Shown: positions 1-64,000 of the stretch, in pieces
Layout: the number at the start of each line of letters is the position of its first letter
Position numbering within the stretch: position 1 is the stretch's first letter
Assembly: GCA_021776095.1 (NCBI GenBank)
Contig: JAJFGO010000118.1
Coordinates: 1,045 to 65,044 of the forward strand
DNA length: 64,000 nt
Direction of reading: 5' to 3'
Origin: Kiloniellaceae bacterium
GTDB taxonomy: Bacteria > Pseudomonadota > Alphaproteobacteria > Kiloniellales > J153
Translations under genes and position numbers: made by a program
Notes under the pieces: model-generated
Database searches by the model: none
What the model was told of the DNA's origin: nothing
Seen by the model: only the letters and a program-made list of their open reading frames with translations

Positions 1-80
1 CGGAACGCAAGGTGCTATTCGGCCAAACCGCCGCCAGCGTCACCGCAAATCAGGATTGAGCGGCGGCTAGGCCGGGCTAC

Positions 81-1286
81 TTACAGCCAAGCCTCTTCGA
101 AGGGCAGGCTGCTCAGCACCTCGATGCCGGTCTCGGTGATCAACACCTGCTCTTCGAGCTTGACCCCCTCAGCCCCTTGGCCGGGGCCCAGATAGCTTTC
201 GACGCAAATCGTCATGCCGGGTAGGAGGGGCGCGTCGTAGCGCCCATCCTGACGGTGCCAGAAGGCGACCGGATATTCGTCGCACATGCCGACCCCATGG
301 ATCAGGCAAGAGTAGACGTGGTCGCCATCCGGCGGATCGCCGATTTGCACGGCGAGGTCCGCTAGGGTCACGCCCGGGCCGATCCGCGCCAGCAATCGCA
401 GCAAGTGGCCATAGGCTTGGGCGTAGGTCCGGCGCTGGGTATCGTTCGCCATGCCGCCGCCCGCGCGCCAGGTCCGCGAAATGTCGCAGCAATACCCGTG
501 GCGCCCGATGAGATCGGTATCCAGGGCGACCAGATCGCCGTCCTCGATCGCCCGGTCCGAGCATTCCTGATACCACGGGTTTGTCCGGGGGCCGGAGGTG
601 AGCAGGCGAGTTTCGATCCACTCGCCGCCGCGCGCGATATTTTCGCGGTGCAGCTCGGACCACAGCCCGCGTTCGGTCATGCCGGGCCGCAGGGCCGCCT
701 GCATGGCCATGACAGAGGCTTCGCAAGCTTGGATCGATTGGCGCATCGCGGTCAGTTCTTGCGGTGTCTTGATCGCCCGGGCGGTCTCGGCCAAGTCTTG
801 ACCCTCCATGACCTCGATTCCCAGATCCCGCAGCGCTAAGTACCCGACGAAATCGAGCCGGTCCACCGCGATCCGCCGGTTCCCGCCGCCGTGACGCCTG
901 ACCAACTCGGCGATCTCAGCGGCCCAAAGTGCGGCGGCGTCCCGCGCGCCGGGCCCGGCCATCAAATGAACCCACGAGGTGGCGGGGCGCACCTCATCGA
1001 CGGTCTCGATACCCTCGGCCAGGTGCTCGCAGCTGGCGAACTCGAACAGGACCACCGGTCCCTCGCTGGCGACAAAGGCGTAACGGGTCGGGTTATGCAG
1101 GCACCAGACCTGCATGTTGCTGACATCGGTCGCGTAACGGATGTTGATGGGGTCGAGAAAGACCGCCCCAGCCACGTCCGCGTCGCGCAAGACGCGGCGC
1201 AAACGGTCCAGTCTTTCACGCCGCAAGGCAGGTATGTCGAGCGCGGCGGGCCGGACGGGTGTATCGGCAGGCCCGCCGACGTTCAC
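81..1286 (-). CDS. M24B-family metallo-enzyme, DddP (DMSP lyase)-like, 401 aa
   Basis: C-terminal part of ORF 81..1796. GTG at 1286 overlaps the upstream stop (GTGA). Motifs DPINIRYATDVSNMQVW, DTDLIG..GYCCDISRTW, HGVGMCDEYP, CVESY and GVKLEEQV give pita-bread metal ligands of the DddP type. Confidence 0.75.
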   Translation of the reverse strand: MNVGGPADTPVRPAALDIPALRRERLDRLRRVLRDADVAGAVFLDPINIRYATDVSNMQVWCLHNPTRYAFVASEGPVVLFEFASCEHLAEGIETVDEVRPATSWVHLMAGPGARDAAALWAAEIAELVRRHGGGNRRIAVDRLDFVGYLALRDLGIEVMEGQDLAETARAIKTPQELTAMRQSIQACEASVMAMQAALRPGMTERGLWSELHRENIARGGEWIETRLLTSGPRTNPWYQECSDRAIEDGDLVALDTDLIGRHGYCCDISRTWRAGGGMANDTQRRTYAQAYGHLLRLLARIGPGVTLADLAVQIGDPPDGDHVYSCLIHGVGMCDEYPVAFWHRQDGRYDAPLLPGMTICVESYLGPGQGAEGVKLEEQVLITETGIEVLSSLPFEEAWL

Positions 1287-2089
1287 GCAGCTGGCTCCAA
1301 AGCCGTGGCGCGGCCGAAGAAACCCAGCCGTTCCTCCTCGCTGAACAGGCGCCCGGGTTGTTCGTAATAGGAAAACACCGTGACCATACGCGACGTTTCG
1401 CCAACGGCGGCGGTCACGCGATGGGCTGTATCCTTGCCCTTGAACACGCTGAGCGTGCCGGGCGCGAGCGGCAGGGTTTTGACCTCGTCGTCTTGGCCGG
1501 CCAGAAGCCGCGCGACGCCGTCGTAATTGGGATCGCTGTCCGAGCGCAGGTCGCGGCGGTACTGGAACGCACCGCCCGCTGCTGGCGCCTGAAGTAACAG
1601 CGTGGTGGTGAACTCGGAACGGTCGAAATGCCAATTCAGAGCCTCGCCGGCGCGGTAGGCCATGACGTTGATCCGGGCCAGGGGGTCGGCCATGATGTAG
1701 AGCCGGGTTTTGCCCATGGCCGCGGCCAGAAACTCGGCCAGCGGTGCCCACTCGTAAATGCGGCACAAATCGCTGTGCGGGATTTGGTCGCCGCAAATGG
1801 TGCGGTTCACGGTCTCGACCCGCCGCAGCGCCGGGTGGTCGGGGGCAAGGTCCGCGATGTCGTCGCGGAAGTAGATGTTGTGATCGCGCTTATGGGTGAA
1901 GGCCTGACGCTCGAACATAGGCTCGACCTCGGCGATGCAGCGCGCCAAGGCCTGCGGCCGGACCAAGCCTTCCAGGTTGAACATGCCGGTTTCCGCCAAG
2001 TCGCGGCGGCAGGCTGCGACCAGCGCCTGGCCACGGGGGCTGGTCAAGGTGTCGAGCGGATAGCGCTCGAGATCTAAGAGTTGTCGCAT
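1283..2089 (-). CDS. Fe(II)/2-oxoglutarate oxygenase, HalD/BesD-like family, hydroxylase-type HxD motif
   Basis: LNWHFD (HxD), distal AHRV, and a putative 2OG-binding Arg in SRMVTVFSY; DSBH-type pattern. Confidence 0.75.
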   Translation of the reverse strand: MRQLLDLERYPLDTLTSPRGQALVAACRRDLAETGMFNLEGLVRPQALARCIAEVEPMFERQAFTHKRDHNIYFRDDIADLAPDHPALRRVETVNRTICGDQIPHSDLCRIYEWAPLAEFLAAAMGKTRLYIMADPLARINVMAYRAGEALNWHFDRSEFTTTLLLQAPAAGGAFQYRRDLRSDSDPNYDGVARLLAGQDDEVKTLPLAPGTLSVFKGKDTAHRVTAAVGETSRMVTVFSYYEQPGRLFSEEERLGFFGRATALEPAA

Positions 2090-2134
2090 TTCGGTTAAGC
2101 CTCAGGGCTCCGGTTGAGCATCTCCCATCTACCG

Positions 2135-2195
2135 TCAAGTTCTTCTTGGTCTCAAGTCCATAAATTCTTATGTTGACTTAGAAATTCTTTATAAT
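2135..2195. promoter_or_regulatory. AT-rich divergent promoter region with candidate LysR boxes
   Basis: CATAA-ATTC-TTATG palindrome at 2159-2172 and T-N11-A (TAGAAATTCTTTA) between the divergent oxygenase and LysR genes. Confidence 0.35.
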
Positions 2196-2220
2196 ATCCG
2201 TTGTGTGAGGACGGCGTTCT

Positions 2221-3153
2221 TTGCAGAAACGATTGCCCCCCCTCAATGCGCTTAAGGCCTTCGAGGCTGCGGCGCGCGGCGGCGGCTATGTCTCGGCGGC
2301 TCGCGAACTGGGGGTATCCCCGGCGGCGGTCAGCCAGCAGGTCAAGAATCTGGAGGGCTTTTTCGACAAGCAACTGTTCACACGCTTCAACAATCGCCTG
2401 GTTTTGACCGACGCGGGCCTGGCGATTTTCGTCGAAAGCTCGACCGCACTAGAAAAGCTGGCCGCGATGACCCAGCGGGTCTTCGAGGGCGAGGTCCGCT
2501 CGCGCCTGGTGGTCAGCCTGCTTCCCTCGCTGGCGAATCGCTGGTTTAACCGGTCGTTGCCGGCGTTCCTCGATCTCGAACCGGCCATGCGCGTGGAGGT
2601 CCGGGTCGAAGACGATCCGGTCGATTTCGCGCGCTACAATATCGACGTACGCATTTGCTACGGGGCTCACCTCTATCCCGAACTGGCCAATACCGTCTTG
2701 GTTCGCGACGAGGTGCTACCCCTGTGTACCCCCGCCTTTATGGAGGGGCACGGATTCGATGGGGCTGTGCCCGGGGTGCTATCCGATACGCAGCTCATCC
2801 ATACCCTTTGGGGGCCGAGCTTCGCGTCCCATCCCACTTGGACCGATTGGTTCGCGTGGGTCGGGCAGGACCGCGCACCCGATTTCGGCAAGGGGCATGG
2901 CGTGGGGCGGTCGAGCCTGGCCATCGATCTGGCCCTGGCCGGCAGCGGTATCGCGCTAGGTCAGCGCCTGCTGGCGCGCGACGAGATCGCCGAAGGCCGG
3001 CTCCTGGCGCCCTTCGAAGGGGCGATCCCGCTTGGGCATCCCTACTGCGCCGTGCACCCGCGCGCTAAGGCACGCAAACCCGGGGTGCCGTCGTTCGTTC
3101 AATGGGCAGTGTGCGATGCGATGCGGGGTGTCGCGCCGCCTTTGGCTTACTGA
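2221..3153 (+). CDS. LysR-family transcriptional regulator, GcvA-like
   Basis: RLPPLNALKAFEAAAR...SAARELGVSPAAVSQQVKNLE helix-turn-helix followed by a LysR substrate domain; TTG start. Confidence 0.9.
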   Translation: MQKRLPPLNALKAFEAAARGGGYVSAARELGVSPAAVSQQVKNLEGFFDKQLFTRFNNRLVLTDAGLAIFVESSTALEKLAAMTQRVFEGEVRSRLVVSLLPSLANRWFNRSLPAFLDLEPAMRVEVRVEDDPVDFARYNIDVRICYGAHLYPELANTVLVRDEVLPLCTPAFMEGHGFDGAVPGVLSDTQLIHTLWGPSFASHPTWTDWFAWVGQDRAPDFGKGHGVGRSSLAIDLALAGSGIALGQRLLARDEIAEGRLLAPFEGAIPLGHPYCAVHPRAKARKPGVPSFVQWAVCDAMRGVAPPLAY

Positions 3154-3641
3154 GAATCGGCCCGGTACATGAAATAGCGCCCGGGTTTGACCGCGTCGGG
3201 GAGCGCAACGGGCGTGGCCCCGGGAAACCCCAGGTCTTGGTCCGAGACGACCAGACCTCCGGGTGCCAAGAGGCCGGCCAGTTGCGTTGCCAGGAAGCCG
3301 GCCAATTCCGCGTTGAGACGTGTGTTCCCGGTGCCGATATCGCTGTGCACCAGGGGGACCTTACCGGCGAAACGCGCCGCAGCGTCGGGCAGGGTCTCGC
3401 GGATATCGCCCAGGATCAGGTGCGCCCCATCGGGCACGCATTCCGCCGAGGCCGCGACCTCGCGCTCAAAGACGAAGATGTCGCGCTCCGGGCACAGCTC
3501 GCGCAAATGATGATAGGTGCGGCCCTGGCCCAGCCCGAATTCGAGGATCGGGCCGGGCGACGCCGCGATCAGGCTGGCGGCGCGCTCGAGGCAGGCACGT
3601 TGGGCCTGTAAGCGGCGAATCACACTGTCCAGACGGCTCAT
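3147..3641 (-). CDS. Small class I SAM-dependent methyltransferase (Methyltransf_17-like), copy 2
   Basis: MSRLD...ILEFGLGQGRTYHHLRE motif I; paralog of the adjacent gene. Confidence 0.8.
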   Translation of the reverse strand: MSRLDSVIRRLQAQRACLERAASLIAASPGPILEFGLGQGRTYHHLRELCPERDIFVFEREVAASAECVPDGAHLILGDIRETLPDAAARFAGKVPLVHSDIGTGNTRLNAELAGFLATQLAGLLAPGGLVVSDQDLGFPGATPVALPDAVKPGRYFMYRADSQ

Positions 3642-3652
3642 GCCCGCAGGGC

Positions 3653-4153
3653 CTAGCGCCCGTCGTCCGCGCGACGGTACAGGAAGTACACCCCCGGCGC
3701 CACGTCTTCGGGCAGGGCGAGGGCCACGCTGGGCACGAATGCGACATCACGGTCGGCCGCGACTAGGCCGCCGGGCCGCAAAATCGTCGGTAGGTATGCG
3801 GCGATGAAGGCCGCCTTGCGCGCGTCGCGCGCCGGGTTGGCGGAGCCGAAGTCGGCATGGACTAGCGCGACCTGGCCGGCGAAACGCTCGGCTGCCGTTG
3901 GCAGCGTATCCTTGAAGTCGCCACAAAAAAGATGCGCCTGGTCCGGAATGCAATCGGGGTGCGCGGCGACCTCGCGGTCGAAAACGAAGATCTCGCGCCC
4001 CGGCAGAACCTCGCGCAGATGATCGTAGGTGCGTCCGTTCCCCAGGCCGAGTTCAAAGATCGGTCCGGGCAAATCGCGAATGGCCTCCGCAGCCTGGTTC
4101 AGGCAGGCGCGTTGGGCCTTGAGACGGCGGATGTTGATATCGAGCCGGCTCAC
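3653..4153 (-). CDS. Small class I SAM-dependent methyltransferase (Methyltransf_17-like), copy 1
   Basis: MSRLD...FELGLGNGRTYDHLRE; GTG start. Confidence 0.8.
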   Translation of the reverse strand: MSRLDINIRRLKAQRACLNQAAEAIRDLPGPIFELGLGNGRTYDHLREVLPGREIFVFDREVAAHPDCIPDQAHLFCGDFKDTLPTAAERFAGQVALVHADFGSANPARDARKAAFIAAYLPTILRPGGLVAADRDVAFVPSVALALPEDVAPGVYFLYRRADDGR

Positions 4154-4190
4154 GACACCACCGGCCTTACCTGGTGCATGGGAATGGAAA

Positions 4191-4640
4191 TCACTTAGCG
4201 CCCTCGCGTGCGGCCATCAGCAAGGCTGTTGTGTGCTCCAGGCGATGTGCCAGGACGCGCATGATCTCGACACCCATTTCCGGGAAGTCGGTGACCATGC
4301 GGAAGAACAAATCCTTGGTAATTTCCAACGCGGTCAATTCACTGGTCGCGACCACGCTGGCGGTTCGCGGCACGTCGCACAGAATCGCGATCTCGCCGAT
4401 GATATCGTTCTTGCCGACCTGCGCCACCACCAGCGGACCGTTGTTTTGGACCACAATATCGGCGTCACCTTCGATGATGATAAAGGCGGATTCGCCGGCG
4501 TCGCCCTGGTCGCAAAGAGATTGCCCCGCCGTGAAGGTCAAGCGTTGGCTGGCAAAGCACATGAGCTTCAATTTCGCCGAATCGATGTTGGCGAATAGGG
4601 GTATCTTGCGAAGGATTTCGACTTCTTGTTCAATGCTCAT
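4191..4640 (-). CDS. Stand-alone cyclic nucleotide-binding domain protein
   Basis: LRKIPLF, QGDAGESAFIIIEG and phosphate-binding cassette GEIAILCDVPRTASV; no HTH. Confidence 0.9.
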   Translation of the reverse strand: MSIEQEVEILRKIPLFANIDSAKLKLMCFASQRLTFTAGQSLCDQGDAGESAFIIIEGDADIVVQNNGPLVVAQVGKNDIIGEIAILCDVPRTASVVATSELTALEITKDLFFRMVTDFPEMGVEIMRVLAHRLEHTTALLMAAREGAK

Positions 4641-4661
4641 ACTTCAACTCCGATCTAGCCG

Positions 4662-7379
4662 CTATTCTGCGGCCAAGATTTGGTTCAAGGCCGATCCCGG
4701 TTTGTTCAGATCGGCGAAGCTGCCCTGTTCGACGATCCGCCCATCTTGCATGATAAGAACGCGCGCGAAGTGCTCGCAGCTTTGCGGCCGCTGCAGAACC
4801 CAAATCACGCCGCGCCCCTTACGCCGCTCCAGAACATTGCGTTGCAGCCGGTCTTGGGTCGCTAGGTCCATGACCGCGAGACCGTCGTTGACGATCAGAA
4901 CATCCGGCCGTTTCAACAACACGCGCGCCAGGCCGAGTTTCTGACGCTGCGCCGCGCTCAAGCGCTTGCCGCCGACGCTGACTTGAAAATCCAAACCCGC
5001 CTCGACGACGGCCGCGCGCAGGCCCAACGCACTTAAAAGATCTGTCATGATCAGTCGGACGGTCTCTTCCGCCTTGGCCTGGCCATGGGCGACACGGCCG
5101 AAGAGGATATTGTCCTGCAAGGAGGCCGCCCCATTGTAGGCGTCGGGGTCGTAGATCGCGACCGCATGGGGATCTTCGCGTTTCAGACGTTCGGCAAAGA
5201 GCTTGCGCGCCGCCACGGCGCGCGCCTCGATGGAGTCGTTGATCAGGCCGAGACGATGACGGGCCTCGCTATAATTCAAGGGCAGACCGCGCAACGCCAG
5301 GCGATCCGGCGGGCCCAGTGCGTCCTTGCCCTGTTTTTCGACCTTGGCGATATAACTGCCGAAATCCGCCAGATCGTCGGCGTCGATGAAGCTGAACTGT
5401 TCGAAGAACGGATGGCCGGGCGGTAGGTCTGCGAAAATTTCCAGCATGGTGCGGGCGATGGAGATCCCCATGTCGAGCATGGATTCGTCCAGCCCCGCGT
5501 CCTTCAGGACCGCGCCCATCAACTCGTTCTTGGCCAAGGCGCCGAGCATGTATTCCGGCTTGCGCGGGGTGCCGAACAAAAGGTTTTCAGCCAAAGTTGC
5601 GTTCTGGTTGTAGGAATCCGGATCGAAACGGATGACCAGATTCTCGGCCTTTTCCTCGATCAGGCGCTTGGGTAAGGCCGCGCGCGCCTGCAGGATAGCC
5701 TCGGCGATCTCGGGCCGGGCCTCGGCGTCGATCGTGCCGCTGAGGCCGAAGCGATAGACGTCGTCTGCCATATCGACCAGCTTGAGCACCTCGACGATCT
5801 GTTCGTCGATATCCTCAGGCCCCGTGGCGCCGGCCGCCGCGTAATCGGTCCAGTCCGCTTCGAAATCCAAAGTCGTGTTGCCGGCGCGCAGGCTTTCCGC
5901 GACCCAGGCCTTGCGGCGCACGCGCCGTGCCGGAGTGTCCTCGGGCTCCCGCAGCGGCCGGTGGCGTAGGCCGTACAACAGGTTTTCGCGCACCGACTGC
6001 GGGAAGAAAAAAGTGTCCTGCCCCAGGTAACCGATCCGCTGGCCGGTGATCGATTGCGGCATCTTGGTCAAATCGCGCGTGCCGATCCGTATGCTGCCTG
6101 AGGATGGCATGGCCAAACGGGCCAGGATCATCGCCAAGTGATCCTTGCCCGATCCGGCGGGGCCGAGGATCGCGATATGATCGCTCGAATCGACGGTGAA
6201 GCTAGCCGACCGAACCAGCCGGTTGCCGGATTCATCGGTCAGGGAAACCGCCGAAAGGCTAAGCGGCCCCGCCAGGGGCTCGCTGGCGTCCTGCTCCGGG
6301 TCTTGGACCTCCGGCTCGAGGATTTCCGGCGGCTGAAACTGCTCGATCACCTGGTCGTATTTGATCTGCACGTCGGCGCGCTGCTGTTCCCAGTCGATCA
6401 ACTCCTTAATCGGCCCCGGCAGGTCCTTGTAGGCGAAAATGACCGCGACCAAGGCGCCGACGTCTAGATAGCCGCGGATCGCCAAGACTCCCCCGCCGCC
6501 GTAAAAAATGAAAGGCGTGAGCTGGGCCAGGAAATTGTTGACGAACTTGACCATGAACTTGCGCTGGAAAATCTCGTAGCGGATCTCGAAGATCCGCCCC
6601 AGACGGCTGGCCAGGTCGCTGCGCTCCAGGTTCGAGGTGTCGTGGGAATGGATTTCGACCGCGCCGTCAACCACTTCCGCGATGCGCCCGGCCAGTTGGC
6701 GCGCGGTCAACTGCCGTTGCCGGCCCAGGCGCAGAATGGGCAACCGCATCCTGGGCACCAGGTAGGTTTGGAAGGCCACGATGACGGCGGCGACCAAACC
6801 AAGCCAGACGTTTTGGGTCAGGATAAAGATCATGGCCGTGATTGCCTGGCCGCCCAGAAAGGCGGGGGTGACGAAGGCGTCGCCAATGAAGCCGCCCAGG
6901 GGCTCGACCTCGTCCTTAATCATGGTTGCCGCTTCGGCCTGCTTGACCTTGCGGATATAGGGAATCGGAAATCGCAGAATGCGGTCGCTCAGCTCATAGC
7001 GCAGCCGGCGCAGCATGCGCTCGCCCATGCGACCCTTGCCGGTGTTGATCGAATACTTGAAGCCGCTGTTAATGAGATAGAGGATCACGTAGGTGAAGGT
7101 CAGGGACAGCAACAGGCCCTGTTGCTCCAACGAAAATCCATCGAACAGCTCGACTGGAGCGCCGGTCAGAGCTTCGCCAAAGGGCAGGTCGAAAGCCAGG
7201 AAGGATTGGCTATCCGCCGCCGACTCGAAACCCTCGCCCAAAATCCCCCGATTTACGATTTGCTTGGGCAGATCGAGCGACAAGAAATAAAAGGGCATGG
7301 ATAACAACACGAGCAGAAGGATCGCAATCTGCTCGCGTTTTGAGTGCCGCCAGATGTATTTGAAAAGGTTCGGTTCCAT
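4662..7379 (-). CDS. Exporter-type ABC transporter (TMD-NBD fusion) with a large NBD insertion and degenerate catalytic motifs
   Basis: N-terminal ABC membrane domain; Walker A GPAGSGKD; signature LSAAQRQ; Walker B VLIVND; switch region IWVLQR. Confidence 0.85.
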   Translation of the reverse strand: MEPNLFKYIWRHSKREQIAILLLVLLSMPFYFLSLDLPKQIVNRGILGEGFESAADSQSFLAFDLPFGEALTGAPVELFDGFSLEQQGLLLSLTFTYVILYLINSGFKYSINTGKGRMGERMLRRLRYELSDRILRFPIPYIRKVKQAEAATMIKDEVEPLGGFIGDAFVTPAFLGGQAITAMIFILTQNVWLGLVAAVIVAFQTYLVPRMRLPILRLGRQRQLTARQLAGRIAEVVDGAVEIHSHDTSNLERSDLASRLGRIFEIRYEIFQRKFMVKFVNNFLAQLTPFIFYGGGGVLAIRGYLDVGALVAVIFAYKDLPGPIKELIDWEQQRADVQIKYDQVIEQFQPPEILEPEVQDPEQDASEPLAGPLSLSAVSLTDESGNRLVRSASFTVDSSDHIAILGPAGSGKDHLAMILARLAMPSSGSIRIGTRDLTKMPQSITGQRIGYLGQDTFFFPQSVRENLLYGLRHRPLREPEDTPARRVRRKAWVAESLRAGNTTLDFEADWTDYAAAGATGPEDIDEQIVEVLKLVDMADDVYRFGLSGTIDAEARPEIAEAILQARAALPKRLIEEKAENLVIRFDPDSYNQNATLAENLLFGTPRKPEYMLGALAKNELMGAVLKDAGLDESMLDMGISIARTMLEIFADLPPGHPFFEQFSFIDADDLADFGSYIAKVEKQGKDALGPPDRLALRGLPLNYSEARHRLGLINDSIEARAVAARKLFAERLKREDPHAVAIYDPDAYNGAASLQDNILFGRVAHGQAKAEETVRLIMTDLLSALGLRAAVVEAGLDFQVSVGGKRLSAAQRQKLGLARVLLKRPDVLIVNDGLAVMDLATQDRLQRNVLERRKGRGVIWVLQRPQSCEHFARVLIMQDGRIVEQGSFADLNKPGSALNQILAAE

Positions 7380-7609
7380 CGGGTCCGAGGGTTTGCGGCG
7401 GGAAAAAGCGGGCCGCTGCCTCGCCTATCCCAAGAATCTGGCGCGACATTATCTCAATGCCCAGGTGTGGTAAACTGGCCGCCGTGGTCCCGCCCGGCCG
7501 CGCGCCGGGCCTGAACCGGGCTCCGGCGGGGCAGGGCTTGCGCTCTTAGGTCCGGGTGCCCTAGTCTTGCCAAGAAACGGGGCTGCGGCCCAATGGGGGG
7601 GGAAGAGTC

Positions 7610-8854
7610 ATGGGCCCGGGCCGCAAGAACAAGCGCGTCCTTATCTACAGTCACGATAGTTTCGGCCTCGGCCATTTGCGCCGATGCCGAGAAATCGCGC
7701 ACAGCCTGGTCGGCGCCATGAACAACCTGACCGTGCTGATACTATCGGGGTCGCCGATCATCGGCAGTTTCGATTTCCGCTCGCGCGTGGATTTCGTGCG
7801 GATTCCCGGGGTCATCAAGTTGCGCAACGGCGAATATACGCCGCTCAATTTGCACATCGACATCGAAGATACCCTGGCAATCCGCGCTTCGATCGTCGAG
7901 CACACGGCGAAGATCTTCGATCCCGATCTCTTCTTAGTGGACAAAGAGCCGCTCGGCTTGCGCGGCGAGGTCAAGAGCACCTTGGCCATGCTGAAGGCGC
8001 GCGGCACGCCCTGCATCTTGGGCCTGCGCGACGTCATGGACGATCCGGCGGTGCTGGCGACCGAATGGCAGCGCAAGAAGGCCCTGCCGGCGCTGACCGA
8101 ATACTACGATTCCATTTGGGTCTACGGCTTGCCGCAAATCTGCGATCCGCTGGACGGCATGGACGTGCCGGATTCCTTGCGCCGCAAGACCACCTTCAGC
8201 GGCTATTTGAACCGGCATGTGCCCGAGACCGCGCCCTTGTTCGTGCCGGAGAAGATCGCCGATCCCTTCATTCTGGTCACGGTCGGCGGCGGCGGCGACG
8301 GCGAGGAGATCATCGACTGGGTGCTGTCGGCCTACGAAGCCGACCCGGACCTGCCGTATCCGGCCCTGGTCGTTCTCGGCCCCTTCATGGGCGCCCAGCA
8401 TCAGGCGGATTTCCTGCAGCGGGCCAGCCGCCTGCCCAATGTGGAGGCGATCACCTTCGACGCCCACATCGAGAGCCTGATGGCGCGGGCTATCGGCGTG
8501 GTCTGCATGGGCGGCTACAACACGTTCTGCGAGGTGCTGTCCTTCGACAAACGAGCCTTGGTGGTGCCGCGCACGACGCCGCGCCTGGAACAATTCATCC
8601 GCGCTTCTCGCGCCCAGGACTTGGGCTTGGTCAAGATGCTCGAAGACGATGGCGTGCGCGACCCGCGCGTCATGGCGACCGCCTTACGCAATTTGCCGCA
8701 GCAGGCCGCACCGTCGAGTGTGGTTGTGCCGGGATTGCTCGACGGCCGGGCCAATGTGATCAAGTTGACACAGCAGTGGCTCGCCCGCGGCGATACCCGG
8801 TTTTCAGTCGCGCCGGAGATTCAACCCCAGGCGGCGTTGCAAGGCGGCGACTGA
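7610..8854 (+). CDS. GT-B glycosyltransferase (COG4671-like, GT28 C-terminal-like)
   Basis: VLIYSHDSFGLGHLRR, LRDVMD, VTVGGGGDG, MGGYNTFCE, EQFIRA. Confidence 0.85.
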   Translation: MGPGRKNKRVLIYSHDSFGLGHLRRCREIAHSLVGAMNNLTVLILSGSPIIGSFDFRSRVDFVRIPGVIKLRNGEYTPLNLHIDIEDTLAIRASIVEHTAKIFDPDLFLVDKEPLGLRGEVKSTLAMLKARGTPCILGLRDVMDDPAVLATEWQRKKALPALTEYYDSIWVYGLPQICDPLDGMDVPDSLRRKTTFSGYLNRHVPETAPLFVPEKIADPFILVTVGGGGDGEEIIDWVLSAYEADPDLPYPALVVLGPFMGAQHQADFLQRASRLPNVEAITFDAHIESLMARAIGVVCMGGYNTFCEVLSFDKRALVVPRTTPRLEQFIRASRAQDLGLVKMLEDDGVRDPRVMATALRNLPQQAAPSSVVVPGLLDGRANVIKLTQQWLARGDTRFSVAPEIQPQAALQGGD

Positions 8855-8914
8855 GGCGCCCGGCGCGCAAGCCCGGCTTGACGGCGCCCGCCGCCGATCC
8901 CTAACGTCACGGCC

Positions 8915-10195
8915 ATGACCCCGCTCCGCCAAGACACCGCCGCCGGCGGCGAGCTCGCCGTGGTTTTGAAAGGCTATCCGCGCCTTTCGGAAACCTTCAT
9001 CGCGCAGGAAATCCATGCCCTGGAGCGGCGTGGCCTGCGTTTGCGGCTCTATTCCCTGCGCCACCCCAGCGACCCGGCGATCCATCCGGTACACCGCGAG
9101 ATCGCCGCGCCGGTGGTCTACCTGCCGGAGTACCTGAAGGACGATCCGGGCCGGGTCTGGCGTGCCTGGCGCCGGGTCCGGTACATGCCCGGCTATCCGG
9201 CCGCCCGGCGCGCTTTCCTGCGCGATGTGGCGCGCGATCGTAGCGCCAACCGGCTGCGCCGTTTCGGCCAGGCCTGCGTGCTGGCGGCGGAGCTGCCGGC
9301 CACGGTCGGGCGGATCTATGCCCACTTCCTACACACTCCGGCCTCGGTCGCCCGCTATGCCGCCGCGATCGCCGGTCTGCCCTGGTGCGTTTCCGCCCAC
9401 GCCAAGGACATCTGGACCTCGCCGGTCTGGGAGAAGCGCGAGAAATTGGCGGACGCCGACTGGGCAGTGACCTGCACCGCCGTTGGCCGCGACCACCTAG
9501 CCGGGCTGGCGCCGAACCCGGAGAAGGTCGGGCTGGTCTATCACGGCCTGGATTTCAGCCGTTTCACCGCCCCCGAAACCGAACGCCTGGCCGGCGATGG
9601 CGACGGCGGCGCTGCGGACGGTGCGGTGCGTCTGTTGTCGGTCGGGCGTTTGGTCGAAAAGAAGGGCACCGACGATCTGCTCGCCGCCTTGGGGCACCTG
9701 CCGGTGGATCTGAACTGGCATTTGACCCACGTCGGTGGTGGTGAGTTGAAGGCGGTTTTGGAGGCACGGGCCGAGCAGTTGGGCCTGAACGGGCGGATAG
9801 CCTGGCTCGGGCCGCAGCCGCAGGAGCGCTTGCTGCGCGAATACCGCGCGGCAGAACTTTTCGTTCTGGCCAGCCGGATCGCCGCGGACGGCGACCGCGA
9901 CGGCCTGCCCAACGTTCTCATGGAGGCGCAAAGCCAGGGTCTGGCCTGCGTGTCCACGCGGGTCGCCGCAATTCCCGAGTTGATCGAGGACGGCACGACC
10001 GGTTGCCTGGTCCCGCCCGGCGATCCGGCGGCGCTGGCCGGTGCGCTCGAACGCTTGATCCGCGATCCGGGGGCGCGCGCGGACCTGGGCGCGGCGGGCG
10101 CACGCCGGGTGCGCGAAGGCTTCGCCATGGAACAGGGTATCGAGGCCTTGCTGGCCCGTTTTGGCACGCCCTCGGCCCTGGCGGCGGTCCAGTGA
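8915..10195 (+). CDS. Glycosyltransferase family 4
   Basis: YPRLSETFIAQEI, VGRLVEKKG, DRDGLPNVLMEA. Confidence 0.9.
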   Translation: MTPLRQDTAAGGELAVVLKGYPRLSETFIAQEIHALERRGLRLRLYSLRHPSDPAIHPVHREIAAPVVYLPEYLKDDPGRVWRAWRRVRYMPGYPAARRAFLRDVARDRSANRLRRFGQACVLAAELPATVGRIYAHFLHTPASVARYAAAIAGLPWCVSAHAKDIWTSPVWEKREKLADADWAVTCTAVGRDHLAGLAPNPEKVGLVYHGLDFSRFTAPETERLAGDGDGGAADGAVRLLSVGRLVEKKGTDDLLAALGHLPVDLNWHLTHVGGGELKAVLEARAEQLGLNGRIAWLGPQPQERLLREYRAAELFVLASRIAADGDRDGLPNVLMEAQSQGLACVSTRVAAIPELIEDGTTGCLVPPGDPAALAGALERLIRDPGARADLGAAGARRVREGFAMEQGIEALLARFGTPSALAAVQ

Positions 10196-10223
10196 GTCCC
10201 TGTATCGAACGCGGCCGGCCCAG

Positions 10224-11354
10224 GTGAGGGTAGCCTTCTATGCGCCGCTCAAGCCGCCCGATCATCCGATGCCCTCGGGCGACCGGCGCGTGGCCCGCCT
10301 GCTCATGGCCGCGCTGGAGCGGGCCGGCCACCGGGTCGACCTGGCCAGCCGCCTGCGCACCTGGGACGGGGCCGGCGATCCGGCACGTCAGGCCCGCCTG
10401 GCCGGTCTCGGCGGCACCCTGGCGGCCCGCCTGCTGCGGCGCTACCGGGCCCAGCCGGGGACGCGGCCGGATCTCTGGTTCACCTATCACCTCTATTACA
10501 AGGCGCCGGACTGGATCGGACCCAGGGTCTCCAGCGCGCTCGAAATCCCTTACGTGGTGGCGGAGGCCTCGTTGGCCATGAAGCGGGCCGGGGGACCCTG
10601 GGCTTTGGGGCACGACGCGACCCTAGGGGCCTTGGACCAGGCCCGCGCCGTGATCTCTCTGAACCCAGCCGACGAACCGGCCTTGCCCGACCAGGCTCCG
10701 CTTCATCGCTTGGCCCCGTTCCTGGACCCGGGCCCTTATGACGCGGCCAATGAGGGCCGTGCGGCGCGGCGTCGCGACCTCGCCAATGTCTGCGGCGCGG
10801 ACCCCGCGCGGCCTTGGTTGCTCGCGGTTGCCATGATGCGCCCCGGCGACAAGCTTGCTTCCTACCGTCTGCTGGCCGATGCGCTCGGGCGCACGACGGG
10901 CCCGGCGTGGGACCTCTTGATCGTGGGCGACGGGCCCGCCCGCGGTGAGGTCGAGCTGGCCTTCGGCGCCGCGCCGCCCGGCCGAGTTCATTTCCTGGGC
11001 GCCTTGGCGGCCGAGGATTTAGCGGGTCTATATGCTGCTTGCGATGTCCTGACTTGGCCCGCGATCAATGAAGCCTACGGCATGGCCCTCTTGGAGGCGC
11101 AGGCCGCCGGACTGCCGGTGGTGGCGGGCGACAGCGGCGGCGTCTCCGCGATCGTGCGCCATGACGAGAGCGGCCTCTTGACGCCACCCGGGGATGCGAC
11201 CGCCTTCGCGGTAGCACTGGACAGCTTGCTCGGCGCGCCGGCCCGGCGTCAAGCCATGGCCGAAGCGGCGCGCGCCCAAGTGGCCGCGTGCCACGGCCTG
11301 GACCGGGCGGCTGCCCGCCTCGACCGTATCCTCCGTGAGGCCGTGGCTCCGTGA
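10224..11354 (+). CDS. Glycosyltransferase family 4
   Basis: (V)RVAFYAPLKPPDHP..SGDRR and EAYGMALLEA (EX7E); GTG at 10224 chosen as start. Confidence 0.85.
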   Translation: MRVAFYAPLKPPDHPMPSGDRRVARLLMAALERAGHRVDLASRLRTWDGAGDPARQARLAGLGGTLAARLLRRYRAQPGTRPDLWFTYHLYYKAPDWIGPRVSSALEIPYVVAEASLAMKRAGGPWALGHDATLGALDQARAVISLNPADEPALPDQAPLHRLAPFLDPGPYDAANEGRAARRRDLANVCGADPARPWLLAVAMMRPGDKLASYRLLADALGRTTGPAWDLLIVGDGPARGEVELAFGAAPPGRVHFLGALAAEDLAGLYAACDVLTWPAINEAYGMALLEAQAAGLPVVAGDSGGVSAIVRHDESGLLTPPGDATAFAVALDSLLGAPARRQAMAEAARAQVAACHGLDRAAARLDRILREAVAP

Positions 11355-11947
11355 TCCCGCTGGTTGTAATCCGCCATGGGCCGACCGCATGGAACGCCGA
11401 GGGGCGAATTCAGGGGCGCAGCGACGTGCCACTTTCCCCGAATGGGCGGGCGGCGGTGCGGTCGTGGCGCTTGCCGCCGGGGGTTGGCGGCCCGGGTTGG
11501 ACTTGGCTGTGCAGCTCCTTGTCGCGCGCGCGCGAGACCGCGCACCTGCTCGACCCGGCGGCAGACCCGCGCGAGCATCCGGCGCTGATCGAAATGAACT
11601 GGGGCGCTTGGGAGGGCCGCGTGCTGGCTGAGCTGCGCCTCGCCGGCGGGTCGGAAATGATCGAGGCCGAGGCGCGCGGGCTCGACTTCCGGCCGCCGGA
11701 CGGGGAATCGCCGCGCGATGTCCAGGCTCGCCTGGTTCCGTTTCTGGAGTCCTTGGCGCGGGTGGCGGTGCCGTGCTTCGCGGTTACCCACAAGGGCGTG
11801 ATCCGGGCCCTGTACGCGCTGGCCAGCGGCTGGGACATGACCGGCCGGCCGCCGGAAAAACTGCGCGATGCCTGCGCCCATGGCTTTGCGCTCGATGATC
11901 AGGGACGGCCCCAAGTGAAGCGCCTCAACCTGGACTTGGTCCCGTGA
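11351..11947 (+). CDS. Histidine phosphatase family protein
   Basis: IRHGPTAWN (RHG), SSLSRARET, EMNWGAWEG, VTHKG; 4-bp overlaps on both sides. Confidence 0.9.
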   Translation: MIPLVVIRHGPTAWNAEGRIQGRSDVPLSPNGRAAVRSWRLPPGVGGPGWTWLCSSLSRARETAHLLDPAADPREHPALIEMNWGAWEGRVLAELRLAGGSEMIEAEARGLDFRPPDGESPRDVQARLVPFLESLARVAVPCFAVTHKGVIRALYALASGWDMTGRPPEKLRDACAHGFALDDQGRPQVKRLNLDLVP

Positions 11948-13113
11948 GCGCTCCAAGCGCGCCCGCCGAGGTCATGATCTACGTTCAGCACCTGCTCGGC
12001 ATTGGGCATTTGCGCCGCGCCGCGGTGATCGCGCGGGCCGCCGCCGAGGCCGGCCTATCGACCGTCCTGGTCAGCGGCGGCCCACCTGTGCCGGGGCTGG
12101 ATAGCGGAGAGGCCCGCCTGATCCAGTTGCCGCCCTTGAGCGCCCAGGACGAAAGCTTCGCGGTGTTGGTCGACCGGAACGGCCGGCCGGCCGACGAGGC
12201 TTATAAGGCGGCACGGCGTGCCACCCTGTTGGACCTCTTCGGCACGCTGCGCCCGCGCATCCTCATGACCGAGATGTTTCCCTTCGGCCGGCGCCAGATG
12301 CGCTTTGAACTCTTGCCTCTGATTGAGCGCGCCCGGGCGGCGCGCCCGCGCCCCAGCATTCTGTGCTCCCTGCGCGATGTGCTGACCACTCACAAGAAAC
12401 CCGGTAAGACCGAATGGATGTTGGAGACCTTCGCCCAGCTCTACGATCTCGCATTAGTGCACGGCGATCCCGATATCCTGCCGCTCGAACGCAGCCTGCC
12501 GCGCGCCACCGAAGTTGCCGAGCGCCTGCGCTACACCGGCTATGTCCTGGAACCGCCACCGCCAAGCCCGACGAGCGATCCCAGCGGCGAGGTCATCGTC
12601 TCAACCGGCGGCGGCGCCGTGGCCGGGCCTTTGATCGAGGCCGCCATGGCGGCCCGCGCGCTCGGAACCTTGGCGGATGTGCCTTGGCGGGTCTTGGTTG
12701 GTCCGGCCTTGCCCGAGGCGGACTTCCGCGATTTCGTGGCGCGCGCGCCGCACGGCGTCACGGTGGAGCGGGCCCGGCCGGATTTCCGGGCACTGCTGGC
12801 GCACGCACGGCTTTCGATCAGCCAGGGCGGTTACAATACCGTGATGGATGTCCTGGCCGCCGAGGTACCCGCCGTGGTGGTTCCGTTCAGCACCTTGGGC
12901 GAGACCGAGCAGGCCTTGCGCGCCCGGGTCTTCGCGGCGCGCGGTTTATTGTCCGTCGTGATCGAGGACCCGCCGAGCGCCGAGGCCGTGGCGCGCGGCG
13001 TGCAAGAGGCACTGAACGCGCCGCCGCGCGGCTTGGCGGGGGTTCGCGTTGACGGCGCCGCTGAAACCGCCCGCATCCTGGCGGCCATGGCTGGTGACCG
13101 CGCGATATGCTGA
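11944..13113 (+). CDS. GT-B glycosyltransferase (COG4671-like), distant paralog of 7610..8854
   Basis: IYVQHLLGIGHLRR, EMFPFGRR, SLRDVL, VSTGGG, QGGYNTVMD, ETEQALRA. Confidence 0.85.
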   Translation: MSAPSAPAEVMIYVQHLLGIGHLRRAAVIARAAAEAGLSTVLVSGGPPVPGLDSGEARLIQLPPLSAQDESFAVLVDRNGRPADEAYKAARRATLLDLFGTLRPRILMTEMFPFGRRQMRFELLPLIERARAARPRPSILCSLRDVLTTHKKPGKTEWMLETFAQLYDLALVHGDPDILPLERSLPRATEVAERLRYTGYVLEPPPPSPTSDPSGEVIVSTGGGAVAGPLIEAAMAARALGTLADVPWRVLVGPALPEADFRDFVARAPHGVTVERARPDFRALLAHARLSISQGGYNTVMDVLAAEVPAVVVPFSTLGETEQALRARVFAARGLLSVVIEDPPSAEAVARGVQEALNAPPRGLAGVRVDGAAETARILAAMAGDRAIC

Positions 13114-13125
13114 TATAACGTGGCC

Positions 13126-13941
13126 ATGAACGATTGGTCCGATCTGACCCTAGAACTGGATGCTTGGCGCGATGCCGGGCGCGGGGCCAGCTTTTGGTGG
13201 CGCGACGACGACGCCGTGGAGCCCACGCCGGCGCTCGAGCGTCTGCTTGCTCTGGCCGAGCGGCACGCCGTGCCCTTGATGCTGGCGGTCGTTCCGGCCA
13301 AGGCGAACGAGGCGCTGGCCATCAGGCTGGCGCGGGCCGGGCCCGGTGTGGTGCCGGTTCAGCACGGTTTCGCGCACCTCAGCTACGCGCCGCCCGGCGA
13401 ACGGAGTTGGGAATTGGGCGGCCATCGCCCCCTGGCCGAGGTCTTGGCCGACTTGAGGCGCGGATGGGCGCGCATGGACGTGCTGTTCGGCGAGGACTGG
13501 CTGCCGGTCATGGTGCCGCCGTGGAACCGGATCGATGCCCAGGTGGTCGCGGCCTTGGGCACGCTCGGCTACTGCGGTCTGTCCGCCGCCGGTCCGCGCA
13601 AGGGCCTCTATGCCGCCCCCGGCGTAATCCAGGTCAACGCGCACGCCGATATCATGCGCTGGACCCCGCCGCGCGGTTTCTTGGGCGCCGAAGGCGCGCT
13701 CAAGCGCTTGCTGGCTCATCTTCGCGATCGCCGGCTCGGCCGCGCAGATCCTGAGGAGCCGAGCGGCCTTTTGACCCACCACTTGGCCCACGACGCGGGC
13801 TGCTGGGGTTTCCTCGAACGCCTAATGACCACCCTTGGCACCCATCCAGCGGCCGAATTCGTCGCCCCGCGGGCCGTCTTCGCGGTCCAAAAAGAGGTTG
13901 GCGGCCAGGCGGCGGCAGACGACAGGCGCGGCGCGGCATGA
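13126..13941 (+). CDS. Polysaccharide deacetylase-like (CE4/NodB fold) protein
   Basis: WWRDDDA, QHGFAH, VPPWN and LLTHH motifs. Confidence 0.75.
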   Translation: MNDWSDLTLELDAWRDAGRGASFWWRDDDAVEPTPALERLLALAERHAVPLMLAVVPAKANEALAIRLARAGPGVVPVQHGFAHLSYAPPGERSWELGGHRPLAEVLADLRRGWARMDVLFGEDWLPVMVPPWNRIDAQVVAALGTLGYCGLSAAGPRKGLYAAPGVIQVNAHADIMRWTPPRGFLGAEGALKRLLAHLRDRRLGRADPEEPSGLLTHHLAHDAGCWGFLERLMTTLGTHPAAEFVAPRAVFAVQKEVGGQAAADDRRGAA

Positions 13942-14477
13942 ACGAATTTCGCTATCCAGTCAACGCTTTGCTGGGCGACTACGTGCGTGCCGGTGTCGGC
14001 TTGGCCGTTGGTCTTGGGGTTCTGGCCACGGTCCCGGCCACGCCGGTCATTTTGGTCGTGTTCGGTGGCTTGACCGGGTTGTTTGGCGTGTTCGGCGCGC
14101 GCACGATGCACCGGCACGTCATCAGGATCGAGATCGGCGAGGCCGGTATCCGAAGCGCGGGACTCACCACCCGTGCCCTGGCTTGGAACGATTTGGAGAC
14201 GATGAGGCTCAGGTATTACGGCACCCGGCGGCAACGCGCGCGCAATGACGGCGGCGGCTTCATGCAGCTGGCCCTGCGCGGCGCTGGTGCCGCCTTGACT
14301 CTCGAATCCAGCGTTGAGGGCTTTGAGTACATTGCCTGGCGCGCGGCAAAGGCGGCGCGCGACAATGGCGTGTCCTTGGACCCGACTTCGGCCGGCAACT
14401 TGCTGGATATCGGCATCGATGCGGATGTCGAGCAGCCGCCGCCCAACTGGAACAAAGCCGACACCCATCAGCGCTGA
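13938..14477 (+). CDS. Hypothetical membrane protein (2 TM helices plus possible PH-like domain)
   Basis: Two hydrophobic helices followed by a soluble region; ATGA overlap with the deacetylase gene. Confidence 0.7.
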   Translation: MNEFRYPVNALLGDYVRAGVGLAVGLGVLATVPATPVILVVFGGLTGLFGVFGARTMHRHVIRIEIGEAGIRSAGLTTRALAWNDLETMRLRYYGTRRQRARNDGGGFMQLALRGAGAALTLESSVEGFEYIAWRAAKAARDNGVSLDPTSAGNLLDIGIDADVEQPPPNWNKADTHQR

Positions 14478-14548
14478 TCGCCAACGAACCCGCGCATTGA
14501 TGCTCACAATGCACGGACCTCCCCGTCGTTTCGTGTTTGATAAAGCGG

Positions 14549-14574
14549 TTTACCGCATGTTAACGGCGATTTAA
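14549..14574. promoter_or_regulatory. Overlapping CtrA-type binding sites
   Basis: TTAA-CGGCGAT-TTAA at 14560-14574 (TTAA-N7-TTAAC on the minus strand) plus TTTA-N7-TTAAC at 14549-14564. Confidence 0.6.
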
Positions 14575-14621
14575 TCGTTATCGAGCACTCTGATGGCCTG
14601 TCGCGACTTCGCGAGCCGCTT

Positions 14622-14825
14622 ATGATAGACGACCAACTTTGGACCCCACCGCAGGTGGCCGAACGCCTGCAGGTCAACGAGCGCACAGTCACCCAGTGGC
14701 TTCGCAAGGGGCACTTGCGCGGTTTCAAGATCGGCAAGGAATGGCGTGTGGCCCAGCGCGATCTCCAGGCTTTCCTGGAGGACAGCGCCAATATTCCCTC
14801 GTCCGCGACGAATCGGACTAAATAG
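14622..14825 (+). CDS. Small excisionase-family (HTH_17) DNA-binding protein
   Basis: WTPPQVAERLQVNERTVTQWLRKGHLRGFKIGKEWRV pattern. Confidence 0.85.
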   Translation: MIDDQLWTPPQVAERLQVNERTVTQWLRKGHLRGFKIGKEWRVAQRDLQAFLEDSANIPSSATNRTK

Positions 14826-14876
14826 GCCCTTCCGAGGCGTCCACAGTCATCAACAGCCTGTTGATAACGTCATCGG

Positions 14877-14905
14877 TTGTCAAACCGCTCGAAAATGCAT
14901 AAAAG
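14877..14905 (+). promoter_or_regulatory. Candidate sigma70 promoter for an intergenic small RNA
   Basis: TTGTCA-N17-TAAAAG. Confidence 0.35.
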
Positions 14906-14911
14906 GGCGCC

Positions 14912-14986
14912 AAGTGGGCAATCCATTCGCGATCTCCCCGATTTGACCACCCGGGCTCCGCGCAAATTTGCGGGGCTCTTTTTTTT
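14912..14986 (+). ncRNA. Candidate ~75-nt sRNA with a CU-rich anti-Shine-Dalgarno motif
   Basis: Promoter-like element upstream, small 5' hairpin GTGGG-CAA-TCCAT, TCTCCCC motif, then a terminator hairpin and T8. Confidence 0.35.
14953..14986 (+). terminator. Rho-independent terminator
   Basis: GGGCTCCGC...GCGGGGCTC stem (G-U pairs) followed by TTTTTTTT. Confidence 0.75.
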
Positions 14987-15050
14987 GGCGCGTGCCAAGG
15001 CGCGTGCTCGACCACTGAGGCTCGGATGGGATTCAGGCGGCTGGGGCGTA

Positions 15051-16502
15051 TTAGGCCGCCAAGACCACCACGTCGACCGGATGGCCCACGCCCGCGACCT
15101 GGGCTTGCTCCGCGCGGCGGCGGCCACCGGCCGGGGCCACGCCGGTGACATAGCCCTGGGCCTCGGCCAGCGCGAAGGTTTCCGCGTCGCACACCGCCAG
15201 GGCGCCGATCTTCTTATTGAACTGTTCCAGTTTGGCGGAGAGGTTCACCGCGTCGCCGATCACGGTGTATTCCAGGCGGGTATCGTCGCCGACCGCACCG
15301 AACACAATGCGCCCGGTCGCGACCGCCGCATTCACATGGGGCGCGGGCTTGCCCTGCATCTCGTTGCGGGCCTGCCAGGTCCGGGCCACTTCGATCGCTT
15401 CCTCGACCGCGCGCACCGCGTCCGCGGCATAGGTTTGCGATGGCCTGGAGGCGCCGAATGTCGCCATGATGCCGTCGCCCAGGAACTTGTCGATGCTGCC
15501 GTCATGCTTCTGGATAATCGGCACGATCAGCTTCTGATACTCGCCGAGCAGGCCCATGACCTGATCCGGTGAATGGCTCTCGGCATAGCGGGTGAAGCCG
15601 CGCATGTCGAAATTGACGATCGCGGCGTCGCGCGCCTCGCCGCTGCCGGCGGCGATCTCGCGGTCGGAGCCGCGAATTTTCTGGGCGATCTCCGGCGCGA
15701 AGAAACGTGAAAGCTCCTGCGCCGCGGCACCTTCCGTGACCGCGCGCACAAGCAGGCGTCGGCCCCGAATCAGCGCCGCGCCCAAAATCAGGGCGACCAC
15801 CAGAATCGACACCATCTTGTCGAATTCCGCACCCAACAGGACGCTGTTAGAGGTCATGTAGGCGATATAGTCGCGGGTGATCATGTTGTCGGACGGATCG
15901 ATCGAAATCACGTAGAAGACTAAGACCGACCAGCCCAATGCCGCCACCACGCCGGCCGCGATGACGAAACGCGCCTCGAAGCGCAGGGCGCGCAACGCGA
16001 TGAAGATGAAGACGTACAGCAGAGTCGGCGCCTTCAGATAGAACGAGGCCGGCTGCATGTACTGGATGTGGAAGCTCCAGATGAGGCCGAATAAGAGCCC
16101 CATATCGATCACGATCGAAATCAGCAGGAACCAGCCCGGCAGGCTGATCCTGTAGGCCAACAACAGGCGCAACAGGGTGAACAGGAGATACGCCCCGATG
16201 ACCCAGGGGACCGGCTGAAATTCGACGTTGATCGGCGTGGTTTTGGGCGAAAGGATATAGAGCGTGGCAAAGATTGTGACCACGGCGAGTTGGACCCAAC
16301 CGATCAGGCGCTCGGTCGCATCGCCCTGCTGTTGAATCGCCTCGCGAACCCGCACCGGCAATAGGCCTTCGCCGTCGATACCGCGCAGCCGGCGCCAGAG
16401 CGAAGGTGGCGTTTCGGTAACGGCTTGCGCTTCCGCGCGCGCGATTCCACTGCCGTGAGCTTCGGCCGGTATGGGGGCAGCGTGTTCGCTCGAACTGGTC
16501 AT
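15051..16502 (-). CDS. Membrane-bound class III adenylate/guanylate cyclase
   Basis: About 6 TM helices, then FDMRGFT, DKFLGDG and EYTVIGDAVNLSAKLE. Confidence 0.9.
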   Translation of the reverse strand: MTSSSEHAAPIPAEAHGSGIARAEAQAVTETPPSLWRRLRGIDGEGLLPVRVREAIQQQGDATERLIGWVQLAVVTIFATLYILSPKTTPINVEFQPVPWVIGAYLLFTLLRLLLAYRISLPGWFLLISIVIDMGLLFGLIWSFHIQYMQPASFYLKAPTLLYVFIFIALRALRFEARFVIAAGVVAALGWSVLVFYVISIDPSDNMITRDYIAYMTSNSVLLGAEFDKMVSILVVALILGAALIRGRRLLVRAVTEGAAAQELSRFFAPEIAQKIRGSDREIAAGSGEARDAAIVNFDMRGFTRYAESHSPDQVMGLLGEYQKLIVPIIQKHDGSIDKFLGDGIMATFGASRPSQTYAADAVRAVEEAIEVARTWQARNEMQGKPAPHVNAAVATGRIVFGAVGDDTRLEYTVIGDAVNLSAKLEQFNKKIGALAVCDAETFALAEAQGYVTGVAPAGGRRRAEQAQVAGVGHPVDVVVLAA

Positions 16503-16567
16503 GGTCCCGCGATAATAGCGCCTAGGGGCGTGACACCCTCGTCAGAATGCCGTGATACCGCCGTGAG

Positions 16568-17512
16568 TCACCCGGCGGCCGGAAGCGATCGTAGCCAAAG
16601 GCTGGAATCGGGCGCTTCTGGCCCGGTGGGCAGGCCTGCCGCGACGCTGGCCTCAAAGGCGGCAACCATACGGGTCGCGACATAACGGCTGGCGAACAAG
16701 ACCTCGAAGCGGCCGCCCAGCAGCAGCGGCAGGATGCCCAGTTGCTCGTTGTAGCCGCGCCAGTCCCACTCGGCCGGGTAATCGTCGGGCAAGAAGACAT
16801 CGTGGATCTGCACCAGAACCCCGGGCGGCAAGGCCGGCAAAAGCCGGCCGAACAAGATATCCACATCGCTGCCCGGCATGAGTATGTGGCTGGAATCGAT
16901 CGACAGGACATCGCCCGCGCGCAGGGCGTCGAACGATGCGGTGTCGCCCGCCGACAGCAGGTCCTGCAAGGTCGCGCGGTGCAGCGCCACCGGCAAGCCC
17001 ATGAGCGCGGCGCGCGGTGCGGGATCGATCGCGCGGATCTGGGTTTCCAGGGCGCCGTCAGCCACGGCCCGGGCGAAAAAGCGCGTCGAATGCCCAGAGC
17101 CGACTTCGACGATTCGGCCGGGCTTATGCTCGCGCACCAAAGCATAGGCGACCGCCGCGTCCAGGCGCGGGAACCAACCTTGGTCCCAGCGCGGTTGCGG
17201 CTCTGGGTGCGGCGGGCGCCCGGGTGGCGCGGCGGTGCCGATGCCCGATACAGCCGCCGCGTAGGTCTCCAGAAGGTCGAGGACCGCTTGGAATTCGGCG
17301 CGCTTGGCCGCGAACAGGGCCTCAATGGCAGGGTAAGCCGTCCGCTCGGCTGCACCGCCGCGTGTTCTGGCATAGCGGTGCGGTATGAAATAGCCGCGTT
17401 TCGCCAGGCCCAGCACCGTAAGAAGGCCGAACCACAGGCGGCGCCATCGCGCCCGCGGGGCCGGGTGTCTCGGTGCCGCGCGCCTGGCGGGCGCGGCCAG
17501 GGATATGGTCAT
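16568..17512 (-). CDS. Class I SAM-dependent methyltransferase (Methyltransf_24-like)
   Basis: IVEVGSGHST, AIDPAP, IDSSH, IHDVFLP; ATG at 17512 overlaps the upstream stop (ATGA). Confidence 0.8.
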   Translation of the reverse strand: MTISLAAPARRAAPRHPAPRARWRRLWFGLLTVLGLAKRGYFIPHRYARTRGGAAERTAYPAIEALFAAKRAEFQAVLDLLETYAAAVSGIGTAAPPGRPPHPEPQPRWDQGWFPRLDAAVAYALVREHKPGRIVEVGSGHSTRFFARAVADGALETQIRAIDPAPRAALMGLPVALHRATLQDLLSAGDTASFDALRAGDVLSIDSSHILMPGSDVDILFGRLLPALPPGVLVQIHDVFLPDDYPAEWDWRGYNEQLGILPLLLGGRFEVLFASRYVATRMVAAFEASVAAGLPTGPEAPDSSLWLRSLPAAG

Positions 17513-18342
17513 GGCGTCAGCACCATACCTTCGCGCGCGACCACGGTGCCCGGGCGTCTGGCTTCCGCCTCCGCCGCGACCCGGTCCATGAATTCGTCGT
17601 CGTGTCCGGGATCGTGATGGAAGATGACTAGCCGCCGCGCGCCGGCTTGCTCGCACAGGCGCACGCCTTCCTGCCAGGTCGAATGGCCCCAAGTGCGGTA
17701 TCTTGGGAATTCTTCGTCGGTGTAGGTCGAATCGTAGATCACCAGATCGGCGTTCTCGATCAGCGCCAGAATATTTTCGTCCGGCGTTCCCTCGACATGC
17801 TCCGTGTCGGTTACATAGCAGATCGCCTGGCCGGCGTATTCGATCCGGTATCCAGTTGCGCCATTGGGATGATTGAGTGCCGTGGTCCGCAGACGCACGT
17901 CGGGCCGGGGCGCCAAAATCTCCCCGGCATTGAAATCGTGATAGCTGATGTTACAGGAGAACACCCCGGGCGGCACCGGGAAGAGCGGTGGCAGCATGAA
18001 CTTCGACAGGGCCTCGTGCAGCGTCAGCTGCGGTTGCAGATTTCCGGCCCAGAGCCGGATTCGGTTCTTAGGGTCATACAATGGCGCGAAGAACGGCAGG
18101 CCGAAAATATGATCGAGGTGGGTGTGGGTCAGGAACAGATCGCCGGCCATGCCCGGTTCGCTGGCCAGGGCCTCGCCCAAGGCGCGTAAACCGGTGCCCG
18201 CGTCGAAAATCAAGAGATGTGGGCCGCAGCGCACCTCAAGGCACGATGTATTGCCCCCATAGCGCCGATGAGAATCGCCGGCGCAAGCTATCGATCCGCG
18301 CACGCCCCAGAATTTCACCGAAAAGGCCAACTGGTCGTTCAC
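17509..18342 (-). CDS. MBL-fold metallohydrolase (RNase Z-like, putative cyclic-nucleotide phosphodiesterase)
   Basis: FWGVRGS, YGGNTSC, DAGTG, THTHLDH, DTEH, WGHST, FHHDP; GTG at 18342. Confidence 0.85.
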   Translation of the reverse strand: MNDQLAFSVKFWGVRGSIACAGDSHRRYGGNTSCLEVRCGPHLLIFDAGTGLRALGEALASEPGMAGDLFLTHTHLDHIFGLPFFAPLYDPKNRIRLWAGNLQPQLTLHEALSKFMLPPLFPVPPGVFSCNISYHDFNAGEILAPRPDVRLRTTALNHPNGATGYRIEYAGQAICYVTDTEHVEGTPDENILALIENADLVIYDSTYTDEEFPRYRTWGHSTWQEGVRLCEQAGARRLVIFHHDPGHDDEFMDRVAAEAEARRPGTVVAREGMVLTP

Positions 18343-18523
18343 ATTATTACCGCCACTTGGGCCCGGCATTTCCGGCCGCCGGGTTTTCTACCCCTTATAC
18401 TATGTAAAGGACCGCTTGGCCGGGCCCAAACGAAAAGTGGCGAATTTGGATTGCCCAGTGCCACGTCCATGCGTGAGACTGCCGCCGCCCAGCGCCTTCG
18501 CTGCCACCCGCGATCCGAGACCT

Positions 18524-19750
18524 ATGCCCTCACCCCGCAGCAATTTAACTGTGATCGCCTTCGGCTTGGCCCTGGCCTATCTGGCGGCATACCAGCAATT
18601 TAAGCTGCCCCCGGTGCTGCCGGTTTTGCTGGATAGCTATCGCTACGACCGTACGGTCGCCGGCGGTTTGATGTCGGTCTACGCGGTTGCCGGGCTGGTC
18701 TTATCCTTGTTGTTGGGCCAATCCCTATCGCGGCGTGGCTTGGCGGGGCCGATCCTGGCCGGGCTCGCCCTGATGGTGGCCGGCAGCCTGGTAAGCCTGG
18801 CCGCGCCGACCAACCAAGGTGTGGTTTTGGCCGGACGCGCCCTAGAGGGCGCGGGCTTCGCTGTGCTGGCAATCGCCGGGCCGGTTTTGGCTAACGCGGC
18901 CGCGTCGCCGCGTCACCTGCCCATCGTGGTTGGCCTGACCGCGAGCTGGATTCCGGTCGGCCAGTTGGCGGCCACGGCCCTGGCCCCGGTGGCCTTTGCC
19001 GGGGCCGGCTGGCAACTGCTGTGGGCGGTCGCGATCGCCGCGTCCCTTGTCATGGCCCTGTGGACCTGGGCCTTGAACCGCCGTGGCCAGCTCGACCTTT
19101 CGATTCCCGTCGGCGCCGCCGGTGCTTCGGCGGTACCGATTGGTGCCCGGCAGCGCCGCTGCCTGATTCTGGCCGCGAGTGTTTTCACCCTGTGGTCCTG
19201 CCAGTACTTCGCCTATATGACCTGGCTGCCCCAGTATCTGGTTGAGACCCATGGTCTGAGCCCGTCCCTCGCCGTGGTCGGCTACGTGATTCCGGTGATT
19301 GTCTTGATTTTGACGACCCTTGCTGTCGGACTGGTGCTGCGCACCGGCGTGCCGCTTGGCCTGGTCTTGTTTGTCGGACTGGTCTCCCAGGCTGCGGTAT
19401 GGGCGCTGATTCCGGTGACCGGCGGCGGCGCGTTGGGGATCGTGTCCTTGGTTGCCTACGGCATCGGGGCGGGGATCTGCCCGACCTGCCTGTTCGCCAT
19501 GCCGAGCGTGATTGTCGGGCCCGGCGGTGGGGCGGCCCGGGCCTTTGGCGTCATCATGACCGGGCGCAATCTGGGCGTGCTGATCGGCCCTGTGCTCTTG
19601 GCCCAGGCCTTTAAGCTGGCCGGCGGTTGGGAGATTTCGGCGCCCATCTTCGGCACCGTCGCCGCCTTGGCGGCGGGGCTCGGCTTGTGGCTCGCGTTTT
19701 GGCTGGGTGGGCTCGGCTACGGAGAGCGCGCTTACGGCGCCAAGCGATAA
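18524..19750 (+). CDS. MFS transporter
   Basis: About 12 hydrophobic helices and the GRALEG motif; ATG at 18524. Confidence 0.85.
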   Translation: MPSPRSNLTVIAFGLALAYLAAYQQFKLPPVLPVLLDSYRYDRTVAGGLMSVYAVAGLVLSLLLGQSLSRRGLAGPILAGLALMVAGSLVSLAAPTNQGVVLAGRALEGAGFAVLAIAGPVLANAAASPRHLPIVVGLTASWIPVGQLAATALAPVAFAGAGWQLLWAVAIAASLVMALWTWALNRRGQLDLSIPVGAAGASAVPIGARQRRCLILAASVFTLWSCQYFAYMTWLPQYLVETHGLSPSLAVVGYVIPVIVLILTTLAVGLVLRTGVPLGLVLFVGLVSQAAVWALIPVTGGGALGIVSLVAYGIGAGICPTCLFAMPSVIVGPGGGAARAFGVIMTGRNLGVLIGPVLLAQAFKLAGGWEISAPIFGTVAALAAGLGLWLAFWLGGLGYGERAYGAKR

Positions 19751-20427
19751 CCGCCGGGCTCAGTGACCAGCAGCTCCGCGTTCGAGGGATCGGCCTCGAT
19801 CTTTTGCCGCAGGCGATAGACGTGAGTCTCCAAGGTGTGCGTCGTCACCCCCGCGTTATAGCCCCAAACCTCACCCAAGAGCGTGTCGCGCCCGACCACG
19901 GTCGCGCCACTGCGATATAGATATTTCAGGATCGAGGTTTCCTTCTCGGTCAGGCGAACCTTTTGCTTAGTCTGGCCATGGATCAGCAGCTTGGCGCTGG
20001 GCCGGAAGGTATAGGCGCCGATGGTGAAAACTGCGTCCTCGCTTTGCTCGTGCTGGCGCAGTTGCGCGCGCAAGCGCGCGAGCAAGACCGAAAGGCGGAA
20101 GGGTTTGGCCACGTAGTCGTTGGCGCCGGAATCCAGGCCGAGGATCTGGTCGGCATCGCTTTGGTGCGCGGTCAGCATGATGACCGGCGATTTGACCCCA
20201 TTGCGGCGTAACAGGCGGCAGACCTCGCGACCGTCCATGTCGGGCAGGCCGACATCAAGCAGAATGGCATCGAAATACTCGTGCTTGGTCGCCTCCACCG
20301 CTTTGCCGCCGGTGTCGACTTCGATGGTCAGGAATTCTTCGTGCAACCGCAGTTGCTCGCCGAGCGACTGGCGCAAGGCCTCGTCGTCGTCGACCAGCAA
20401 TATTTTTTTCGCCGCCCCCGAGGTCAT
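19732..20427 (-). CDS. OmpR-family response regulator (no kinase in the window)
   Basis: LLVDDD, LLDVGLPDMDG, YVAKPF and winged helix LETHVYRLRQKIE. Confidence 0.92.
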   Translation of the reverse strand: MTSGAAKKILLVDDDEALRQSLGEQLRLHEEFLTIEVDTGGKAVEATKHEYFDAILLDVGLPDMDGREVCRLLRRNGVKSPVIMLTAHQSDADQILGLDSGANDYVAKPFRLSVLLARLRAQLRQHEQSEDAVFTIGAYTFRPSAKLLIHGQTKQKVRLTEKETSILKYLYRSGATVVGRDTLLGEVWGYNAGVTTHTLETHVYRLRQKIEADPSNAELLVTEPGGYRLAP

Positions 20428-20570
20428 TTGCCCAAAATCTCCATGGTCCCCTAATCACGTGCTCAGGTCCGGGCAGTTTCTTTGCCGGCCCTTTACCGCA
20501 CAACACCCTAATTGGTCACATAATACCGTTTGTGGGGCGGTTCAAGGCGCCCCGTCGGCCGGAACTCTGT

Positions 20571-21452
20571 TCAGGGTGGGCCTAGAAGCATGCCGCGCAC
20601 AGCCTGAAATAGGTCATGGCCGGGCTCGCCCAAGGCATCCACAGCGGTGAAATGCTGCCGGCCCGGCAATTCGATAACCACGGCGTTGAGGCCGCGGGCG
20701 CCCCAGGCTTCGATCAATTGGTCCTGTTGAAACAGGAATTCCTCGGTTTCTTCCGAGCCGACAGCGCAGATCAGCGGCGGTGCCCGCTCGGGGACATGCA
20801 ACAGCGGGCTCAGCACCTCGGCATCCGCCGCGGTCAGGTCCAGAACCTCCTGATGGTAGCTGAGCCGTACCGGCCGCAGATCGTAAACGCCGGAGACGGA
20901 GCAGACTCCCTTGACGGTATCGGCGGGTAAATCCGGCCCCTCCCGAGCCCAATCGGTGGCCGCCGCCATGAGCGCCAAGTGCCCGCCGGCCGAATGACCG
21001 GCGACGAATAGCCGCCCGGGGTCGAAGCCTAGGGTGCCAGCCTGGCGGTGCAGCCAGGCCAGCGACCGGCGGACCTGGGCAACGATTTCCCCAACCTTGG
21101 CCTCCGGCGCCAGCCGGTAGTTGAGGGAGGCGAAGGCCGTCCCGGCCTCAACGAAGGCTGGTGCCAGATAACTGAAATCGCCCTTGTCCAGGCTTTGCCA
21201 ATAACCGCCGTGAATGAAGGCGAGCAGGGCCCCCGAGCCGCCCGGTGCGGGGAAAAAATCCAGGCTGCCGCCCGGTCCGGCGTCGTAGGCCAAATCCAGG
21301 CGGCAGGCCAGATTGGCGCGGATATCGGCGCTTTCCCGGGCCCAGCGGGCGAAGGCCCCCTCGTGATCCGGCCAGCGGGCCCGCAAATTGAGCTGCCGGT
21401 CGATCGCGGCCCGGTTCATGCCCCGGTACAAGGCCTGTGCCATACCCTTCAT
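20571..21452 (-). CDS. Alpha/beta hydrolase, kynurenine formamidase-like
   Basis: HGGYWQ oxyanion motif and GHSAGG nucleophile elbow. Confidence 0.8.
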   Translation of the reverse strand: MKGMAQALYRGMNRAAIDRQLNLRARWPDHEGAFARWARESADIRANLACRLDLAYDAGPGGSLDFFPAPGGSGALLAFIHGGYWQSLDKGDFSYLAPAFVEAGTAFASLNYRLAPEAKVGEIVAQVRRSLAWLHRQAGTLGFDPGRLFVAGHSAGGHLALMAAATDWAREGPDLPADTVKGVCSVSGVYDLRPVRLSYHQEVLDLTAADAEVLSPLLHVPERAPPLICAVGSEETEEFLFQQDQLIEAWGARGLNAVVIELPGRQHFTAVDALGEPGHDLFQAVRGMLLGPP

Positions 21453-21541
21453 CCCACGTTGTTTTTGTCCCCCACAGCCCCAAATTTAGGACAGCCGAGC
21501 GACGATGACACGTGGCGGCCAAGGGCGTAAAGTAGCAGTCG

Positions 21542-22723
21542 ATGATGAACCCTGAACTCCTGATCCAAGAGGCCGCCACAGACCTGGGCGCGGCCCCCGG
21601 CCAGGCGGCGCCCCGCACCGCGGCCCTGCGCGCGGTCGAGCGGGCGATTGGCGATTTGCGCCGAGGCGAGCCGGTCATGCTCCAAGGCCCGAACGGCGCG
21701 GCGCTGGTTCTGGCGGTTGAGCCGGCGCGCGAGGACTCGTTGGCCCGCGCGGCCGAACTGGGCACCGGCACGCCGTGCCTGATGCTGACCGGGCGGCGCG
21801 CGGGGGCACTTGGCCTAACGCCGACGCCTGATGCCGGGGCGGTCGCCCTGGCGGTTGACGGCCTCAACCTCACGGACCTCATTGATTTGGCGGACCCGGC
21901 GCGTGGCGCCAGGTGGCACGGACCTTTGGCCTTGGCGGCGGTACCGGCGCTCGGCGCCTCGGCCGTGAATATCGTTAAGCTGGCGCGCCTTTTACCGGCC
22001 GCCCTGGTCATCTCTCTGGCGGCTCCGGCGCGCCCGGAGGGCGTGAGCGTCGGGTCATGGGCCGCCTGGGCCATGGCCCAGGATGTCTTGGCGGTCGCGG
22101 TGGCTGACATCGCTGAATACAGCTTGGCCGCCTCGGGTCTGCTGACCCGGGTTGCCGAAGCACGCCTACCCCTGGCTGGCGCCGAAGACGCACGGGTTGT
22201 GGCCTTCCGCCCGGGCGATGGCGGCAAGGCCCACCTGGCCATCATCATCGGCGCGCCGAAACCGGACGATAGCGTTTTGGTTCGGGTCCATTCGGAGTGC
22301 TTCACCGGCGACCTTCTGGGCAGCCTGCGCTGCGATTGCGGCGACCAGCTGCGCGGCGCGATCGAGGCGATTGCCCAGGCGGGATCGGGCGTGCTGCTCT
22401 ATTTGTCGCAGGAGGGCCGGGGCATCGGCCTGGTCAACAAGCTACGCGCCTATCAGGTCCAGGATGGCGGCGCTGATACCGCCCAGGCCAACGAGGCGCT
22501 CGGCTTCGACGCCGACGAGCGGATCTACCAGCCGGCCGCGGTCATGCTGCAGCAACTCGACCTGTGCCGGGTCCGCCTTCTGACTAACAATCCGCAGAAG
22601 GTGGCGGCGCTCACCCGCTGCGGCATCGACGTGACGGAAAGGGTGCCGCACGCCTTTCCGGCCAATGACCATAACGAATTTTACCTGGCCACAAAGGCGG
22701 CGCGCTTCGGGCACCAGTTTTAG
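21542..22723 (+). CDS. ribA: GTP cyclohydrolase II with a degenerate RibB-like N-terminal domain
   Basis: RVHSECFTGDLLGSLRCDCG, QEGRGIGL, LLTNNP. Confidence 0.9.
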   Translation: MMNPELLIQEAATDLGAAPGQAAPRTAALRAVERAIGDLRRGEPVMLQGPNGAALVLAVEPAREDSLARAAELGTGTPCLMLTGRRAGALGLTPTPDAGAVALAVDGLNLTDLIDLADPARGARWHGPLALAAVPALGASAVNIVKLARLLPAALVISLAAPARPEGVSVGSWAAWAMAQDVLAVAVADIAEYSLAASGLLTRVAEARLPLAGAEDARVVAFRPGDGGKAHLAIIIGAPKPDDSVLVRVHSECFTGDLLGSLRCDCGDQLRGAIEAIAQAGSGVLLYLSQEGRGIGLVNKLRAYQVQDGGADTAQANEALGFDADERIYQPAAVMLQQLDLCRVRLLTNNPQKVAALTRCGIDVTERVPHAFPANDHNEFYLATKAARFGHQF

Positions 22724-22818
22724 AGGCGGTCCGGCGGCCTTGACCTTGGCCGCCGGGCGCCGCACATAACATGGATCACATTCCCGCAGCTGGCGGGACC
22801 TGGCAGGAGGTAACCGAC

Positions 22819-23379
22819 GTGTTCATTCAGACCGAAGAGACGCCGAACCCGGCGACCCTGAAGTTTCTTCCCGGCCGCGAGGTCCTGAACGGCCGGACCG
22901 CGGATTTCCCTGATCCCGCCCAAGCGGAGGCCTCGCCGCTTGCTCAACGGCTGTTTCAGGTCGAAGGCGTCACCCGGGTCTTCCTAGGCGCGGACTTCGT
23001 CACCATCACCAAGGACGACGAGCGGGAGTGGTACCTGCTGAAGCCCGCGATCCTGGGGGTGATCATGGAGCATTTCACCGCCGGGCGCCCGGTCCTGATC
23101 GACCAGGCGGTCGGAACTGCCGGCGATAGCGCCGATAGCGAGGAAGACACCGAGATCGTCTCCCAAATCAAGGAGCTGTTGGATACGCGGGTGCGCCCCG
23201 CAGTGGCGCAGGACGGCGGCGACATCATCTATCAGGGTTTCGAGGGCGGCGTGGTCTTTCTGACCATGCAAGGCGCCTGCTCCGGCTGCCCCAGTTCGAC
23301 CGCGACCCTCAAGATGGGCATCGAGAACATGCTGCGCCACTATATTCCCGAGGTCGTCGAGGTCCGTGCGGTTCTCTGA
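22819..23379 (+). CDS. NifU/Nfu-type Fe-S carrier protein
   Basis: (M)FIQTEETPNP, VRPAVAQDGGD, GACSGCPSS; AGGAGG RBS before GTG 22819. Confidence 0.92.
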   Translation: MFIQTEETPNPATLKFLPGREVLNGRTADFPDPAQAEASPLAQRLFQVEGVTRVFLGADFVTITKDDEREWYLLKPAILGVIMEHFTAGRPVLIDQAVGTAGDSADSEEDTEIVSQIKELLDTRVRPAVAQDGGDIIYQGFEGGVVFLTMQGACSGCPSSTATLKMGIENMLRHYIPEVVEVRAVL

Positions 23380-23391
23380 CCGCGTTTCGCT

Positions 23392-24495
23392 CTAACGTTC
23401 GGCGGTGGCCTCGGCCGGCACGTAGAACTGACGGCCGCGCCAGCGCCAGCGCCCATCGGGCCCCGGCATGGTGCAGTTGATCCGTGCCCGGCCCGGCCCG
23501 AAGGCGCGGTCCAGGCGGGTTTCGACCCGCCGGTCGCCGAGCCGTTCTAGGGTCAGGTCGGCCCTGCTGGCAAAGCAACTGAGTGCGCCCAACCCCTTTA
23601 CCCCCTCGGCCACCGTGAAGCCGTAAAACGGCGGATTGGTCGCCGCGCTCAGCAGTGGGTCGGCCGGCGTCATGTCGTCGACCGGTAGGGGAAGCGAATT
23701 CGCGATCAGACGAAAGCGATCCATATCGCCGTATTTCTCGCTCAGGGGAAAACGCGGCAAGTCGAAGAGGTTGTCGGTTCGGCCAATCGCACCGGAATGC
23801 TGTCCAAAGGCCGCGATCATGCCCACTTCGCGCGCCGTTTCGCCGATCGCCAGGCTGATTTCGCCGTAGGGATAGGCGAAAATCACCGGCGCCTCGCCCA
23901 GTTCCTGCTTGAGCCGCTTGGCGCCGTCGGCGATTTCGGCTCGTATGGTGGCTTGCGATTGCCGGATCATGTGGCCGTGGGTCACGCCGTGGTTGCCGAT
24001 GTTGACGCCGCCGCCCGCGACCATCTCACGCAGTTGGTCCCAGCTCATGTAATCGGGCAGGGCGCTGTCCAGGGCCTGGGTCGCGACGAAAACGGTAAAT
24101 GGCAGGCCGGTGGCGCGCAGGCGCGGCCAGGCCTCGCGGTAGACCGACAGGAAGGCATCGTCGATGGTGATGGCGACCGTGCGCTCCGGCAGGTTCCGAC
24201 CCTCGCGCAGCGCGGCCACGATCTCGGGTAGCGGCAGCACCGCATAGGGCCCGGAGGCGAGCTCTGCGATGTGGGCCTCGAACTGCTCCAGCCCGATGTT
24301 GGTCGAAGGGTGCCGGGGGTCGCCGAATCGATGGTACATGACCACCGCAGCGCCGTTGTCCGCAGGTATCTCGACGGCGTTCGCGCCGGACGTACATGCC
24401 AGGTATATCGACACGATGGCAGCGGCAATCGCCGTCTTCGCCTTGGTTCGAACTGCCGCCGGTCGAAACCCAACCGGCGCTTGCGTATGTTGCAT
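23392..24495 (-). CDS. Secreted polysaccharide deacetylase (CE4)
   Basis: Signal-like N-terminus; MYHRF, TIDDAF, NHGVTH, FAYPYG. Confidence 0.85.
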   Translation of the reverse strand: MQHTQAPVGFRPAAVRTKAKTAIAAAIVSIYLACTSGANAVEIPADNGAAVVMYHRFGDPRHPSTNIGLEQFEAHIAELASGPYAVLPLPEIVAALREGRNLPERTVAITIDDAFLSVYREAWPRLRATGLPFTVFVATQALDSALPDYMSWDQLREMVAGGGVNIGNHGVTHGHMIRQSQATIRAEIADGAKRLKQELGEAPVIFAYPYGEISLAIGETAREVGMIAAFGQHSGAIGRTDNLFDLPRFPLSEKYGDMDRFRLIANSLPLPVDDMTPADPLLSAATNPPFYGFTVAEGVKGLGALSCFASRADLTLERLGDRRVETRLDRAFGPGRARINCTMPGPDGRWRWRGRQFYVPAEATAER

Positions 24496-24572
24496 AGCCT
24501 GTCTCGAAACTTTATTTCACATAGGGACGGGCCCGCATAGTGCGGCCAAAAGAGTCAAGAAAGGTTTACGTG

Positions 24573-25163
24573 GTGAACAAAATCTTGAGCGACGACGGCC
24601 TCGATTTGGTCTTCCGTGCCGCGCGGACTCACTCTAGCTGGCTCAGCGGCGAGGTCAGCGAGGTGCTGCTCGAAGCGGTTTACGACCTCGCTAAGATGGG
24701 GCCGACCAGCGCCAATTGCAGCCCCATGCGCGTTGTCTTCGTGCGCTCCAAGGCGGCTAAGGAACGCCTGCGGCCGGCCTTGGCCGAAGGCAATGTCGAG
24801 AAAACCATGGCTGCCCCGGCGACCGCGATCATCGGCTACGACACCCGCTTTCACGATCGGCTGCCGGAGCTGTTCCCGCACACCGATGCGAAGTCCTGGT
24901 TCGAGGGTAACGACGACCTGATCCAAGAAACCGCCTTTCGCAATGGGACCCTGAGTGGTGCCTACTTCATCTTGGCCGCCCGGGCCCTGGGCCTCGATTG
25001 CGGCCCCATGTCGGGCTTCGACCGGGCCAAGGCCGATGCCGCATTTTTCCCCGACGGCCGAATCAAGTCGAATTTCCTGTGCAACTTGGGCTACGGCGAC
25101 TCCGGAAAGCTACATCCGCGTGGGCCGCGTCTGGACTTCGCCGAAGCGTGCCGGATTGACTGA
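24573..25163 (+). CDS. Nitroreductase, malonic semialdehyde reductase RutE-like
   Basis: ARTHS, GPTSANCSP, GLDCGPMSGFD, NFLCNLGYG. Confidence 0.85.
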   Translation: MNKILSDDGLDLVFRAARTHSSWLSGEVSEVLLEAVYDLAKMGPTSANCSPMRVVFVRSKAAKERLRPALAEGNVEKTMAAPATAIIGYDTRFHDRLPELFPHTDAKSWFEGNDDLIQETAFRNGTLSGAYFILAARALGLDCGPMSGFDRAKADAAFFPDGRIKSNFLCNLGYGDSGKLHPRGPRLDFAEACRID

Positions 25164-25911
25164 TACACCCAGAATTCTGGCACTGGATAGCGCCGGGGCG
25201 TCGTGCTCGGCCGCGATTTGGGTGGCGGGTGCGATTCTTGCGCGGCGAGGTGAGGCCATGGCCCGGGGCCAGTCGGAGCGGCTTATGCCTATGATCCTGG
25301 AAGTCATGGCCGAGGCCGGCCTGGGCTTCGAAGCGATCGATGCCATCGCCGTTACCCTAGGCCCAGGCGGCTTTACCGGGGTGCGCATCGGACTTGCCGC
25401 AGCGCGCGGCCTCGCCCTGGCGCGCGCCCGGCCCCTGGTTGGGATCGGCAGTTTTTCAGCCCTGGCTGCCACGGTGCCGGCATGGCCGCCGGCCGGCCAT
25501 GTGGTCGCCGCGATCGAATCCAAGCGCGCCGAAATTTACCTTCAGACCTTCGCCGCGCGGGGGTCGGACGGGGTCCCGGTGCCGCACGGGTCCGGGCGGG
25601 CGGTCTCGCCGGCAGATTTGGCTGGCGCCCTGCCGTCTGGGCCAGTTCTAATGGTCGGTGACGGCGCGGCACGGGCCGTCGAGGTGCTGGTGGCGGCCGG
25701 GCGCGCCGCGTCTCGTGCGCCGGATCCCGGCCCCTGTATCGCTGCGTCAGTCGCCCGCCTGGCGGCGGCACGGGCCTTGCCTTCGGTGGACACAGACCCG
25801 CCCCGGCCGATCTACCTGCGGGGCGCGGATGTCACTTTGCCGGACGGCCGCAAAGTTCAAGCGCCAAGCCCGGCCCCGGATCGGGCGCACCGGCCTGCCC
25901 GGCCACAATGA
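25156..25911 (+). CDS. tsaB: tRNA t6A biosynthesis protein TsaB
   Basis: ILALDSA and GPGGFTGVRIG; TTG start inferred. Confidence 0.9.
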   Translation: MTDTPRILALDSAGASCSAAIWVAGAILARRGEAMARGQSERLMPMILEVMAEAGLGFEAIDAIAVTLGPGGFTGVRIGLAAARGLALARARPLVGIGSFSALAATVPAWPPAGHVVAAIESKRAEIYLQTFAARGSDGVPVPHGSGRAVSPADLAGALPSGPVLMVGDGAARAVEVLVAAGRAASRAPDPGPCIAASVARLAAARALPSVDTDPPRPIYLRGADVTLPDGRKVQAPSPAPDRAHRPARPQ

Positions 25912-26429
25912 CCGCGTCCCTGGCCCAGGCTGCCGGTCCTGCAATTCGCGAGATCGAGCCGGGCGATCTTCCCCTAATCGCTCAAATGCATGCGCGCTGC
26001 TTTGCCGACGGGCGCGGTGGCGCGGTGTGGAGCGAGACGGAAATCGCCAAGATCTTGGACCTGCCGTTGACTTTCGGGCTCTTGGCCTGGGCCCCGGACG
26101 ATGGGGCGGCGGGCAACGGTCCACTGCCACTCGGCTTTGCCTTGTGCCGTTGCGCCGCCGACGAAGGGGAAATCCTCTCGCTCGGCGTCGTTGACCGGGC
26201 GCGCCGTGGCGGGGTCGGCCGGGCGCTGGTGGACGCAGCCCTGGCACGCGGTGCGCGTGGCGGCGCCCGGCGGTTCTACCTGGAAGTGGCGGAGGATAAT
26301 TTGGCCGCCCGCAAACTATACGGTGCGGCTGGATTTATCCTGTCCGGCCGGCGGCCCAATTACTATCGGCGTCCGGCGGGGCCAGCGACTGCCCTGGTAT
26401 TTGCCCGCGAGCTACTATCGGGCGACTAA
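25908..26429 (+). CDS. rimI: RimI-like GNAT N-acetyltransferase
   Basis: EGEILSLGV, RRGGVG, LEVAEDN..A..LY, GRRPNYY; follows tsaB. Confidence 0.8.
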   Translation: MTASLAQAAGPAIREIEPGDLPLIAQMHARCFADGRGGAVWSETEIAKILDLPLTFGLLAWAPDDGAAGNGPLPLGFALCRCAADEGEILSLGVVDRARRGGVGRALVDAALARGARGGARRFYLEVAEDNLAARKLYGAAGFILSGRRPNYYRRPAGPATALVFARELLSGD

Positions 26430-26668
26430 TGGCCTTGATTCCGAATTGGCTACCGTTTTGTCCGTTATGGACTGTTTTGCGGCTTAATTATCCGTTTTGT
26501 GTATTGGCTTGGTCTAGCGTAAATGGAGTCTCAAATCGCACGGTTGCAGTCCCGACATGCTGAAATGTGCGAGAGGGAAGTATCTTTTTCCAAATTTCTT
26601 TTGTTGCGTTTGCTGAGATAAGTACTTATATAGAGAGCTAATTCGAGAATAACGCAAAGAAAACAGCA

Positions 26669-27085
26669 ATGTCAGAACAAGCGAAATCCGGCGATCTGTT
26701 AGCATTAACATCCAATATCGTTTCAGCGCATGTTGCTAATAATTCAGTCGCTCTTGCCGACCTACCGCGTTTGATCCGGGATGTCCACGATACCCTAGTC
26801 AATGTAGGAAGCGGGAAGCAGCGCGAACAGGAGCGCCCGACGCCGGCAGTTCCAATTCGCCGCTCGGTGACGCCGGAATTCATTATCTGCTTGGAAGACG
26901 GCAAAAAGTTGAAGATGCTCAAGCGTCACCTCAAAACCGCCTACAACATGACTCCCGAGGAATACAAGGAGCGTTGGGGCCTGCCCGCCGACTATCCCAT
27001 GGTGGCGCCGAATTACGCCAAACAGCGCAGCCGCTTGGCCAAAGAAATCGGGCTGGGCACGCGCGCGCGGCGCGCCAAGGGATAA
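26669..27085 (+). CDS. mucR: Ros/MucR family transcriptional regulator
   Basis: IVSAHVANN, PAVPIRRSV, CLEDGKKLKMLKRHL, DYPMVAPNYA. Confidence 0.95.
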   Translation: MSEQAKSGDLLALTSNIVSAHVANNSVALADLPRLIRDVHDTLVNVGSGKQREQERPTPAVPIRRSVTPEFIICLEDGKKLKMLKRHLKTAYNMTPEEYKERWGLPADYPMVAPNYAKQRSRLAKEIGLGTRARRAKG

Positions 27086-27216
27086 ATGTCCGCCGGGCGC
27101 CAGGCCGTCCGATCACCGCAGGGCCGAATTTGCCCCATAGCCTATTGGGTGGACGGCGCAATTTCCGCTAGGCTGTTGGCTTCCTCGGGACCAATTGGCC
27201 GTCGAATTCCAAGATT

Positions 27217-27705
27217 ATGACCTCGAAACTTGAGCGAATCTGCCGACGACGAGGCCTGAAAATGACAGATCAGCGCCGGATCATCGCCGGAGTCCTGTCC
27301 GAATCCAACGATCATCCCGACGTCGATCAGGTTTACCACCGGGCCATCAAGGTCGACCCGCGCATCTCGATCGCGACCGTTTATCGCACCGTCAAGTTGT
27401 TCGAAGAGGCAAATATTCTCGAACGGCACGATTTCGGGGACGGCCGTGCGCGCTACGAGGAAGCGGCCGACGAACACCACGATCATTTGATCGACATGCA
27501 ATCCGGCAAAGTTCTAGAGTTCACCAATGACGAGATTGAACGCCTGCAGCGTGAAGTCGCGGCGAAGCTGGGTTATCGTCTGGTCGGTCACCGGCTCGAA
27601 CTTTACGGCGTGCCAATCGGGGCTGAGCCCCGTGGTGGCGGATCGGCGGGCAACGGTCCGGCCGCGCCCGAAGGTAAGCCGGGCAAGCGTGGCGCGAGGA
27701 ATTGA
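27217..27705 (+). CDS. fur: Fur/Mur family metalloregulator
   Basis: GLKMTDQR, HPDVD, SIATVYRT, HHDHLID. Confidence 0.9.
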   Translation: MTSKLERICRRRGLKMTDQRRIIAGVLSESNDHPDVDQVYHRAIKVDPRISIATVYRTVKLFEEANILERHDFGDGRARYEEAADEHHDHLIDMQSGKVLEFTNDEIERLQREVAAKLGYRLVGHRLELYGVPIGAEPRGGGSAGNGPAAPEGKPGKRGARN

Positions 27706-27789
27706 CGGGCGCCGGTTGAGCGCCGTCGCACCTATCGGTGTTGAAGCGCCGACCAACTTGATCTTTCGGAAACCGATGGGGCCGCGTTC

Positions 27790-28605
27790 ATGACCCTGAT
27801 CGAAGCGAACCGTTCACGTGTGGTCGACGTCCGGGCGGCCGGCCTTTACATGCGCCTTGCTGAAACCGATGAGGAAGTCATGGCGGCGCAGGCTTTGCGC
27901 TACCGTGTCTTTTACGAGGGCATGGCGGCCAAGCCGAATGCCGCCGTGGCCGCGGTCAAGCGCGATTTCGATTCCTTCGACGATTTTTGCGATCACCTCT
28001 TGGTCTTCGACGAATCACGTGGCGAGGGCCCGAATGCGGTGGTGGGCACGTACCGGGTCATGCGCCGCGAAAACGCGGCACGGTGCGGGCAGTTCTACTC
28101 GGCCGACGAGTACGATATTGCGCCGCTGGTATCCTATCCGGGCGAAATATTGGAACTGGGCCGCTCCTGCATCGACGTGGCTTATCGCACGGGCAAGACC
28201 ATGCAAATCTTGTGGCGCGGAATCGCCGACTACGTTTTGGGCCATGACATTCAGCTTATGTTCGGTTGCGCCAGTCTGCTGGGAACGGATCCCGACCACT
28301 TAGCGGTGCCACTGACGTACCTGCATCGCAATCACCTGGCACCGCCGGCCCTGCGACCGGTGGCATTGGAGAAACGGTACGTCTCGATGAACCGTATTCC
28401 TGCGGCTGAGGTGGCACCGTCGCTGGCCCGCAAGATGTTGCCGCCCTTGATCAAAGGCTATTTGAGGCTCGGTGGATTTGTCGGCGACGGCGCGGTGGTC
28501 GACCATGATTTCGGCACCACCGATGTTTGCATAGTGGTCAAGACCGACTTGGTGACCGAACGCTATTACCGGCACTATAGTCGTGACGAGCCCAGCAAGT
28601 CTTGA
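27790..28605 (+). CDS. olsB: Ornithine N-acyltransferase OlsB-like (GNAT)
   Basis: LRYRVFYE, DFDSFDDFCDHLLV, ELGRSC, LPPLIKGYLRLG, DFGTTD. Confidence 0.8.
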   Translation: MTLIEANRSRVVDVRAAGLYMRLAETDEEVMAAQALRYRVFYEGMAAKPNAAVAAVKRDFDSFDDFCDHLLVFDESRGEGPNAVVGTYRVMRRENAARCGQFYSADEYDIAPLVSYPGEILELGRSCIDVAYRTGKTMQILWRGIADYVLGHDIQLMFGCASLLGTDPDHLAVPLTYLHRNHLAPPALRPVALEKRYVSMNRIPAAEVAPSLARKMLPPLIKGYLRLGGFVGDGAVVDHDFGTTDVCIVVKTDLVTERYYRHYSRDEPSKS

Positions 28606-29524
28606 AAGCGCGTTGGAGTTCAGAGACTCTTCCGGCGAGCCGCCAGACGGTTCGTCGGACGCAACTGGTGCGTTGGGCTTAGGCTTGGCGCGGCCTGGCA
28701 ATACCGGCATGGGGTCGACCTTGCGGGCCTTTGGCCGCCTGCTGGCGTACCTCGGCCTGACCATGCCCTTGATGCCTGTTCAAGCCCTCGCGGTGCGCTT
28801 CGCCTGGCCCCTGCGCGAGAGCATGCCGCGGTGGTATCACCGCCGGTGTTGCCGGATCCTGGGCTTCCGGGTCGAGCGGCGCGGCCGCCAATCGCGGGTC
28901 CATCCCACCCTTTATGTGGCGAACCACGTTTCGTACTTCGACATCACCGTGCTCGGGTCCTTAATTCCGGGCTCCTTCGTGGCTAAGTCGGAGGTCGCCA
29001 GTTGGCCCCTGTTCGGCCGCCTGGCCAAGCTGCAGCGCACGGTCTTCGTCGAGCGGCGCGGCCGGGAGGCAGGGACTCACCGCGACGAAATCTCCAACAG
29101 GCTTCGGGCCGGCACCAACTTGATCTTGTTTCCCGAAGGCACTAGCGGCGACGGCAATAGGGTTCTGCCGTTCAAGAGTGCGCTATTCGCGGTCGCGGAG
29201 CGTCACCCCAGTGGTCAACCCCTGTGCGTGCAAGCGGTTTCGGTTTCTTACACGCGCCTTGACGGCGTCCCCATGGGCCGCTATCTGCGCCCTTTCCTGG
29301 CCTGGTTCGGCGATATGGACCTGGCGTGGCACTTGTGGCACGCGGTGGGGCTCGGCCGGGTCACGGTCGTGGTCGAATTCCACGAGCCGGTCACGATCGA
29401 CGATTTCAACTCCCGCAAGGACCTTGCCCGGCATTGCGAGGACGTGGTTGCTTTGGGTGTCGCCACCGCGTTGGCTGGCCGCCGGCGCGAGCGCGCTACC
29501 GACGCCGGCGAGACCGGTCAATGA
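28583..29524 (+). CDS. Lysophospholipid/lyso-ornithine lipid acyltransferase (PlsC/OlsA family)
   Basis: NHVSYFD (HX4D), FVAKSE, FPEGT; start could instead be 28709. Confidence 0.85.
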   Translation: MTSPASLESALEFRDSSGEPPDGSSDATGALGLGLARPGNTGMGSTLRAFGRLLAYLGLTMPLMPVQALAVRFAWPLRESMPRWYHRRCCRILGFRVERRGRQSRVHPTLYVANHVSYFDITVLGSLIPGSFVAKSEVASWPLFGRLAKLQRTVFVERRGREAGTHRDEISNRLRAGTNLILFPEGTSGDGNRVLPFKSALFAVAERHPSGQPLCVQAVSVSYTRLDGVPMGRYLRPFLAWFGDMDLAWHLWHAVGLGRVTVVVEFHEPVTIDDFNSRKDLARHCEDVVALGVATALAGRRRERATDAGETGQ

Positions 29525-29620
29525 GGCAGGCCCAAGGTGCCCGGAACGCGACGGACGGCGAACTGACGAGCCGAGCGGCAATCGGACCAGTCCGCGCTAA
29601 GACCGATAGGTGATTGAGTT

Positions 29621-31062
<1,442 letters not shown>

Positions 31063-31066
<4 letters not shown>

Positions 31067-32145
31067 CCTCGGTCTCGAAACCGCCGCCGGCTGTGCTGGG
31101 CGACAACATGAGCGTTGAGGAAACCATGCGCCAACTGCGCTTCGACGATAACGCCCTTCAACCGCTGTTGTTCGGGGAGCACGATCGGCACCTGGCCCGG
31201 CTGGAGCAATTGCTGGGCGTGCGCCTGGCCTCGCGCGGGGACTGCTTATCCATTTCCGGGCCGGGCGAGGCCGTCGAGGTCGCGTCCTTGGCGCTGACCG
31301 CCCTTTACGAGCGCTTGCGCAAGGGCTTGGAGGTTGGCAACGGCGAGATCGACGCGGCGGTGCGCATGGCGACCCAAGCGCCCAGCGCGCCGGCCGGCGC
31401 GCAAGCGGCCGCCGATCCGCACAACGACGACATTTCGATTCGTACCCGCAAGCGCCACGTTTCGCCGCGCTCGCCTAACCAGGTGGCCTATATTCGTGCC
31501 CTGCGTAGCCACGAGCTGGTTTTCGCCACCGGACCCGCAGGCACCGGCAAGACCTACCTGGCGGTGGTCATGGCGGTGTCGCTGCTTCTGGAGGGCCGGG
31601 TCGACCGCATTATCCTGTCGCGCCCAGCGGTCGAGGCGGGCGAGCGCTTGGGCTTCTTGCCCGGCGATCTGCGAGAGAAAGTAGACCCCTACCTGCGGCC
31701 GCTCTACGATGCGCTCTACGAAATGCTGCCCGCGGAACAAGTGATGAGCCGGCTTTCCAACGGCGAGATCGAGGTCGCGCCGCTCGCCTTCATGCGGGGC
31801 CGTACGCTCAGCAATTCCTTCGTGATTCTGGACGAGGCGCAGAACACCACACCGGTGCAGATGAAGATGTTTTTAACGCGCCTGGGCGAAAACAGTCGCA
31901 TGGCCGTCACGGGGGACCTTTCGCAAGTCGATCTGCCGGCCAAGCAGCGTTCCGGTCTGCGCGACGCCGTCGATTTGCTATCCCGCATGGACGACGTGGC
32001 CTTCGTGCGCTTCACCAATAGCGATGTCATGCGCCATTCCTTGGTCACGCGGATCGTGCGGGCCTACGAGGCGCGCGAGCCCGCCGAGCAAGGCAATGGC
32101 GCCGGCTCGGACGACGCCGGCGGCGGGGGCAGCGAAAGCGCGTAA
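31063..32145 (+). CDS. phoH: PhoH-family ATPase
   Basis: [21 protein letters not shown]. Confidence 0.95.
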
Positions 32146-32158
32146 TGCGCCCAAAACC

Positions 32159-32728
32159 ATGACCGACGATCCAGACAGTATTCGCACCTCTTCGCCTGAA
32201 TTAGTGGTCGAGGTGCGTACATCCAGCCCACTTTGGCGGGCCCGCCTGCCCGAGGCGCCGGTCCTGGTCGAGCGCGCGGCACGCGCCGCGCTCGCTGGTG
32301 CCGAGCCCGGGCGGATGGGCGCGGGCGCGACCCTCGAGACCAGCTTTCTCTTGGCCGATGACGCCCAACTGCGCCGCTTGAACCGCGACTTTCGGGGCCG
32401 AGACAAGCCGACCAACGTGCTGTCTTTTCCCGCCGAAGACGACGATCCGGAGGCGCCGAGCGAAGCGGACGATACCGGGCCGCGCTTGCTTGGCGACGTC
32501 GCGCTTGCGTTCGAGACGATTGAGCGCGAAGCCGCGGCGCAATCCAAGCCGCTGGCGGAGCATCTCAGCCACTTGGCCGTGCACGGGGTGTTGCACTTGC
32601 TCGGCTACGATCACGCCGCGCCGCGGGAGGCGACGCGCATGGAGCGGCTGGAGGCGGCCGTTCTGGCCAGCCTTGGCATCGCTGACCCCTACGTGCCCGC
32701 CGGTTGCCCGGAAGAGGCGGCGTCATGA
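32159..32728 (+). CDS. ybeY: rRNA maturation RNase YbeY
   Basis: DKPTNVLSF, HGVLHLLGYDH. Confidence 0.95.
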   Translation: MTDDPDSIRTSSPELVVEVRTSSPLWRARLPEAPVLVERAARAALAGAEPGRMGAGATLETSFLLADDAQLRRLNRDFRGRDKPTNVLSFPAEDDDPEAPSEADDTGPRLLGDVALAFETIEREAAAQSKPLAEHLSHLAVHGVLHLLGYDHAAPREATRMERLEAAVLASLGIADPYVPAGCPEEAAS

Positions 32729-33663
32729 GCGAGATCTCTAATGGCCGCAACGGCGCGCGTGCCGCCAACGGAGAAACGCCGCGCACCGGGCTTTGGCAAA
32801 AGCTGCGCAGCCTGTTCGGCGCGCGTAACGGCGACACCCACCTGCGTGAGGCGATCGAGGAGATCATCGGCGAGGTCGAGGATCATAGTGCCGAGCAGCA
32901 AGATGCCGGCCCCATCGGCAGCCACGAGAAGCTGCTGCTCGCCAATATCCTGAAGCTGCGTCATGTCACGGCGTACGATGTCATGGTGCCACGCGCGGAT
33001 ATCGTCTCGCTCGATATCACGGCCAGCCTGGATCAGGCTCTGGAGACCTTGATCGAGGAGGGCCATTCGCGCCTGCCGGTCTACCGCGAGAACCTGGACG
33101 ATGTGGTCGGCTTGGTCCACATCAAGGATGTCTTGCCCGTGGTTCGCAAGGGCGGGGATTTCGATCTGGCCACGATCTTGCGCGATGTTTCGATCGTGGC
33201 GCCGTCCATGCCGGCCCTGGATCTATTGCTGGAAATGCGTCTAAAGCGGCTGCATCAGGCGGTCGTGGTCGATGAATTCGGTGGCATCGACGGCTTGGTC
33301 ACCATCGAGGATTTAATCGAGCAAATCGTCGGCGAGATCGAAGACGAACACGACGTGGACGAAGGGCCAAAGCTGGTTGAGCGCCCCGACGGCTCGCTGA
33401 TCGCCGATGCCCGTGCGGAGATCGCCGAATTCGAAGAGCGATGCGGCGCCGTGCTTTCGGCGGAGGAGCGTGAGGAGGATATCGATACCTTGGGCGGCCT
33501 CGTGTTCTATCTGGCGGACCGCGTGCCGACCCGCGGGGAGTTGATCCATCATCCTCATTCCGGCATTACCTTTGAGGTGTTGGAAGCCGATCCCCGGCGC
33601 ATCAAGCGGCTGCGGCTGCGGGATCTGCCCCAGGGCGCCGGTGCGGCTGGAGACAATGACTAA
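32725..33663 (+). CDS. corC: CBS-pair/CorC-HlyC domain protein
   Basis: HSRLPVY, VVDEFGGIDGLVTIEDLIE, CorC domain. Confidence 0.9.
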   Translation: MSEISNGRNGARAANGETPRTGLWQKLRSLFGARNGDTHLREAIEEIIGEVEDHSAEQQDAGPIGSHEKLLLANILKLRHVTAYDVMVPRADIVSLDITASLDQALETLIEEGHSRLPVYRENLDDVVGLVHIKDVLPVVRKGGDFDLATILRDVSIVAPSMPALDLLLEMRLKRLHQAVVVDEFGGIDGLVTIEDLIEQIVGEIEDEHDVDEGPKLVERPDGSLIADARAEIAEFEERCGAVLSAEEREEDIDTLGGLVFYLADRVPTRGELIHHPHSGITFEVLEADPRRIKRLRLRDLPQGAGAAGDND

Positions 33664-35281
33664 GCCGGCGGTTGACCCGACGGCGGCCCCGAGATTTCTG
33701 ACCGATTGGCGCGCCGTTCCCGTGCGTCTGGCTCAAGGCGTCGCGGCCCTACGTGGCTGGCGCCGCTACCTGTTGGCCATGGCGCTCGGCGCCTGCGCGA
33801 CTCTCGCCTTCGCGCCCATGCACCTGGTTCCGTTTCTGGTACCCGCCTTCACCGGTTTGCTTTGGTTGCTCGACGGTGCCCGGCGCCCGCGCGAGGCGGC
33901 CGCCCTGGGGTGGTGCTTCGGGTTCGGTCACATGGCCACCGGCCTTTACTGGGTCGGGCTCGCCTTTCTGGTCGATGCCGAGCGATTTGCCGCCTTGCTG
34001 CCGGTCGCGGTCGGTGCCATGGGGGGTGGTATGGCCTTGTTCCCAGCCCTTTCGGTCCTGGCGACCTGGACCATCTGCCGTCGCTGGGGCCTGCCCGGTC
34101 CGGCCCGGGTATTAGTCCTGGCGGGGTTTTGGCTGGCCGTGGAATGGGTGCGGTCCTGGGTATTGACCGGCTTTCCCTGGAACCTGGTGGGGAATGTCTG
34201 GAGCTTCTCGCCCGAAATGTTGCAGATCGCCGCCCTCGGCGGCGTCTGGATCCTGTCCCTTCTAACGGTTCTAGCCGCCGCCGCGCCGGCGGTACTTGGC
34301 GAGGTTTCCGATCCGATCCATGCGCGCGCGCGCGGGCGGGGCCGGTTTGTCGCTGTGGCTCTGGGTATCTTGATCGCGGTTTGGCTGGGCGGGGCTTGGC
34401 GTCTGGCTGGGGCCCCGGCAGTCGGCGAAGCGGTGGTTGAGGGGGTGCGGCTTCGTTTGGTTCAAGCCAGTATCGAGCAATCGCTCAAATGGGAACCCAG
34501 CTTGCGCTTGGGTAACATGCGGCGCCAGGTCGGCCTGAGCGTCGGCCCGGGTTTCGAAAAAGTGACCCATGTGATCTGGCCGGAGACAGCGGTGCCGTTC
34601 CTCTTGGACCAGGACGAGGGGCTGCGCCGCTATCTCGGCCGCGCGGTGCCTCCCGGCGGCGCCCTGGTGACCGGCGCGCCGCGTGGCAACTCGGCCCAGG
34701 TCTGGAACAGTATCCTGGCCCTCGACACCCAAGGCCGGATGACGGCGCGCTACGACAAGCATCACTTGGTGCCCTTCGGCGAGTATGTGCCGTTCCGAAC
34801 GATCCTGCCGATAGAGCGACTGGCACCCGGCAACATCGATTTTACCCCCGGGCCCGGCCTTGACATCATGGCCCTTCCCGGAGCGCCGCCAGCCAGCCCC
34901 CTGGTTTGCTACGAGATCATATTTCCCGGGCAGGTGGTTCCGGCGGGGCCGCGGCCGGGCTGGTTGCTCAACCTCACCAACGATGCCTGGTTTGGGACCA
35001 GTATCGGTCCGCATCAGCATTTTTCCAGCGCCCGTCTGCGCGCGGTTGAGGAGGGCCTTCCCCTGGTCCGGGCTGCGAATACTGGGGTAAGCGCTGTTGT
35101 CGACGGCTATGGCCGGGTAATCGCGCGGCTGGGCCTCAACGAAGTTGGCGTCCTTGATGTTGATTTGCCAAGTCCAGTTCTTGGTAAAAACTTGTTTGTA
35201 TTAGTTGGAAATTGGTCGGTCTTATTTCTAATCTTTTGTACCACAATTGCTCTTTTCGTATTGAGAAGACTTTTTCCCTGA
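33656..35281 (+). CDS. lnt: Apolipoprotein N-acyltransferase
   Basis: TGFPW, WPET, YDKHHLVPFGE, CYE, TNDAWF, RAANTG. Confidence 0.95.
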   Translation: MTKPAVDPTAAPRFLTDWRAVPVRLAQGVAALRGWRRYLLAMALGACATLAFAPMHLVPFLVPAFTGLLWLLDGARRPREAAALGWCFGFGHMATGLYWVGLAFLVDAERFAALLPVAVGAMGGGMALFPALSVLATWTICRRWGLPGPARVLVLAGFWLAVEWVRSWVLTGFPWNLVGNVWSFSPEMLQIAALGGVWILSLLTVLAAAAPAVLGEVSDPIHARARGRGRFVAVALGILIAVWLGGAWRLAGAPAVGEAVVEGVRLRLVQASIEQSLKWEPSLRLGNMRRQVGLSVGPGFEKVTHVIWPETAVPFLLDQDEGLRRYLGRAVPPGGALVTGAPRGNSAQVWNSILALDTQGRMTARYDKHHLVPFGEYVPFRTILPIERLAPGNIDFTPGPGLDIMALPGAPPASPLVCYEIIFPGQVVPAGPRPGWLLNLTNDAWFGTSIGPHQHFSSARLRAVEEGLPLVRAANTGVSAVVDGYGRVIARLGLNEVGVLDVDLPSPVLGKNLFVLVGNWSVLFLIFCTTIALFVLRRLFP

Positions 35282-35393
35282 AGTAAATAAGTTCTGTGGA
35301 TTGCAGTGTCGGCGGTTTTTCTGCGACTTCGGTTGCATACGTTGGTATTCTTGCAACTTCAGAGGGCATTTTGCGGCGAAAGGAAACGATATC

Positions 35394-35870
35394 ATGATGC
35401 GCGTACAGGAGCGCAGGGGCAGGGCAGCACCAGGAGGGCCGAACCCAGTTGATGTTCACGTCGGCGCGCGGGTTCGCCTGAGGCGGACCTTGCTTGGGCT
35501 GAGCCAGGAAAAGCTCGGCGAAGCGATCGGGTTAACGTTTCAGCAGGTTCAAAAATACGAGCGCGGCGCGAACAGGATCGGGTCCAGCCGGCTGTTCGAT
35601 CTTTCGCGGGTTCTCGACGTGCCGGTCGGTTTCTTTTTCGAGGACATGCCGACCAGTGTGTCGTCGTGCTCCCCGGCTCAGGTTCGGGGAAACGAGATGG
35701 CGATGCGTGGCGCCGCTGAGGAAAGTGCCAATTATGAGGCCGATCCCATGGCTCGGCGTGAGACCTTGGAACTGGTCCGGGCCTACTACAAGATCAAAGA
35801 CCCTGCCGTTCGTAAGAAGCTCTTCGATATGACCAAGGCCCTGGGCAACGCCGCTGCCAGGGAAGATTAG
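35394..35870 (+). CDS. XRE-family HTH regulator (conserved lnt-metK neighbour)
   Basis: PNPVDVHVG, SQEKLG, TFQQVQKYERGANR. Confidence 0.92.
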   Translation: MMRVQERRGRAAPGGPNPVDVHVGARVRLRRTLLGLSQEKLGEAIGLTFQQVQKYERGANRIGSSRLFDLSRVLDVPVGFFFEDMPTSVSSCSPAQVRGNEMAMRGAAEESANYEADPMARRETLELVRAYYKIKDPAVRKKLFDMTKALGNAAARED

Positions 35871-35959
35871 CTTTTCCTTGGCGGCTAGTCCGACCTACCC
35901 AAAACCCCGAATCTGATCTGCCCTGGGCTCGCCGTCGCGGCCAAATCCCGGGTTTGTCC

Positions 35960-35988
35960 TTGACGCCGATATTCGCTCCTTTACAAAT
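35960..35988 (+). promoter_or_regulatory. Candidate metK promoter
   Basis: TTGACG-N16-TACAAA(T). Confidence 0.35.
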
Positions 35989-36127
35989 GCCGCCGAACGG
36001 TCTCAAACCGGCCGTCAGCCAATTTTCCTTCATTGGCGCCGCCTAATTCGTATTTGAGCGTGTCATTTCGGGCGCCTGCGGCGATTCTGGCGGCAGAGCC
36101 GGACGTAATCCTGGGAGGGTGCGAACC

Positions 36128-37300
36128 TTGAGTAAGAACAACTACCTCTTTACGAGCGAATCGGTATCCGAGGGTCATCCCGACAAGGTTTGCGACCGCG
36201 TTTCCGACGCTATTGTGGACACTTTCCTGGGTCACGACCCGTACTCTCGGGTCGCGGTCGAGACCTTGTCCACCACCAACCAAATCGTCCTGGCGGGCGA
36301 GGTGCGGGGCCCGGCCGAAGTCACGCCGGAGTTGATCGAACAGGTCGTGCGCCACGCGATCAAGGATATCGGCTACGAGCAAGAGGGCTTTCACTGGCAG
36401 CACCTGAAGCTGGAAAACCTGATCCACGAGCAGTCCGCCGACATCGCGCAAGGCGTCGACGCGGCCGGCAACAAGGACGAAGGTGCCGGCGATCAAGGCA
36501 TTATGTTTGGCTATGCCTGCGACGAGACCGAGCATCTAATGCCCGCGCCGATTCATCTGTCCCACAGCATTCTGCATTCCCTGGCCGAAGCCCGTCATTC
36601 CGGCGCAGAGCCGGGCCTGGGTCCGGATTCTAAAAGCCAAGTCACCTTGGAATATCGAGGGGGCAAGCCGGTGCGCGCGACCTCCATCGTGGTCTCGACC
36701 CAGCACGCGGAGGATTTGGATCAAGAGGCGGTGCGCGAAATCGTGCGCCCGCACGTGGTTAATTGCTTGCCCGAAGGCTGGATGTGCGCGGAACAGGATT
36801 TTTACGTCAACCCGACCGGGCGCTTCGTGATCGGCGGTCCGGACGGCGACGCCGGTTTGACCGGGCGCAAAATCATCGTCGACACCTATGGCGGCGCGGC
36901 GCCCCACGGCGGCGGCGCCTTTTCCGGCAAGGACCCGACAAAGGTCGACCGCTCGGCTGCCTATGCCGCGCGCTACCTGGCCAAGAACGTGGTCGGCGCC
37001 GGCTTGGCCACCAGCTGCACCATTCAGCTGTCCTATGCCATCGGCGTAGCGAAGCCCCTTTCGGTTTTCGTCTATACCCACGACACAGGGCAGGTCGATG
37101 AAGAGCGCCTGGGCGCGGCTTTGCTGGACCTGGTCGATCTCAGCCCGCGCGGCATTCGTGAACGCCTTGGCTTGAGCCGGCCGATCTATGCGCGTACCGC
37201 CGCCTACGGGCATTTCGGCCGCGCGCCCGAACCCGATGGCGGGTTCTCCTGGGAGCGGCTCGATCTCGCTGCCGAGCTGAAATCGGCGTTCAACGGCTGA
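36128..37300 (+). CDS. metK: S-adenosylmethionine synthetase
   Basis: [28 protein letters not shown]; GGAGG RBS before TTG 36128. Confidence 0.98.
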
Positions 37301-37317
37301 GGCCCTCGTCGGGCGTC

Positions 37318-38028
37318 ATGAGCGGCCAGCCGGCCGGGCCGCGGCGCGCCTTTTACGTCCGCCGGGCGGGCCGACCCCTGCGGACCGGTGCACGAGCCCT
37401 GTTGCGGGACCTCCTGCCCAAGCTTGCCGTCGAATTGCCGCCGCCGGGGGTCTTGTTGGACCCAGCCGCGCTGTTCGCCGCGCCGGAGTGCCCGCTGTGG
37501 CTGGAAATCGGTTTCGGCGCGGGCGAGCATTTGGCCTGGCAGGCCGCGCGCCATGGCGAGGTCGGGCTGATTGGCGCCGAAGTCTTCGTTCAGGGGGTCG
37601 CTCGCCTGTTGAGCCGTATCAACCAGGCTGGGCTAACCAATGTGCGGATCTACCGTGGCGATGCTCAGGACCTCTTGGCCGCCTTGCCACCAAGCGCGTT
37701 AAGCCGGGTCTTCATCCTGTTTCCCGACCCCTGGCCCAAGAAACGGCACCATAAACGGCGCATCGTGCGGCGCGATATCCTGGACCGCTTGGCCGAAACC
37801 ATGTGCGATGGCGCTGAATTGCGCCTTGCGACCGATGACATGGACTATGCCGCCTGGATGCTCGAGCGCCTGGGTGCCCACCCGGCTTTCGAATGGCTGG
37901 CCCGGGGTCCGGGGGATTGGCGGGCCCGGCCGGAAGATTGGCCGCCGACCCGCTATGAGGCCAAGGCCCTTGAACAAGGCCGTCAGCCTGTCTATTTGGC
38001 CTTCAGGCGGAGGCTCCGCGGAGCCTAG
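37318..38028 (+). CDS. trmB: tRNA (guanine-N7)-methyltransferase
   Basis: LEIGFGAGEH, FPDPWPKKRHHKRR, TRYE. Confidence 0.95.
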   Translation: MSGQPAGPRRAFYVRRAGRPLRTGARALLRDLLPKLAVELPPPGVLLDPAALFAAPECPLWLEIGFGAGEHLAWQAARHGEVGLIGAEVFVQGVARLLSRINQAGLTNVRIYRGDAQDLLAALPPSALSRVFILFPDPWPKKRHHKRRIVRRDILDRLAETMCDGAELRLATDDMDYAAWMLERLGAHPAFEWLARGPGDWRARPEDWPPTRYEAKALEQGRQPVYLAFRRRLRGA

Positions 38029-38154
38029 GGCGGGCTGTTCTGTGGCCCGGCGCCGCGGGAGAAAGCCCTTGCGGGAGGCCGGGTTCCGGCGGTAAGGTTG
38101 CCGCCAAATTAGGACGAGGTGCCATTGTACAGGCGCCCGTCGGGTCGCCGAAGC

Positions 38155-38178
38155 GGTGGGCCTCTGGCCCACTTTTTT
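38155..38178 (+). terminator. rimP leader attenuator-like hairpin
   Basis: GTGGGCC-TCT-GGCCCAC followed by T6, about 35 nt upstream of rimP. Confidence 0.75.
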
Positions 38179-38212
38179 ATTTCCCTAAGGGTCTCGTGCC
38201 GCAGGCCGGGCC

Positions 38213-38776
38213 ATGGAGAGCCGCTTGGTGTCGCAAGCCAGCGAAGCTACGCGAACGGAATTGTCCAAGACCAGCGTCGGCAAGGCCGCCGAGGTCGAAC
38301 GCCTGATCGCCGGAACGGTCGAGTCCATGGGCTTCGACATCGTGCGGGTGATGCTTTCGGGCGATCGCCGGGCGCGGCTTCAAATCATGGCGGAACGCCG
38401 TGGCGGGGCCGGTATGCGGGTCGAGGACTGTGCTCAATTGAGCCGCGCGGTCGCGGCGGTGCTTGAGGTCGAGGACCCAATTGCCGGGGCCTATGAGCTT
38501 GAGGTCAGTTCCCCCGGCCTGGACCGGCCCTTGACCCGGCTGTCCGACTTCGACCGTTTCGCCGGCTTCGAGGCGAAGCTGGAAACCGATCGCCCGATCG
38601 ACGGCCGGCGCCGCTGGCGCGGCCGCTTGCTCGGTATCGCCGGCGAAAGCGTGCGCTTGGAATCCGAAGACGGTGAGGTCGAGGTGCCGTTTCACGACCT
38701 TGTCAAGGCCAAGCTGGTGCTCAACGACGAATTGCTCTCCGCCGCCAGTTCGGCCGAGGACCAACTTCAGATCTGA
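38213..38776 (+). CDS. rimP: Ribosome maturation factor RimP
   Basis: YELEVSSPGLDRPL. Confidence 0.95.
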   Translation: MESRLVSQASEATRTELSKTSVGKAAEVERLIAGTVESMGFDIVRVMLSGDRRARLQIMAERRGGAGMRVEDCAQLSRAVAAVLEVEDPIAGAYELEVSSPGLDRPLTRLSDFDRFAGFEAKLETDRPIDGRRRWRGRLLGIAGESVRLESEDGEVEVPFHDLVKAKLVLNDELLSAASSAEDQLQI

Positions 38777-38796
38777 ACCGAGAAAGCGAACAAGCG

Positions 38797-40395
38797 ATGG
38801 ATACGACCGCGCTGTCCCGAACCGAACTGTTACAGGTGGCCGACGCTGTCGCCCGCGAAAAGAGCATCGAGCCCGAGGAAGTGCTCGAGGCCATGGAGCA
38901 GGCGATTTCCAAGGCTGGCCGTGCGAAATACGGCGCCGAGCACGATATTCGCGCCGAGATCGACCGAAAGACCGGCGCTGTCCACCTAAAGCGGTACCGC
39001 GAGGTAACCGACGAGATTGAGAATGAGACCACTCAAATCACGGTCAAGGACGCGCAGGCCAGCGAACCGGGTATCGAGGCCGGACAGTTCATCATCGACG
39101 AGTTACCGCCGATCGATTTGGGCCGAATTGCGGCCCAGACCGCGAAGCAAGTCATTGTCCAGAAAGTGCGCGAAGCCGAGCGCCAGCGCCAGTTCCGCGA
39201 GTACAAGGACCGGGTTGGCGAGGTCGTCAACGGGATCGTCAAGCGTAACGAGTTCGGCAATGTGACGATCGAATTGGGCCGTGCCGAGGCCATGATGCGC
39301 CGGGACGAATCCCTGCCGCGCGAGTCCTTTCGCACGGGCGACCGGGTCCGCGCCTATATTTACGATGTGCGGGAGGAACTGCGCGGACCGCAGATCTTTG
39401 TCTCGCGCAGCCATCCGCAATTCATGGCCAAGTTGTTCGCGCAGGAAGTGCCGGAGATTTACGACAGCATTATCGAGATCAAGTCGGTCGCGCGCGATCC
39501 GGGCAGCCGCGCCAAGATCGCGGTTATTTCGCACGATTCCTCGATCGATCCGGTCGGCGCCTGTGTCGGCATGCGCGGCAGCCGGGTTCAAGCGGTGGTC
39601 GGCGAGTTGCAGGGCGAGAAGATCGACATCATTCCCTGGTCCGCCGATACGGCGACCTTCGTGGTCAACGCCCTGGCCCCGGCCGAGGTGACCAAGGTCG
39701 TGCTCGACGAGGAGCAGGGGCGTATCGAGGTGGTCGTGCCCGACGAGCAGCTGTCGCTCGCCATCGGGCGACGCGGGCAGAACGTCCGCCTGGCTTCCAT
39801 GCTGACCGGATGGGACATCGACATTCTGACCGAGGAAGAGGAATCGCGCCGGCGCCAGGAAGAGATGCGACAGCGCTCGCAAATGTTCATCGAGGCGTTG
39901 GACGTCGACGACGTGATCGCCCACCTGCTTGTGGCTGAGGGCTTCGTGTCCCTGGAACAGGTCGCTTTCGTGCCGGTTGCCGAGCTGGCCACCATCGAGG
40001 GATTCGACGATGAGGTCGCCGAGGAGTTGCGGGTCCGCGCGCGCAACCACCTGGCTGAGCTGGACCGGAAGAGCGAGGAGCGCCGCCGGGAGTTGGGGGT
40101 GAGCGACGAACTGGCCAAGCTGCCGGGACTCGGCGCCCAGATCGTGGTCAAGCTGGGCGAAAGCGGGATCAAGACGCTCGATGACCTGGGCGATCTGGCG
40201 AGCGACGAGTTGACCGAGCTGTTGGGCGATCTGGCCGACGGACTGAGCGATCCGGACGCGATCATCATGGCGGCCCGGGCTCACTGGTTCGACGACGAGG
40301 ACGTTGCTGCCCCGGACGACTCTGCCACAGATGCCGCCACGCCCGAGGCCGAAGCGGCCAACGGCGCGACCGGCGCCGAAAATTCCGTGGCCTAG
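38797..40395 (+). CDS. nusA: Transcription factor NusA
   Basis: [30 protein letters not shown]. Confidence 0.98.
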
Positions 40396-40419
40396 AGGGT
40401 CGAGGCCGGAGAGCCGAGC

Positions 40420-41085
40420 ATGATGCTTGCCATGGCACAGGATCGACCCGACACGCCATGTGCGTTGCCCGACGCGGGGCAATCGGATGCGGGGCCCATG
40501 CGCCGATGCATCGTCTCCGGCGCGGTTCTGCCCAAGGCGGCCTTGATCCGCTTCGCCGCCGGACCCGACGGCAGCGTGGTGCCGGACCTGGCGGAGAAGT
40601 TACCCGGCCGCGGATTATGGTTGTCGCCCAGCCGTGATGTGATACATACGGCCTGCGCTCGCAACGCCTTTGCCAAGGCGGCTAAGGCGCCGTTACGCTC
40701 GGCCCCCGATCTTGCCGATCAAGTGGAGCGCCTCATGGTTCGGCGCTGCATCGAATTGCTTGGCATGGCACGGCGGGCGGGTCAGGCGGTCGGCGGCTTC
40801 GACAAGGTCGCAGGCCGGATTGTCACCGGTACGGCGGGCGTGTTGTTGCAAGCGCACGACGCGGCCGAGGACGGCCGGCGAAAGTTACGGGCGATGGCGC
40901 GCGCACAAGGCGCGGCCCTGCCTGTCATCGAATGCTTGGACGCCCAGGAACTGGGGCAGGCTTTTGGTGACCGGCCCTATGTTCATGTCGCGCTAAATCG
41001 CGGCGCCTTGGCGCGGCGTTTGTGCGACGAGACGGCCCGCCTTACCGGGCTGCGCGGTGACCCCGCGCAAGCCGGACGACGCTGA
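40420..41085 (+). CDS. YlxR (DUF448) / L7Ae-like RNA-binding protein
   Basis: [18 protein letters not shown]; lies between nusA and infB. Confidence 0.88.
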
Positions 41086-43691
41086 TGAGCGCAGAAACCA
41101 CCGGCTCCGATTTGGATATGACGACAGGCAAAGAAAACGAACAGAAAAAGCCCCTGAAGCTGGCTCGGCCCGGCAAATTGGAGCTTAAGAAGACGGTCGA
41201 AACCGGACAGGTTCGCCAAAGCTTCAGCCATGGCCGCTCGAAGGCGGTTACGGTCGAGGTCAAGCGCTCGCGTACTTTCGCGCCCGGCGCCGGCGGCCGT
41301 ATGACCGAGGTGACGGCGGCGCGCGAGGCGGCGGAACGTGCGCTGAATGCCCCCACCCAAGCTGTCGAGCCAGAGGTGCTGACGCCGGACGGTCCCAAAC
41401 TGACCGCCGGCGAACGTGCGACCCGGGTTCACGCTCTTGAGCTGTCGCGTCAGGAAGAAGAAGAGCGCCGCGCCGCCGAGGCCGAAGCCCAGGCGCGTGC
41501 CGATGAAGAGGCAAAACGACAGGCCGAGGAAGACGCGCGCCGCGCGGTCGAAGACGAAGCGGCCCGCAAGTTAGCCGAGGAAGAGGCCAAGAAATTCCCG
41601 TCTACCGCCCCGGCTGCGGCAGTCGAGGTTGCTGATGTGCCGGCAGCGGGCGCGCCGCGCCGCGAGGCTCCGGCGCGACGGGACGCGAAGGCCATCGAGG
41701 ACGAAGCCGAGGCTGAGGCCAGGGCAAAACGCAAGGCTTTGCCCGGCGCCAAGACGCCGCCCGCGCGGCGCACCGCCGGCGAGCCGCGCCGCCGCCAGGG
41801 CAAGCTGACCATTTCCCAGGCGCTTGAAGGTGGCGATGGGCGGCAACGCTCCCTGGCTTCCGTGCGCCGTCAGCGCGAAAAGCTGCGCAGTACCACCGCG
41901 CCGACCCGTCATGCCCATCAGCCGCCTCAACGCGTGGTTCGCGAAGTCACGGTGCCGGAAACCATCACGGTCCAGGAACTGGCGAACCGCATGGCCGCGC
42001 GCGGCGCCGAGGTCGTTAAAACGCTTATGAAAATGGACGTCATGGCGACTATCAACGAGGTTATCGACGCCGATACCGCCGAACTGGTGGTCGCCGAATT
42101 CGGCCATAAGCTAAAGCGTGTTTCCGCCGCCGATGTCGAAATTGGCCTGAGCGGGACACCGGACGATGACGTCGCGAAGGAGCCGCGCGCCCCGGTGGTG
42201 ACCATCATGGGTCACGTCGACCACGGCAAAACCTCTCTGCTCGACGCGCTACGCGAAACCGATGTGGCGGCCCACGAGGCCGGCGGTATCACCCAGCACA
42301 TCGGCGCCTACCAAGTGCAGCTCAAGTCCGGTCAGAAGATCACCTTCATCGATACCCCAGGCCATGCCGCCTTTACCGAGATGCGCCTGCGCGGTGCCAC
42401 GGTGACCGACATCGTGGTCCTGGTTGTGGCCGCGGACGACGGCATCATGGAACAAACGGTCGAGGCAATTAATCACGCTAAGCTGGCCAAGGTTCCGATC
42501 CTCGTGGCGATCAACAAGATGGACCGACCCGATGCAGACCCGGGCAAGGTCAAGAACGCGCTGTTGCAGCACGACCTGGTGGTCGAAGACATGGGCGGCG
42601 ACGTGCTGACCATCGAGGTGTCGGCCAAGGAACGCACCAATCTGGACAAGTTGGAAGAAACGATCCTGTTGCAGGCCGAGTTGCTTGAGCTGGCCGCCAA
42701 TCCCAACCGGCCGGCCGAAGGCGCGATTATCGAAGCCAAGCTGGAACGTGGCCGCGGACCGGTCGCAACCGTGCTGGTGCAACGCGGCACCTTGCGCGTC
42801 GGGGATATTTTGGTGGCAGGCAGCGAGTGGGGCCGCGTGCGCGCCCTGGTCAACGATCGTGGCGAGATGGTTGAATCGGCCGGCCCCTCGGTGCCGGTCG
42901 AGGTTCTGGGCCTGAATGGTGCGCCCCTGGCTGGCGATACCCTGAGCGTGGTCGATAGCGATGCCCGCGCGCGCGAGATCGCCGATTTCCGCCAGCAATC
43001 GAAACGCGACCAGGATATTGCGGCCAGCGGGCGCGGCACCCTCGAACAGATGATGGCCCGAATTCAAGAAGGCGAAGCTTCACAGCTTCCGATGATCATA
43101 AAGTCGGACGTGCACGGGTCCTTGGAAGCGATCGTGAACAGCTTGCAAAAGCTGGGCACCGACGAGGTTAAGGTGCAGATACTGCATTCCGGGGTCGGCG
43201 GTATCAACGAGTCGGATATAACCTTGGCGCGGGCAACCGGGGCGACCATCATCGGATTCAACGTGCGCGCCAATGCGCAGGCCCGCGAATTGGCACGGCG
43301 CGACAACGTTGCCATCAAGTACTATTCGATCATCTACAACGTGGTTGACGACATGAAGGCCGCCTTGTCCGGCATGTTGTCGCCGACCGAACGCGAGAGG
43401 TTCCTGGGTTACTCGGAAATCCGTCAAATCTTCGATATCACCAAGGTCGGCAAGGTGGCCGGCTGCATGATCACGGAGGGGATGGTCAAGCGCGGCGCCA
43501 AGGTTCGCCTGCTGCGCGACGATGTGGTGATCCACGATGGCACGCTAAAGACCCTGCGCCGCTTCAAGGACGAGGTGCGCGAGGTCAAGGAAGGCTATGA
43601 ATGCGGCATGGCCTTCGAGAATTACAGCGACATCCAGGTCGGCGACCGCATCGAATGCTATGAGATCGAGGAGGTCGCGCGCACCCTCTAA
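41085..43691 (+). CDS. infB: Translation initiation factor IF-2
   Basis: [17 protein letters not shown]; alternative start at 41118. Confidence 0.98.
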
Positions 43692-43747
43692 CTCCCTCCT
43701 GGGAGGGGCGAGCGCGCCATCGGCACCTTGGCCACGGGCTTCAAGAT

Positions 43748-44158
43748 ATGACCGCTAGATCCAGTCGGCCGCCGAGCCAGCGTCAACTGCGCGTCGGCGA
43801 GGAACTGCGCCACGCGTTGGCGCGTATCTTGGCGCGCGACGAGTTGCGCGATCCGGCCCTGGCCAACACCACCATCACCGTGACCGAGGTGCGCGTGAGC
43901 CCGGACTTGAAGAACGCGACCGCCTTCGTGGTTCCGCTCGGCGGCGCCGAGATGGCCAGCGTGACCGCTGCACTGAACCACGCCGCCGGATTCCTGCGCA
44001 GCCAGGTCGGCCGGGAGATGACCTTGCGCCATGTGCCGCGCCTCGGCTTCGAGGCCGACGTCTCGTTCGATCAGGCCGGGCGGGTGAACGAGATCTTGGC
44101 CCGCCCGCAGGTCCGCCGCGACCTGGCCGGCTTTTCGGAGGGCGAGGATGGCGCGTAG
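43748..44158 (+). CDS. rbfA: Ribosome-binding factor A
   Basis: RQLRVGE, VTEVRVSPDL, LRHVPRL. Confidence 0.95.
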   Translation: MTARSSRPPSQRQLRVGEELRHALARILARDELRDPALANTTITVTEVRVSPDLKNATAFVVPLGGAEMASVTAALNHAAGFLRSQVGREMTLRHVPRLGFEADVSFDQAGRVNEILARPQVRRDLAGFSEGEDGA

Positions 44159-45089
44159 GCAAAACGGCCGCCCGGTCAATGGCTGGGTCGTGATCGACAA
44201 GCCGCTCGGCTTGACCTCGACGCAGACCGTGGGCCGGGTCCGCCGTGCGTTTCAGCCGCGCAAGATCGGTCATGGCGGCACTCTGGATCCCTTGGCCAGC
44301 GGCTTGCTGCCGATTGCCATGGGCGAGGCGACCAAGACCGTTCCCTACATCATGGATGGGGCCAAGGTCTACCGCTTTACCCTGCGCTGGGGCGAGGCCA
44401 CGGCGACCGATGACGCCGAGGGCGACGTCGTCGAACGGGCCGACAAGCGGCCGCGAACCGAAGAAATCGACGCCATTCTGCCCCGGTTCTTGGGCGAGAT
44501 CGAGCAGACCCCGCCGATTTACTCGGCCATCAAGGTCGCTGGCAAGCGAGCCTACGACATGGCACGTGCCGCCGAAACTTTCACCCTGGAGTCCCGCAGG
44601 GTCAAGATTACCGACCTGAAATTGCTGGATAATCCTGGGCCGGAGCACAGTGGCCCGGATTATGCCACGCTTCAGGTCGGCTGCGGCAAGGGGGCCTATA
44701 TGCGGGCCTTGGCCCGCGACCTGGGGCGAGCTCTGGGCACCTGCGCTCATGTGGTGGCCCTGCGCCGGACCGCGGTCGGACCTTTCCGCGAAGACCATGC
44801 GATTTCGCTGGAGTCCCTGGAAGCCCTCGGGCATAGTGCCGCCGATTCGGGAGCCGTGCTTCCGATCGAGACCGCGCTGGACGACATCCCGGCGTTGGCC
44901 TTGTCGGAAACCGAGGCGAATCGTCTGCGGTGTGGCCAAGCGGTATCTATGCTGGCCCGCGCCAATCGGGAACGCATCCGCGACTTCACCAATGGCGCCA
45001 TCGTGTATGCCACGTCCGGGGGTAAACCCGTGGCGTTGGCACGCTATGAGGCAGGCGATATTCACCCGGTACGGGTCCTAAACGTTTAA
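44148..45089 (+). CDS. truB: tRNA pseudouridine(55) synthase
   Basis: [30 protein letters not shown]. Confidence 0.97.
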
Positions 45090-45111
45090 CCGTCAAGACG
45101 ATGGAGTCACG

Positions 45112-45381
45112 ATGTCGATAACAGCCGAACGCAAGGGCGAGCTTATCCAGGAATACGCCCAACACGAGGGCGATACCGGGTCGCCCGAGGTCCAGGTCGC
45201 AGTTCTGTCCGAACGGATCAAGAACCTGACCGAGCACCTGCAAACCCATAAGAAAGATTTTCATTCCCGGCGCGGCCTACTGGTCATGGTTGGCCAACGC
45301 CGCCGCTTGCTGGACTACGTAAAGGGTAAGGACGGGACCCGCTATTCCGGTCTCATTCAACGCCTGGGCCTGCGTCGCTGA
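45112..45381 (+). CDS. rpsO: 30S ribosomal protein S15
   Basis: [19 protein letters not shown]. Confidence 0.98.
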
Positions 45382-45390
45382 CGGGGCCTG

Positions 45391-45592
45391 GGGCCGATGC
45401 TGTCGCCGCGGTCGCGCCGTCTCGGGGTCATTCGGCCCCGATCGAGCGACGCGGTCTGTGTCGGTCCGTTTCACAAAATCGATTGGGTGCCGCCGAAAGG
45501 CCGGGGCGGTGCCTAGGGCAAGGCCGGGCCGTCGCAAGGCGTGCCGCGGGGCAGGATCTGCCCGTCGCGGCGCGCCTTACGCGGGTCCGGTC
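45391..45592 (+). promoter_or_regulatory. Structured rpsO-pnp leader with two long hairpins
   Basis: Nested stems at 45391-45468 (core TCGGGGTC-ATTC-GGCCCCGA) and 45522-45592 (core GGGCAG-GAT-CTGCCC). Confidence 0.5.
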
Positions 45593-45630
45593 GTTTCATG
45601 CCGGCCCTATGCTGGAAGGACGAACGGATA

Positions 45631-47751
45631 ATGTTCGACGTACATAAACAAGAGATCGACTGGGGCGGGCGCAAGCTTACCCTGGAAACCGGGCGCATCG
45701 CCCGTCAAGCCGACGGCGCCGTCTTGGTGACCTATGGCGACACCGTGGTGCTCTGCACCGCGGTCGGACAAAAGCAGCCCCGGCAGGGAATCGACTTCTT
45801 CCCCCTGACGGTTAATTACCAGGAGAAGACCTTTGCCGCGGGCAAGATCCCAGGCGGCTTCTTCAAGCGCGAAGGCCGGCCGAACGAGAAGGAAACCCTG
45901 ACCTCGCGCCTGATCGACCGGCCGATCAGGCCGCTGTTCGCCAAGGGGTATCGCAATGAGACCCAGGTGATCTGCACCGTGTTGAGCCACGACCTGGAGA
46001 ACGATCCCGATGTGGTGTCCATGGTTGGGGCCTCGGCGGCGCTGACAATTTCGGGCTTGCCGTTTCTCGGCCCCATCGGGGGCTGCCGGGTTGGTTACAA
46101 GAACGGCGGCTACCTTCTGAACCCAACGGCAGAGGACTTGGCGGACTCCGAACTTGACTTGATGCTCGCCGGCACGCGCGACGGCGTGCTTATGGTCGAA
46201 TCCGAAGCGAAGGAGCTGAGCGAGGAAATCATGCTCGGTGCGGTTGCTTTTGGCCACGAAGGCATGAGGCCCGTGATCGACGCCATCATCGCGTTGGCGG
46301 AGAAAGCCGCGAAGACCCCTTGGAATGTGCCCGAGCCGGCGCCGGAAGTCGCTATCGTGCGTGAGAAGCTGGCTGCCGGGATCGGCGGGCAATTGGCCGA
46401 AGCCTATCAGGTGCCGGACAAGATGCTGCGCCAGGATCAGGTCGCCGCGGCGAAGCAAGCCGGTTTGGCCGGCTTGGCCGAGAACGAGGCGGAATTGGCG
46501 GTCGCCCCCGGGGTGCTGAAATCCCTGGAGAGTGACATCGTGCGCGGCAACATCCTCAAGACCGGCAAGCGCATCGATGGGCGCACGACCAAGGACGTGC
46601 GGCGGATCGAATCCCAGGTCGGCGTGCTGCCTCTCACACATGGGTCCGCGCTCTTTACTCGCGGCGAGACTCAGGCCCTGGTGACGACCACGCTTGGCAC
46701 CGGCCAGGACGAGCAGATCATCGACGCGCTGGAAGGCGAATACCGCGAGAACTTCCTGCTGCACTATAACTTCCCGCCCTATTCGGTGGGCGAGGCCAGT
46801 TTTATGCGCTCGCCCGGGCGGCGGGAAATCGGCCATGGCAAGCTGGCCTGGCGCGCCGTGCGGCCCCTGCTGCCGGCGAAGGAAGACTTCCCCTACACCA
46901 TACGGATCGTGTCCGAGATAACCGAATCGAACGGCTCCTCCTCCATGGCCACGGTCTGCGGCGCTTCGCTCGCGTTGATGGATGCCGGCGTGCCGCTCAA
47001 GCGGCCGGTCGCCGGCATCGCCATGGGCCTGATCAAGGAGGGCGACGACTTCGCCGTCCTGTCCGACATCTTGGGCGATGAAGATCACCTGGGCGACATG
47101 GACTTCAAGGTGGCGGGTACGGATGCCGGCGTGACCTCGCTGCAGATGGACATCAAGATCACGTCGATCACCCAGGAGATCATGGAGATCGCCCTGCGTC
47201 AGGCGCGCGACGGCCGCCTGCACATCCTAAGCGAGATGGCCAATGCGCTGACCGGCGCGCGCGATAGCGTTTCCGAGAACGCGCCGCGCATCACGATCAT
47301 CAGTATCCCCAAGGATAAAATCCGTGAGGTGATCGGCACTGGCGGCAAGGTGATCCGCGAAATCTGCGAGACCACCGGGGCGAAGATCGATATCGAAGAC
47401 GACGGCACCATCAAGGTGGCGGCGGTCGATCAAGATCAAGGGCAAGCCGCGATCGACTGGATCCGTTCTATCACTGCGGAGCCCGAGGTCGGCGTGGTCT
47501 ACAAGGGCAAGGTCGTCAAGATCATGGACTTCGGCGCCTTCGTGAACTTCCTGGGGCCGCGCGATGGTCTGGTGCATATCAGCGAGCTCGCGCCCGAGCG
47601 GGTCAATCAGACCAGCGATGTGGTCAAAGAGGGCGATATGGTCCACGTGAAGGTCATCGGCCTGGACGACCGCGGCAAGGTCAAGTTGTCCATGAAGCGG
47701 GTCAATCAGGAAACCGGCGAGGACCTTGAGGTCAGGGCCGAAGCCAGCTAG
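45631..47751 (+). CDS. pnp: Polyribonucleotide nucleotidyltransferase
   Basis: [36 protein letters not shown] and S1 domains; ATG at 45631. Confidence 0.98.
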
Positions 47752-47777
47752 GGGTTTCCGAACCGACTAAGCGTTAC

Positions 47778-47816
47778 CGGGCGGGTGCATGGGATGCATC
47801 CGCCCGTCTTTTATTT
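47778..47816 (+). terminator. Rho-independent terminator after pnp
   Basis: CGGGCGGGTGCAT-GGG-ATGCATCCGCCCG followed by TCTTTTATTT. Confidence 0.8.
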
Positions 47817-47859
47817 GTATCGTGATCGTACGGGCCAGCGCCGAGAATAAGAACCGGTC

Positions 47860-48594
47860 ATGTTTCCACTACCGCGCATCATGGGCCATCGCGGCGCCGC
47901 CGCGAACGCGCCGGAGAACACCTTGATCAGCCTGCGCCGGGCAGCCGAACAGGGCGCGGAATGGGTTGAGTTCGATATCATGCTGAGCGGCGATGGCGTA
48001 CCCATGTTGTTTCACGACGACAACTTGAAACGCATCACCGGGCGTGACGCCATGATGGCCGAGACGCCGCTCGCCGAATTGCGCGAGCTGGAAGCCGGGG
48101 CCTGGTTCGGGCCGGAATTTGCCGGCGAGCCGATCCCCACCTTCGAGGAGGCGCTGGCATTGTTGCTCGATCTGGGCCTGCGTCCGAACGTCGAGTTAAA
48201 ACCCTCGCCCGGCCACGACGCACAAACCGCACATGCCGCGATCGAGGTCATTCGGCGCTGCTGGCCGGCCCGGCGACCACCGCCGCTGATTAGCAGTTTC
48301 AGTCGCCAAGCCCTGGAAATCGCCGCGCACCACGCGCCGCAGCTGCCGCGTGGATTGATCGCCCGGCGCCCACCGCACGATTGGATAAAGGTTCTGAGGC
48401 TCTTTAAATGCAGCACGATCCATGCCGGTGACCGTTGGCTGTCGCAGCGGATCGTGCAGAAGATCAAACACGCCGGATACGGCCTCGCGGCCTTCACCGT
48501 GAACGATCCGCATCGCGCGCGGTTGCTTCTGGAGCGCGGGGTCGATTGTTTGATCACCGACGCCCCGGGGGCGATTGCGGAGGCGCTTCGCTAA
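47860..48594 (+). CDS. Glycerophosphodiester phosphodiesterase (UgpQ-like)
   Basis: GHRG, PENT, VEFD, HDD, NVELK, FTVND, ITD. Confidence 0.9.
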   Translation: MFPLPRIMGHRGAAANAPENTLISLRRAAEQGAEWVEFDIMLSGDGVPMLFHDDNLKRITGRDAMMAETPLAELRELEAGAWFGPEFAGEPIPTFEEALALLLDLGLRPNVELKPSPGHDAQTAHAAIEVIRRCWPARRPPPLISSFSRQALEIAAHHAPQLPRGLIARRPPHDWIKVLRLFKCSTIHAGDRWLSQRIVQKIKHAGYGLAAFTVNDPHRARLLLERGVDCLITDAPGAIAEALR

Positions 48595-48753
48595 TGCTTA
48601 GGCGTTAGAGAATCGGCCTCGCTTTTCGGCCAGGTCCATTCCGGGCCGCCGTGCCGGCTAACGCGATTGGACAATTCCGATTCTGGTGGCCTGCGCCCCG
48701 GTGTTAACTGCGATGCCTGGGTTGGGCGGTGGCACGCCTGGTAGGACGGAGCT

Positions 48754-49790
48754 TCATGCTTTGACCTCGTACATGTTCTGGTCGGCACGTTCGATCAACT
48801 GATCGACACTCTCGTAACTATATGGTCCGGCCTCGGCCATGCCGATGCTGATGCCAATTTTCCCGTCCTGCTTCAGTGGCTTGTTTAGACGCTCAACAAA
48901 AACCTTCGCCTGCTTTCTATCGGTACTCGAAAGCATGATGCAGAACCTGTCGCCACCAAATCTGCCGCAAACGTCGGTTTCTCATGCGGTGGCGGCAAGG
49001 ATCTGACCCAGAGTTTTTTAAGGCCATGTCGCCGCGGGAGTGGCCATCGGTGTCGTTGATCTGCTTAAAGTTATCGACGTCAATGTAAAGAAGGGTCAGC
49101 GGTTCGTGTTCCCGCTTCGCGCGTGCCAATGACAGGCGGAATTCATCGACGAAGGCCCGCTTGTTCAGAAGACCGGTCAACGAATCGTTGCGCGATAGTT
49201 CCGACAACGCCTTGGTGCGTTCTAGCACCTTGTCTTCCAAGTTCTGTGCGTATTTGACTGCCTTGTCCTTGGCGGCTTCGATCTCAGACAACATGCTTCT
49301 AATATAGGTGTCGAAAACGAGCTCGGTATCGAAATACAAGAGCTTGTCCAGGGCGTTGCAGGTGTCAGCCGCTAATGTAGCATCGGGCAATTTGTTTCGT
49401 ATCGTGGAGGTCAATATGGCTTTCAGTGAGGCGATCGCGGCCAAATATTATTTTGGCTCAACACCGACCCGCTTGTGGACCAGGCCAATTCTGAGGCGGT
49501 TTTTCACATACTCTTCGTCGTAGTACCCGGCGAAGAGGTTGGAAATGTAGGCGCGCTGGGCGGCGCGCAATCTTCGCGACGTCTTCGCATCACCGATAAT
49601 CAAGGCGATTTCGTCGATTTCGGTCTGCCGGGTGTAGAAATCGTCGACAATTCGATTGAGGTCTTCAGCAGTCGGGGCTTTGGCGTCGCAAAGAAGTTTG
49701 TTTTCGCTTTGCCCGAATTCGAGGAGCTCTTTGCGCCGTGCAATCTCAAAATCGTTGAGTTGCATCTGCTCTGCTAGGGAGCGTCTAGTC
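48754..49790 (-). pseudogene. Degraded globin-coupled diguanylate cyclase (protoglobin + GGDEF)
   Basis: Fragments join into one gene. Lesions: in-frame TAA at 49448-50, +1 frameshift in the T6 run at about 49014-19, TGA at 48982-84, and GGDRF in place of GGDEF. GC is lower than in the flanks. Confidence 0.85.
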
Positions 49791-50660
49791 GTGCTCGGCC
49801 TTCAGCCGGCGGGGGGAGGGAATGCCGATGGTGTTGTAGCCGCCGTCGACGTAGAGCGTCTCGCCGGTCACCCCGGCCGAGAGATCGGATAGCAGATAGA
49901 GGCCTGCGGCCCCAACCTCTTCGAGGCTAACGTTTCGGCGCAGCGGCGCGTGGGTCTCGTTCCATCGATAGACGAAGCGGGCATCGGCGATGGCGGAACC
50001 CGCCAGGGTGCGCATGGGGCCGGCGGATATTGCGTTTACCCGGATTCTGGCCCCACCCATGTCGGCCGCCAGATAACGCACGCTGGTTTCCAGCGCTGCC
50101 TTGGCCACCCCCATGACGTTGTAATTGGGTGTGACCCGCTGGGCGCCGAGGTAGCTGAGTGTGATCAGGCTGCCCCCGTCGGTCATCAAGGGGGCCGCAC
50201 GGCGCGCCAGGGCGGTAAAGGAGTAGCAGGAGATCGTCATGGTCTTGGCGAAATTCTCCCGGCTCGTGTCGAGGTAACGACCCTTGAGTTCGTCCTTGTC
50301 CGAATAGGCGACGGCGTGGACCACGAAGTCGAGCCGATCCCACGTCTCGCGCACCGCATCGAAGACCGTATCGAGATCGGCCTCGCGCGATACGTCGCAA
50401 GGAAGAACCAGGCGCGAGCCAAGCGATTGTGCCAAGGGTCGCACGCGCCGTTCAAAGGCTTCACCCTGATAAGTGAAGGCCAGCTCCGCGCCGTGCCTGT
50501 GCAGTTTGCTCGCGATACCCCAGGCGATTGACCTGTCGTTCGCAACCCCCAAAACCAAGCCGCGCTTGCCGGCCATTAAGGCGCCTTTGCCCTTGCCCTC
50601 AGCCGCCCGATCCAACCTGTCCCCGCCCGTCACTTTATCAGCCGTCCTTTCCCGCGTCAT
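49785..50660 (-). CDS. fabI: Enoyl-ACP reductase
   Basis: GVANDRSIAWGI, YNVMGVAK, AGPMRTLA. Confidence 0.95.
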   Translation of the reverse strand: MTRERTADKVTGGDRLDRAAEGKGKGALMAGKRGLVLGVANDRSIAWGIASKLHRHGAELAFTYQGEAFERRVRPLAQSLGSRLVLPCDVSREADLDTVFDAVRETWDRLDFVVHAVAYSDKDELKGRYLDTSRENFAKTMTISCYSFTALARRAAPLMTDGGSLITLSYLGAQRVTPNYNVMGVAKAALETSVRYLAADMGGARIRVNAISAGPMRTLAGSAIADARFVYRWNETHAPLRRNVSLEEVGAAGLYLLSDLSAGVTGETLYVDGGYNTIGIPSPRRLKAEHD

Positions 50661-50700
50661 TTACGGTTCGCCACAGCCCGACGAACCGAAACCACGGCCC

Positions 50701-51921
50701 TTAGGCTTCGTAACGCTTGAAAGCGAGCGAAGCGTTGGTCCCGCCGAAGCCGAAGCTGTTGGACAGGACGCAATTCAGAGTCGCGTTGTCGACGCGGGTG
50801 CGCAGGATCGGTGCATCCCCGGCCTCCGGATCGAGGTTCTCGATATTTGCCGAGGCTGCCATAAAGCCGTGTTGCATCATCAGCAGTGAATAAATCGCCT
50901 CGTGCACGCCGGCGGCACCTTGTGCGTGACCGGTCAGGGATTTGGTCGAGCCGAGCGGCGGGAAATCCGCGCCGAAAACCTCGCGTACCGCCTGGATCTC
51001 GATCATGTCGCCAACCGGCGTCGAGGTGCCGTGCGCGTTGATGTAGTCGATCTTGATATTGCCCAACCCCGATAAAGCCTGGCGCATGCAACGCACGCCT
51101 CCCTCGCCCGAGGGGGCGACCATGTCGACACCGTCGGAGGTCGCGCCGTAGCCGACCAACTCGGCATAGATCTTGGCGCCGCGCGCGCGCGCGTGGTCGA
51201 GTTCCTCCAGGACCAAGGTGCCCGCGCCGCCGGAGATCACAAAGCCGTCGCGATCCACGTCATAGGGCCGCGAGGATTCTTCCGGCCGGTCGTTGTACTT
51301 GCTGGACAGGGCGCCCATGGCATCGAACAGGACGGTCAGGCTCCAGTGCACCTCCTCGCCGCCGCCGGCGAAGACGATGTCCTGCTTACCCATCTGAATC
51401 TGCTCGTAGCCATTGCCGATACAGTGCGCGCTGGTTGAGCAGGCGGAGCTGATGGAATAGCTGAGGCCCTTAATCTTGAAGGCGGTCGAGAGGTTGGCCG
51501 AGTTGGTGCTCGACATGCAGCGCGGCACCATATAAGGGCCGACGCGCTTCGGGCTCTTTTGTCGCGCGATATCGGCTGCGGCGACCTGGTTCGATGTCGA
51601 GGGGCCGCCCGAACCCATGATCAGGCCGGTCCGCTCGTTGGAGACCTCGTTATCCTCCAAGCCGGCGTCGGCGATCGCCTCGCGCATGGCAACATAGTTG
51701 AAGGCGGCGCCGTCGCCCATGAAGCGGCGGGTCTTGCGGTCGACCTCGTTGTCAAGGTCCAGCTTAATGTCGCCGTGGACATGGCTGCGGAACCCCATCT
51801 CCGCATAGGTATCGGCGAAGCGAATGCCGGAGCGCCCGGCCTTCAGGGACTCCAGAACCTCTTGCGCGTTGTTCCCAATACTCGAGACGGCTCCCAGCCC
51901 GGTCACGACGACACGGCGCAT
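50701..51921 (-). CDS. fabB: 3-oxoacyl-ACP synthase I
   Basis: [30 protein letters not shown]. Confidence 0.95.
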
Positions 51922-51946
51922 GCTATGTCCCTCCCTCGCCGCGCGC

Positions 51947-52477
51947 TCAGGCCGCGCCCGAGGCCGGCTGCGCGCTGCCGAACAAGCCGACCTTCAGCCC
52001 GTTCGCTTCATAGGCCGGCTCGCCGTCGACCAGCATGGCCCCGTCGGCGATGCCCATAACCAGCTTGCGCTGGATGACGCGGCGCAAATTCAATCGATAC
52101 GTGACCAGCTTGGCGTCGGGCTGAACCTGGTTGCTCAACTTCACCTCGCCTACGCCAAGGGCGCGGCCCCGGCCCGGGGCGCCGAGCCAGCCGAGGAAAA
52201 ACCCGACCAATTGCCACAAGGCGTCGAGCCCGAGGCAGCCCGGCATTACGGGATCGCCCTCGAAATGGCACTTGAAGAACCAGAGGTCCGGCTTGACGTC
52301 CAATTCGGCCAAGATTTCGCCCTTGCCGTGGGAGCCACCGGCTTCGCTGATCGTGGTGATGCGGTCGAACATCAGCATGGGCGGCAGCGGAAGCTGGGCA
52401 TTGCCCGGGCCGAACAGCTTACCGTGGGCGCATTCGATGAGGTCCGCATAAGCGTAACTACTTTTTCGTTGCTGCAA
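51947..52477 (-). CDS. fabA: 3-hydroxydecanoyl-ACP dehydratase/isomerase
   Basis: [26 protein letters not shown]; TTG at 52477. Confidence 0.95.
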
Positions 52478-52792
52478 GGAAGCCCCCTCGGCGCAAGCGT
52501 TTCTGGCGGCGAAGCGCATAGGCCCACCACGGCGCGCGCCCGGCATGCCGCGCCGCGCGGTTCGCCGCGACTATAACACAAGGTGCCGCCGTGCGATCAA
52601 GCCGCGCGAACACCCCGATGCCGTCGGCAAGCCCATTTTTCCAGCCCTGATGGGCGGGGCTCTCAAAGGGCGCTTGGCCGCCGGATTTGGGGGTGCCTGC
52701 CCGACTGTTGCTCATTACACTTATTCCAAGAAAATGCCCAATTCACTGATTTTAAGCTTCAAATCGTAACCTAATGGGCCATATAATAGGCG

Positions 52793-53215
52793 ATGATAAT
52801 GCCACGCCCCTATTCCGCAACGATCGAACGGCTGAAGAGCGCCGGCTTGCGGCCAACCCGTCAGCGTTTGGCGCTCGCCAGGCTGTTGTTCGATCAGGGG
52901 GATCGGCATCTGACGGCGGAGCAGCTTCATGCCGAAGCGGCGGCCGAGCGCGTGCCGGTATCCCTGGCCACGGTCTATAATACCCTGCACCAGTTCACCG
53001 ATGCCGGGCTCTTGCGCGAGGTCGTGGTCGAGACCGGCCGGTCCTATTTCGACACCAATATCGAAGCGCATAGCCATTTTTTCCATCAGGATTCGGGCCG
53101 CTTGGAAGATATTTCCGAGGGTCAGGTCGCCCTGAGGAGCGTACCGGCGGCCCCGCCAGGCACTCAGATAACCTCCGTCGACATCATTATCCGGTTGTCA
53201 TCTGAAACAAAATAA
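52793..53215 (+). CDS. irr: Iron response regulator (Fur family)
   Basis: GLRPTRQR, RHLTAE, SLATVYNTLHQF, YFDTN..HSHF; divergent from fabA as is usual in alphaproteobacteria. Confidence 0.9.
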   Translation: MIMPRPYSATIERLKSAGLRPTRQRLALARLLFDQGDRHLTAEQLHAEAAAERVPVSLATVYNTLHQFTDAGLLREVVVETGRSYFDTNIEAHSHFFHQDSGRLEDISEGQVALRSVPAAPPGTQITSVDIIIRLSSETK

Positions 53216-53244
53216 CAACGGTTCGGCCGTGTGTTATTTTATTA

Positions 53245-53293
53245 TTTAGAATCGTTCCAAGGTATTGACACCCGCTGCTCGATACCCTATGTC
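53245..53293 (+). promoter_or_regulatory. ICE (Irr-binding) box adjacent to the sigma70 promoter of the rubrerythrin operon
   Basis: TTTAGAA-TCG-TTCCAAG at 53245-61, then TTGACA-N17-TATGTC. Confidence 0.75.
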
Positions 53294-53368
53294 GGTTATG
53301 CGGCCGGGGCGATCGCGCCCCTGGCCGCAAGGAAAGGCTTTGCGACATTCATTCCAAGGGAGGGCGCC

Positions 53369-53788
53369 ATGGCGCAGTTGAAGGGCTCGAAAACCGAACA
53401 GAATTTGAAGGACGCCTTTGCCGGCGAAAGTCAGGCCAACCGCCGTTATCTGTATTTCGCGCAAAAGGCCGATATCGAAGGCTACAACGACGTGGCTGCG
53501 GTTTTCCGCTCAACCGCCGAAGGCGAGACCGGCCACGCGCATGGCCATCTTCAGTTCCTCGAGGAGGTCGGCGACCCGGCGACCGGCGAGCCCATCGGCC
53601 CAACCGGTCTGAACCTCAAGGCGGCGATCGCGGGCGAGACTCACGAATACACCGACATGTATCCGGGCATGGCCCGCAGCGCCCGGGACGAGGGTTTCGA
53701 CGAGATCGCCGATTGGTTCGAAACCTTGGCAAAAGCTGAGAAGAGCCATGCCGGCCGGTTCCAGAAGGCATTCGACACGCTCTCCTGA
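53369..53788 (+). CDS. rbr: Short rubrerythrin (no rubredoxin domain)
   Basis: [36 protein letters not shown]. Confidence 0.93.
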
Positions 53789-53808
53789 GCCTGTTTCCGG
53801 CGTTAATG

Positions 53809-53840
53809 TTCCAGGGGCGGGCTTCGGGCCGCCCCTGGAA
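53809..53840 (+). other. Intercistronic 12-bp perfect hairpin
   Basis: TTCCAGGGGCGG-N8-CCGCCCCTGGAA; no U-tract. Confidence 0.7.
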
Positions 53841-53928
53841 ATCACATCATAGATATCCGCGGCGGAACGGCATGGCCCGGCGAAAAGGCGTGTGTGCCGC
53901 CGGCCGGCAAGCGGGAGAACCTGACACC

Positions 53929-55284
53929 ATGAGCGAAGGCGGCCTGCAGGCGCCGATTCGACATCCGATCGATTGGCAAAATCCGGATTTCTGCGATCCG
54001 GCGAAGATCGACGAGGCGCTTCGGCGTGTCTTCGACATTTGCCATGGCTGCCGGCGCTGCTTCAATCTCTGCGATTCCTTCCCGAAACTTTTCGATCTGA
54101 TCGACGAATCGGAATCCGGCGAACTGGACACGGTGGACAGCGCCGACTTTAAGCCGGTGGTCGATGCCTGCACCCTGTGCGACATGTGCTTCATGGTCAG
54201 CTGCCCCTATGTGCCACCGCACGAATTCAACCTGGACTTCCCCCATCTCATGTTGCGTTACCGGGTCGCCGAGATCCGCCGGGGCAAGACCGGCGGCCTG
54301 GAAGGGGAACTCTCCAAGACCGACCGCAACGGCAAGTTGGCCGGCTTGGCCCCGGGTCTGGCGAACTGGGCCAGCGATACCGGGAACGGCCTGACCCGCC
54401 CGATCCTGGAAAAGGCCGCCCATGTGCATCGCGAGGCCGAGTTGCCGAAGTTCCACGGCAAGACCTTCGCGAAAAGCGCCAAAACGGATGCGCCGACTGT
54501 CAATACCGGGGCCCCGGCCCACGGCCGCAAGGCGGTGCTCTACGCCACTTGCTTCGTCAATTACAACAACCCCGGGATCGGCCAGGCAGCCCAAGCGGTC
54601 CTGGCCAAGAACGGCGTGGAGACCGAGGTGGTCTATCCGGCATGCTGCGGCATGCCGCAGCTGGAGCGCGGCGAGGTCGAGAAGGTGGCGCAAAGCGCCA
54701 AGCACATCGCGGCGGAGCTCAAGCCGTGGATCGAGAAGGGCTATGACGTAATCGCGCTGACTCCCTCCTGCGCGCTCATGCTCAAGTTCGAATGGCGCCT
54801 GCTTCTGCCCGGCGACGAAGATATCGAGCGTCTGGCCCGCGCGACCTCCGATATCGCCGAGTACGTAGTTGGGATCGCAAAGAAAGAAGGCTTGGCCGAT
54901 GGGCTGAAACCGCTCGACGGCGGCGTTGCCCTGCACATGGCCTGCCACGCCCGGGCCCAGAACATCGGCGCCAAGGCGGCCGAGATGTTGCGCTTGGTGC
55001 CGGAAGCCGAGGTCGCGGTGATCGAACGCTGTTCCGGCCACGGCGGCTCCTGGGGGGTCATGAAGCAACACTTCGAGACCGCGCTCAAGGTCGGCAAGCC
55101 TGCCGCGCGCCAGGCGGCGAAAAGCGGCAAGGCCTACCTGGCCTCCGAATGCCCCTTGGCCGGCGCGCATATCATGCAAGGCGTCGAGCGCCTGGACCTG
55201 GAGCCAAAACCCAGCTTCACCGAATCGCGGCACCCGATCGAACTCTTCGCCCAGGCCTACGGCTTGGCCCGGCCCGGCGCTTGA
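53929..55284 (+). CDS. Rubrerythrin-associated Fe-S oxidoreductase (GlpC/HdrD-like)
   Basis: CHGCRRCFNLC, CTLCDMC..SCP, CCG-type domains (ACCG, RCSG). Confidence 0.9.
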   Translation: MSEGGLQAPIRHPIDWQNPDFCDPAKIDEALRRVFDICHGCRRCFNLCDSFPKLFDLIDESESGELDTVDSADFKPVVDACTLCDMCFMVSCPYVPPHEFNLDFPHLMLRYRVAEIRRGKTGGLEGELSKTDRNGKLAGLAPGLANWASDTGNGLTRPILEKAAHVHREAELPKFHGKTFAKSAKTDAPTVNTGAPAHGRKAVLYATCFVNYNNPGIGQAAQAVLAKNGVETEVVYPACCGMPQLERGEVEKVAQSAKHIAAELKPWIEKGYDVIALTPSCALMLKFEWRLLLPGDEDIERLARATSDIAEYVVGIAKKEGLADGLKPLDGGVALHMACHARAQNIGAKAAEMLRLVPEAEVAVIERCSGHGGSWGVMKQHFETALKVGKPAARQAAKSGKAYLASECPLAGAHIMQGVERLDLEPKPSFTESRHPIELFAQAYGLARPGA

Positions 55285-55301
55285 AGGAGGCGCGCGAGAC
55301 C

Positions 55302-55892
55302 ATGATCGCCAAACACGAAATAACCCGCGACGACATCATGCCCATGGAGCGCTACACGGTTGAGCGCAAGGAACGCCGCCGCGCTCTGGTCGAGGCCAAG
55401 CGCAACCGACGCCTGGAGGTTGGCCCGGTTTGTAGCTTCTATTTCGAAAACTACGAGACCATGTGGAACCAGATCCACGAGATGCTGTTCATCGAAAAGG
55501 GCGGAGAGGCGCAGATCGCCGACGAGTTATCCGCCTACAACCCGCTTATCCCTAAGGGCCGGGAACTGGTCGCGACCGTGATGTTCGAGATGGACGATCC
55601 CGTGCGCCGACAGGCCTTGCTTGCCAAGCTGGGTGGAGTCGAAGAAACCGCCTTCATTCAAATCGCGGGAGAGTCCGTGACCGGTCGACCGGAAGAGGAC
55701 TTGGACCGCACCAATGCCTCGGGCAAGGCGTCCTCCGTTCAGTTCATCCATTTTCCCTTCACCGATGCACAGGTGGACGCCTTCCGCGCGCCCGGCGCGC
55801 AGGTCGTGGTCGGTTTCAAGCATCCGCACTACGGCCACATGTCGGCCATGCCCGAAGAGGTCCGCGCGGCCCTCGCCGAGGATTTCGATTAA
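55302..55892 (+). CDS. DUF3501 family protein
   Basis: QIHEMLFIE, YNPLIP, ELVATVMFE, KASSVQF; AAGGAGG RBS. Confidence 0.85.
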   Translation: MIAKHEITRDDIMPMERYTVERKERRRALVEAKRNRRLEVGPVCSFYFENYETMWNQIHEMLFIEKGGEAQIADELSAYNPLIPKGRELVATVMFEMDDPVRRQALLAKLGGVEETAFIQIAGESVTGRPEEDLDRTNASGKASSVQFIHFPFTDAQVDAFRAPGAQVVVGFKHPHYGHMSAMPEEVRAALAEDFD

Positions 55893-55899
55893 GTCCTCT

Positions 55900-56477
55900 T
55901 TACGCCTTGGTGTGTTGGGCCCCGCAGCCTTGCAGAACCACGGCGGATAGGCCGGCGCTCGCGGCGAGCTCTGCAAAGGCTCGTATATCGATCCACTTTC
56001 CGGAGATTCTGGCGCCCTCGTTCCGCGCTCGCCTTGAAGGCGCGTGGTTAAGTGGCTGGATCAATAGAGCTACCGCCAAGCCTAGTCCGGAGACCGCGAG
56101 AATTGAGGTTCGCCAGGACCAAATTTCCGCGAGAAGCGGGAGGCAGAGCCCGGCCAGGATCGCTCCGGCGGGTGCACCGGCCTACTTGATCGAGAAGGCC
56201 AGGCTCATCCGTCCGCGCGGGACGGCGGCATGAAGGAGGACCGCACCGCCAAGCTGTAGGGTTCTGATAGAACCTGCCCGATAGACGATACCAGTGCCGA
56301 GAAGATAGAACGCGACAGCACCCGCCGCGACGGCGGACGAGTAATACCCTATGTGGGTTGCCGGAACGCCCGCCTCGGCAGTGATCACGGGCCCAGTCTG
56401 GGAACGGCCATGTCGGCCGCGCTGGTGACAACCTGAACGGAAAGCGCGATCGAAAGTGGGGTAACCCAGGGTTTCAT
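55900..56477 (-). pseudogene. Degraded MFS transporter
   Basis: ATG 56477 with GAGG RBS; frameshift near 56390; AFSIK*AGAPAGAILAG with TAG at 56182-84; hydrophobic helices; truncated. Confidence 0.6.
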
Positions 56478-56516
56478 GCTACCTCGCCAGCATAGTCTAT
56501 GGCGCGGTCAATGTTT

Positions 56517-56540
56517 ACAATTGAATAACTGTTCAATTGT
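56517..56540. promoter_or_regulatory. ArsR/SmtB-type operator
   Basis: ACAATTGAA-TAACTG-TTCAATTGT inverted repeat; the minus strand contains TGAACAGTTATTCA. Confidence 0.8.
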
Positions 56541-56619
56541 TATATATGTATGAGCGTCCGGTGTGCGCTTGGTCTCGTTTAGCGCCGGACCAACCCCAAA
56601 ACCCCTTGGCGGGCGTGCC

Positions 56620-56928
56620 ATGACGACCCTTGCCGCAATGACCCAGGATCACACCGCCGAGTTGGCCGAGGTTTTCCACCTTATGGGAGACCCGAGCCGT
56701 CTGGGCATTCTCATGCTGATCATGGATCAGCCATGCTCGGTCGGCGAGATCGCGGCGCGAACCGGCCATTCGGTTTCCCTGGTCAGTCATCATCTGCGCC
56801 TACTGCGCGCGCGCCGCCTGGTGCGCGGCGAACGGCGCGGCAAGCAGGTCTTCTACAGCTTGGATGACGCTCATGTGCGATCGGTGCTGCACGACATGGC
56901 GGAACACATGCGTGAGGAGGCGCCTTAA
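56620..56928 (+). CDS. ArsR/SmtB metal-sensing repressor with an alpha5 site
   Basis: GDPSRLGIL, VSHHLRLLR, DAH-x10-HMRE (DxHx10Hx2E). Confidence 0.9.
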   Translation: MTTLAAMTQDHTAELAEVFHLMGDPSRLGILMLIMDQPCSVGEIAARTGHSVSLVSHHLRLLRARRLVRGERRGKQVFYSLDDAHVRSVLHDMAEHMREEAP

Positions 56929-56929
56929 C

Positions 56930-57559
56930 GTGGCCGGCGGTTGCTGCAATCATTTGCCAAGCGGGCCAATGCTGCGCACCCAGCGCCGGGCCTTGGTGGC
57001 GGTGCTTGCGATCAACCTGGGTATGTTCCTGACCGAGGCCGCCGCCGGCTGGTCGGCCGAATCTGTCGCGCTTCAGGCCGATGCCTTGGATTTTCTGGGC
57101 GATTCCGCGAACTACGCCTTGGCGCTCTTCGTTCTGGGACGCTCGCTGTCCTGGCGCGCCGGGACAGCCTTAATCAAGGGGCTGGCCATGAGCGCATTCG
57201 GCCTCTTCGTGCTGGGTGCCACGCTATATCACGCGCTCGTGGGCTCCGAGCCACAGGCCCATGTCATGGGCTGGGTTGGGGCCTTGGCGCTCGCCGCCAA
57301 TGTCGTCTGTACCCTTATCTTGTTCCGCTTTCGCGACGGGGACGCCAATTTGCGCGCGGTCTGGCTGTGCAGCCGCAACGACGCCCTCGGCAACCTGGCC
57401 GTCATGGGCGCGGCGCTCAGCGTCTTTGCCACCGGCACGGCCTGGCCCGACCTCGCGGTTGGCTTGGTTATGGCGTCCTTGGCGCTTTGGGCCGGGCAGT
57501 CTGTGGTGCGCCAGGCCCTGGGCGAACTGCACACAGCCCGAAGTGTGCCCGCGGAATAA
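56930..57559 (+). CDS. Cation diffusion facilitator lacking the C-terminal domain
   Basis: SVALQADALDFLGD, WLCSRNDA, WPDLAVG; only about 209 aa. Confidence 0.85.
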   Translation: MAGGCCNHLPSGPMLRTQRRALVAVLAINLGMFLTEAAAGWSAESVALQADALDFLGDSANYALALFVLGRSLSWRAGTALIKGLAMSAFGLFVLGATLYHALVGSEPQAHVMGWVGALALAANVVCTLILFRFRDGDANLRAVWLCSRNDALGNLAVMGAALSVFATGTAWPDLAVGLVMASLALWAGQSVVRQALGELHTARSVPAE

Positions 57560-57574
57560 GCGGGCGCTGGCCGG

Positions 57575-58117
57575 CTAGCGAATGGATTCGCCGGGATACA
57601 GGCCGTAAACGTCGATCCGGCGAACCCAGCCGGAGGTGTCCTGGACCTCGATGAAGCACCAGACATCGGCGCAACGCTCGAGGTTGGCGATCACCCCCGG
57701 CGCGAGCAAGGCGACCCCGGCCGCCGCCGGGTCGGGCTTGTTGCGCAAGAGGCGCTGCTTGTCACGCACCATGACCTTGCGTTCACCGCTCAGCATGCTC
57801 TGGTGTACCCAGCCCACGCTGCCCTCCCAATCGCGCACCTGGCGCCAGGTCTCGAATTCGTCGAGCACCTCAAGGGGCAAACCGGCCCGGTTGTAGACCC
57901 ATTCGATGGGATAGCGCACCCCCGGACCGGTCCGCAGGTTGACCTTGGGGGCGCGCAGCGACACAAAGCGCGGCAAGGCCAGCCCGCTCGCGCCCAGGCT
58001 CTCTTCCCCGGCCTTGGCCTGCTTGTCCGCCGCGGTCTGGGCGCTCAGCGGGGCCGACAGCGCGGCCAGCATGAACAGAGCCGAGGCGGCGCCGAGAAGT
58101 TTGATCGAAACGGACAT
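57575..58117 (-). CDS. Secreted tandem bacterial SH3 domain protein
   Basis: Signal peptide; LPRFVSL..KVNLRTGPG, WRQVRD..GWVH, second repeat GWV. Confidence 0.88.
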   Translation of the reverse strand: MSVSIKLLGAASALFMLAALSAPLSAQTAADKQAKAGEESLGASGLALPRFVSLRAPKVNLRTGPGVRYPIEWVYNRAGLPLEVLDEFETWRQVRDWEGSVGWVHQSMLSGERKVMVRDKQRLLRNKPDPAAAGVALLAPGVIANLERCADVWCFIEVQDTSGWVRRIDVYGLYPGESIR

Positions 58118-58408
58118 GGGTCCCGTGTGCTTTCAAGTCCATGGCGCGCGCGGCCGAACGGGGGGCGCCGCGTCGCCCCCAACTAAGCCTGCCGCCTCGC
58201 CAGCGTCAAGGGTGGGAACGCTGGTCGGTGTCAAAGGTGGGATCGCGCCCTGCTGCGCGGTATCCGCCCTTTGACCCCGGCAAACCGGGCTAAACAGCGG
58301 CGCACCCTGGACAAAGGTAGCGCCCGCCTGCTATGGCAGACACCCCAATCCGGCCCCACTTTGACCCGCATGGCGGGCCCGCCCGGCCCGGCCGAGAACG
58401 GAGCTGAC

Positions 58409-59395
58409 ATGACCACAAAGCGGCCTTCGGTCATTGTTACCAGGCGACTGCCCGACGTCATCGAAACCCGGATGATGGAGCTGTTCGACTGCCGCCTGAA
58501 CGAGGATGACACCCCCATGAACCACGGGGCCCTGGTCCAGGCCATGCAAGAGACCGAAATCCTAGTGCCAACCGTTACTGATCGCATCGACGCCGCCGCG
58601 CTGACCCAAGCCGGGGACAAGTTGAAGCTGATCGCCTCCTTCGGCACCGGGGTCGATCACATCGATCTGAAAACCGCGCGTCAGCGCGGCATTACCGTGA
58701 CCAACACCCCCGGCGTCCTGACCGAGGACACGGCCGACATGACCATGGCCATGATCCTGGCCTTGCCGCGCCGGCTTAGCGAGGGCGAACGCCTGGTGCG
58801 CTCCGGCCTGTGGCGAGGTTGGGGCCCGACCTCCATGCAGGGCCACCGCATCTGGGGCAAGCGACTGGGCATCATCGGCATGGGCCGTATCGGTCAGGCG
58901 GTCGCCCGCCGGGCCAAGGGCTTCGGCCTTTCGGTTCACTATCACAACCGGCGCCGGGTCCATCCCGACATCGAAGCGGAGCTCGAGGCGACCTATTGGG
59001 AGAGCCTGGATCAGATGCTGTCGCGCATGGACATCGTCTCGGTCCACTGCCCGCACACGCCGGCGACCTATCACTTGTTGTCGGCGCGCCGTCTGAAGCT
59101 GTTGCCGGAGCATGCCTATATCGTGAACACCAGCCGCGGCGAGGTGATCGACGAGAACGCTTTGGCGCGCGGTCTGGAGGCGGGCGAAATTGCCGGCGCA
59201 GCGCTCGACGTCTTCGAGCACGAGCCGGCGGTCAATCCCAAGCTGCTGAAGATGGAAAACGTGATGCTACTGCCGCACATGGGCTCGGCCACCATCGAGG
59301 GCCGCATCGCCATGGGCGAAAAGGTCATCATCAACATCAAGACCTTCGCCGACGGCCACACGCCGCCCGACCGCGTGATCGAAACCATGTTCTAG
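58409..59395 (+). CDS. D-2-hydroxyacid dehydrogenase (glyoxylate reductase-like)
   Basis: GIIGMGRIG, NTSRG, LDVFEHEP, PHMGSAT. Confidence 0.92.
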   Translation: MTTKRPSVIVTRRLPDVIETRMMELFDCRLNEDDTPMNHGALVQAMQETEILVPTVTDRIDAAALTQAGDKLKLIASFGTGVDHIDLKTARQRGITVTNTPGVLTEDTADMTMAMILALPRRLSEGERLVRSGLWRGWGPTSMQGHRIWGKRLGIIGMGRIGQAVARRAKGFGLSVHYHNRRRVHPDIEAELEATYWESLDQMLSRMDIVSVHCPHTPATYHLLSARRLKLLPEHAYIVNTSRGEVIDENALARGLEAGEIAGAALDVFEHEPAVNPKLLKMENVMLLPHMGSATIEGRIAMGEKVIINIKTFADGHTPPDRVIETMF

Positions 59396-59483
59396 GTTTC
59401 CGTTCCGCGGGGTCAGGGCGCGCCGATCGGCATAAGCATGGGCGGCATTGGCTTGGCGGACACGCCGGAGAAAGGTTCGCACA

Positions 59484-60242
59484 ATGACGGATCGGCATAA
59501 GTTTGCCCTGGTGACAGGCGCGGGCAGCGGTATCGGGCGCTCGGCCGCCCTGGCGCTGCTGCGCGACGGCTTCAAGGTCGCGCTGGTCGGGCGGCGGGCC
59601 GAAGCCCTTGAAGAAACCCAAGGGCAAGCCGGCGATCTGGCCAAGTATACCCTCGCGCTGCCGTGCGACGTCACCGACCCGGCGGCGGTGCGCGCGCTTT
59701 TCGGCGCCACCCTGGAGGCCTTCGGCCGCCTCGACGTCCTGTTTAACAATGCCGGTGCCGGCGCGCCGCCCGTACCCTTCGAGGACTTGACCCCTGCGCA
59801 ATGGCAGGCGGTGGTCGCGGTTAATTTGACCGGCAGCTTCCTGTGCGCGCAGGAGGCGATCAAGATCATGAAGGCGCAAGACCCGCGCGGTGGTCGTATC
59901 GTCAACAACGGATCCATTTCCGCGCACGCGCCCCGGCCCAACTCGGCGCCCTATACCGCGACCAAGCACGCCATCACCGGCCTGACCAAATCCATCTCGC
60001 TCGATTGCCGCAAGTACGATATCGCCTGCGGTCAGATCGATATCGGCAACGCCGCGACGGAAATGACCGATCGCATGACCCAGGGCGTGCCTCAGGCTGA
60101 CGGCCGAATCGCGGTAGAGCCGCGCATGGATGTGGAGGAGGTCGGCCGCGCAATCGTCTTCATGGCCGGTCTGCCCCTGGACTCGAACGTCCAGACCATG
60201 ACCATCATGGCGACCAAGATGCCGTTCGTTGGGCGCGGCTAG
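59484..60242 (+). CDS. SDR-family oxidoreductase
   Basis: [17 protein letters not shown]. Confidence 0.92.
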
Positions 60243-61066
60243 ACCGCGCAGACCGGCTCGAGGTAAGCGGCGCTGTCGAGCGTGCGGATGGTTGCCTGCG
60301 GGCCGCATAGGGGACAGGCCGGGTCGGCCTTGGTCTTGATCTTGCGGAAGGTCGCGCCGAGCGCGTCGTAGAGCAGGAGCTTGCCGGACAGGCTCTCGCC
60401 GATGCCGAGCAGTTCCTTGATGACTTCGACCGCCTGAAGCGAGCCCATGGTGCCGGCCAGGGCGCCGATGACCCCGACATCGGCGCAGGATTGCTTCGGG
60501 TCGCCGGGCTGGTCGCCGAAGATGCAGCGATAGCAGGGCTGCGCCTCAGGTGTGTCCGCGGCCCGGGTGTGCGCCTTGAAGGTCGCAATTTGCCCGTCGA
60601 AGCGCATGATCGCGGCTGAGACCAGAGTCTTGCCGGCTAGATAGCAGGCGTCGTTCAACAGGAACCGGGTCGGAAAATTGTCCGAGCCGTCGGCCACCAG
60701 GTCATAACCGCGAATCAGATCCAGCGCATTGCCGGCGGTGAGACGCGCGCCGTCGCGCACGACCTTGACCTCGGGATTGACCTCGGCCAGGCGGGCCGCC
60801 GCGCTCTCGATCTTGGCCGTGCCGACCGACGAGGTATCGTGCAGCACTTGGCGTTGCAGGTTGGAGAGATCGACTGTGTCGTCGTCGACCACGCCCAAGG
60901 TTCCGACTCCGGCGGCGGCCAGATACAGGAGCAAAGGCGAGCCCAGGCCGCCGGCTCCGATCACCAGCACCTTGGCCGCCAGCAGACGCGCCTGACCGTC
61001 CTCACCGATCTCGGGCAAGACCAGGTGGCGGGCATAGCGATGGATCTGGTCGTCGCTGAAGTCCAT
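60239..61066 (-). CDS. moeB: Molybdopterin-synthase adenylyltransferase
   Basis: RYARHL, GAGGLG, SNLQRQ, CYRC, CPLC. Confidence 0.9.
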
Positions 61067-61155
61067 GGCGGGATAATGGGGAGCCGCCCGGCCCCTGTCA
61101 AAGCGCCAAGGGGCTTGACCGCCACCCCGCTGCAGACGGGCCGGCAGGTGCCCAA

Positions 61156-61866
61156 TCAGTGATAAAAGCGGATTTCGCGAATGAACGCGGAGGCCCGGCC
61201 GCCATCGTCCGCCTTCTTGGTATCCAGCGCCAATGCTAGGCCGGAGACCGTAGGGTCGTCATCCCGCTCCGCGTCGAAGTAAGTGCGGTAGGCCGCCATG
61301 AGATCGAACCGCGACCTCACCGTTTCATCCATGGCAGGCCTGCCGGTACAAACGTAACGACCGCTCTTCTTGAAGTAGGATCCAACATAGGGGTGGTTTA
61401 ACCGGTCGTCGCCGTGACACAGGAACAGGCCGACGAAAAAGGGGCTGTCCGGAATGAACATTGAGCCGCTCGGTTGGCGCTGGTCGCCCATGAAGACAAT
61501 CACCATAAGCGCTTCGTTGCGAACGCCCTGTTCGTACGACGCGCCCGCCGGGAACCGGCTCACACCCCAATCGATCTCGATATGCGTGAAGTCCGGCACA
61601 TTGACGGCCTCGTTCGGCATGATGCCAAAGGCACGCCGCTTGGCCTCCAGTACTAGGCCACCCGATCCAATATCGAGGTCGATGCGGTCGCGCCGTCTTG
61701 CGTCCTGCTCGAACTGGAAAGCCTTGCCTTGGAGCCAGTCGTCAATCGGTCCCTGCTCGTAATCCGTGAAGCGCACGATATGGACGAGTTTCCCATTGTC
61801 CGCTGAAACCGGTGCGATCGCTGCGAACAGGGAAAAAAGGCCAAGGACGACAATCGCAAACCGCAT
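61156..61866 (-). CDS. Secreted hypothetical protein, possibly DUF3047-like
   Basis: Signal peptide, beta-rich pattern, C-terminal LALDT..ASAFIREIRF. Confidence 0.6.
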   Translation of the reverse strand: MRFAIVVLGLFSLFAAIAPVSADNGKLVHIVRFTDYEQGPIDDWLQGKAFQFEQDARRRDRIDLDIGSGGLVLEAKRRAFGIMPNEAVNVPDFTHIEIDWGVSRFPAGASYEQGVRNEALMVIVFMGDQRQPSGSMFIPDSPFFVGLFLCHGDDRLNHPYVGSYFKKSGRYVCTGRPAMDETVRSRFDLMAAYRTYFDAERDDDPTVSGLALALDTKKADDGGRASAFIREIRFYH

Positions 61867-61987
61867 TGCTTTCCCCACTCAGCTCTTTGCGGCCCTCCGG
61901 ATCACGCTCGAGTTGGGCCTCGTCGAGCGGAAACCGGATATCCAAGGGCCACGATCCAGCGCTGGTCGTAGCGCCATGCTCCGGCCC

Positions 61988-62971
61988 CTACATCCCTTCG
62001 AAAAGACCGGTACTGAGATAGCGCTCGGCGAGCGAGGGCAGGATGGTGACGATGGTTTTGCCGGCCATCTCGGGGCGGGCGCCGAACTCGAGAGCGGCCG
62101 CGGCTGCCGCACCGGAGGAAATGCCGCCGGGCACACCTTCGATTTGGGCCAGGTCGCGGGCGGTGGCGAAGGCGGTATCGTTGCCGATTCGGATCACTTC
62201 GTCGATCAGGCCGGTGTCCAGATTGCCCGGCACGAACCCGGCGCCGATGCCTTGAATCGTGTGCGGGCCGGGCGCCCCGCCGGAGAGAATCGCACTGTCT
62301 TCAGGTTCGACCGCGATCATGCGCAAGCCAGCCTTGCGCGGCTTCAGAACCGAGCCGACCCCGGTCAGGGTGCCGCCGGTACCGACGCCACAAATCACCG
62401 CGTCGACCGCGCCGTCGGTATCGCGCCAGATTTCCTCGGCCGTGGTGCGGCGGTGCACCGCCGGATTGGCCGGGTTCTCGAACTGCTGGGGCATAACCGC
62501 GTCGGACAATTCAGCGACCAGTTCTTCCGCCCTGGCGACCGCACCGCGCATGCCTAGGGCGCCGTCGGTCAGCATCAATTCGGCGCCCAAGAGGCGCAGC
62601 ATCTTGCGCCGCTCAACCGACATGGTATCGGGCATGGTCAGGATCAGGCGATAGCCTTTGGCCGCGCACACGAAGGCCAGCGCGATGCCGGTGTTGCCGC
62701 TGGTCGGTTCCACGATCGCCGTCTCGGGGCCGATTTTGCCGGCCGCTTCCAGCGCTTCGATCATGGCCGCGCCGATGCGGTCCTTGACTGAGGACAGGGG
62801 GTTGAAGAACTCGCATTTGCCCAGAATATCGGCCTTTATGCCCCGGGATTCGCTCAGCCTGCGCAGGCGCACCAAAGGCGTCGTGCCGATGGTCTCCAGG
62901 ATGTTGTCGTAAACCCGGCCGCGGAAATCAGCGGGTGCGGCGGAGGGCGATTGCGGCCCGGTATCGGTCAT
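61988..62971 (-). CDS. cysK: Cysteine synthase A
   Basis: [30 protein letters not shown]. Confidence 0.95.
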
Positions 62972-62989
62972 TTGGCGCACCCTTGCAGT

Positions 62990-63445
62990 CTAAATGCTAA
63001 AATCGGGAACCTGCGCCGCTTCGCTCTCGATATTGCTGGCGCGGGCGCGGGTGCACAATTCCTCGATGGTTAAATCGTCCAGCCGGCCCATCATTTCCTG
63101 CTGCATGCTCAGCCAGATCGGCCGCACGATCTTGACCGCGACCTGGGAGCCGTTGGCCTCCTCGACCGGGTCGCTCGCGCCCTCAACCTCGCGCACGATG
63201 CGCACAATTTCGCCGACCGTGATGCGCCGGCGTTCGCGCGCCAGGCGATAGCCGCCGCGCGGGCCCCGTTGCCCGGCCAGCACGCCGCGGTGCACCAATT
63301 GCTGCAGCACCTGCTCCAGATAGCGGCGCGGGATGCCCTGACGGCGCGAAATATCGCCCGATCGCACCGGCCCGGGGCCGGCATGATAGGCGATGTCGAC
63401 AACGGCCTCGATCGCAAACAGCAATTTTTTAGATAGGCGCAGCAT
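62990..63445 (-). CDS. Rrf2-family regulator, CymR-like (no Cys triad)
   Basis: IPRRYLEQVL, RGPRGGYRLA; C-terminus PDFSI. Confidence 0.9.
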   Translation of the reverse strand: MLRLSKKLLFAIEAVVDIAYHAGPGPVRSGDISRRQGIPRRYLEQVLQQLVHRGVLAGQRGPRGGYRLARERRRITVGEIVRIVREVEGASDPVEEANGSQVAVKIVRPIWLSMQQEMMGRLDDLTIEELCTRARASNIESEAAQVPDFSI

Positions 63446-63449
63446 GAAC

Positions 63450-63929
63450 TCAGGCGCTCTCCGCGCCTTCGCGTTCGCGGTGCAGGCCGGTCGAGCCGAA
63501 GCCGCCCTCACCGCGGACGCTGGGCTGCAACTCTTCGACCGGGTTCAAGGTGACTTGATAGTGAGGCGCGACCACCATCTGGGCGATCCGGCTGCCCCGG
63601 GTCACGGTAAAGGGCTCCGCGCCCAGGTTAATCAAGACAACGCCGACCTCGCCGCGATAATCCGCGTCGATGGTGCCCGGGGCATTGAGCACGCTAATGC
63701 CGTGTTTCAGTGCCAGGCCCGAACGCGGCCGGACTTGCGCCTCGGTTCCGGTCTGCAGGGCGACGGCGATACCGCTGGGGATCAGTTTGCGCTCGCCCGG
63801 TTGAAGCACCACGTCGCCGTCGACCGCCGCCAGCAAGTCCATGCCGGCGCTGTGCTCCGTGGCGTAGGCGGGCAGAGGCAAATCGGCGCCATGGGGCAGG
63901 CGCTTCACGGATACAATGGGGTTGGTCAC
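63450..63929 (-). CDS. dut: dUTPase
   Basis: [35 protein letters not shown]. Confidence 0.97.
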
Positions 63930-64000
63930 GGCTTGGTGCTCTCCGGTGTTTCGGCCAGCGTCTCGGCGATGCGCGCGGCCAGTTTCGCGGCAACTTCGTC
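63926..64000 (-). CDS. coaBC: 3' end of probable CoaBC (partial)
   Basis: [13 protein letters not shown]...* overlapping the dut start; coaBC-dut synteny. Confidence 0.6.

Follow-up and report, generated by a model that had tools for sequence, protein, structure and literature searches.

Gene content of the locus

The window analysed here, a 64,000-nt stretch of DNA from a Kiloniellaceae bacterium, contains three transcription units, with unit 1 located on the reverse, unit 2 on the forward and unit 3 on the reverse strand (Table 1). All three had been proposed in a preliminary description of this DNA, and all were recovered by Pfam domain searches (extended to E≤5 for the 273-aa and 179-aa proteins) and open reading frame (ORF) analysis. 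The genes of unit 1 are separated by 21, 37 and 11 nt, and several gene junctions of unit 2 exhibit 4-nt overlaps. Within the divergent region between these units, a candidate promoter was identified: of 80 orthologous intergenic regions, 43 contain TGCCATAGT with at most one mismatch, 24 contain the 9-mer unaltered (shuffle maximum of 6) and 17 contain exact GGTAAAC, and we infer that the motif at 7557–7565 represents the promoter of the glycosyltransferase (GT) operon.

Table 1. Genes and other features of the locus, with positions in the window
Feature	Position	Strand	Evidence and remarks
Methyltransf_17 SAM methyltransferase, copy a, 164 aa	3147..3641	-	PF12692, E 7.8e-54; last gene of the ABC operon
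Methyltransf_17 SAM methyltransferase, copy b, 166 aa	3653..4153	-	PF12692, E 1.5e-52
Stand-alone cNMP_binding protein, 149 aa, no HTH/DNA-binding domain	4191..4640	-	PF00027, E 2.6e-17
Type IV ABC half-transporter, 905 aa	4662..7379	-	Pfam ABC_membrane and ABC_tran, the latter split in two; NCBIfam
Divergent promoter region (candidate)	7380..7609		Extended -10-like TGCCCTAGT at 7557-7565 (+) for the GT operon; GGTAAAC at 7469-7475
GT28a, GT28-like GT-B glycosyltransferase	7610..8854	+	PF04101, E 1.8e-7; redA in the annotation of R. etli CIAT 652
GT4a glycosyltransferase	8915..10195	+	PF00534, E 1.1e-31; redB in R. etli
GT4b glycosyltransferase, sucrose-phosphate synthase/MshA/BshA-like group	10161..11354	+	PF00534, E 1.5e-26
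Histidine phosphatase, 198 aa	11351..11947	+	PF00300 (His_Phos_1), E 1.9e-36; RHG motif; 4-nt overlap with GT4b
GT28b, second GT28-like GT-B glycosyltransferase	11944..13113	+	PF04101, E 5.3e-8
CE4 (NodB-fold) deacetylase-like protein, 273 aa	13120..13941	+	Fold by AF2 and Foldseek
Small membrane protein, 179 aa	13938..14477	+	Hydrophobic N-terminal hairpin and soluble domain
HTH_17 (excisionase-type) ORF, 67 aa	14622..14825	+	PF12728, E 3.5e-13; between units 2 and 3
Terminator-like hairpin	14953..14978	+	10-bp stem, T8; strong; between convergent units 2 and 3
Membrane class III nucleotidyl cyclase, Lys/Thr type, 483 aa	15051..16502	-	PF00211 (Guanylate_cyc); N-terminal half hydrophobic
Methyltransf_24-type SAM methyltransferase, ~314 aa, N-terminal hydrophobic segment	16568..17512	-	PF13578, E 1.1e-7, in frame 16568-17692
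MBL-fold hydrolase, RNase Z/ElaC-like phosphodiesterase branch, 286 aa	17509..18369	-	PF12706, E 9.5e-24

Among the glycosyltransferases of unit 2, GT28a was without a significant match when its sequence profile was compared with solved chains (a single match, at chance level, E 0.029), and GT4a matched the NCBIfam EpsE model over its full length (E 7e-42), under the cut-off. The true start of GT4b is probably near position 10224, judging from its orthologs, which align from residue ~20–22; among solved chains it is nearest to 6kih (entry name Tll1590), which we take to be sucrose-phosphate synthase, PimB', 3c48, presumably MshA, and BshA. The predicted deacetylase gave no Pfam match (E≤5) and no PDB sequence match, yet its assignment was upheld by structure prediction, as its AF2 model (pLDDT 93) retrieved almost exclusively CE4 deacetylases among the top ~50 Foldseek matches (E 2e-8, TM 0.5–0.65). 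Residues D29, D30, D31, H82, H86, H175, D177, H220 and H221 of this protein are invariant, and no signal peptide was apparent when its N-terminus was read. The 179-aa membrane protein, whose place as the last gene of the operon is kept in 34 of 55 loci, gave no Pfam match (E≤5), and in the Atlas it retrieved hypothetical-protein clusters only, together with a weak bPH_6 lead at 0.93. Of the unit 1 methyltransferases, copy b is closest to solved chain 3iht (E 1.3e-40), named only ‘SAM methyl transferase’, and a Methyltransf_17 gene occupies the end of the ABC operon in 43 of 63 eligible loci. Across the conserved block, this operon contains one or two of these small enzymes.

Unit 3 comprises the MBL-fold hydrolase, methyltransferase and membrane cyclase genes that had been described previously, except that the methyltransferase had been assigned to ORF 16522–17373; this ORF matches nothing in Pfam, has a junk-like composition and was rejected in favour of the frame 16568–17512. 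The ATG of the latter at 17512 overlaps the MBL stop codon (ATGA), and its orthologs align from about residue 53–86 of the longer frame 16568–17692. The closest solved chain to the cyclase is 2w01 (E 1.7e-21), and in 28 orthologs D299, D343, T413 and N420 are invariant, with K339 and K424 conserved in at least 90%. The cyclase gene is adjoined by the Methyltransf_24 gene in 14 of 20 class-level stretches and by the MBL gene in 15 of 20. The MBL protein had been regarded as a putative eraser of cyclic nucleotides, an assignment that was not borne out: its ortholog profile matched ElaC1 (E 1.7e-12), PhnP (0.0037) and yeast PDE1 (0.088), and matches to class II PDE and Apyc1 were far under the cut-offs, leaving only an RNase Z/ElaC-like, phosphodiesterase-type MBL.

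Conservation of the gene block and linkage of the cyclase

GT28a was found as a single-copy ortholog in 96 of 300 class-level genomes (40–72% identity). Of 20 stretches drawn from 18 order-level genomes, 17 contain the ABC and cNMP genes, and complete stretches also carried the GT operon. Gene positions were counted in 80 named loci, using the loci eligible for each gene: ABC is divergent from GT28a in 48 of 65, and lies elsewhere in the locus in a further five, and presence amounted to 66/70 for GT4a, 57/64 for GT4b, 53/61 for the histidine phosphatase and 52/56 for GT28b. The synteny of the GT, Methyltransf_17, ~900-aa ABC and cNMP genes, put forward for analysis in the preliminary description, is deep, and the same gene order, found again in tens of genomes that belong to many families, indicates more than chance.

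An Opp/Dpp-type importer lies between the GT operon and the cyclase gene in most lineages. In the present genome this importer is encoded on another contig, and its site is occupied by the HTH_17 ORF, whose membership of the system is doubtful. The rhizobial gene sets mentioned in the preliminary description were located on plasmids of R. etli, R. leguminosarum and S. meliloti. In R. leguminosarum WSM1325, a single strand carries, head to tail, a cyclase gene, the importer genes, three GT genes and the genes for ABC and the cNMP protein; the R. etli and S. meliloti loci are similar, and their cyclases are non-orthologous (30% identity, catalytic domain only). The importer of the ancestral layout, the conserved non-canonical ATP motifs of ABC and the lack of a detected cyclase ortholog in about half of the cluster genomes searched were absent from the preliminary description.

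Orthologs of the window cyclase, which are clearly apart from the many cyclase paralogs of these genomes, were detected in 44 of the 96 GT28a-positive genomes and in 6 of the 204 negative ones; that is, 44 of the 50 ortholog-bearing genomes carry GT28a, and 52 GT28a-positive genomes have no ortholog at E≤1e-80. The two genes share a contig in 22 cases, of which 16 have the cyclase no more than 25 kb from GT28a and 6 have it more than 50 kb away. Linkage of the cyclase to the GT and ABC genes, on which the preliminary description had made its proposal depend, is seen in other genomes. The ‘distant’ cyclase of G255 adjoins a second partial cluster; the cyclase is unlinked in G017, G137, G159, G282 and G319, and is found on another contig or replicon in the near-complete genomes G020, G082 and G118.

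These observations bear on the possibility, which we consider unlikely, that the GT operon and the ABC–receptor pair constitute the system, and that the cyclase–Methyltransf_24–MBL operon is merely an inherited neighbour, the receptor hearing the cell-wide cyclic-nucleotide pool or another ligand. Such a reading would accommodate the genomes without a detected ortholog, the unlinked and off-contig cyclases and the abundance of paralogs. It would also fit the response-regulator gene (53–77% identity) that adjoins MBL in 12 of 20 stretches, the steady position of which suggests a slowly rearranging region; the whole block, including this gene, could partly reflect inherited gene order. The strong enrichment of the cyclase ortholog nevertheless speaks against this reading, as does an adjacency that outlives importer loss in the genus and family of the window (L015, L016 and L018) and a change of flank in G029 (L028), where the cyclase has moved and is still adjacent. 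In Rhizobium, a cyclase that is not an ortholog has been placed in line, head to tail, with these genes, which points in the same direction.

The ABC protein and its candidate receptor

The nucleotide-binding domain (NBD) of ABC holds a family-specific insert of ~275 aa (residues ~475–750), with an internal repeat (585–650 versus 745–800; z 9.5). The AF2 model (pLDDT 81, with NBD and insert near 90) was most similar to TmrAB, PCAT1, MsbA and P-gp in Foldseek searches, the best ABC matches being too short (570–577 versus 905 aa) to hold the insert. MsbA was also the top NCBIfam match (E 3.9e-42, far under the cut-off). More distant insert-bearing ABCs were without GT genes within ~8 kb at seven of nine places.

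In 31 orthologs, all five ATP-site motifs, the mapping of which was checked against ABCB19, depart from consensus, and these departures are themselves conserved: Walker A reads GK[D/E], the Walker B Asp is replaced by Asn in 27, LSGGQ has become LSxxQ and the H-loop His is kept in only 6. ABC may therefore not pump at all, and, with the large insert on which its receptor is predicted to dock, could act as a nucleotide-gated channel, a flippase-like gate or a membrane sensor controlling the pathway, comparable to eukaryotic CFTR and SUR. If ABC is a homodimer, as we presume, both ATP sites would be affected. We regard such a non-pumping role as improbable, however, given that the Walker A lysine (28/31), the D-loop Asp (31/31) and, following Walker B, an acidic or amide side chain are retained, that Mg-ATP binding may be preserved by an acidic residue that has apparently shifted from Walker B to Walker A, and that ABC possesses the full type IV exporter fold in a cluster that encodes no other exporter.

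The cNMP gene was located directly 3' of the ABC gene in all 53 testable loci, and the two genes have relocated as a pair in L063, L068 and L089; two loci, L065 and L076, have the cNMP gene next to GT28a without an intervening ABC gene. The phosphate-binding cassette of the cNMP protein has G82, R92, T93 and A94 in every one of 31 orthologs, and E83 in nearly all. ABC–cNMP fusions, suggested previously as a feature to look for, were sought by a phmmer search with the NBD insert against 1.84 billion representatives, which returned 855 matches; among the best 150 of these, 17 relatives of at least 1026 aa were present, and all 17 carry a C-terminal PF00027 domain, which was lacking in the single 952-aa control relative. 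The fused domain of P0022 shares 39% identity with the window cNMP protein (E 5e-34).

Complex prediction from alignments built in this analysis yielded ipSAE values of 0.68, 0.69 and 0.68 for ABC and the cNMP protein, compared with 0.00 for the best of three controls; in calibration of the tool, 58 of 80 solved complexes but only 2 of 110 mismatched pairs attained the ipSAE mark. The partner pLDDT was at least 84, and at least 88% of contacts were common to the runs. The predicted interface (ABC 644–662, 708–711 and 765–768) falls mostly within the insert, and its conservation (0.89 versus 0.60 elsewhere, reached by 0 of 10,000 random sets) is not independent of the model, because the latter reads the same alignments. 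Invariable adjacency, fusion in some lineages and predicted docking on the insert together indicate that the cNMP protein belongs to ABC, and we propose, on the basis of sequence and modelling, that it represents a dedicated receptor or regulatory subunit.

A similar association is seen in PCAT-type exporters (HetC of Nostoc PCC 7120, PMC10986499, and, going by NCBIfam names, the NHLP bacteriocin exporters), in which an ABC exporter carries or pairs with a functionally needed cNMP_binding-family domain. The window protein matched TIGR03896, the cNMP partner of NHLP bacteriocin exporters, weakly (E 3.4e-8, under the cut-off). HetC is reported to have an N-terminal cNMP domain together with a C39 peptidase and to be the presumed exporter of a signalling peptide (PMC10986499), whereas the window receptor is separate or C-terminal, with predicted docking on the NBD insert, and its ABC has a non-canonical ATP site and a glycosyltransferase context. 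Membership of the Pfam cNMP_binding family does not by itself imply cAMP as ligand: the domain of HetC is reported to bind ppGpp in vitro (PMC10986499).

Proposed mechanism and comparison with known systems

In the model that we favour, GT4b and the phosphatase would act in the cytoplasm on a small phosphorylated acceptor to give a glycoside, which the remaining GTs would lengthen, the CE4 enzyme would relieve of an N-acetyl group and the methyltransferases would methylate. Passage of this product through the inner membrane by way of ABC would require that the receptor detect a cyclic nucleotide. The nucleotide would most likely be cAMP, supplied by the 6TM class III cyclase of Lys/Thr type encoded nearby, which would respond to a signal from the membrane or envelope. 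In the cyclase operon, the MBL enzyme may break down this nucleotide, which is the weakest step, and the importer present in most lineages may recapture the product or supply the acceptor.

The product might instead be a membrane glycolipid or lipid-linked glycan flipped by an MsbA-like ABC, although we give this little credence compared with a soluble oligosaccharide. In other organisms, glycolipids are among the products of GT28-type enzymes and of some GT4 enzymes, and such a product would agree with the MsbA match of ABC and with PimB' as a near relative of GT4b. It sits poorly with the lack of any acyltransferase, polyprenyl-phosphate transferase or lipid-synthesis gene among those conserved in the block, with a translationally coupled synthase–phosphatase pair and a CE4 protein without apparent signal peptide, which fit small soluble acceptors, and with the usual presence of an Opp/Dpp-type importer, a type that handles soluble ligands.

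Second-messenger-gated export of a soluble glycan would resemble c-di-GMP-gated polysaccharide secretion, exemplified by the BcsA PilZ domain, Alg44 and PgaCD, where messenger-making enzymes are often encoded nearby: in both, a second-messenger receptor module is attached to a (here predicted) glycan-releasing membrane machine. The receptor, however, is a CRP/PKA-type cNMP-binding domain in place of PilZ, the machine a type IV ABC half-transporter in place of a synthase, the candidate writer a class III cyclase, and the pathway resembles cytoplasmic small-glycoside assembly as opposed to a processive polymer synthase. The biosynthetic logic is reminiscent of the Nod-factor (NodB/NodS/NodIJ), mycothiol (MshA–phosphatase–MshB) and bacillithiol (BshA/BshB) pathways, in which a GT4 enzyme acts on a small, sometimes phosphorylated acceptor, accompanied by a phosphatase, de-N-acetylation, SAM methylation and ABC export. 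Equivalents of NodC, NodA, MshC or BshC were not seen here, GT4b is only distantly related to MshA (74 bits versus a cut-off of 462) and for the CE4 protein the match is confined to the fold.

NdvA and ChvA of rhizobia and Agrobacterium are likewise alphaproteobacterial TMD–NBD half-transporters, and export cytoplasmically made cyclic beta-glucan. The C-terminal NBD of the window ABC matched their NCBIfam models (E 3.7e-35 and 1.5e-25) at scores far under the curated cut-offs (121 versus 733 and 90 versus 585 bits, respectively), and a cyclic glucan synthase is absent here. Neither NdvA nor ChvA is known to have an insert or cNMP partner.

The overall reading of the preliminary description was thus sustained in part, in that the genomic tests it named support it, but its assignment of the MBL protein as eraser is not supported. 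No function for this gene block was found in print. That the block constitutes one conserved system, as opposed to three chance neighbours, and performs second-messenger-gated glycan export as a whole, is a reading to which we assign a probability of roughly 0.5. The cluster itself is a real, widespread and uncharacterised alphaproteobacterial system, present in many Alphaproteobacteria, including nodule-forming rhizobia.

Organisation and conservation of the cluster

An ORF listing and Pfam/NCBIfam scans revealed three back-to-back units in the window, as the preliminary description had proposed, with one correction: the methyltransferase ORF placed there at 16522-17373 represents a spurious frame, the real gene being the one tabulated below. 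Genes of the second unit overlap by 4 nt at several junctions, and the ATG of the Methyltransf_24 gene (MT24) overlaps the stop codon of the metallo-hydrolase (MBL) gene. No Rfam family was detected at its gathering score in window positions 2500-21000. Where records are annotated, all cluster genes bear generic names only, and no published description of a COG4671/Methyltransf_17/cNMP-ABC-GT-cyclase block was found in the full-text literature (subscription journals lie outside this coverage).

Features of the cluster and its flanks in the window, and number of loci holding them among the best 80 GT28a loci (denominators: loci with enough flank)
Unit	Feature	Position	Strand	Length	Loci
Flank	LysR-family regulator	2221-3153	plus		
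1	Two Methyltransf_17 genes (MT17)	3147-3641, 3653-4153	minus		43/63
1	cNMP_binding domain-only protein (receptor)	4191-4640	minus	149 aa	
1	ABC protein	4662-7379	minus	905 aa	48/65 divergent from GT28a; 5 more with ABC elsewhere in locus
2	GT28-like (GT28a)	7610-8854	plus		
2	GT4 (GT4a)	8915-10195	plus		66/70
2	GT4 (GT4b)	10161-11354	plus		57/64
2	Histidine phosphatase (HisP)	11351-11947	plus		53/61
2	Second GT28-like (GT28b)	11944-13113	plus		52/56
2	273-aa protein, without Pfam match	13120-13941	plus	273 aa	35/55
2	179-aa protein, without Pfam match	13938-14477	plus	179 aa	34/55
Between 2 and 3	HTH_17 (excisionase-type) ORF	14622-14825	plus	67 aa	
Between 2 and 3	Strong terminator-like hairpin, T8	14953-14978			
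3	Membrane class III cyclase	15051-16502	minus		
3	Methyltransf_24 protein (MT24)	16568-17512	minus		
3	MBL hydrolase	17509-18369	minus		
Flank	OmpR-family response regulator	19732-20427	minus		
Flank	PF01522 polysaccharide deacetylase	23392-24495	minus		

The HTH_17 ORF and the hairpin fill a 570-nt gap at which other lineages carry a four-gene Opp/Dpp-type importer. They may be the scar left when a rearrangement eliminated that importer; alternatively, they may represent a small regulator. At the opposite end, the LysR-family gene converges on the adjoining Methyltransf_17 gene (MT17a), the two overlapping by 7 nt; when the other loci were searched with this LysR-family gene, it did not appear next to the cluster, and it is therefore probably unrelated.

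A profile scan with GT28a identified at least 589 relatives among named genomes, the best 80 of which belong to Kiloniellales, Pelagibius, Algihabitans, Kiloniella, Tistlia, Inquilinus, Dongiaceae, Azospirillaceae, Sneathiella and many MAGs. Among these best 80 loci, the receptor gene was located directly after the ABC gene in all 53 judgeable cases, an adjacency that was retained in three loci (L063, L068 and L089) in which the pair has been relocated downstream of the GT operon. At order level, Methyltransf_17 was present in 28 of 41 genomes (counting the window's own genome, G000, and G022), and 20 stretches of at most 20 kb were obtained from 18 genomes. Seventeen of these hold the ABC gene, always with the receptor gene next after it, and, in the window's order, the full GT operon where the contig permits. 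The remaining three (L020, L023 and L033) carry lone Methyltransf_17 paralogues (43-53% identity) apart from any ABC or GT gene, which argues that the family also has a cluster-independent role. Genomes G014 and G016 each harbour one such lone copy on top of the cluster copy.

In a class sample spread over families, a single-copy GT28a orthologue (E<=1e-60, 40-72% identity) was present in 96 of 300 Alphaproteobacteria genomes. The ABC protein, defined by the insert described below, was identified in 32 of the 401 genomes of a phylum-level sample (G000 counted), all listed matches falling in the same class. More distant, often fused, insert-bearing ABC proteins lacked GT genes within ~8 kb in seven of nine places, suggesting that the ABC-receptor pair is the older module; in G132, the GT operon and importer are retained 16 kb from the insert-bearing ABC gene. 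The GT association defines one large subfamily of this module. The GT operon, the ABC protein and the receptor very likely form a single unit.

The divergent intergenic region between the first two units contains a conserved extended -10-like motif, TGCCATAGT, which was present within one mismatch in 43 of 80 such regions and as an exact 9-mer in 24 of 80, compared with at most 6 after shuffling. On the ABC side lies another motif, GGTAAAC. A generic sigma-70 scan returned one site versus 2.6 expected.

The ABC protein and its putative cyclic-nucleotide-binding partner

Pfam matches and Foldseek comparisons (probability 1.00 to TmrAB, PCAT1, MsbA and P-gp) assigned the ABC protein to the type IV exporter fold, with a six-helix TMD followed by an NBD; the AF2 model has a pLDDT of 81 overall and of ~90 over the NBD and insert. 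This insert of ~275 aa (residues ~475-750) splits the ABC_tran match in two, and contains an internal repeat of the segment following the Q-loop (585-650 versus 745-800, z 9.5).

Every ATP-site motif of the ABC protein departs from the canon, and the departures are conserved among 31 orthologues. In Walker A, GxxxxGK is followed by Asp or Glu in 27 of 31 (Ser/Thr in 2); the signature reads LSxxQ in place of LSGGQ; and the Walker B Asp is replaced by Asn in 27 of 31, the next residue being Glu in 18, Gln in 7 and Asp in 6. The Q-loop Gln and H-loop His are present in 10 and 6 of the 31, respectively. The C-terminal motif mapping was verified against ABCB19, and that of Walker A and the Q-loop derives from the alignment alone. 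The Walker A (residues 406-413) and Walker B (827-832) changes are paired in 27 of 31 orthologues, a pattern which, judged from sequence, looks like a relocated Mg-binding acid.

A search with the insert alone against 1.84 billion representative proteins yielded 855 matches at E<=1e-3, of which 579 reached E<=1e-10. Of the 150 best-scoring matches, 17 are at least 1026 aa long, and all 17 carry a C-terminal PF00027 domain (one also with GGDEF), so that the ABC-cNMP fusions sought in the preliminary description do exist. The single 952-aa protein checked as a control was without PF00027. In one fusion (P0022), the fused domain exhibits 39% identity to the receptor over 144 residues (E 5e-34).

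Structure prediction for ABC residues 340-905 with the receptor, using our own alignments, returned ipSAE values of 0.68, 0.69 and 0.68, compared with 0.00 for the best of three controls; when the method was calibrated, the mark applied was attained by 58 of 80 complexes of solved structure, as against 2 of 110 mismatched pairs. The partners had a pLDDT of at least 84 and at least 88% of contacts were common to the runs, and the prediction supports binding of the receptor to the ABC protein. The predicted contacts involve ABC residues 644-662, 708-711 and 765-768, and receptor residues 1-6, 22-36, 40, 42, 114 and 118-119, a surface that matches up with family-specific invariant residues; ABC E647, F649, L652, H708 and R709 and receptor K25, L26, F29 and R33 are among these predicted contacts. 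The mean top-residue frequency at the contact surface was 0.89 versus 0.60 for the ABC protein (0 of 10,000 random sets reached 0.89) and 0.81 versus 0.70 for the receptor (212 of 10,000 reached 0.81), although this conservation is not independent of an alignment-driven model.

The receptor matches PF00027 at 63 bits (cut-off 27.5), and its phosphate-binding cassette is well preserved in 31 orthologues, with G82, R92, T93 and A94 invariant and E83 nearly so. A role as a CRP/FNR transcription factor can be dismissed because this 149-aa protein, with PF00027 as its sole Pfam match, lacks the C-terminal helix-turn-helix domain or any other DNA-binding domain; the CRP model aligns to residues 23-139 only (39 bits versus a cut-off of 266). 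A k-mer count over the 80 intergenic regions singled out no CRP-like palindrome among its enriched 7-10-mers, which would fit control at the protein level. We consider it likely that the receptor acts on the ABC protein.

The literature search on cNMP domains and ABC exporters returned a single relevant paper, on HetC (PMC10986499). According to that paper, the homologous cNMP-family domain of HetC binds ppGpp in vitro, so that cAMP is not the obligate ligand of such domains. The cluster would work in the manner of the few ABC exporters with a cNMP-family domain, such as HetC, without being a member of their family.

The linked cyclase operon and rhizobial versions of the cluster

The cyclase matches PF00211 at 39.4 bits (cut-off 21.9), its closest solved chain being 2w01 (Cya2; E 1.7e-21). 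Among 28 orthologues, the metal-binding D299 and D343 and the transition-state N420 are invariant, the specificity pair consists of K339 (at least 90%) and T413 (invariant), and K424 (at least 90%) stands where Arg is usual. Cya2 has Glu at the site where the window cyclase has Lys. We take the Lys/Thr pair to represent a cAMP-forming class IIIb enzyme.

Orthologues of this cyclase (E<=1e-84, at least 40% identity) are well separated from paralogues (E>=1e-43), as drawn from 80 of the 96 GT28a-positive genomes, leaving out the ten most divergent (G250, G068, G132, G197, G271, G101, G052, G323, G171 and G285) and the six least complete (G191, G298, G300, G261, G205 and G288). At E<=1e-80, an orthologue was present in 50 of the 300 class-sample genomes, comprising 44 of 96 GT28a-positive and 6 of 204 GT28a-negative genomes (G056, G098, G107, G202, G217 and G222), a contrast that is descriptive only, as related genomes are not independent. 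The preliminary description had treated the cyclase as part of the system. Where cyclase and GT28a share a contig (22 genomes), they lie within 25 kb in 16 and more than 50 kb apart in six (G017, G137, G159, G255, G282 and G319). In G255, the 'distant' cyclase adjoins a second, partial cluster (L135). In a further 22 genomes, including the near-complete G020, G082 and G118, the two genes are on separate contigs.

Twenty class-level stretches revealed the common layout, in which MT17-cNMP-ABC diverges from GT28a-GT4a-GT4b-HisP-GT28b-CE4-membrane protein-importer ATPase-SBP-permease-permease, which in turn converges with cyclase-(MT24)-MBL-response regulator (CE4 denoting the 273-aa protein). 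Of the 20 stretches, 17 have the importer together with the cyclase, 15 have the MBL gene adjoining the cyclase and 14 have MT24. Within the window's genus and family (L015, L016 and L018), the importer is absent from the site and the cyclase operon is still adjacent; in G029 (L028), the cyclase has been relocated to the MT17 flank. The importer belongs to the ancestral layout, and an orthologue of its fused ATPase (63% identity) is encoded on another contig of G000 (C36:103075-104952). The cyclase is a facultative but genuinely linked member, and that it supplies the signal is somewhat favoured. The orphan OmpR-family response regulator is found beside the MBL gene in 12 of the 20 stretches (53-77% identity); in the window it has no neighbouring kinase gene, and its identification as CtrA was rejected (NCBIfam, 111 bits versus a cut-off of 350).

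Large plasmids from Rhizobium, Sinorhizobium and Ensifer also carry the cluster block, in 262 PLSDB records, so that the rhizobial gene sets mentioned in the preliminary description proved to be real. Rhizobium makes a stronger case for cyclase linkage. In R. leguminosarum WSM1325 pR132502 (L149), a cyclase, four importer genes, three GTs, a 905-aa ABC protein and the cNMP gene follow one another head to tail, closely spaced and all on one strand. Similar arrangements were observed in R. etli CIAT 652 pA (L115), in which redA and redB are the annotated names of the first two GTs, and S. meliloti 2011 pSymB (L116), in which MBL and CE4 homologues lie ~12 kb upstream. The rhizobial plasmid cluster, with its three GTs, represents a reduced version, GT4b and the phosphatase having no match in L115 or L116. 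The rhizobial cyclases exhibit only ~30% identity to the window cyclase, in the catalytic domain, indicating that non-orthologous cyclases are kept at the same cluster. A nucleotide-sugar dehydrogenase gene is located upstream of the cluster in R. etli and R. leguminosarum, and R. etli harbours, within 12 kb, two more cyclase genes together with an MT17 gene. An Azospirillum plasmid match was rejected as a model, as it consists of a lone GT28a next to a transposase.

The literature listed on redA/redB in Rhizobium, outside subscription journals, yielded nothing relevant that would trace the origin of the names. PMC5498481, on the Clr regulon, counts 26 adenylate cyclases in S. meliloti; neither the consulted passages of that paper nor a literature search on cyaK gave anything that can be mapped to the cluster locus.

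Pathway enzymes and the proposed function

The 273-aa protein had been called a deacetylase in the preliminary description, an assignment that stands by predicted fold and not by sequence family: no match to PF01522 or other Pfam families was obtained at E<=5, and the orthologue profile had no match in the PDB. Its model (pLDDT 93) retrieved ~50 top Foldseek matches, nearly all of which are CE4 deacetylases (of peptidoglycan, chitooligosaccharide or acetylxylan). DDD (29-31), H82 and H86 (HxxxH), H175, D177, H220 and H221 are invariant. The model and these residues agree with a NodB fold that has a metal site of the Asp-His-His type plus a catalytic Asp and His, residue roles being assigned from motif spacing. 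No signal peptide was seen when the N-terminus was read by eye, which makes a cytoplasmic site of deacetylation probable. Another gene, 5 kb past the cluster, encodes a separate polysaccharide deacetylase of PF01522 (PgaB/IcaB-like by NCBIfam, below cut-offs).

The closest solved chains to GT4b are 6kih (entry name Tll1590; presumably a sucrose-phosphate synthase), PimB', 3c48 (which we take to be MshA) and BshA. Its gene overlaps that of the phosphatase, and we read this as a probable synthase/phosphatase pair whose acceptor would be a small phosphorylated molecule. The GT28a profile gave no meaningful match in the PDB. Both MT17 copies match their family fully (182 and 178 bits versus a cut-off of 27; model positions 1-160 of 160); among solved chains, they match only the uncharacterised methyltransferase 3iht, and comparison with the sugar O-methyltransferases NovP and MycF was not significant (E 0.4-0.9). 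The 179-aa protein contains a hydrophobic hairpin, with a weak bPH-domain lead. The block has no conserved gene for a polyprenyl-phosphate transferase, Wzx/Wzy, Wza/Wzc or an acyltransferase, which makes a classical polysaccharide or LPS route unlikely.

The MBL protein belongs to PF12706 (Lactamase_B_2; 84.5 bits), and its HxHxDH motif (H82, H84, D86 and H87) is invariant in 20 orthologues. Its closest characterised relatives are ElaC1, RNase Z and PhnP, the first two being the best among solved structures. Membership of the class II cAMP phosphodiesterases or the Apyc1 family was rejected, as matches fall far below curated cut-offs: PDEase_II (PF02112) at 10.5 bits versus 23.7 (13 of 20 orthologues match, best E 0.021), and Apyc1 (PF23023) in 2 of 20 (best E 0.025). 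NCBIfam cyc_nuc_deg_phdiest gave 35.8 bits versus 400, and yeast PDE1 an E of 0.088. The Apyc1 family is carried by 13-17% of members in the nearest protein-atlas clusters, which may include that of the MBL protein itself. It is a phosphodiesterase-type MBL travelling with the cyclase. That it erases the signal, as the preliminary description supposed, is plausible but less likely than not, and it may just as well act in the glycan pathway. In a distant lineage (L147; G558:C34), an insert-bearing ABC gene is followed, 1.8 kb downstream, by an MBL orthologue (43% identity), and the stretch contains no match to the cyclase. This arrangement hints at a possible association of the MBL with the ABC module instead of the cyclase.

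Our main reading, to which we assign a probability of about 0.5, is that a glycoside would be built in the cytoplasm, deacetylated and methylated, and that cAMP would gate its release. The product class itself, a deacetylated, methylated glycoside, is proposed tentatively. The cluster would work like second-messenger-gated glycan secretion systems, although it is not a member of that family. A further, improbable reading is a messenger-controlled secretion cycle widespread in Alphaproteobacteria, in which a methylated amino-oligosaccharide, assembled in the cytoplasm, would leave via an ABC protein whose ATP site is re-engineered and possibly non-hydrolytic. Docked on the duplicated NBD insert, the ABC protein's own cAMP receptor would open it, and a dedicated Opp-type importer would retake the compound. 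If true, this cycle would represent an autocrine or public-good glycan signal under a local membrane cyclase, and its presence on symbiosis-era rhizobial plasmids would suggest possible relevance to plant association.

The conserved motif changes and the receptor-docking insert of the ABC protein raise the question of how ATP is used. To our knowledge, most S. meliloti adenylate cyclases have no known output, and one of them may find its role in this cluster. The block is present in about a third of the Alphaproteobacteria sampled at family level (96/300) and offers a testable case of cAMP acting post-translationally on a bacterial transporter rather than via a CRP-type regulator; as genetically tractable rhizobia carry the cluster, its function is directly testable.
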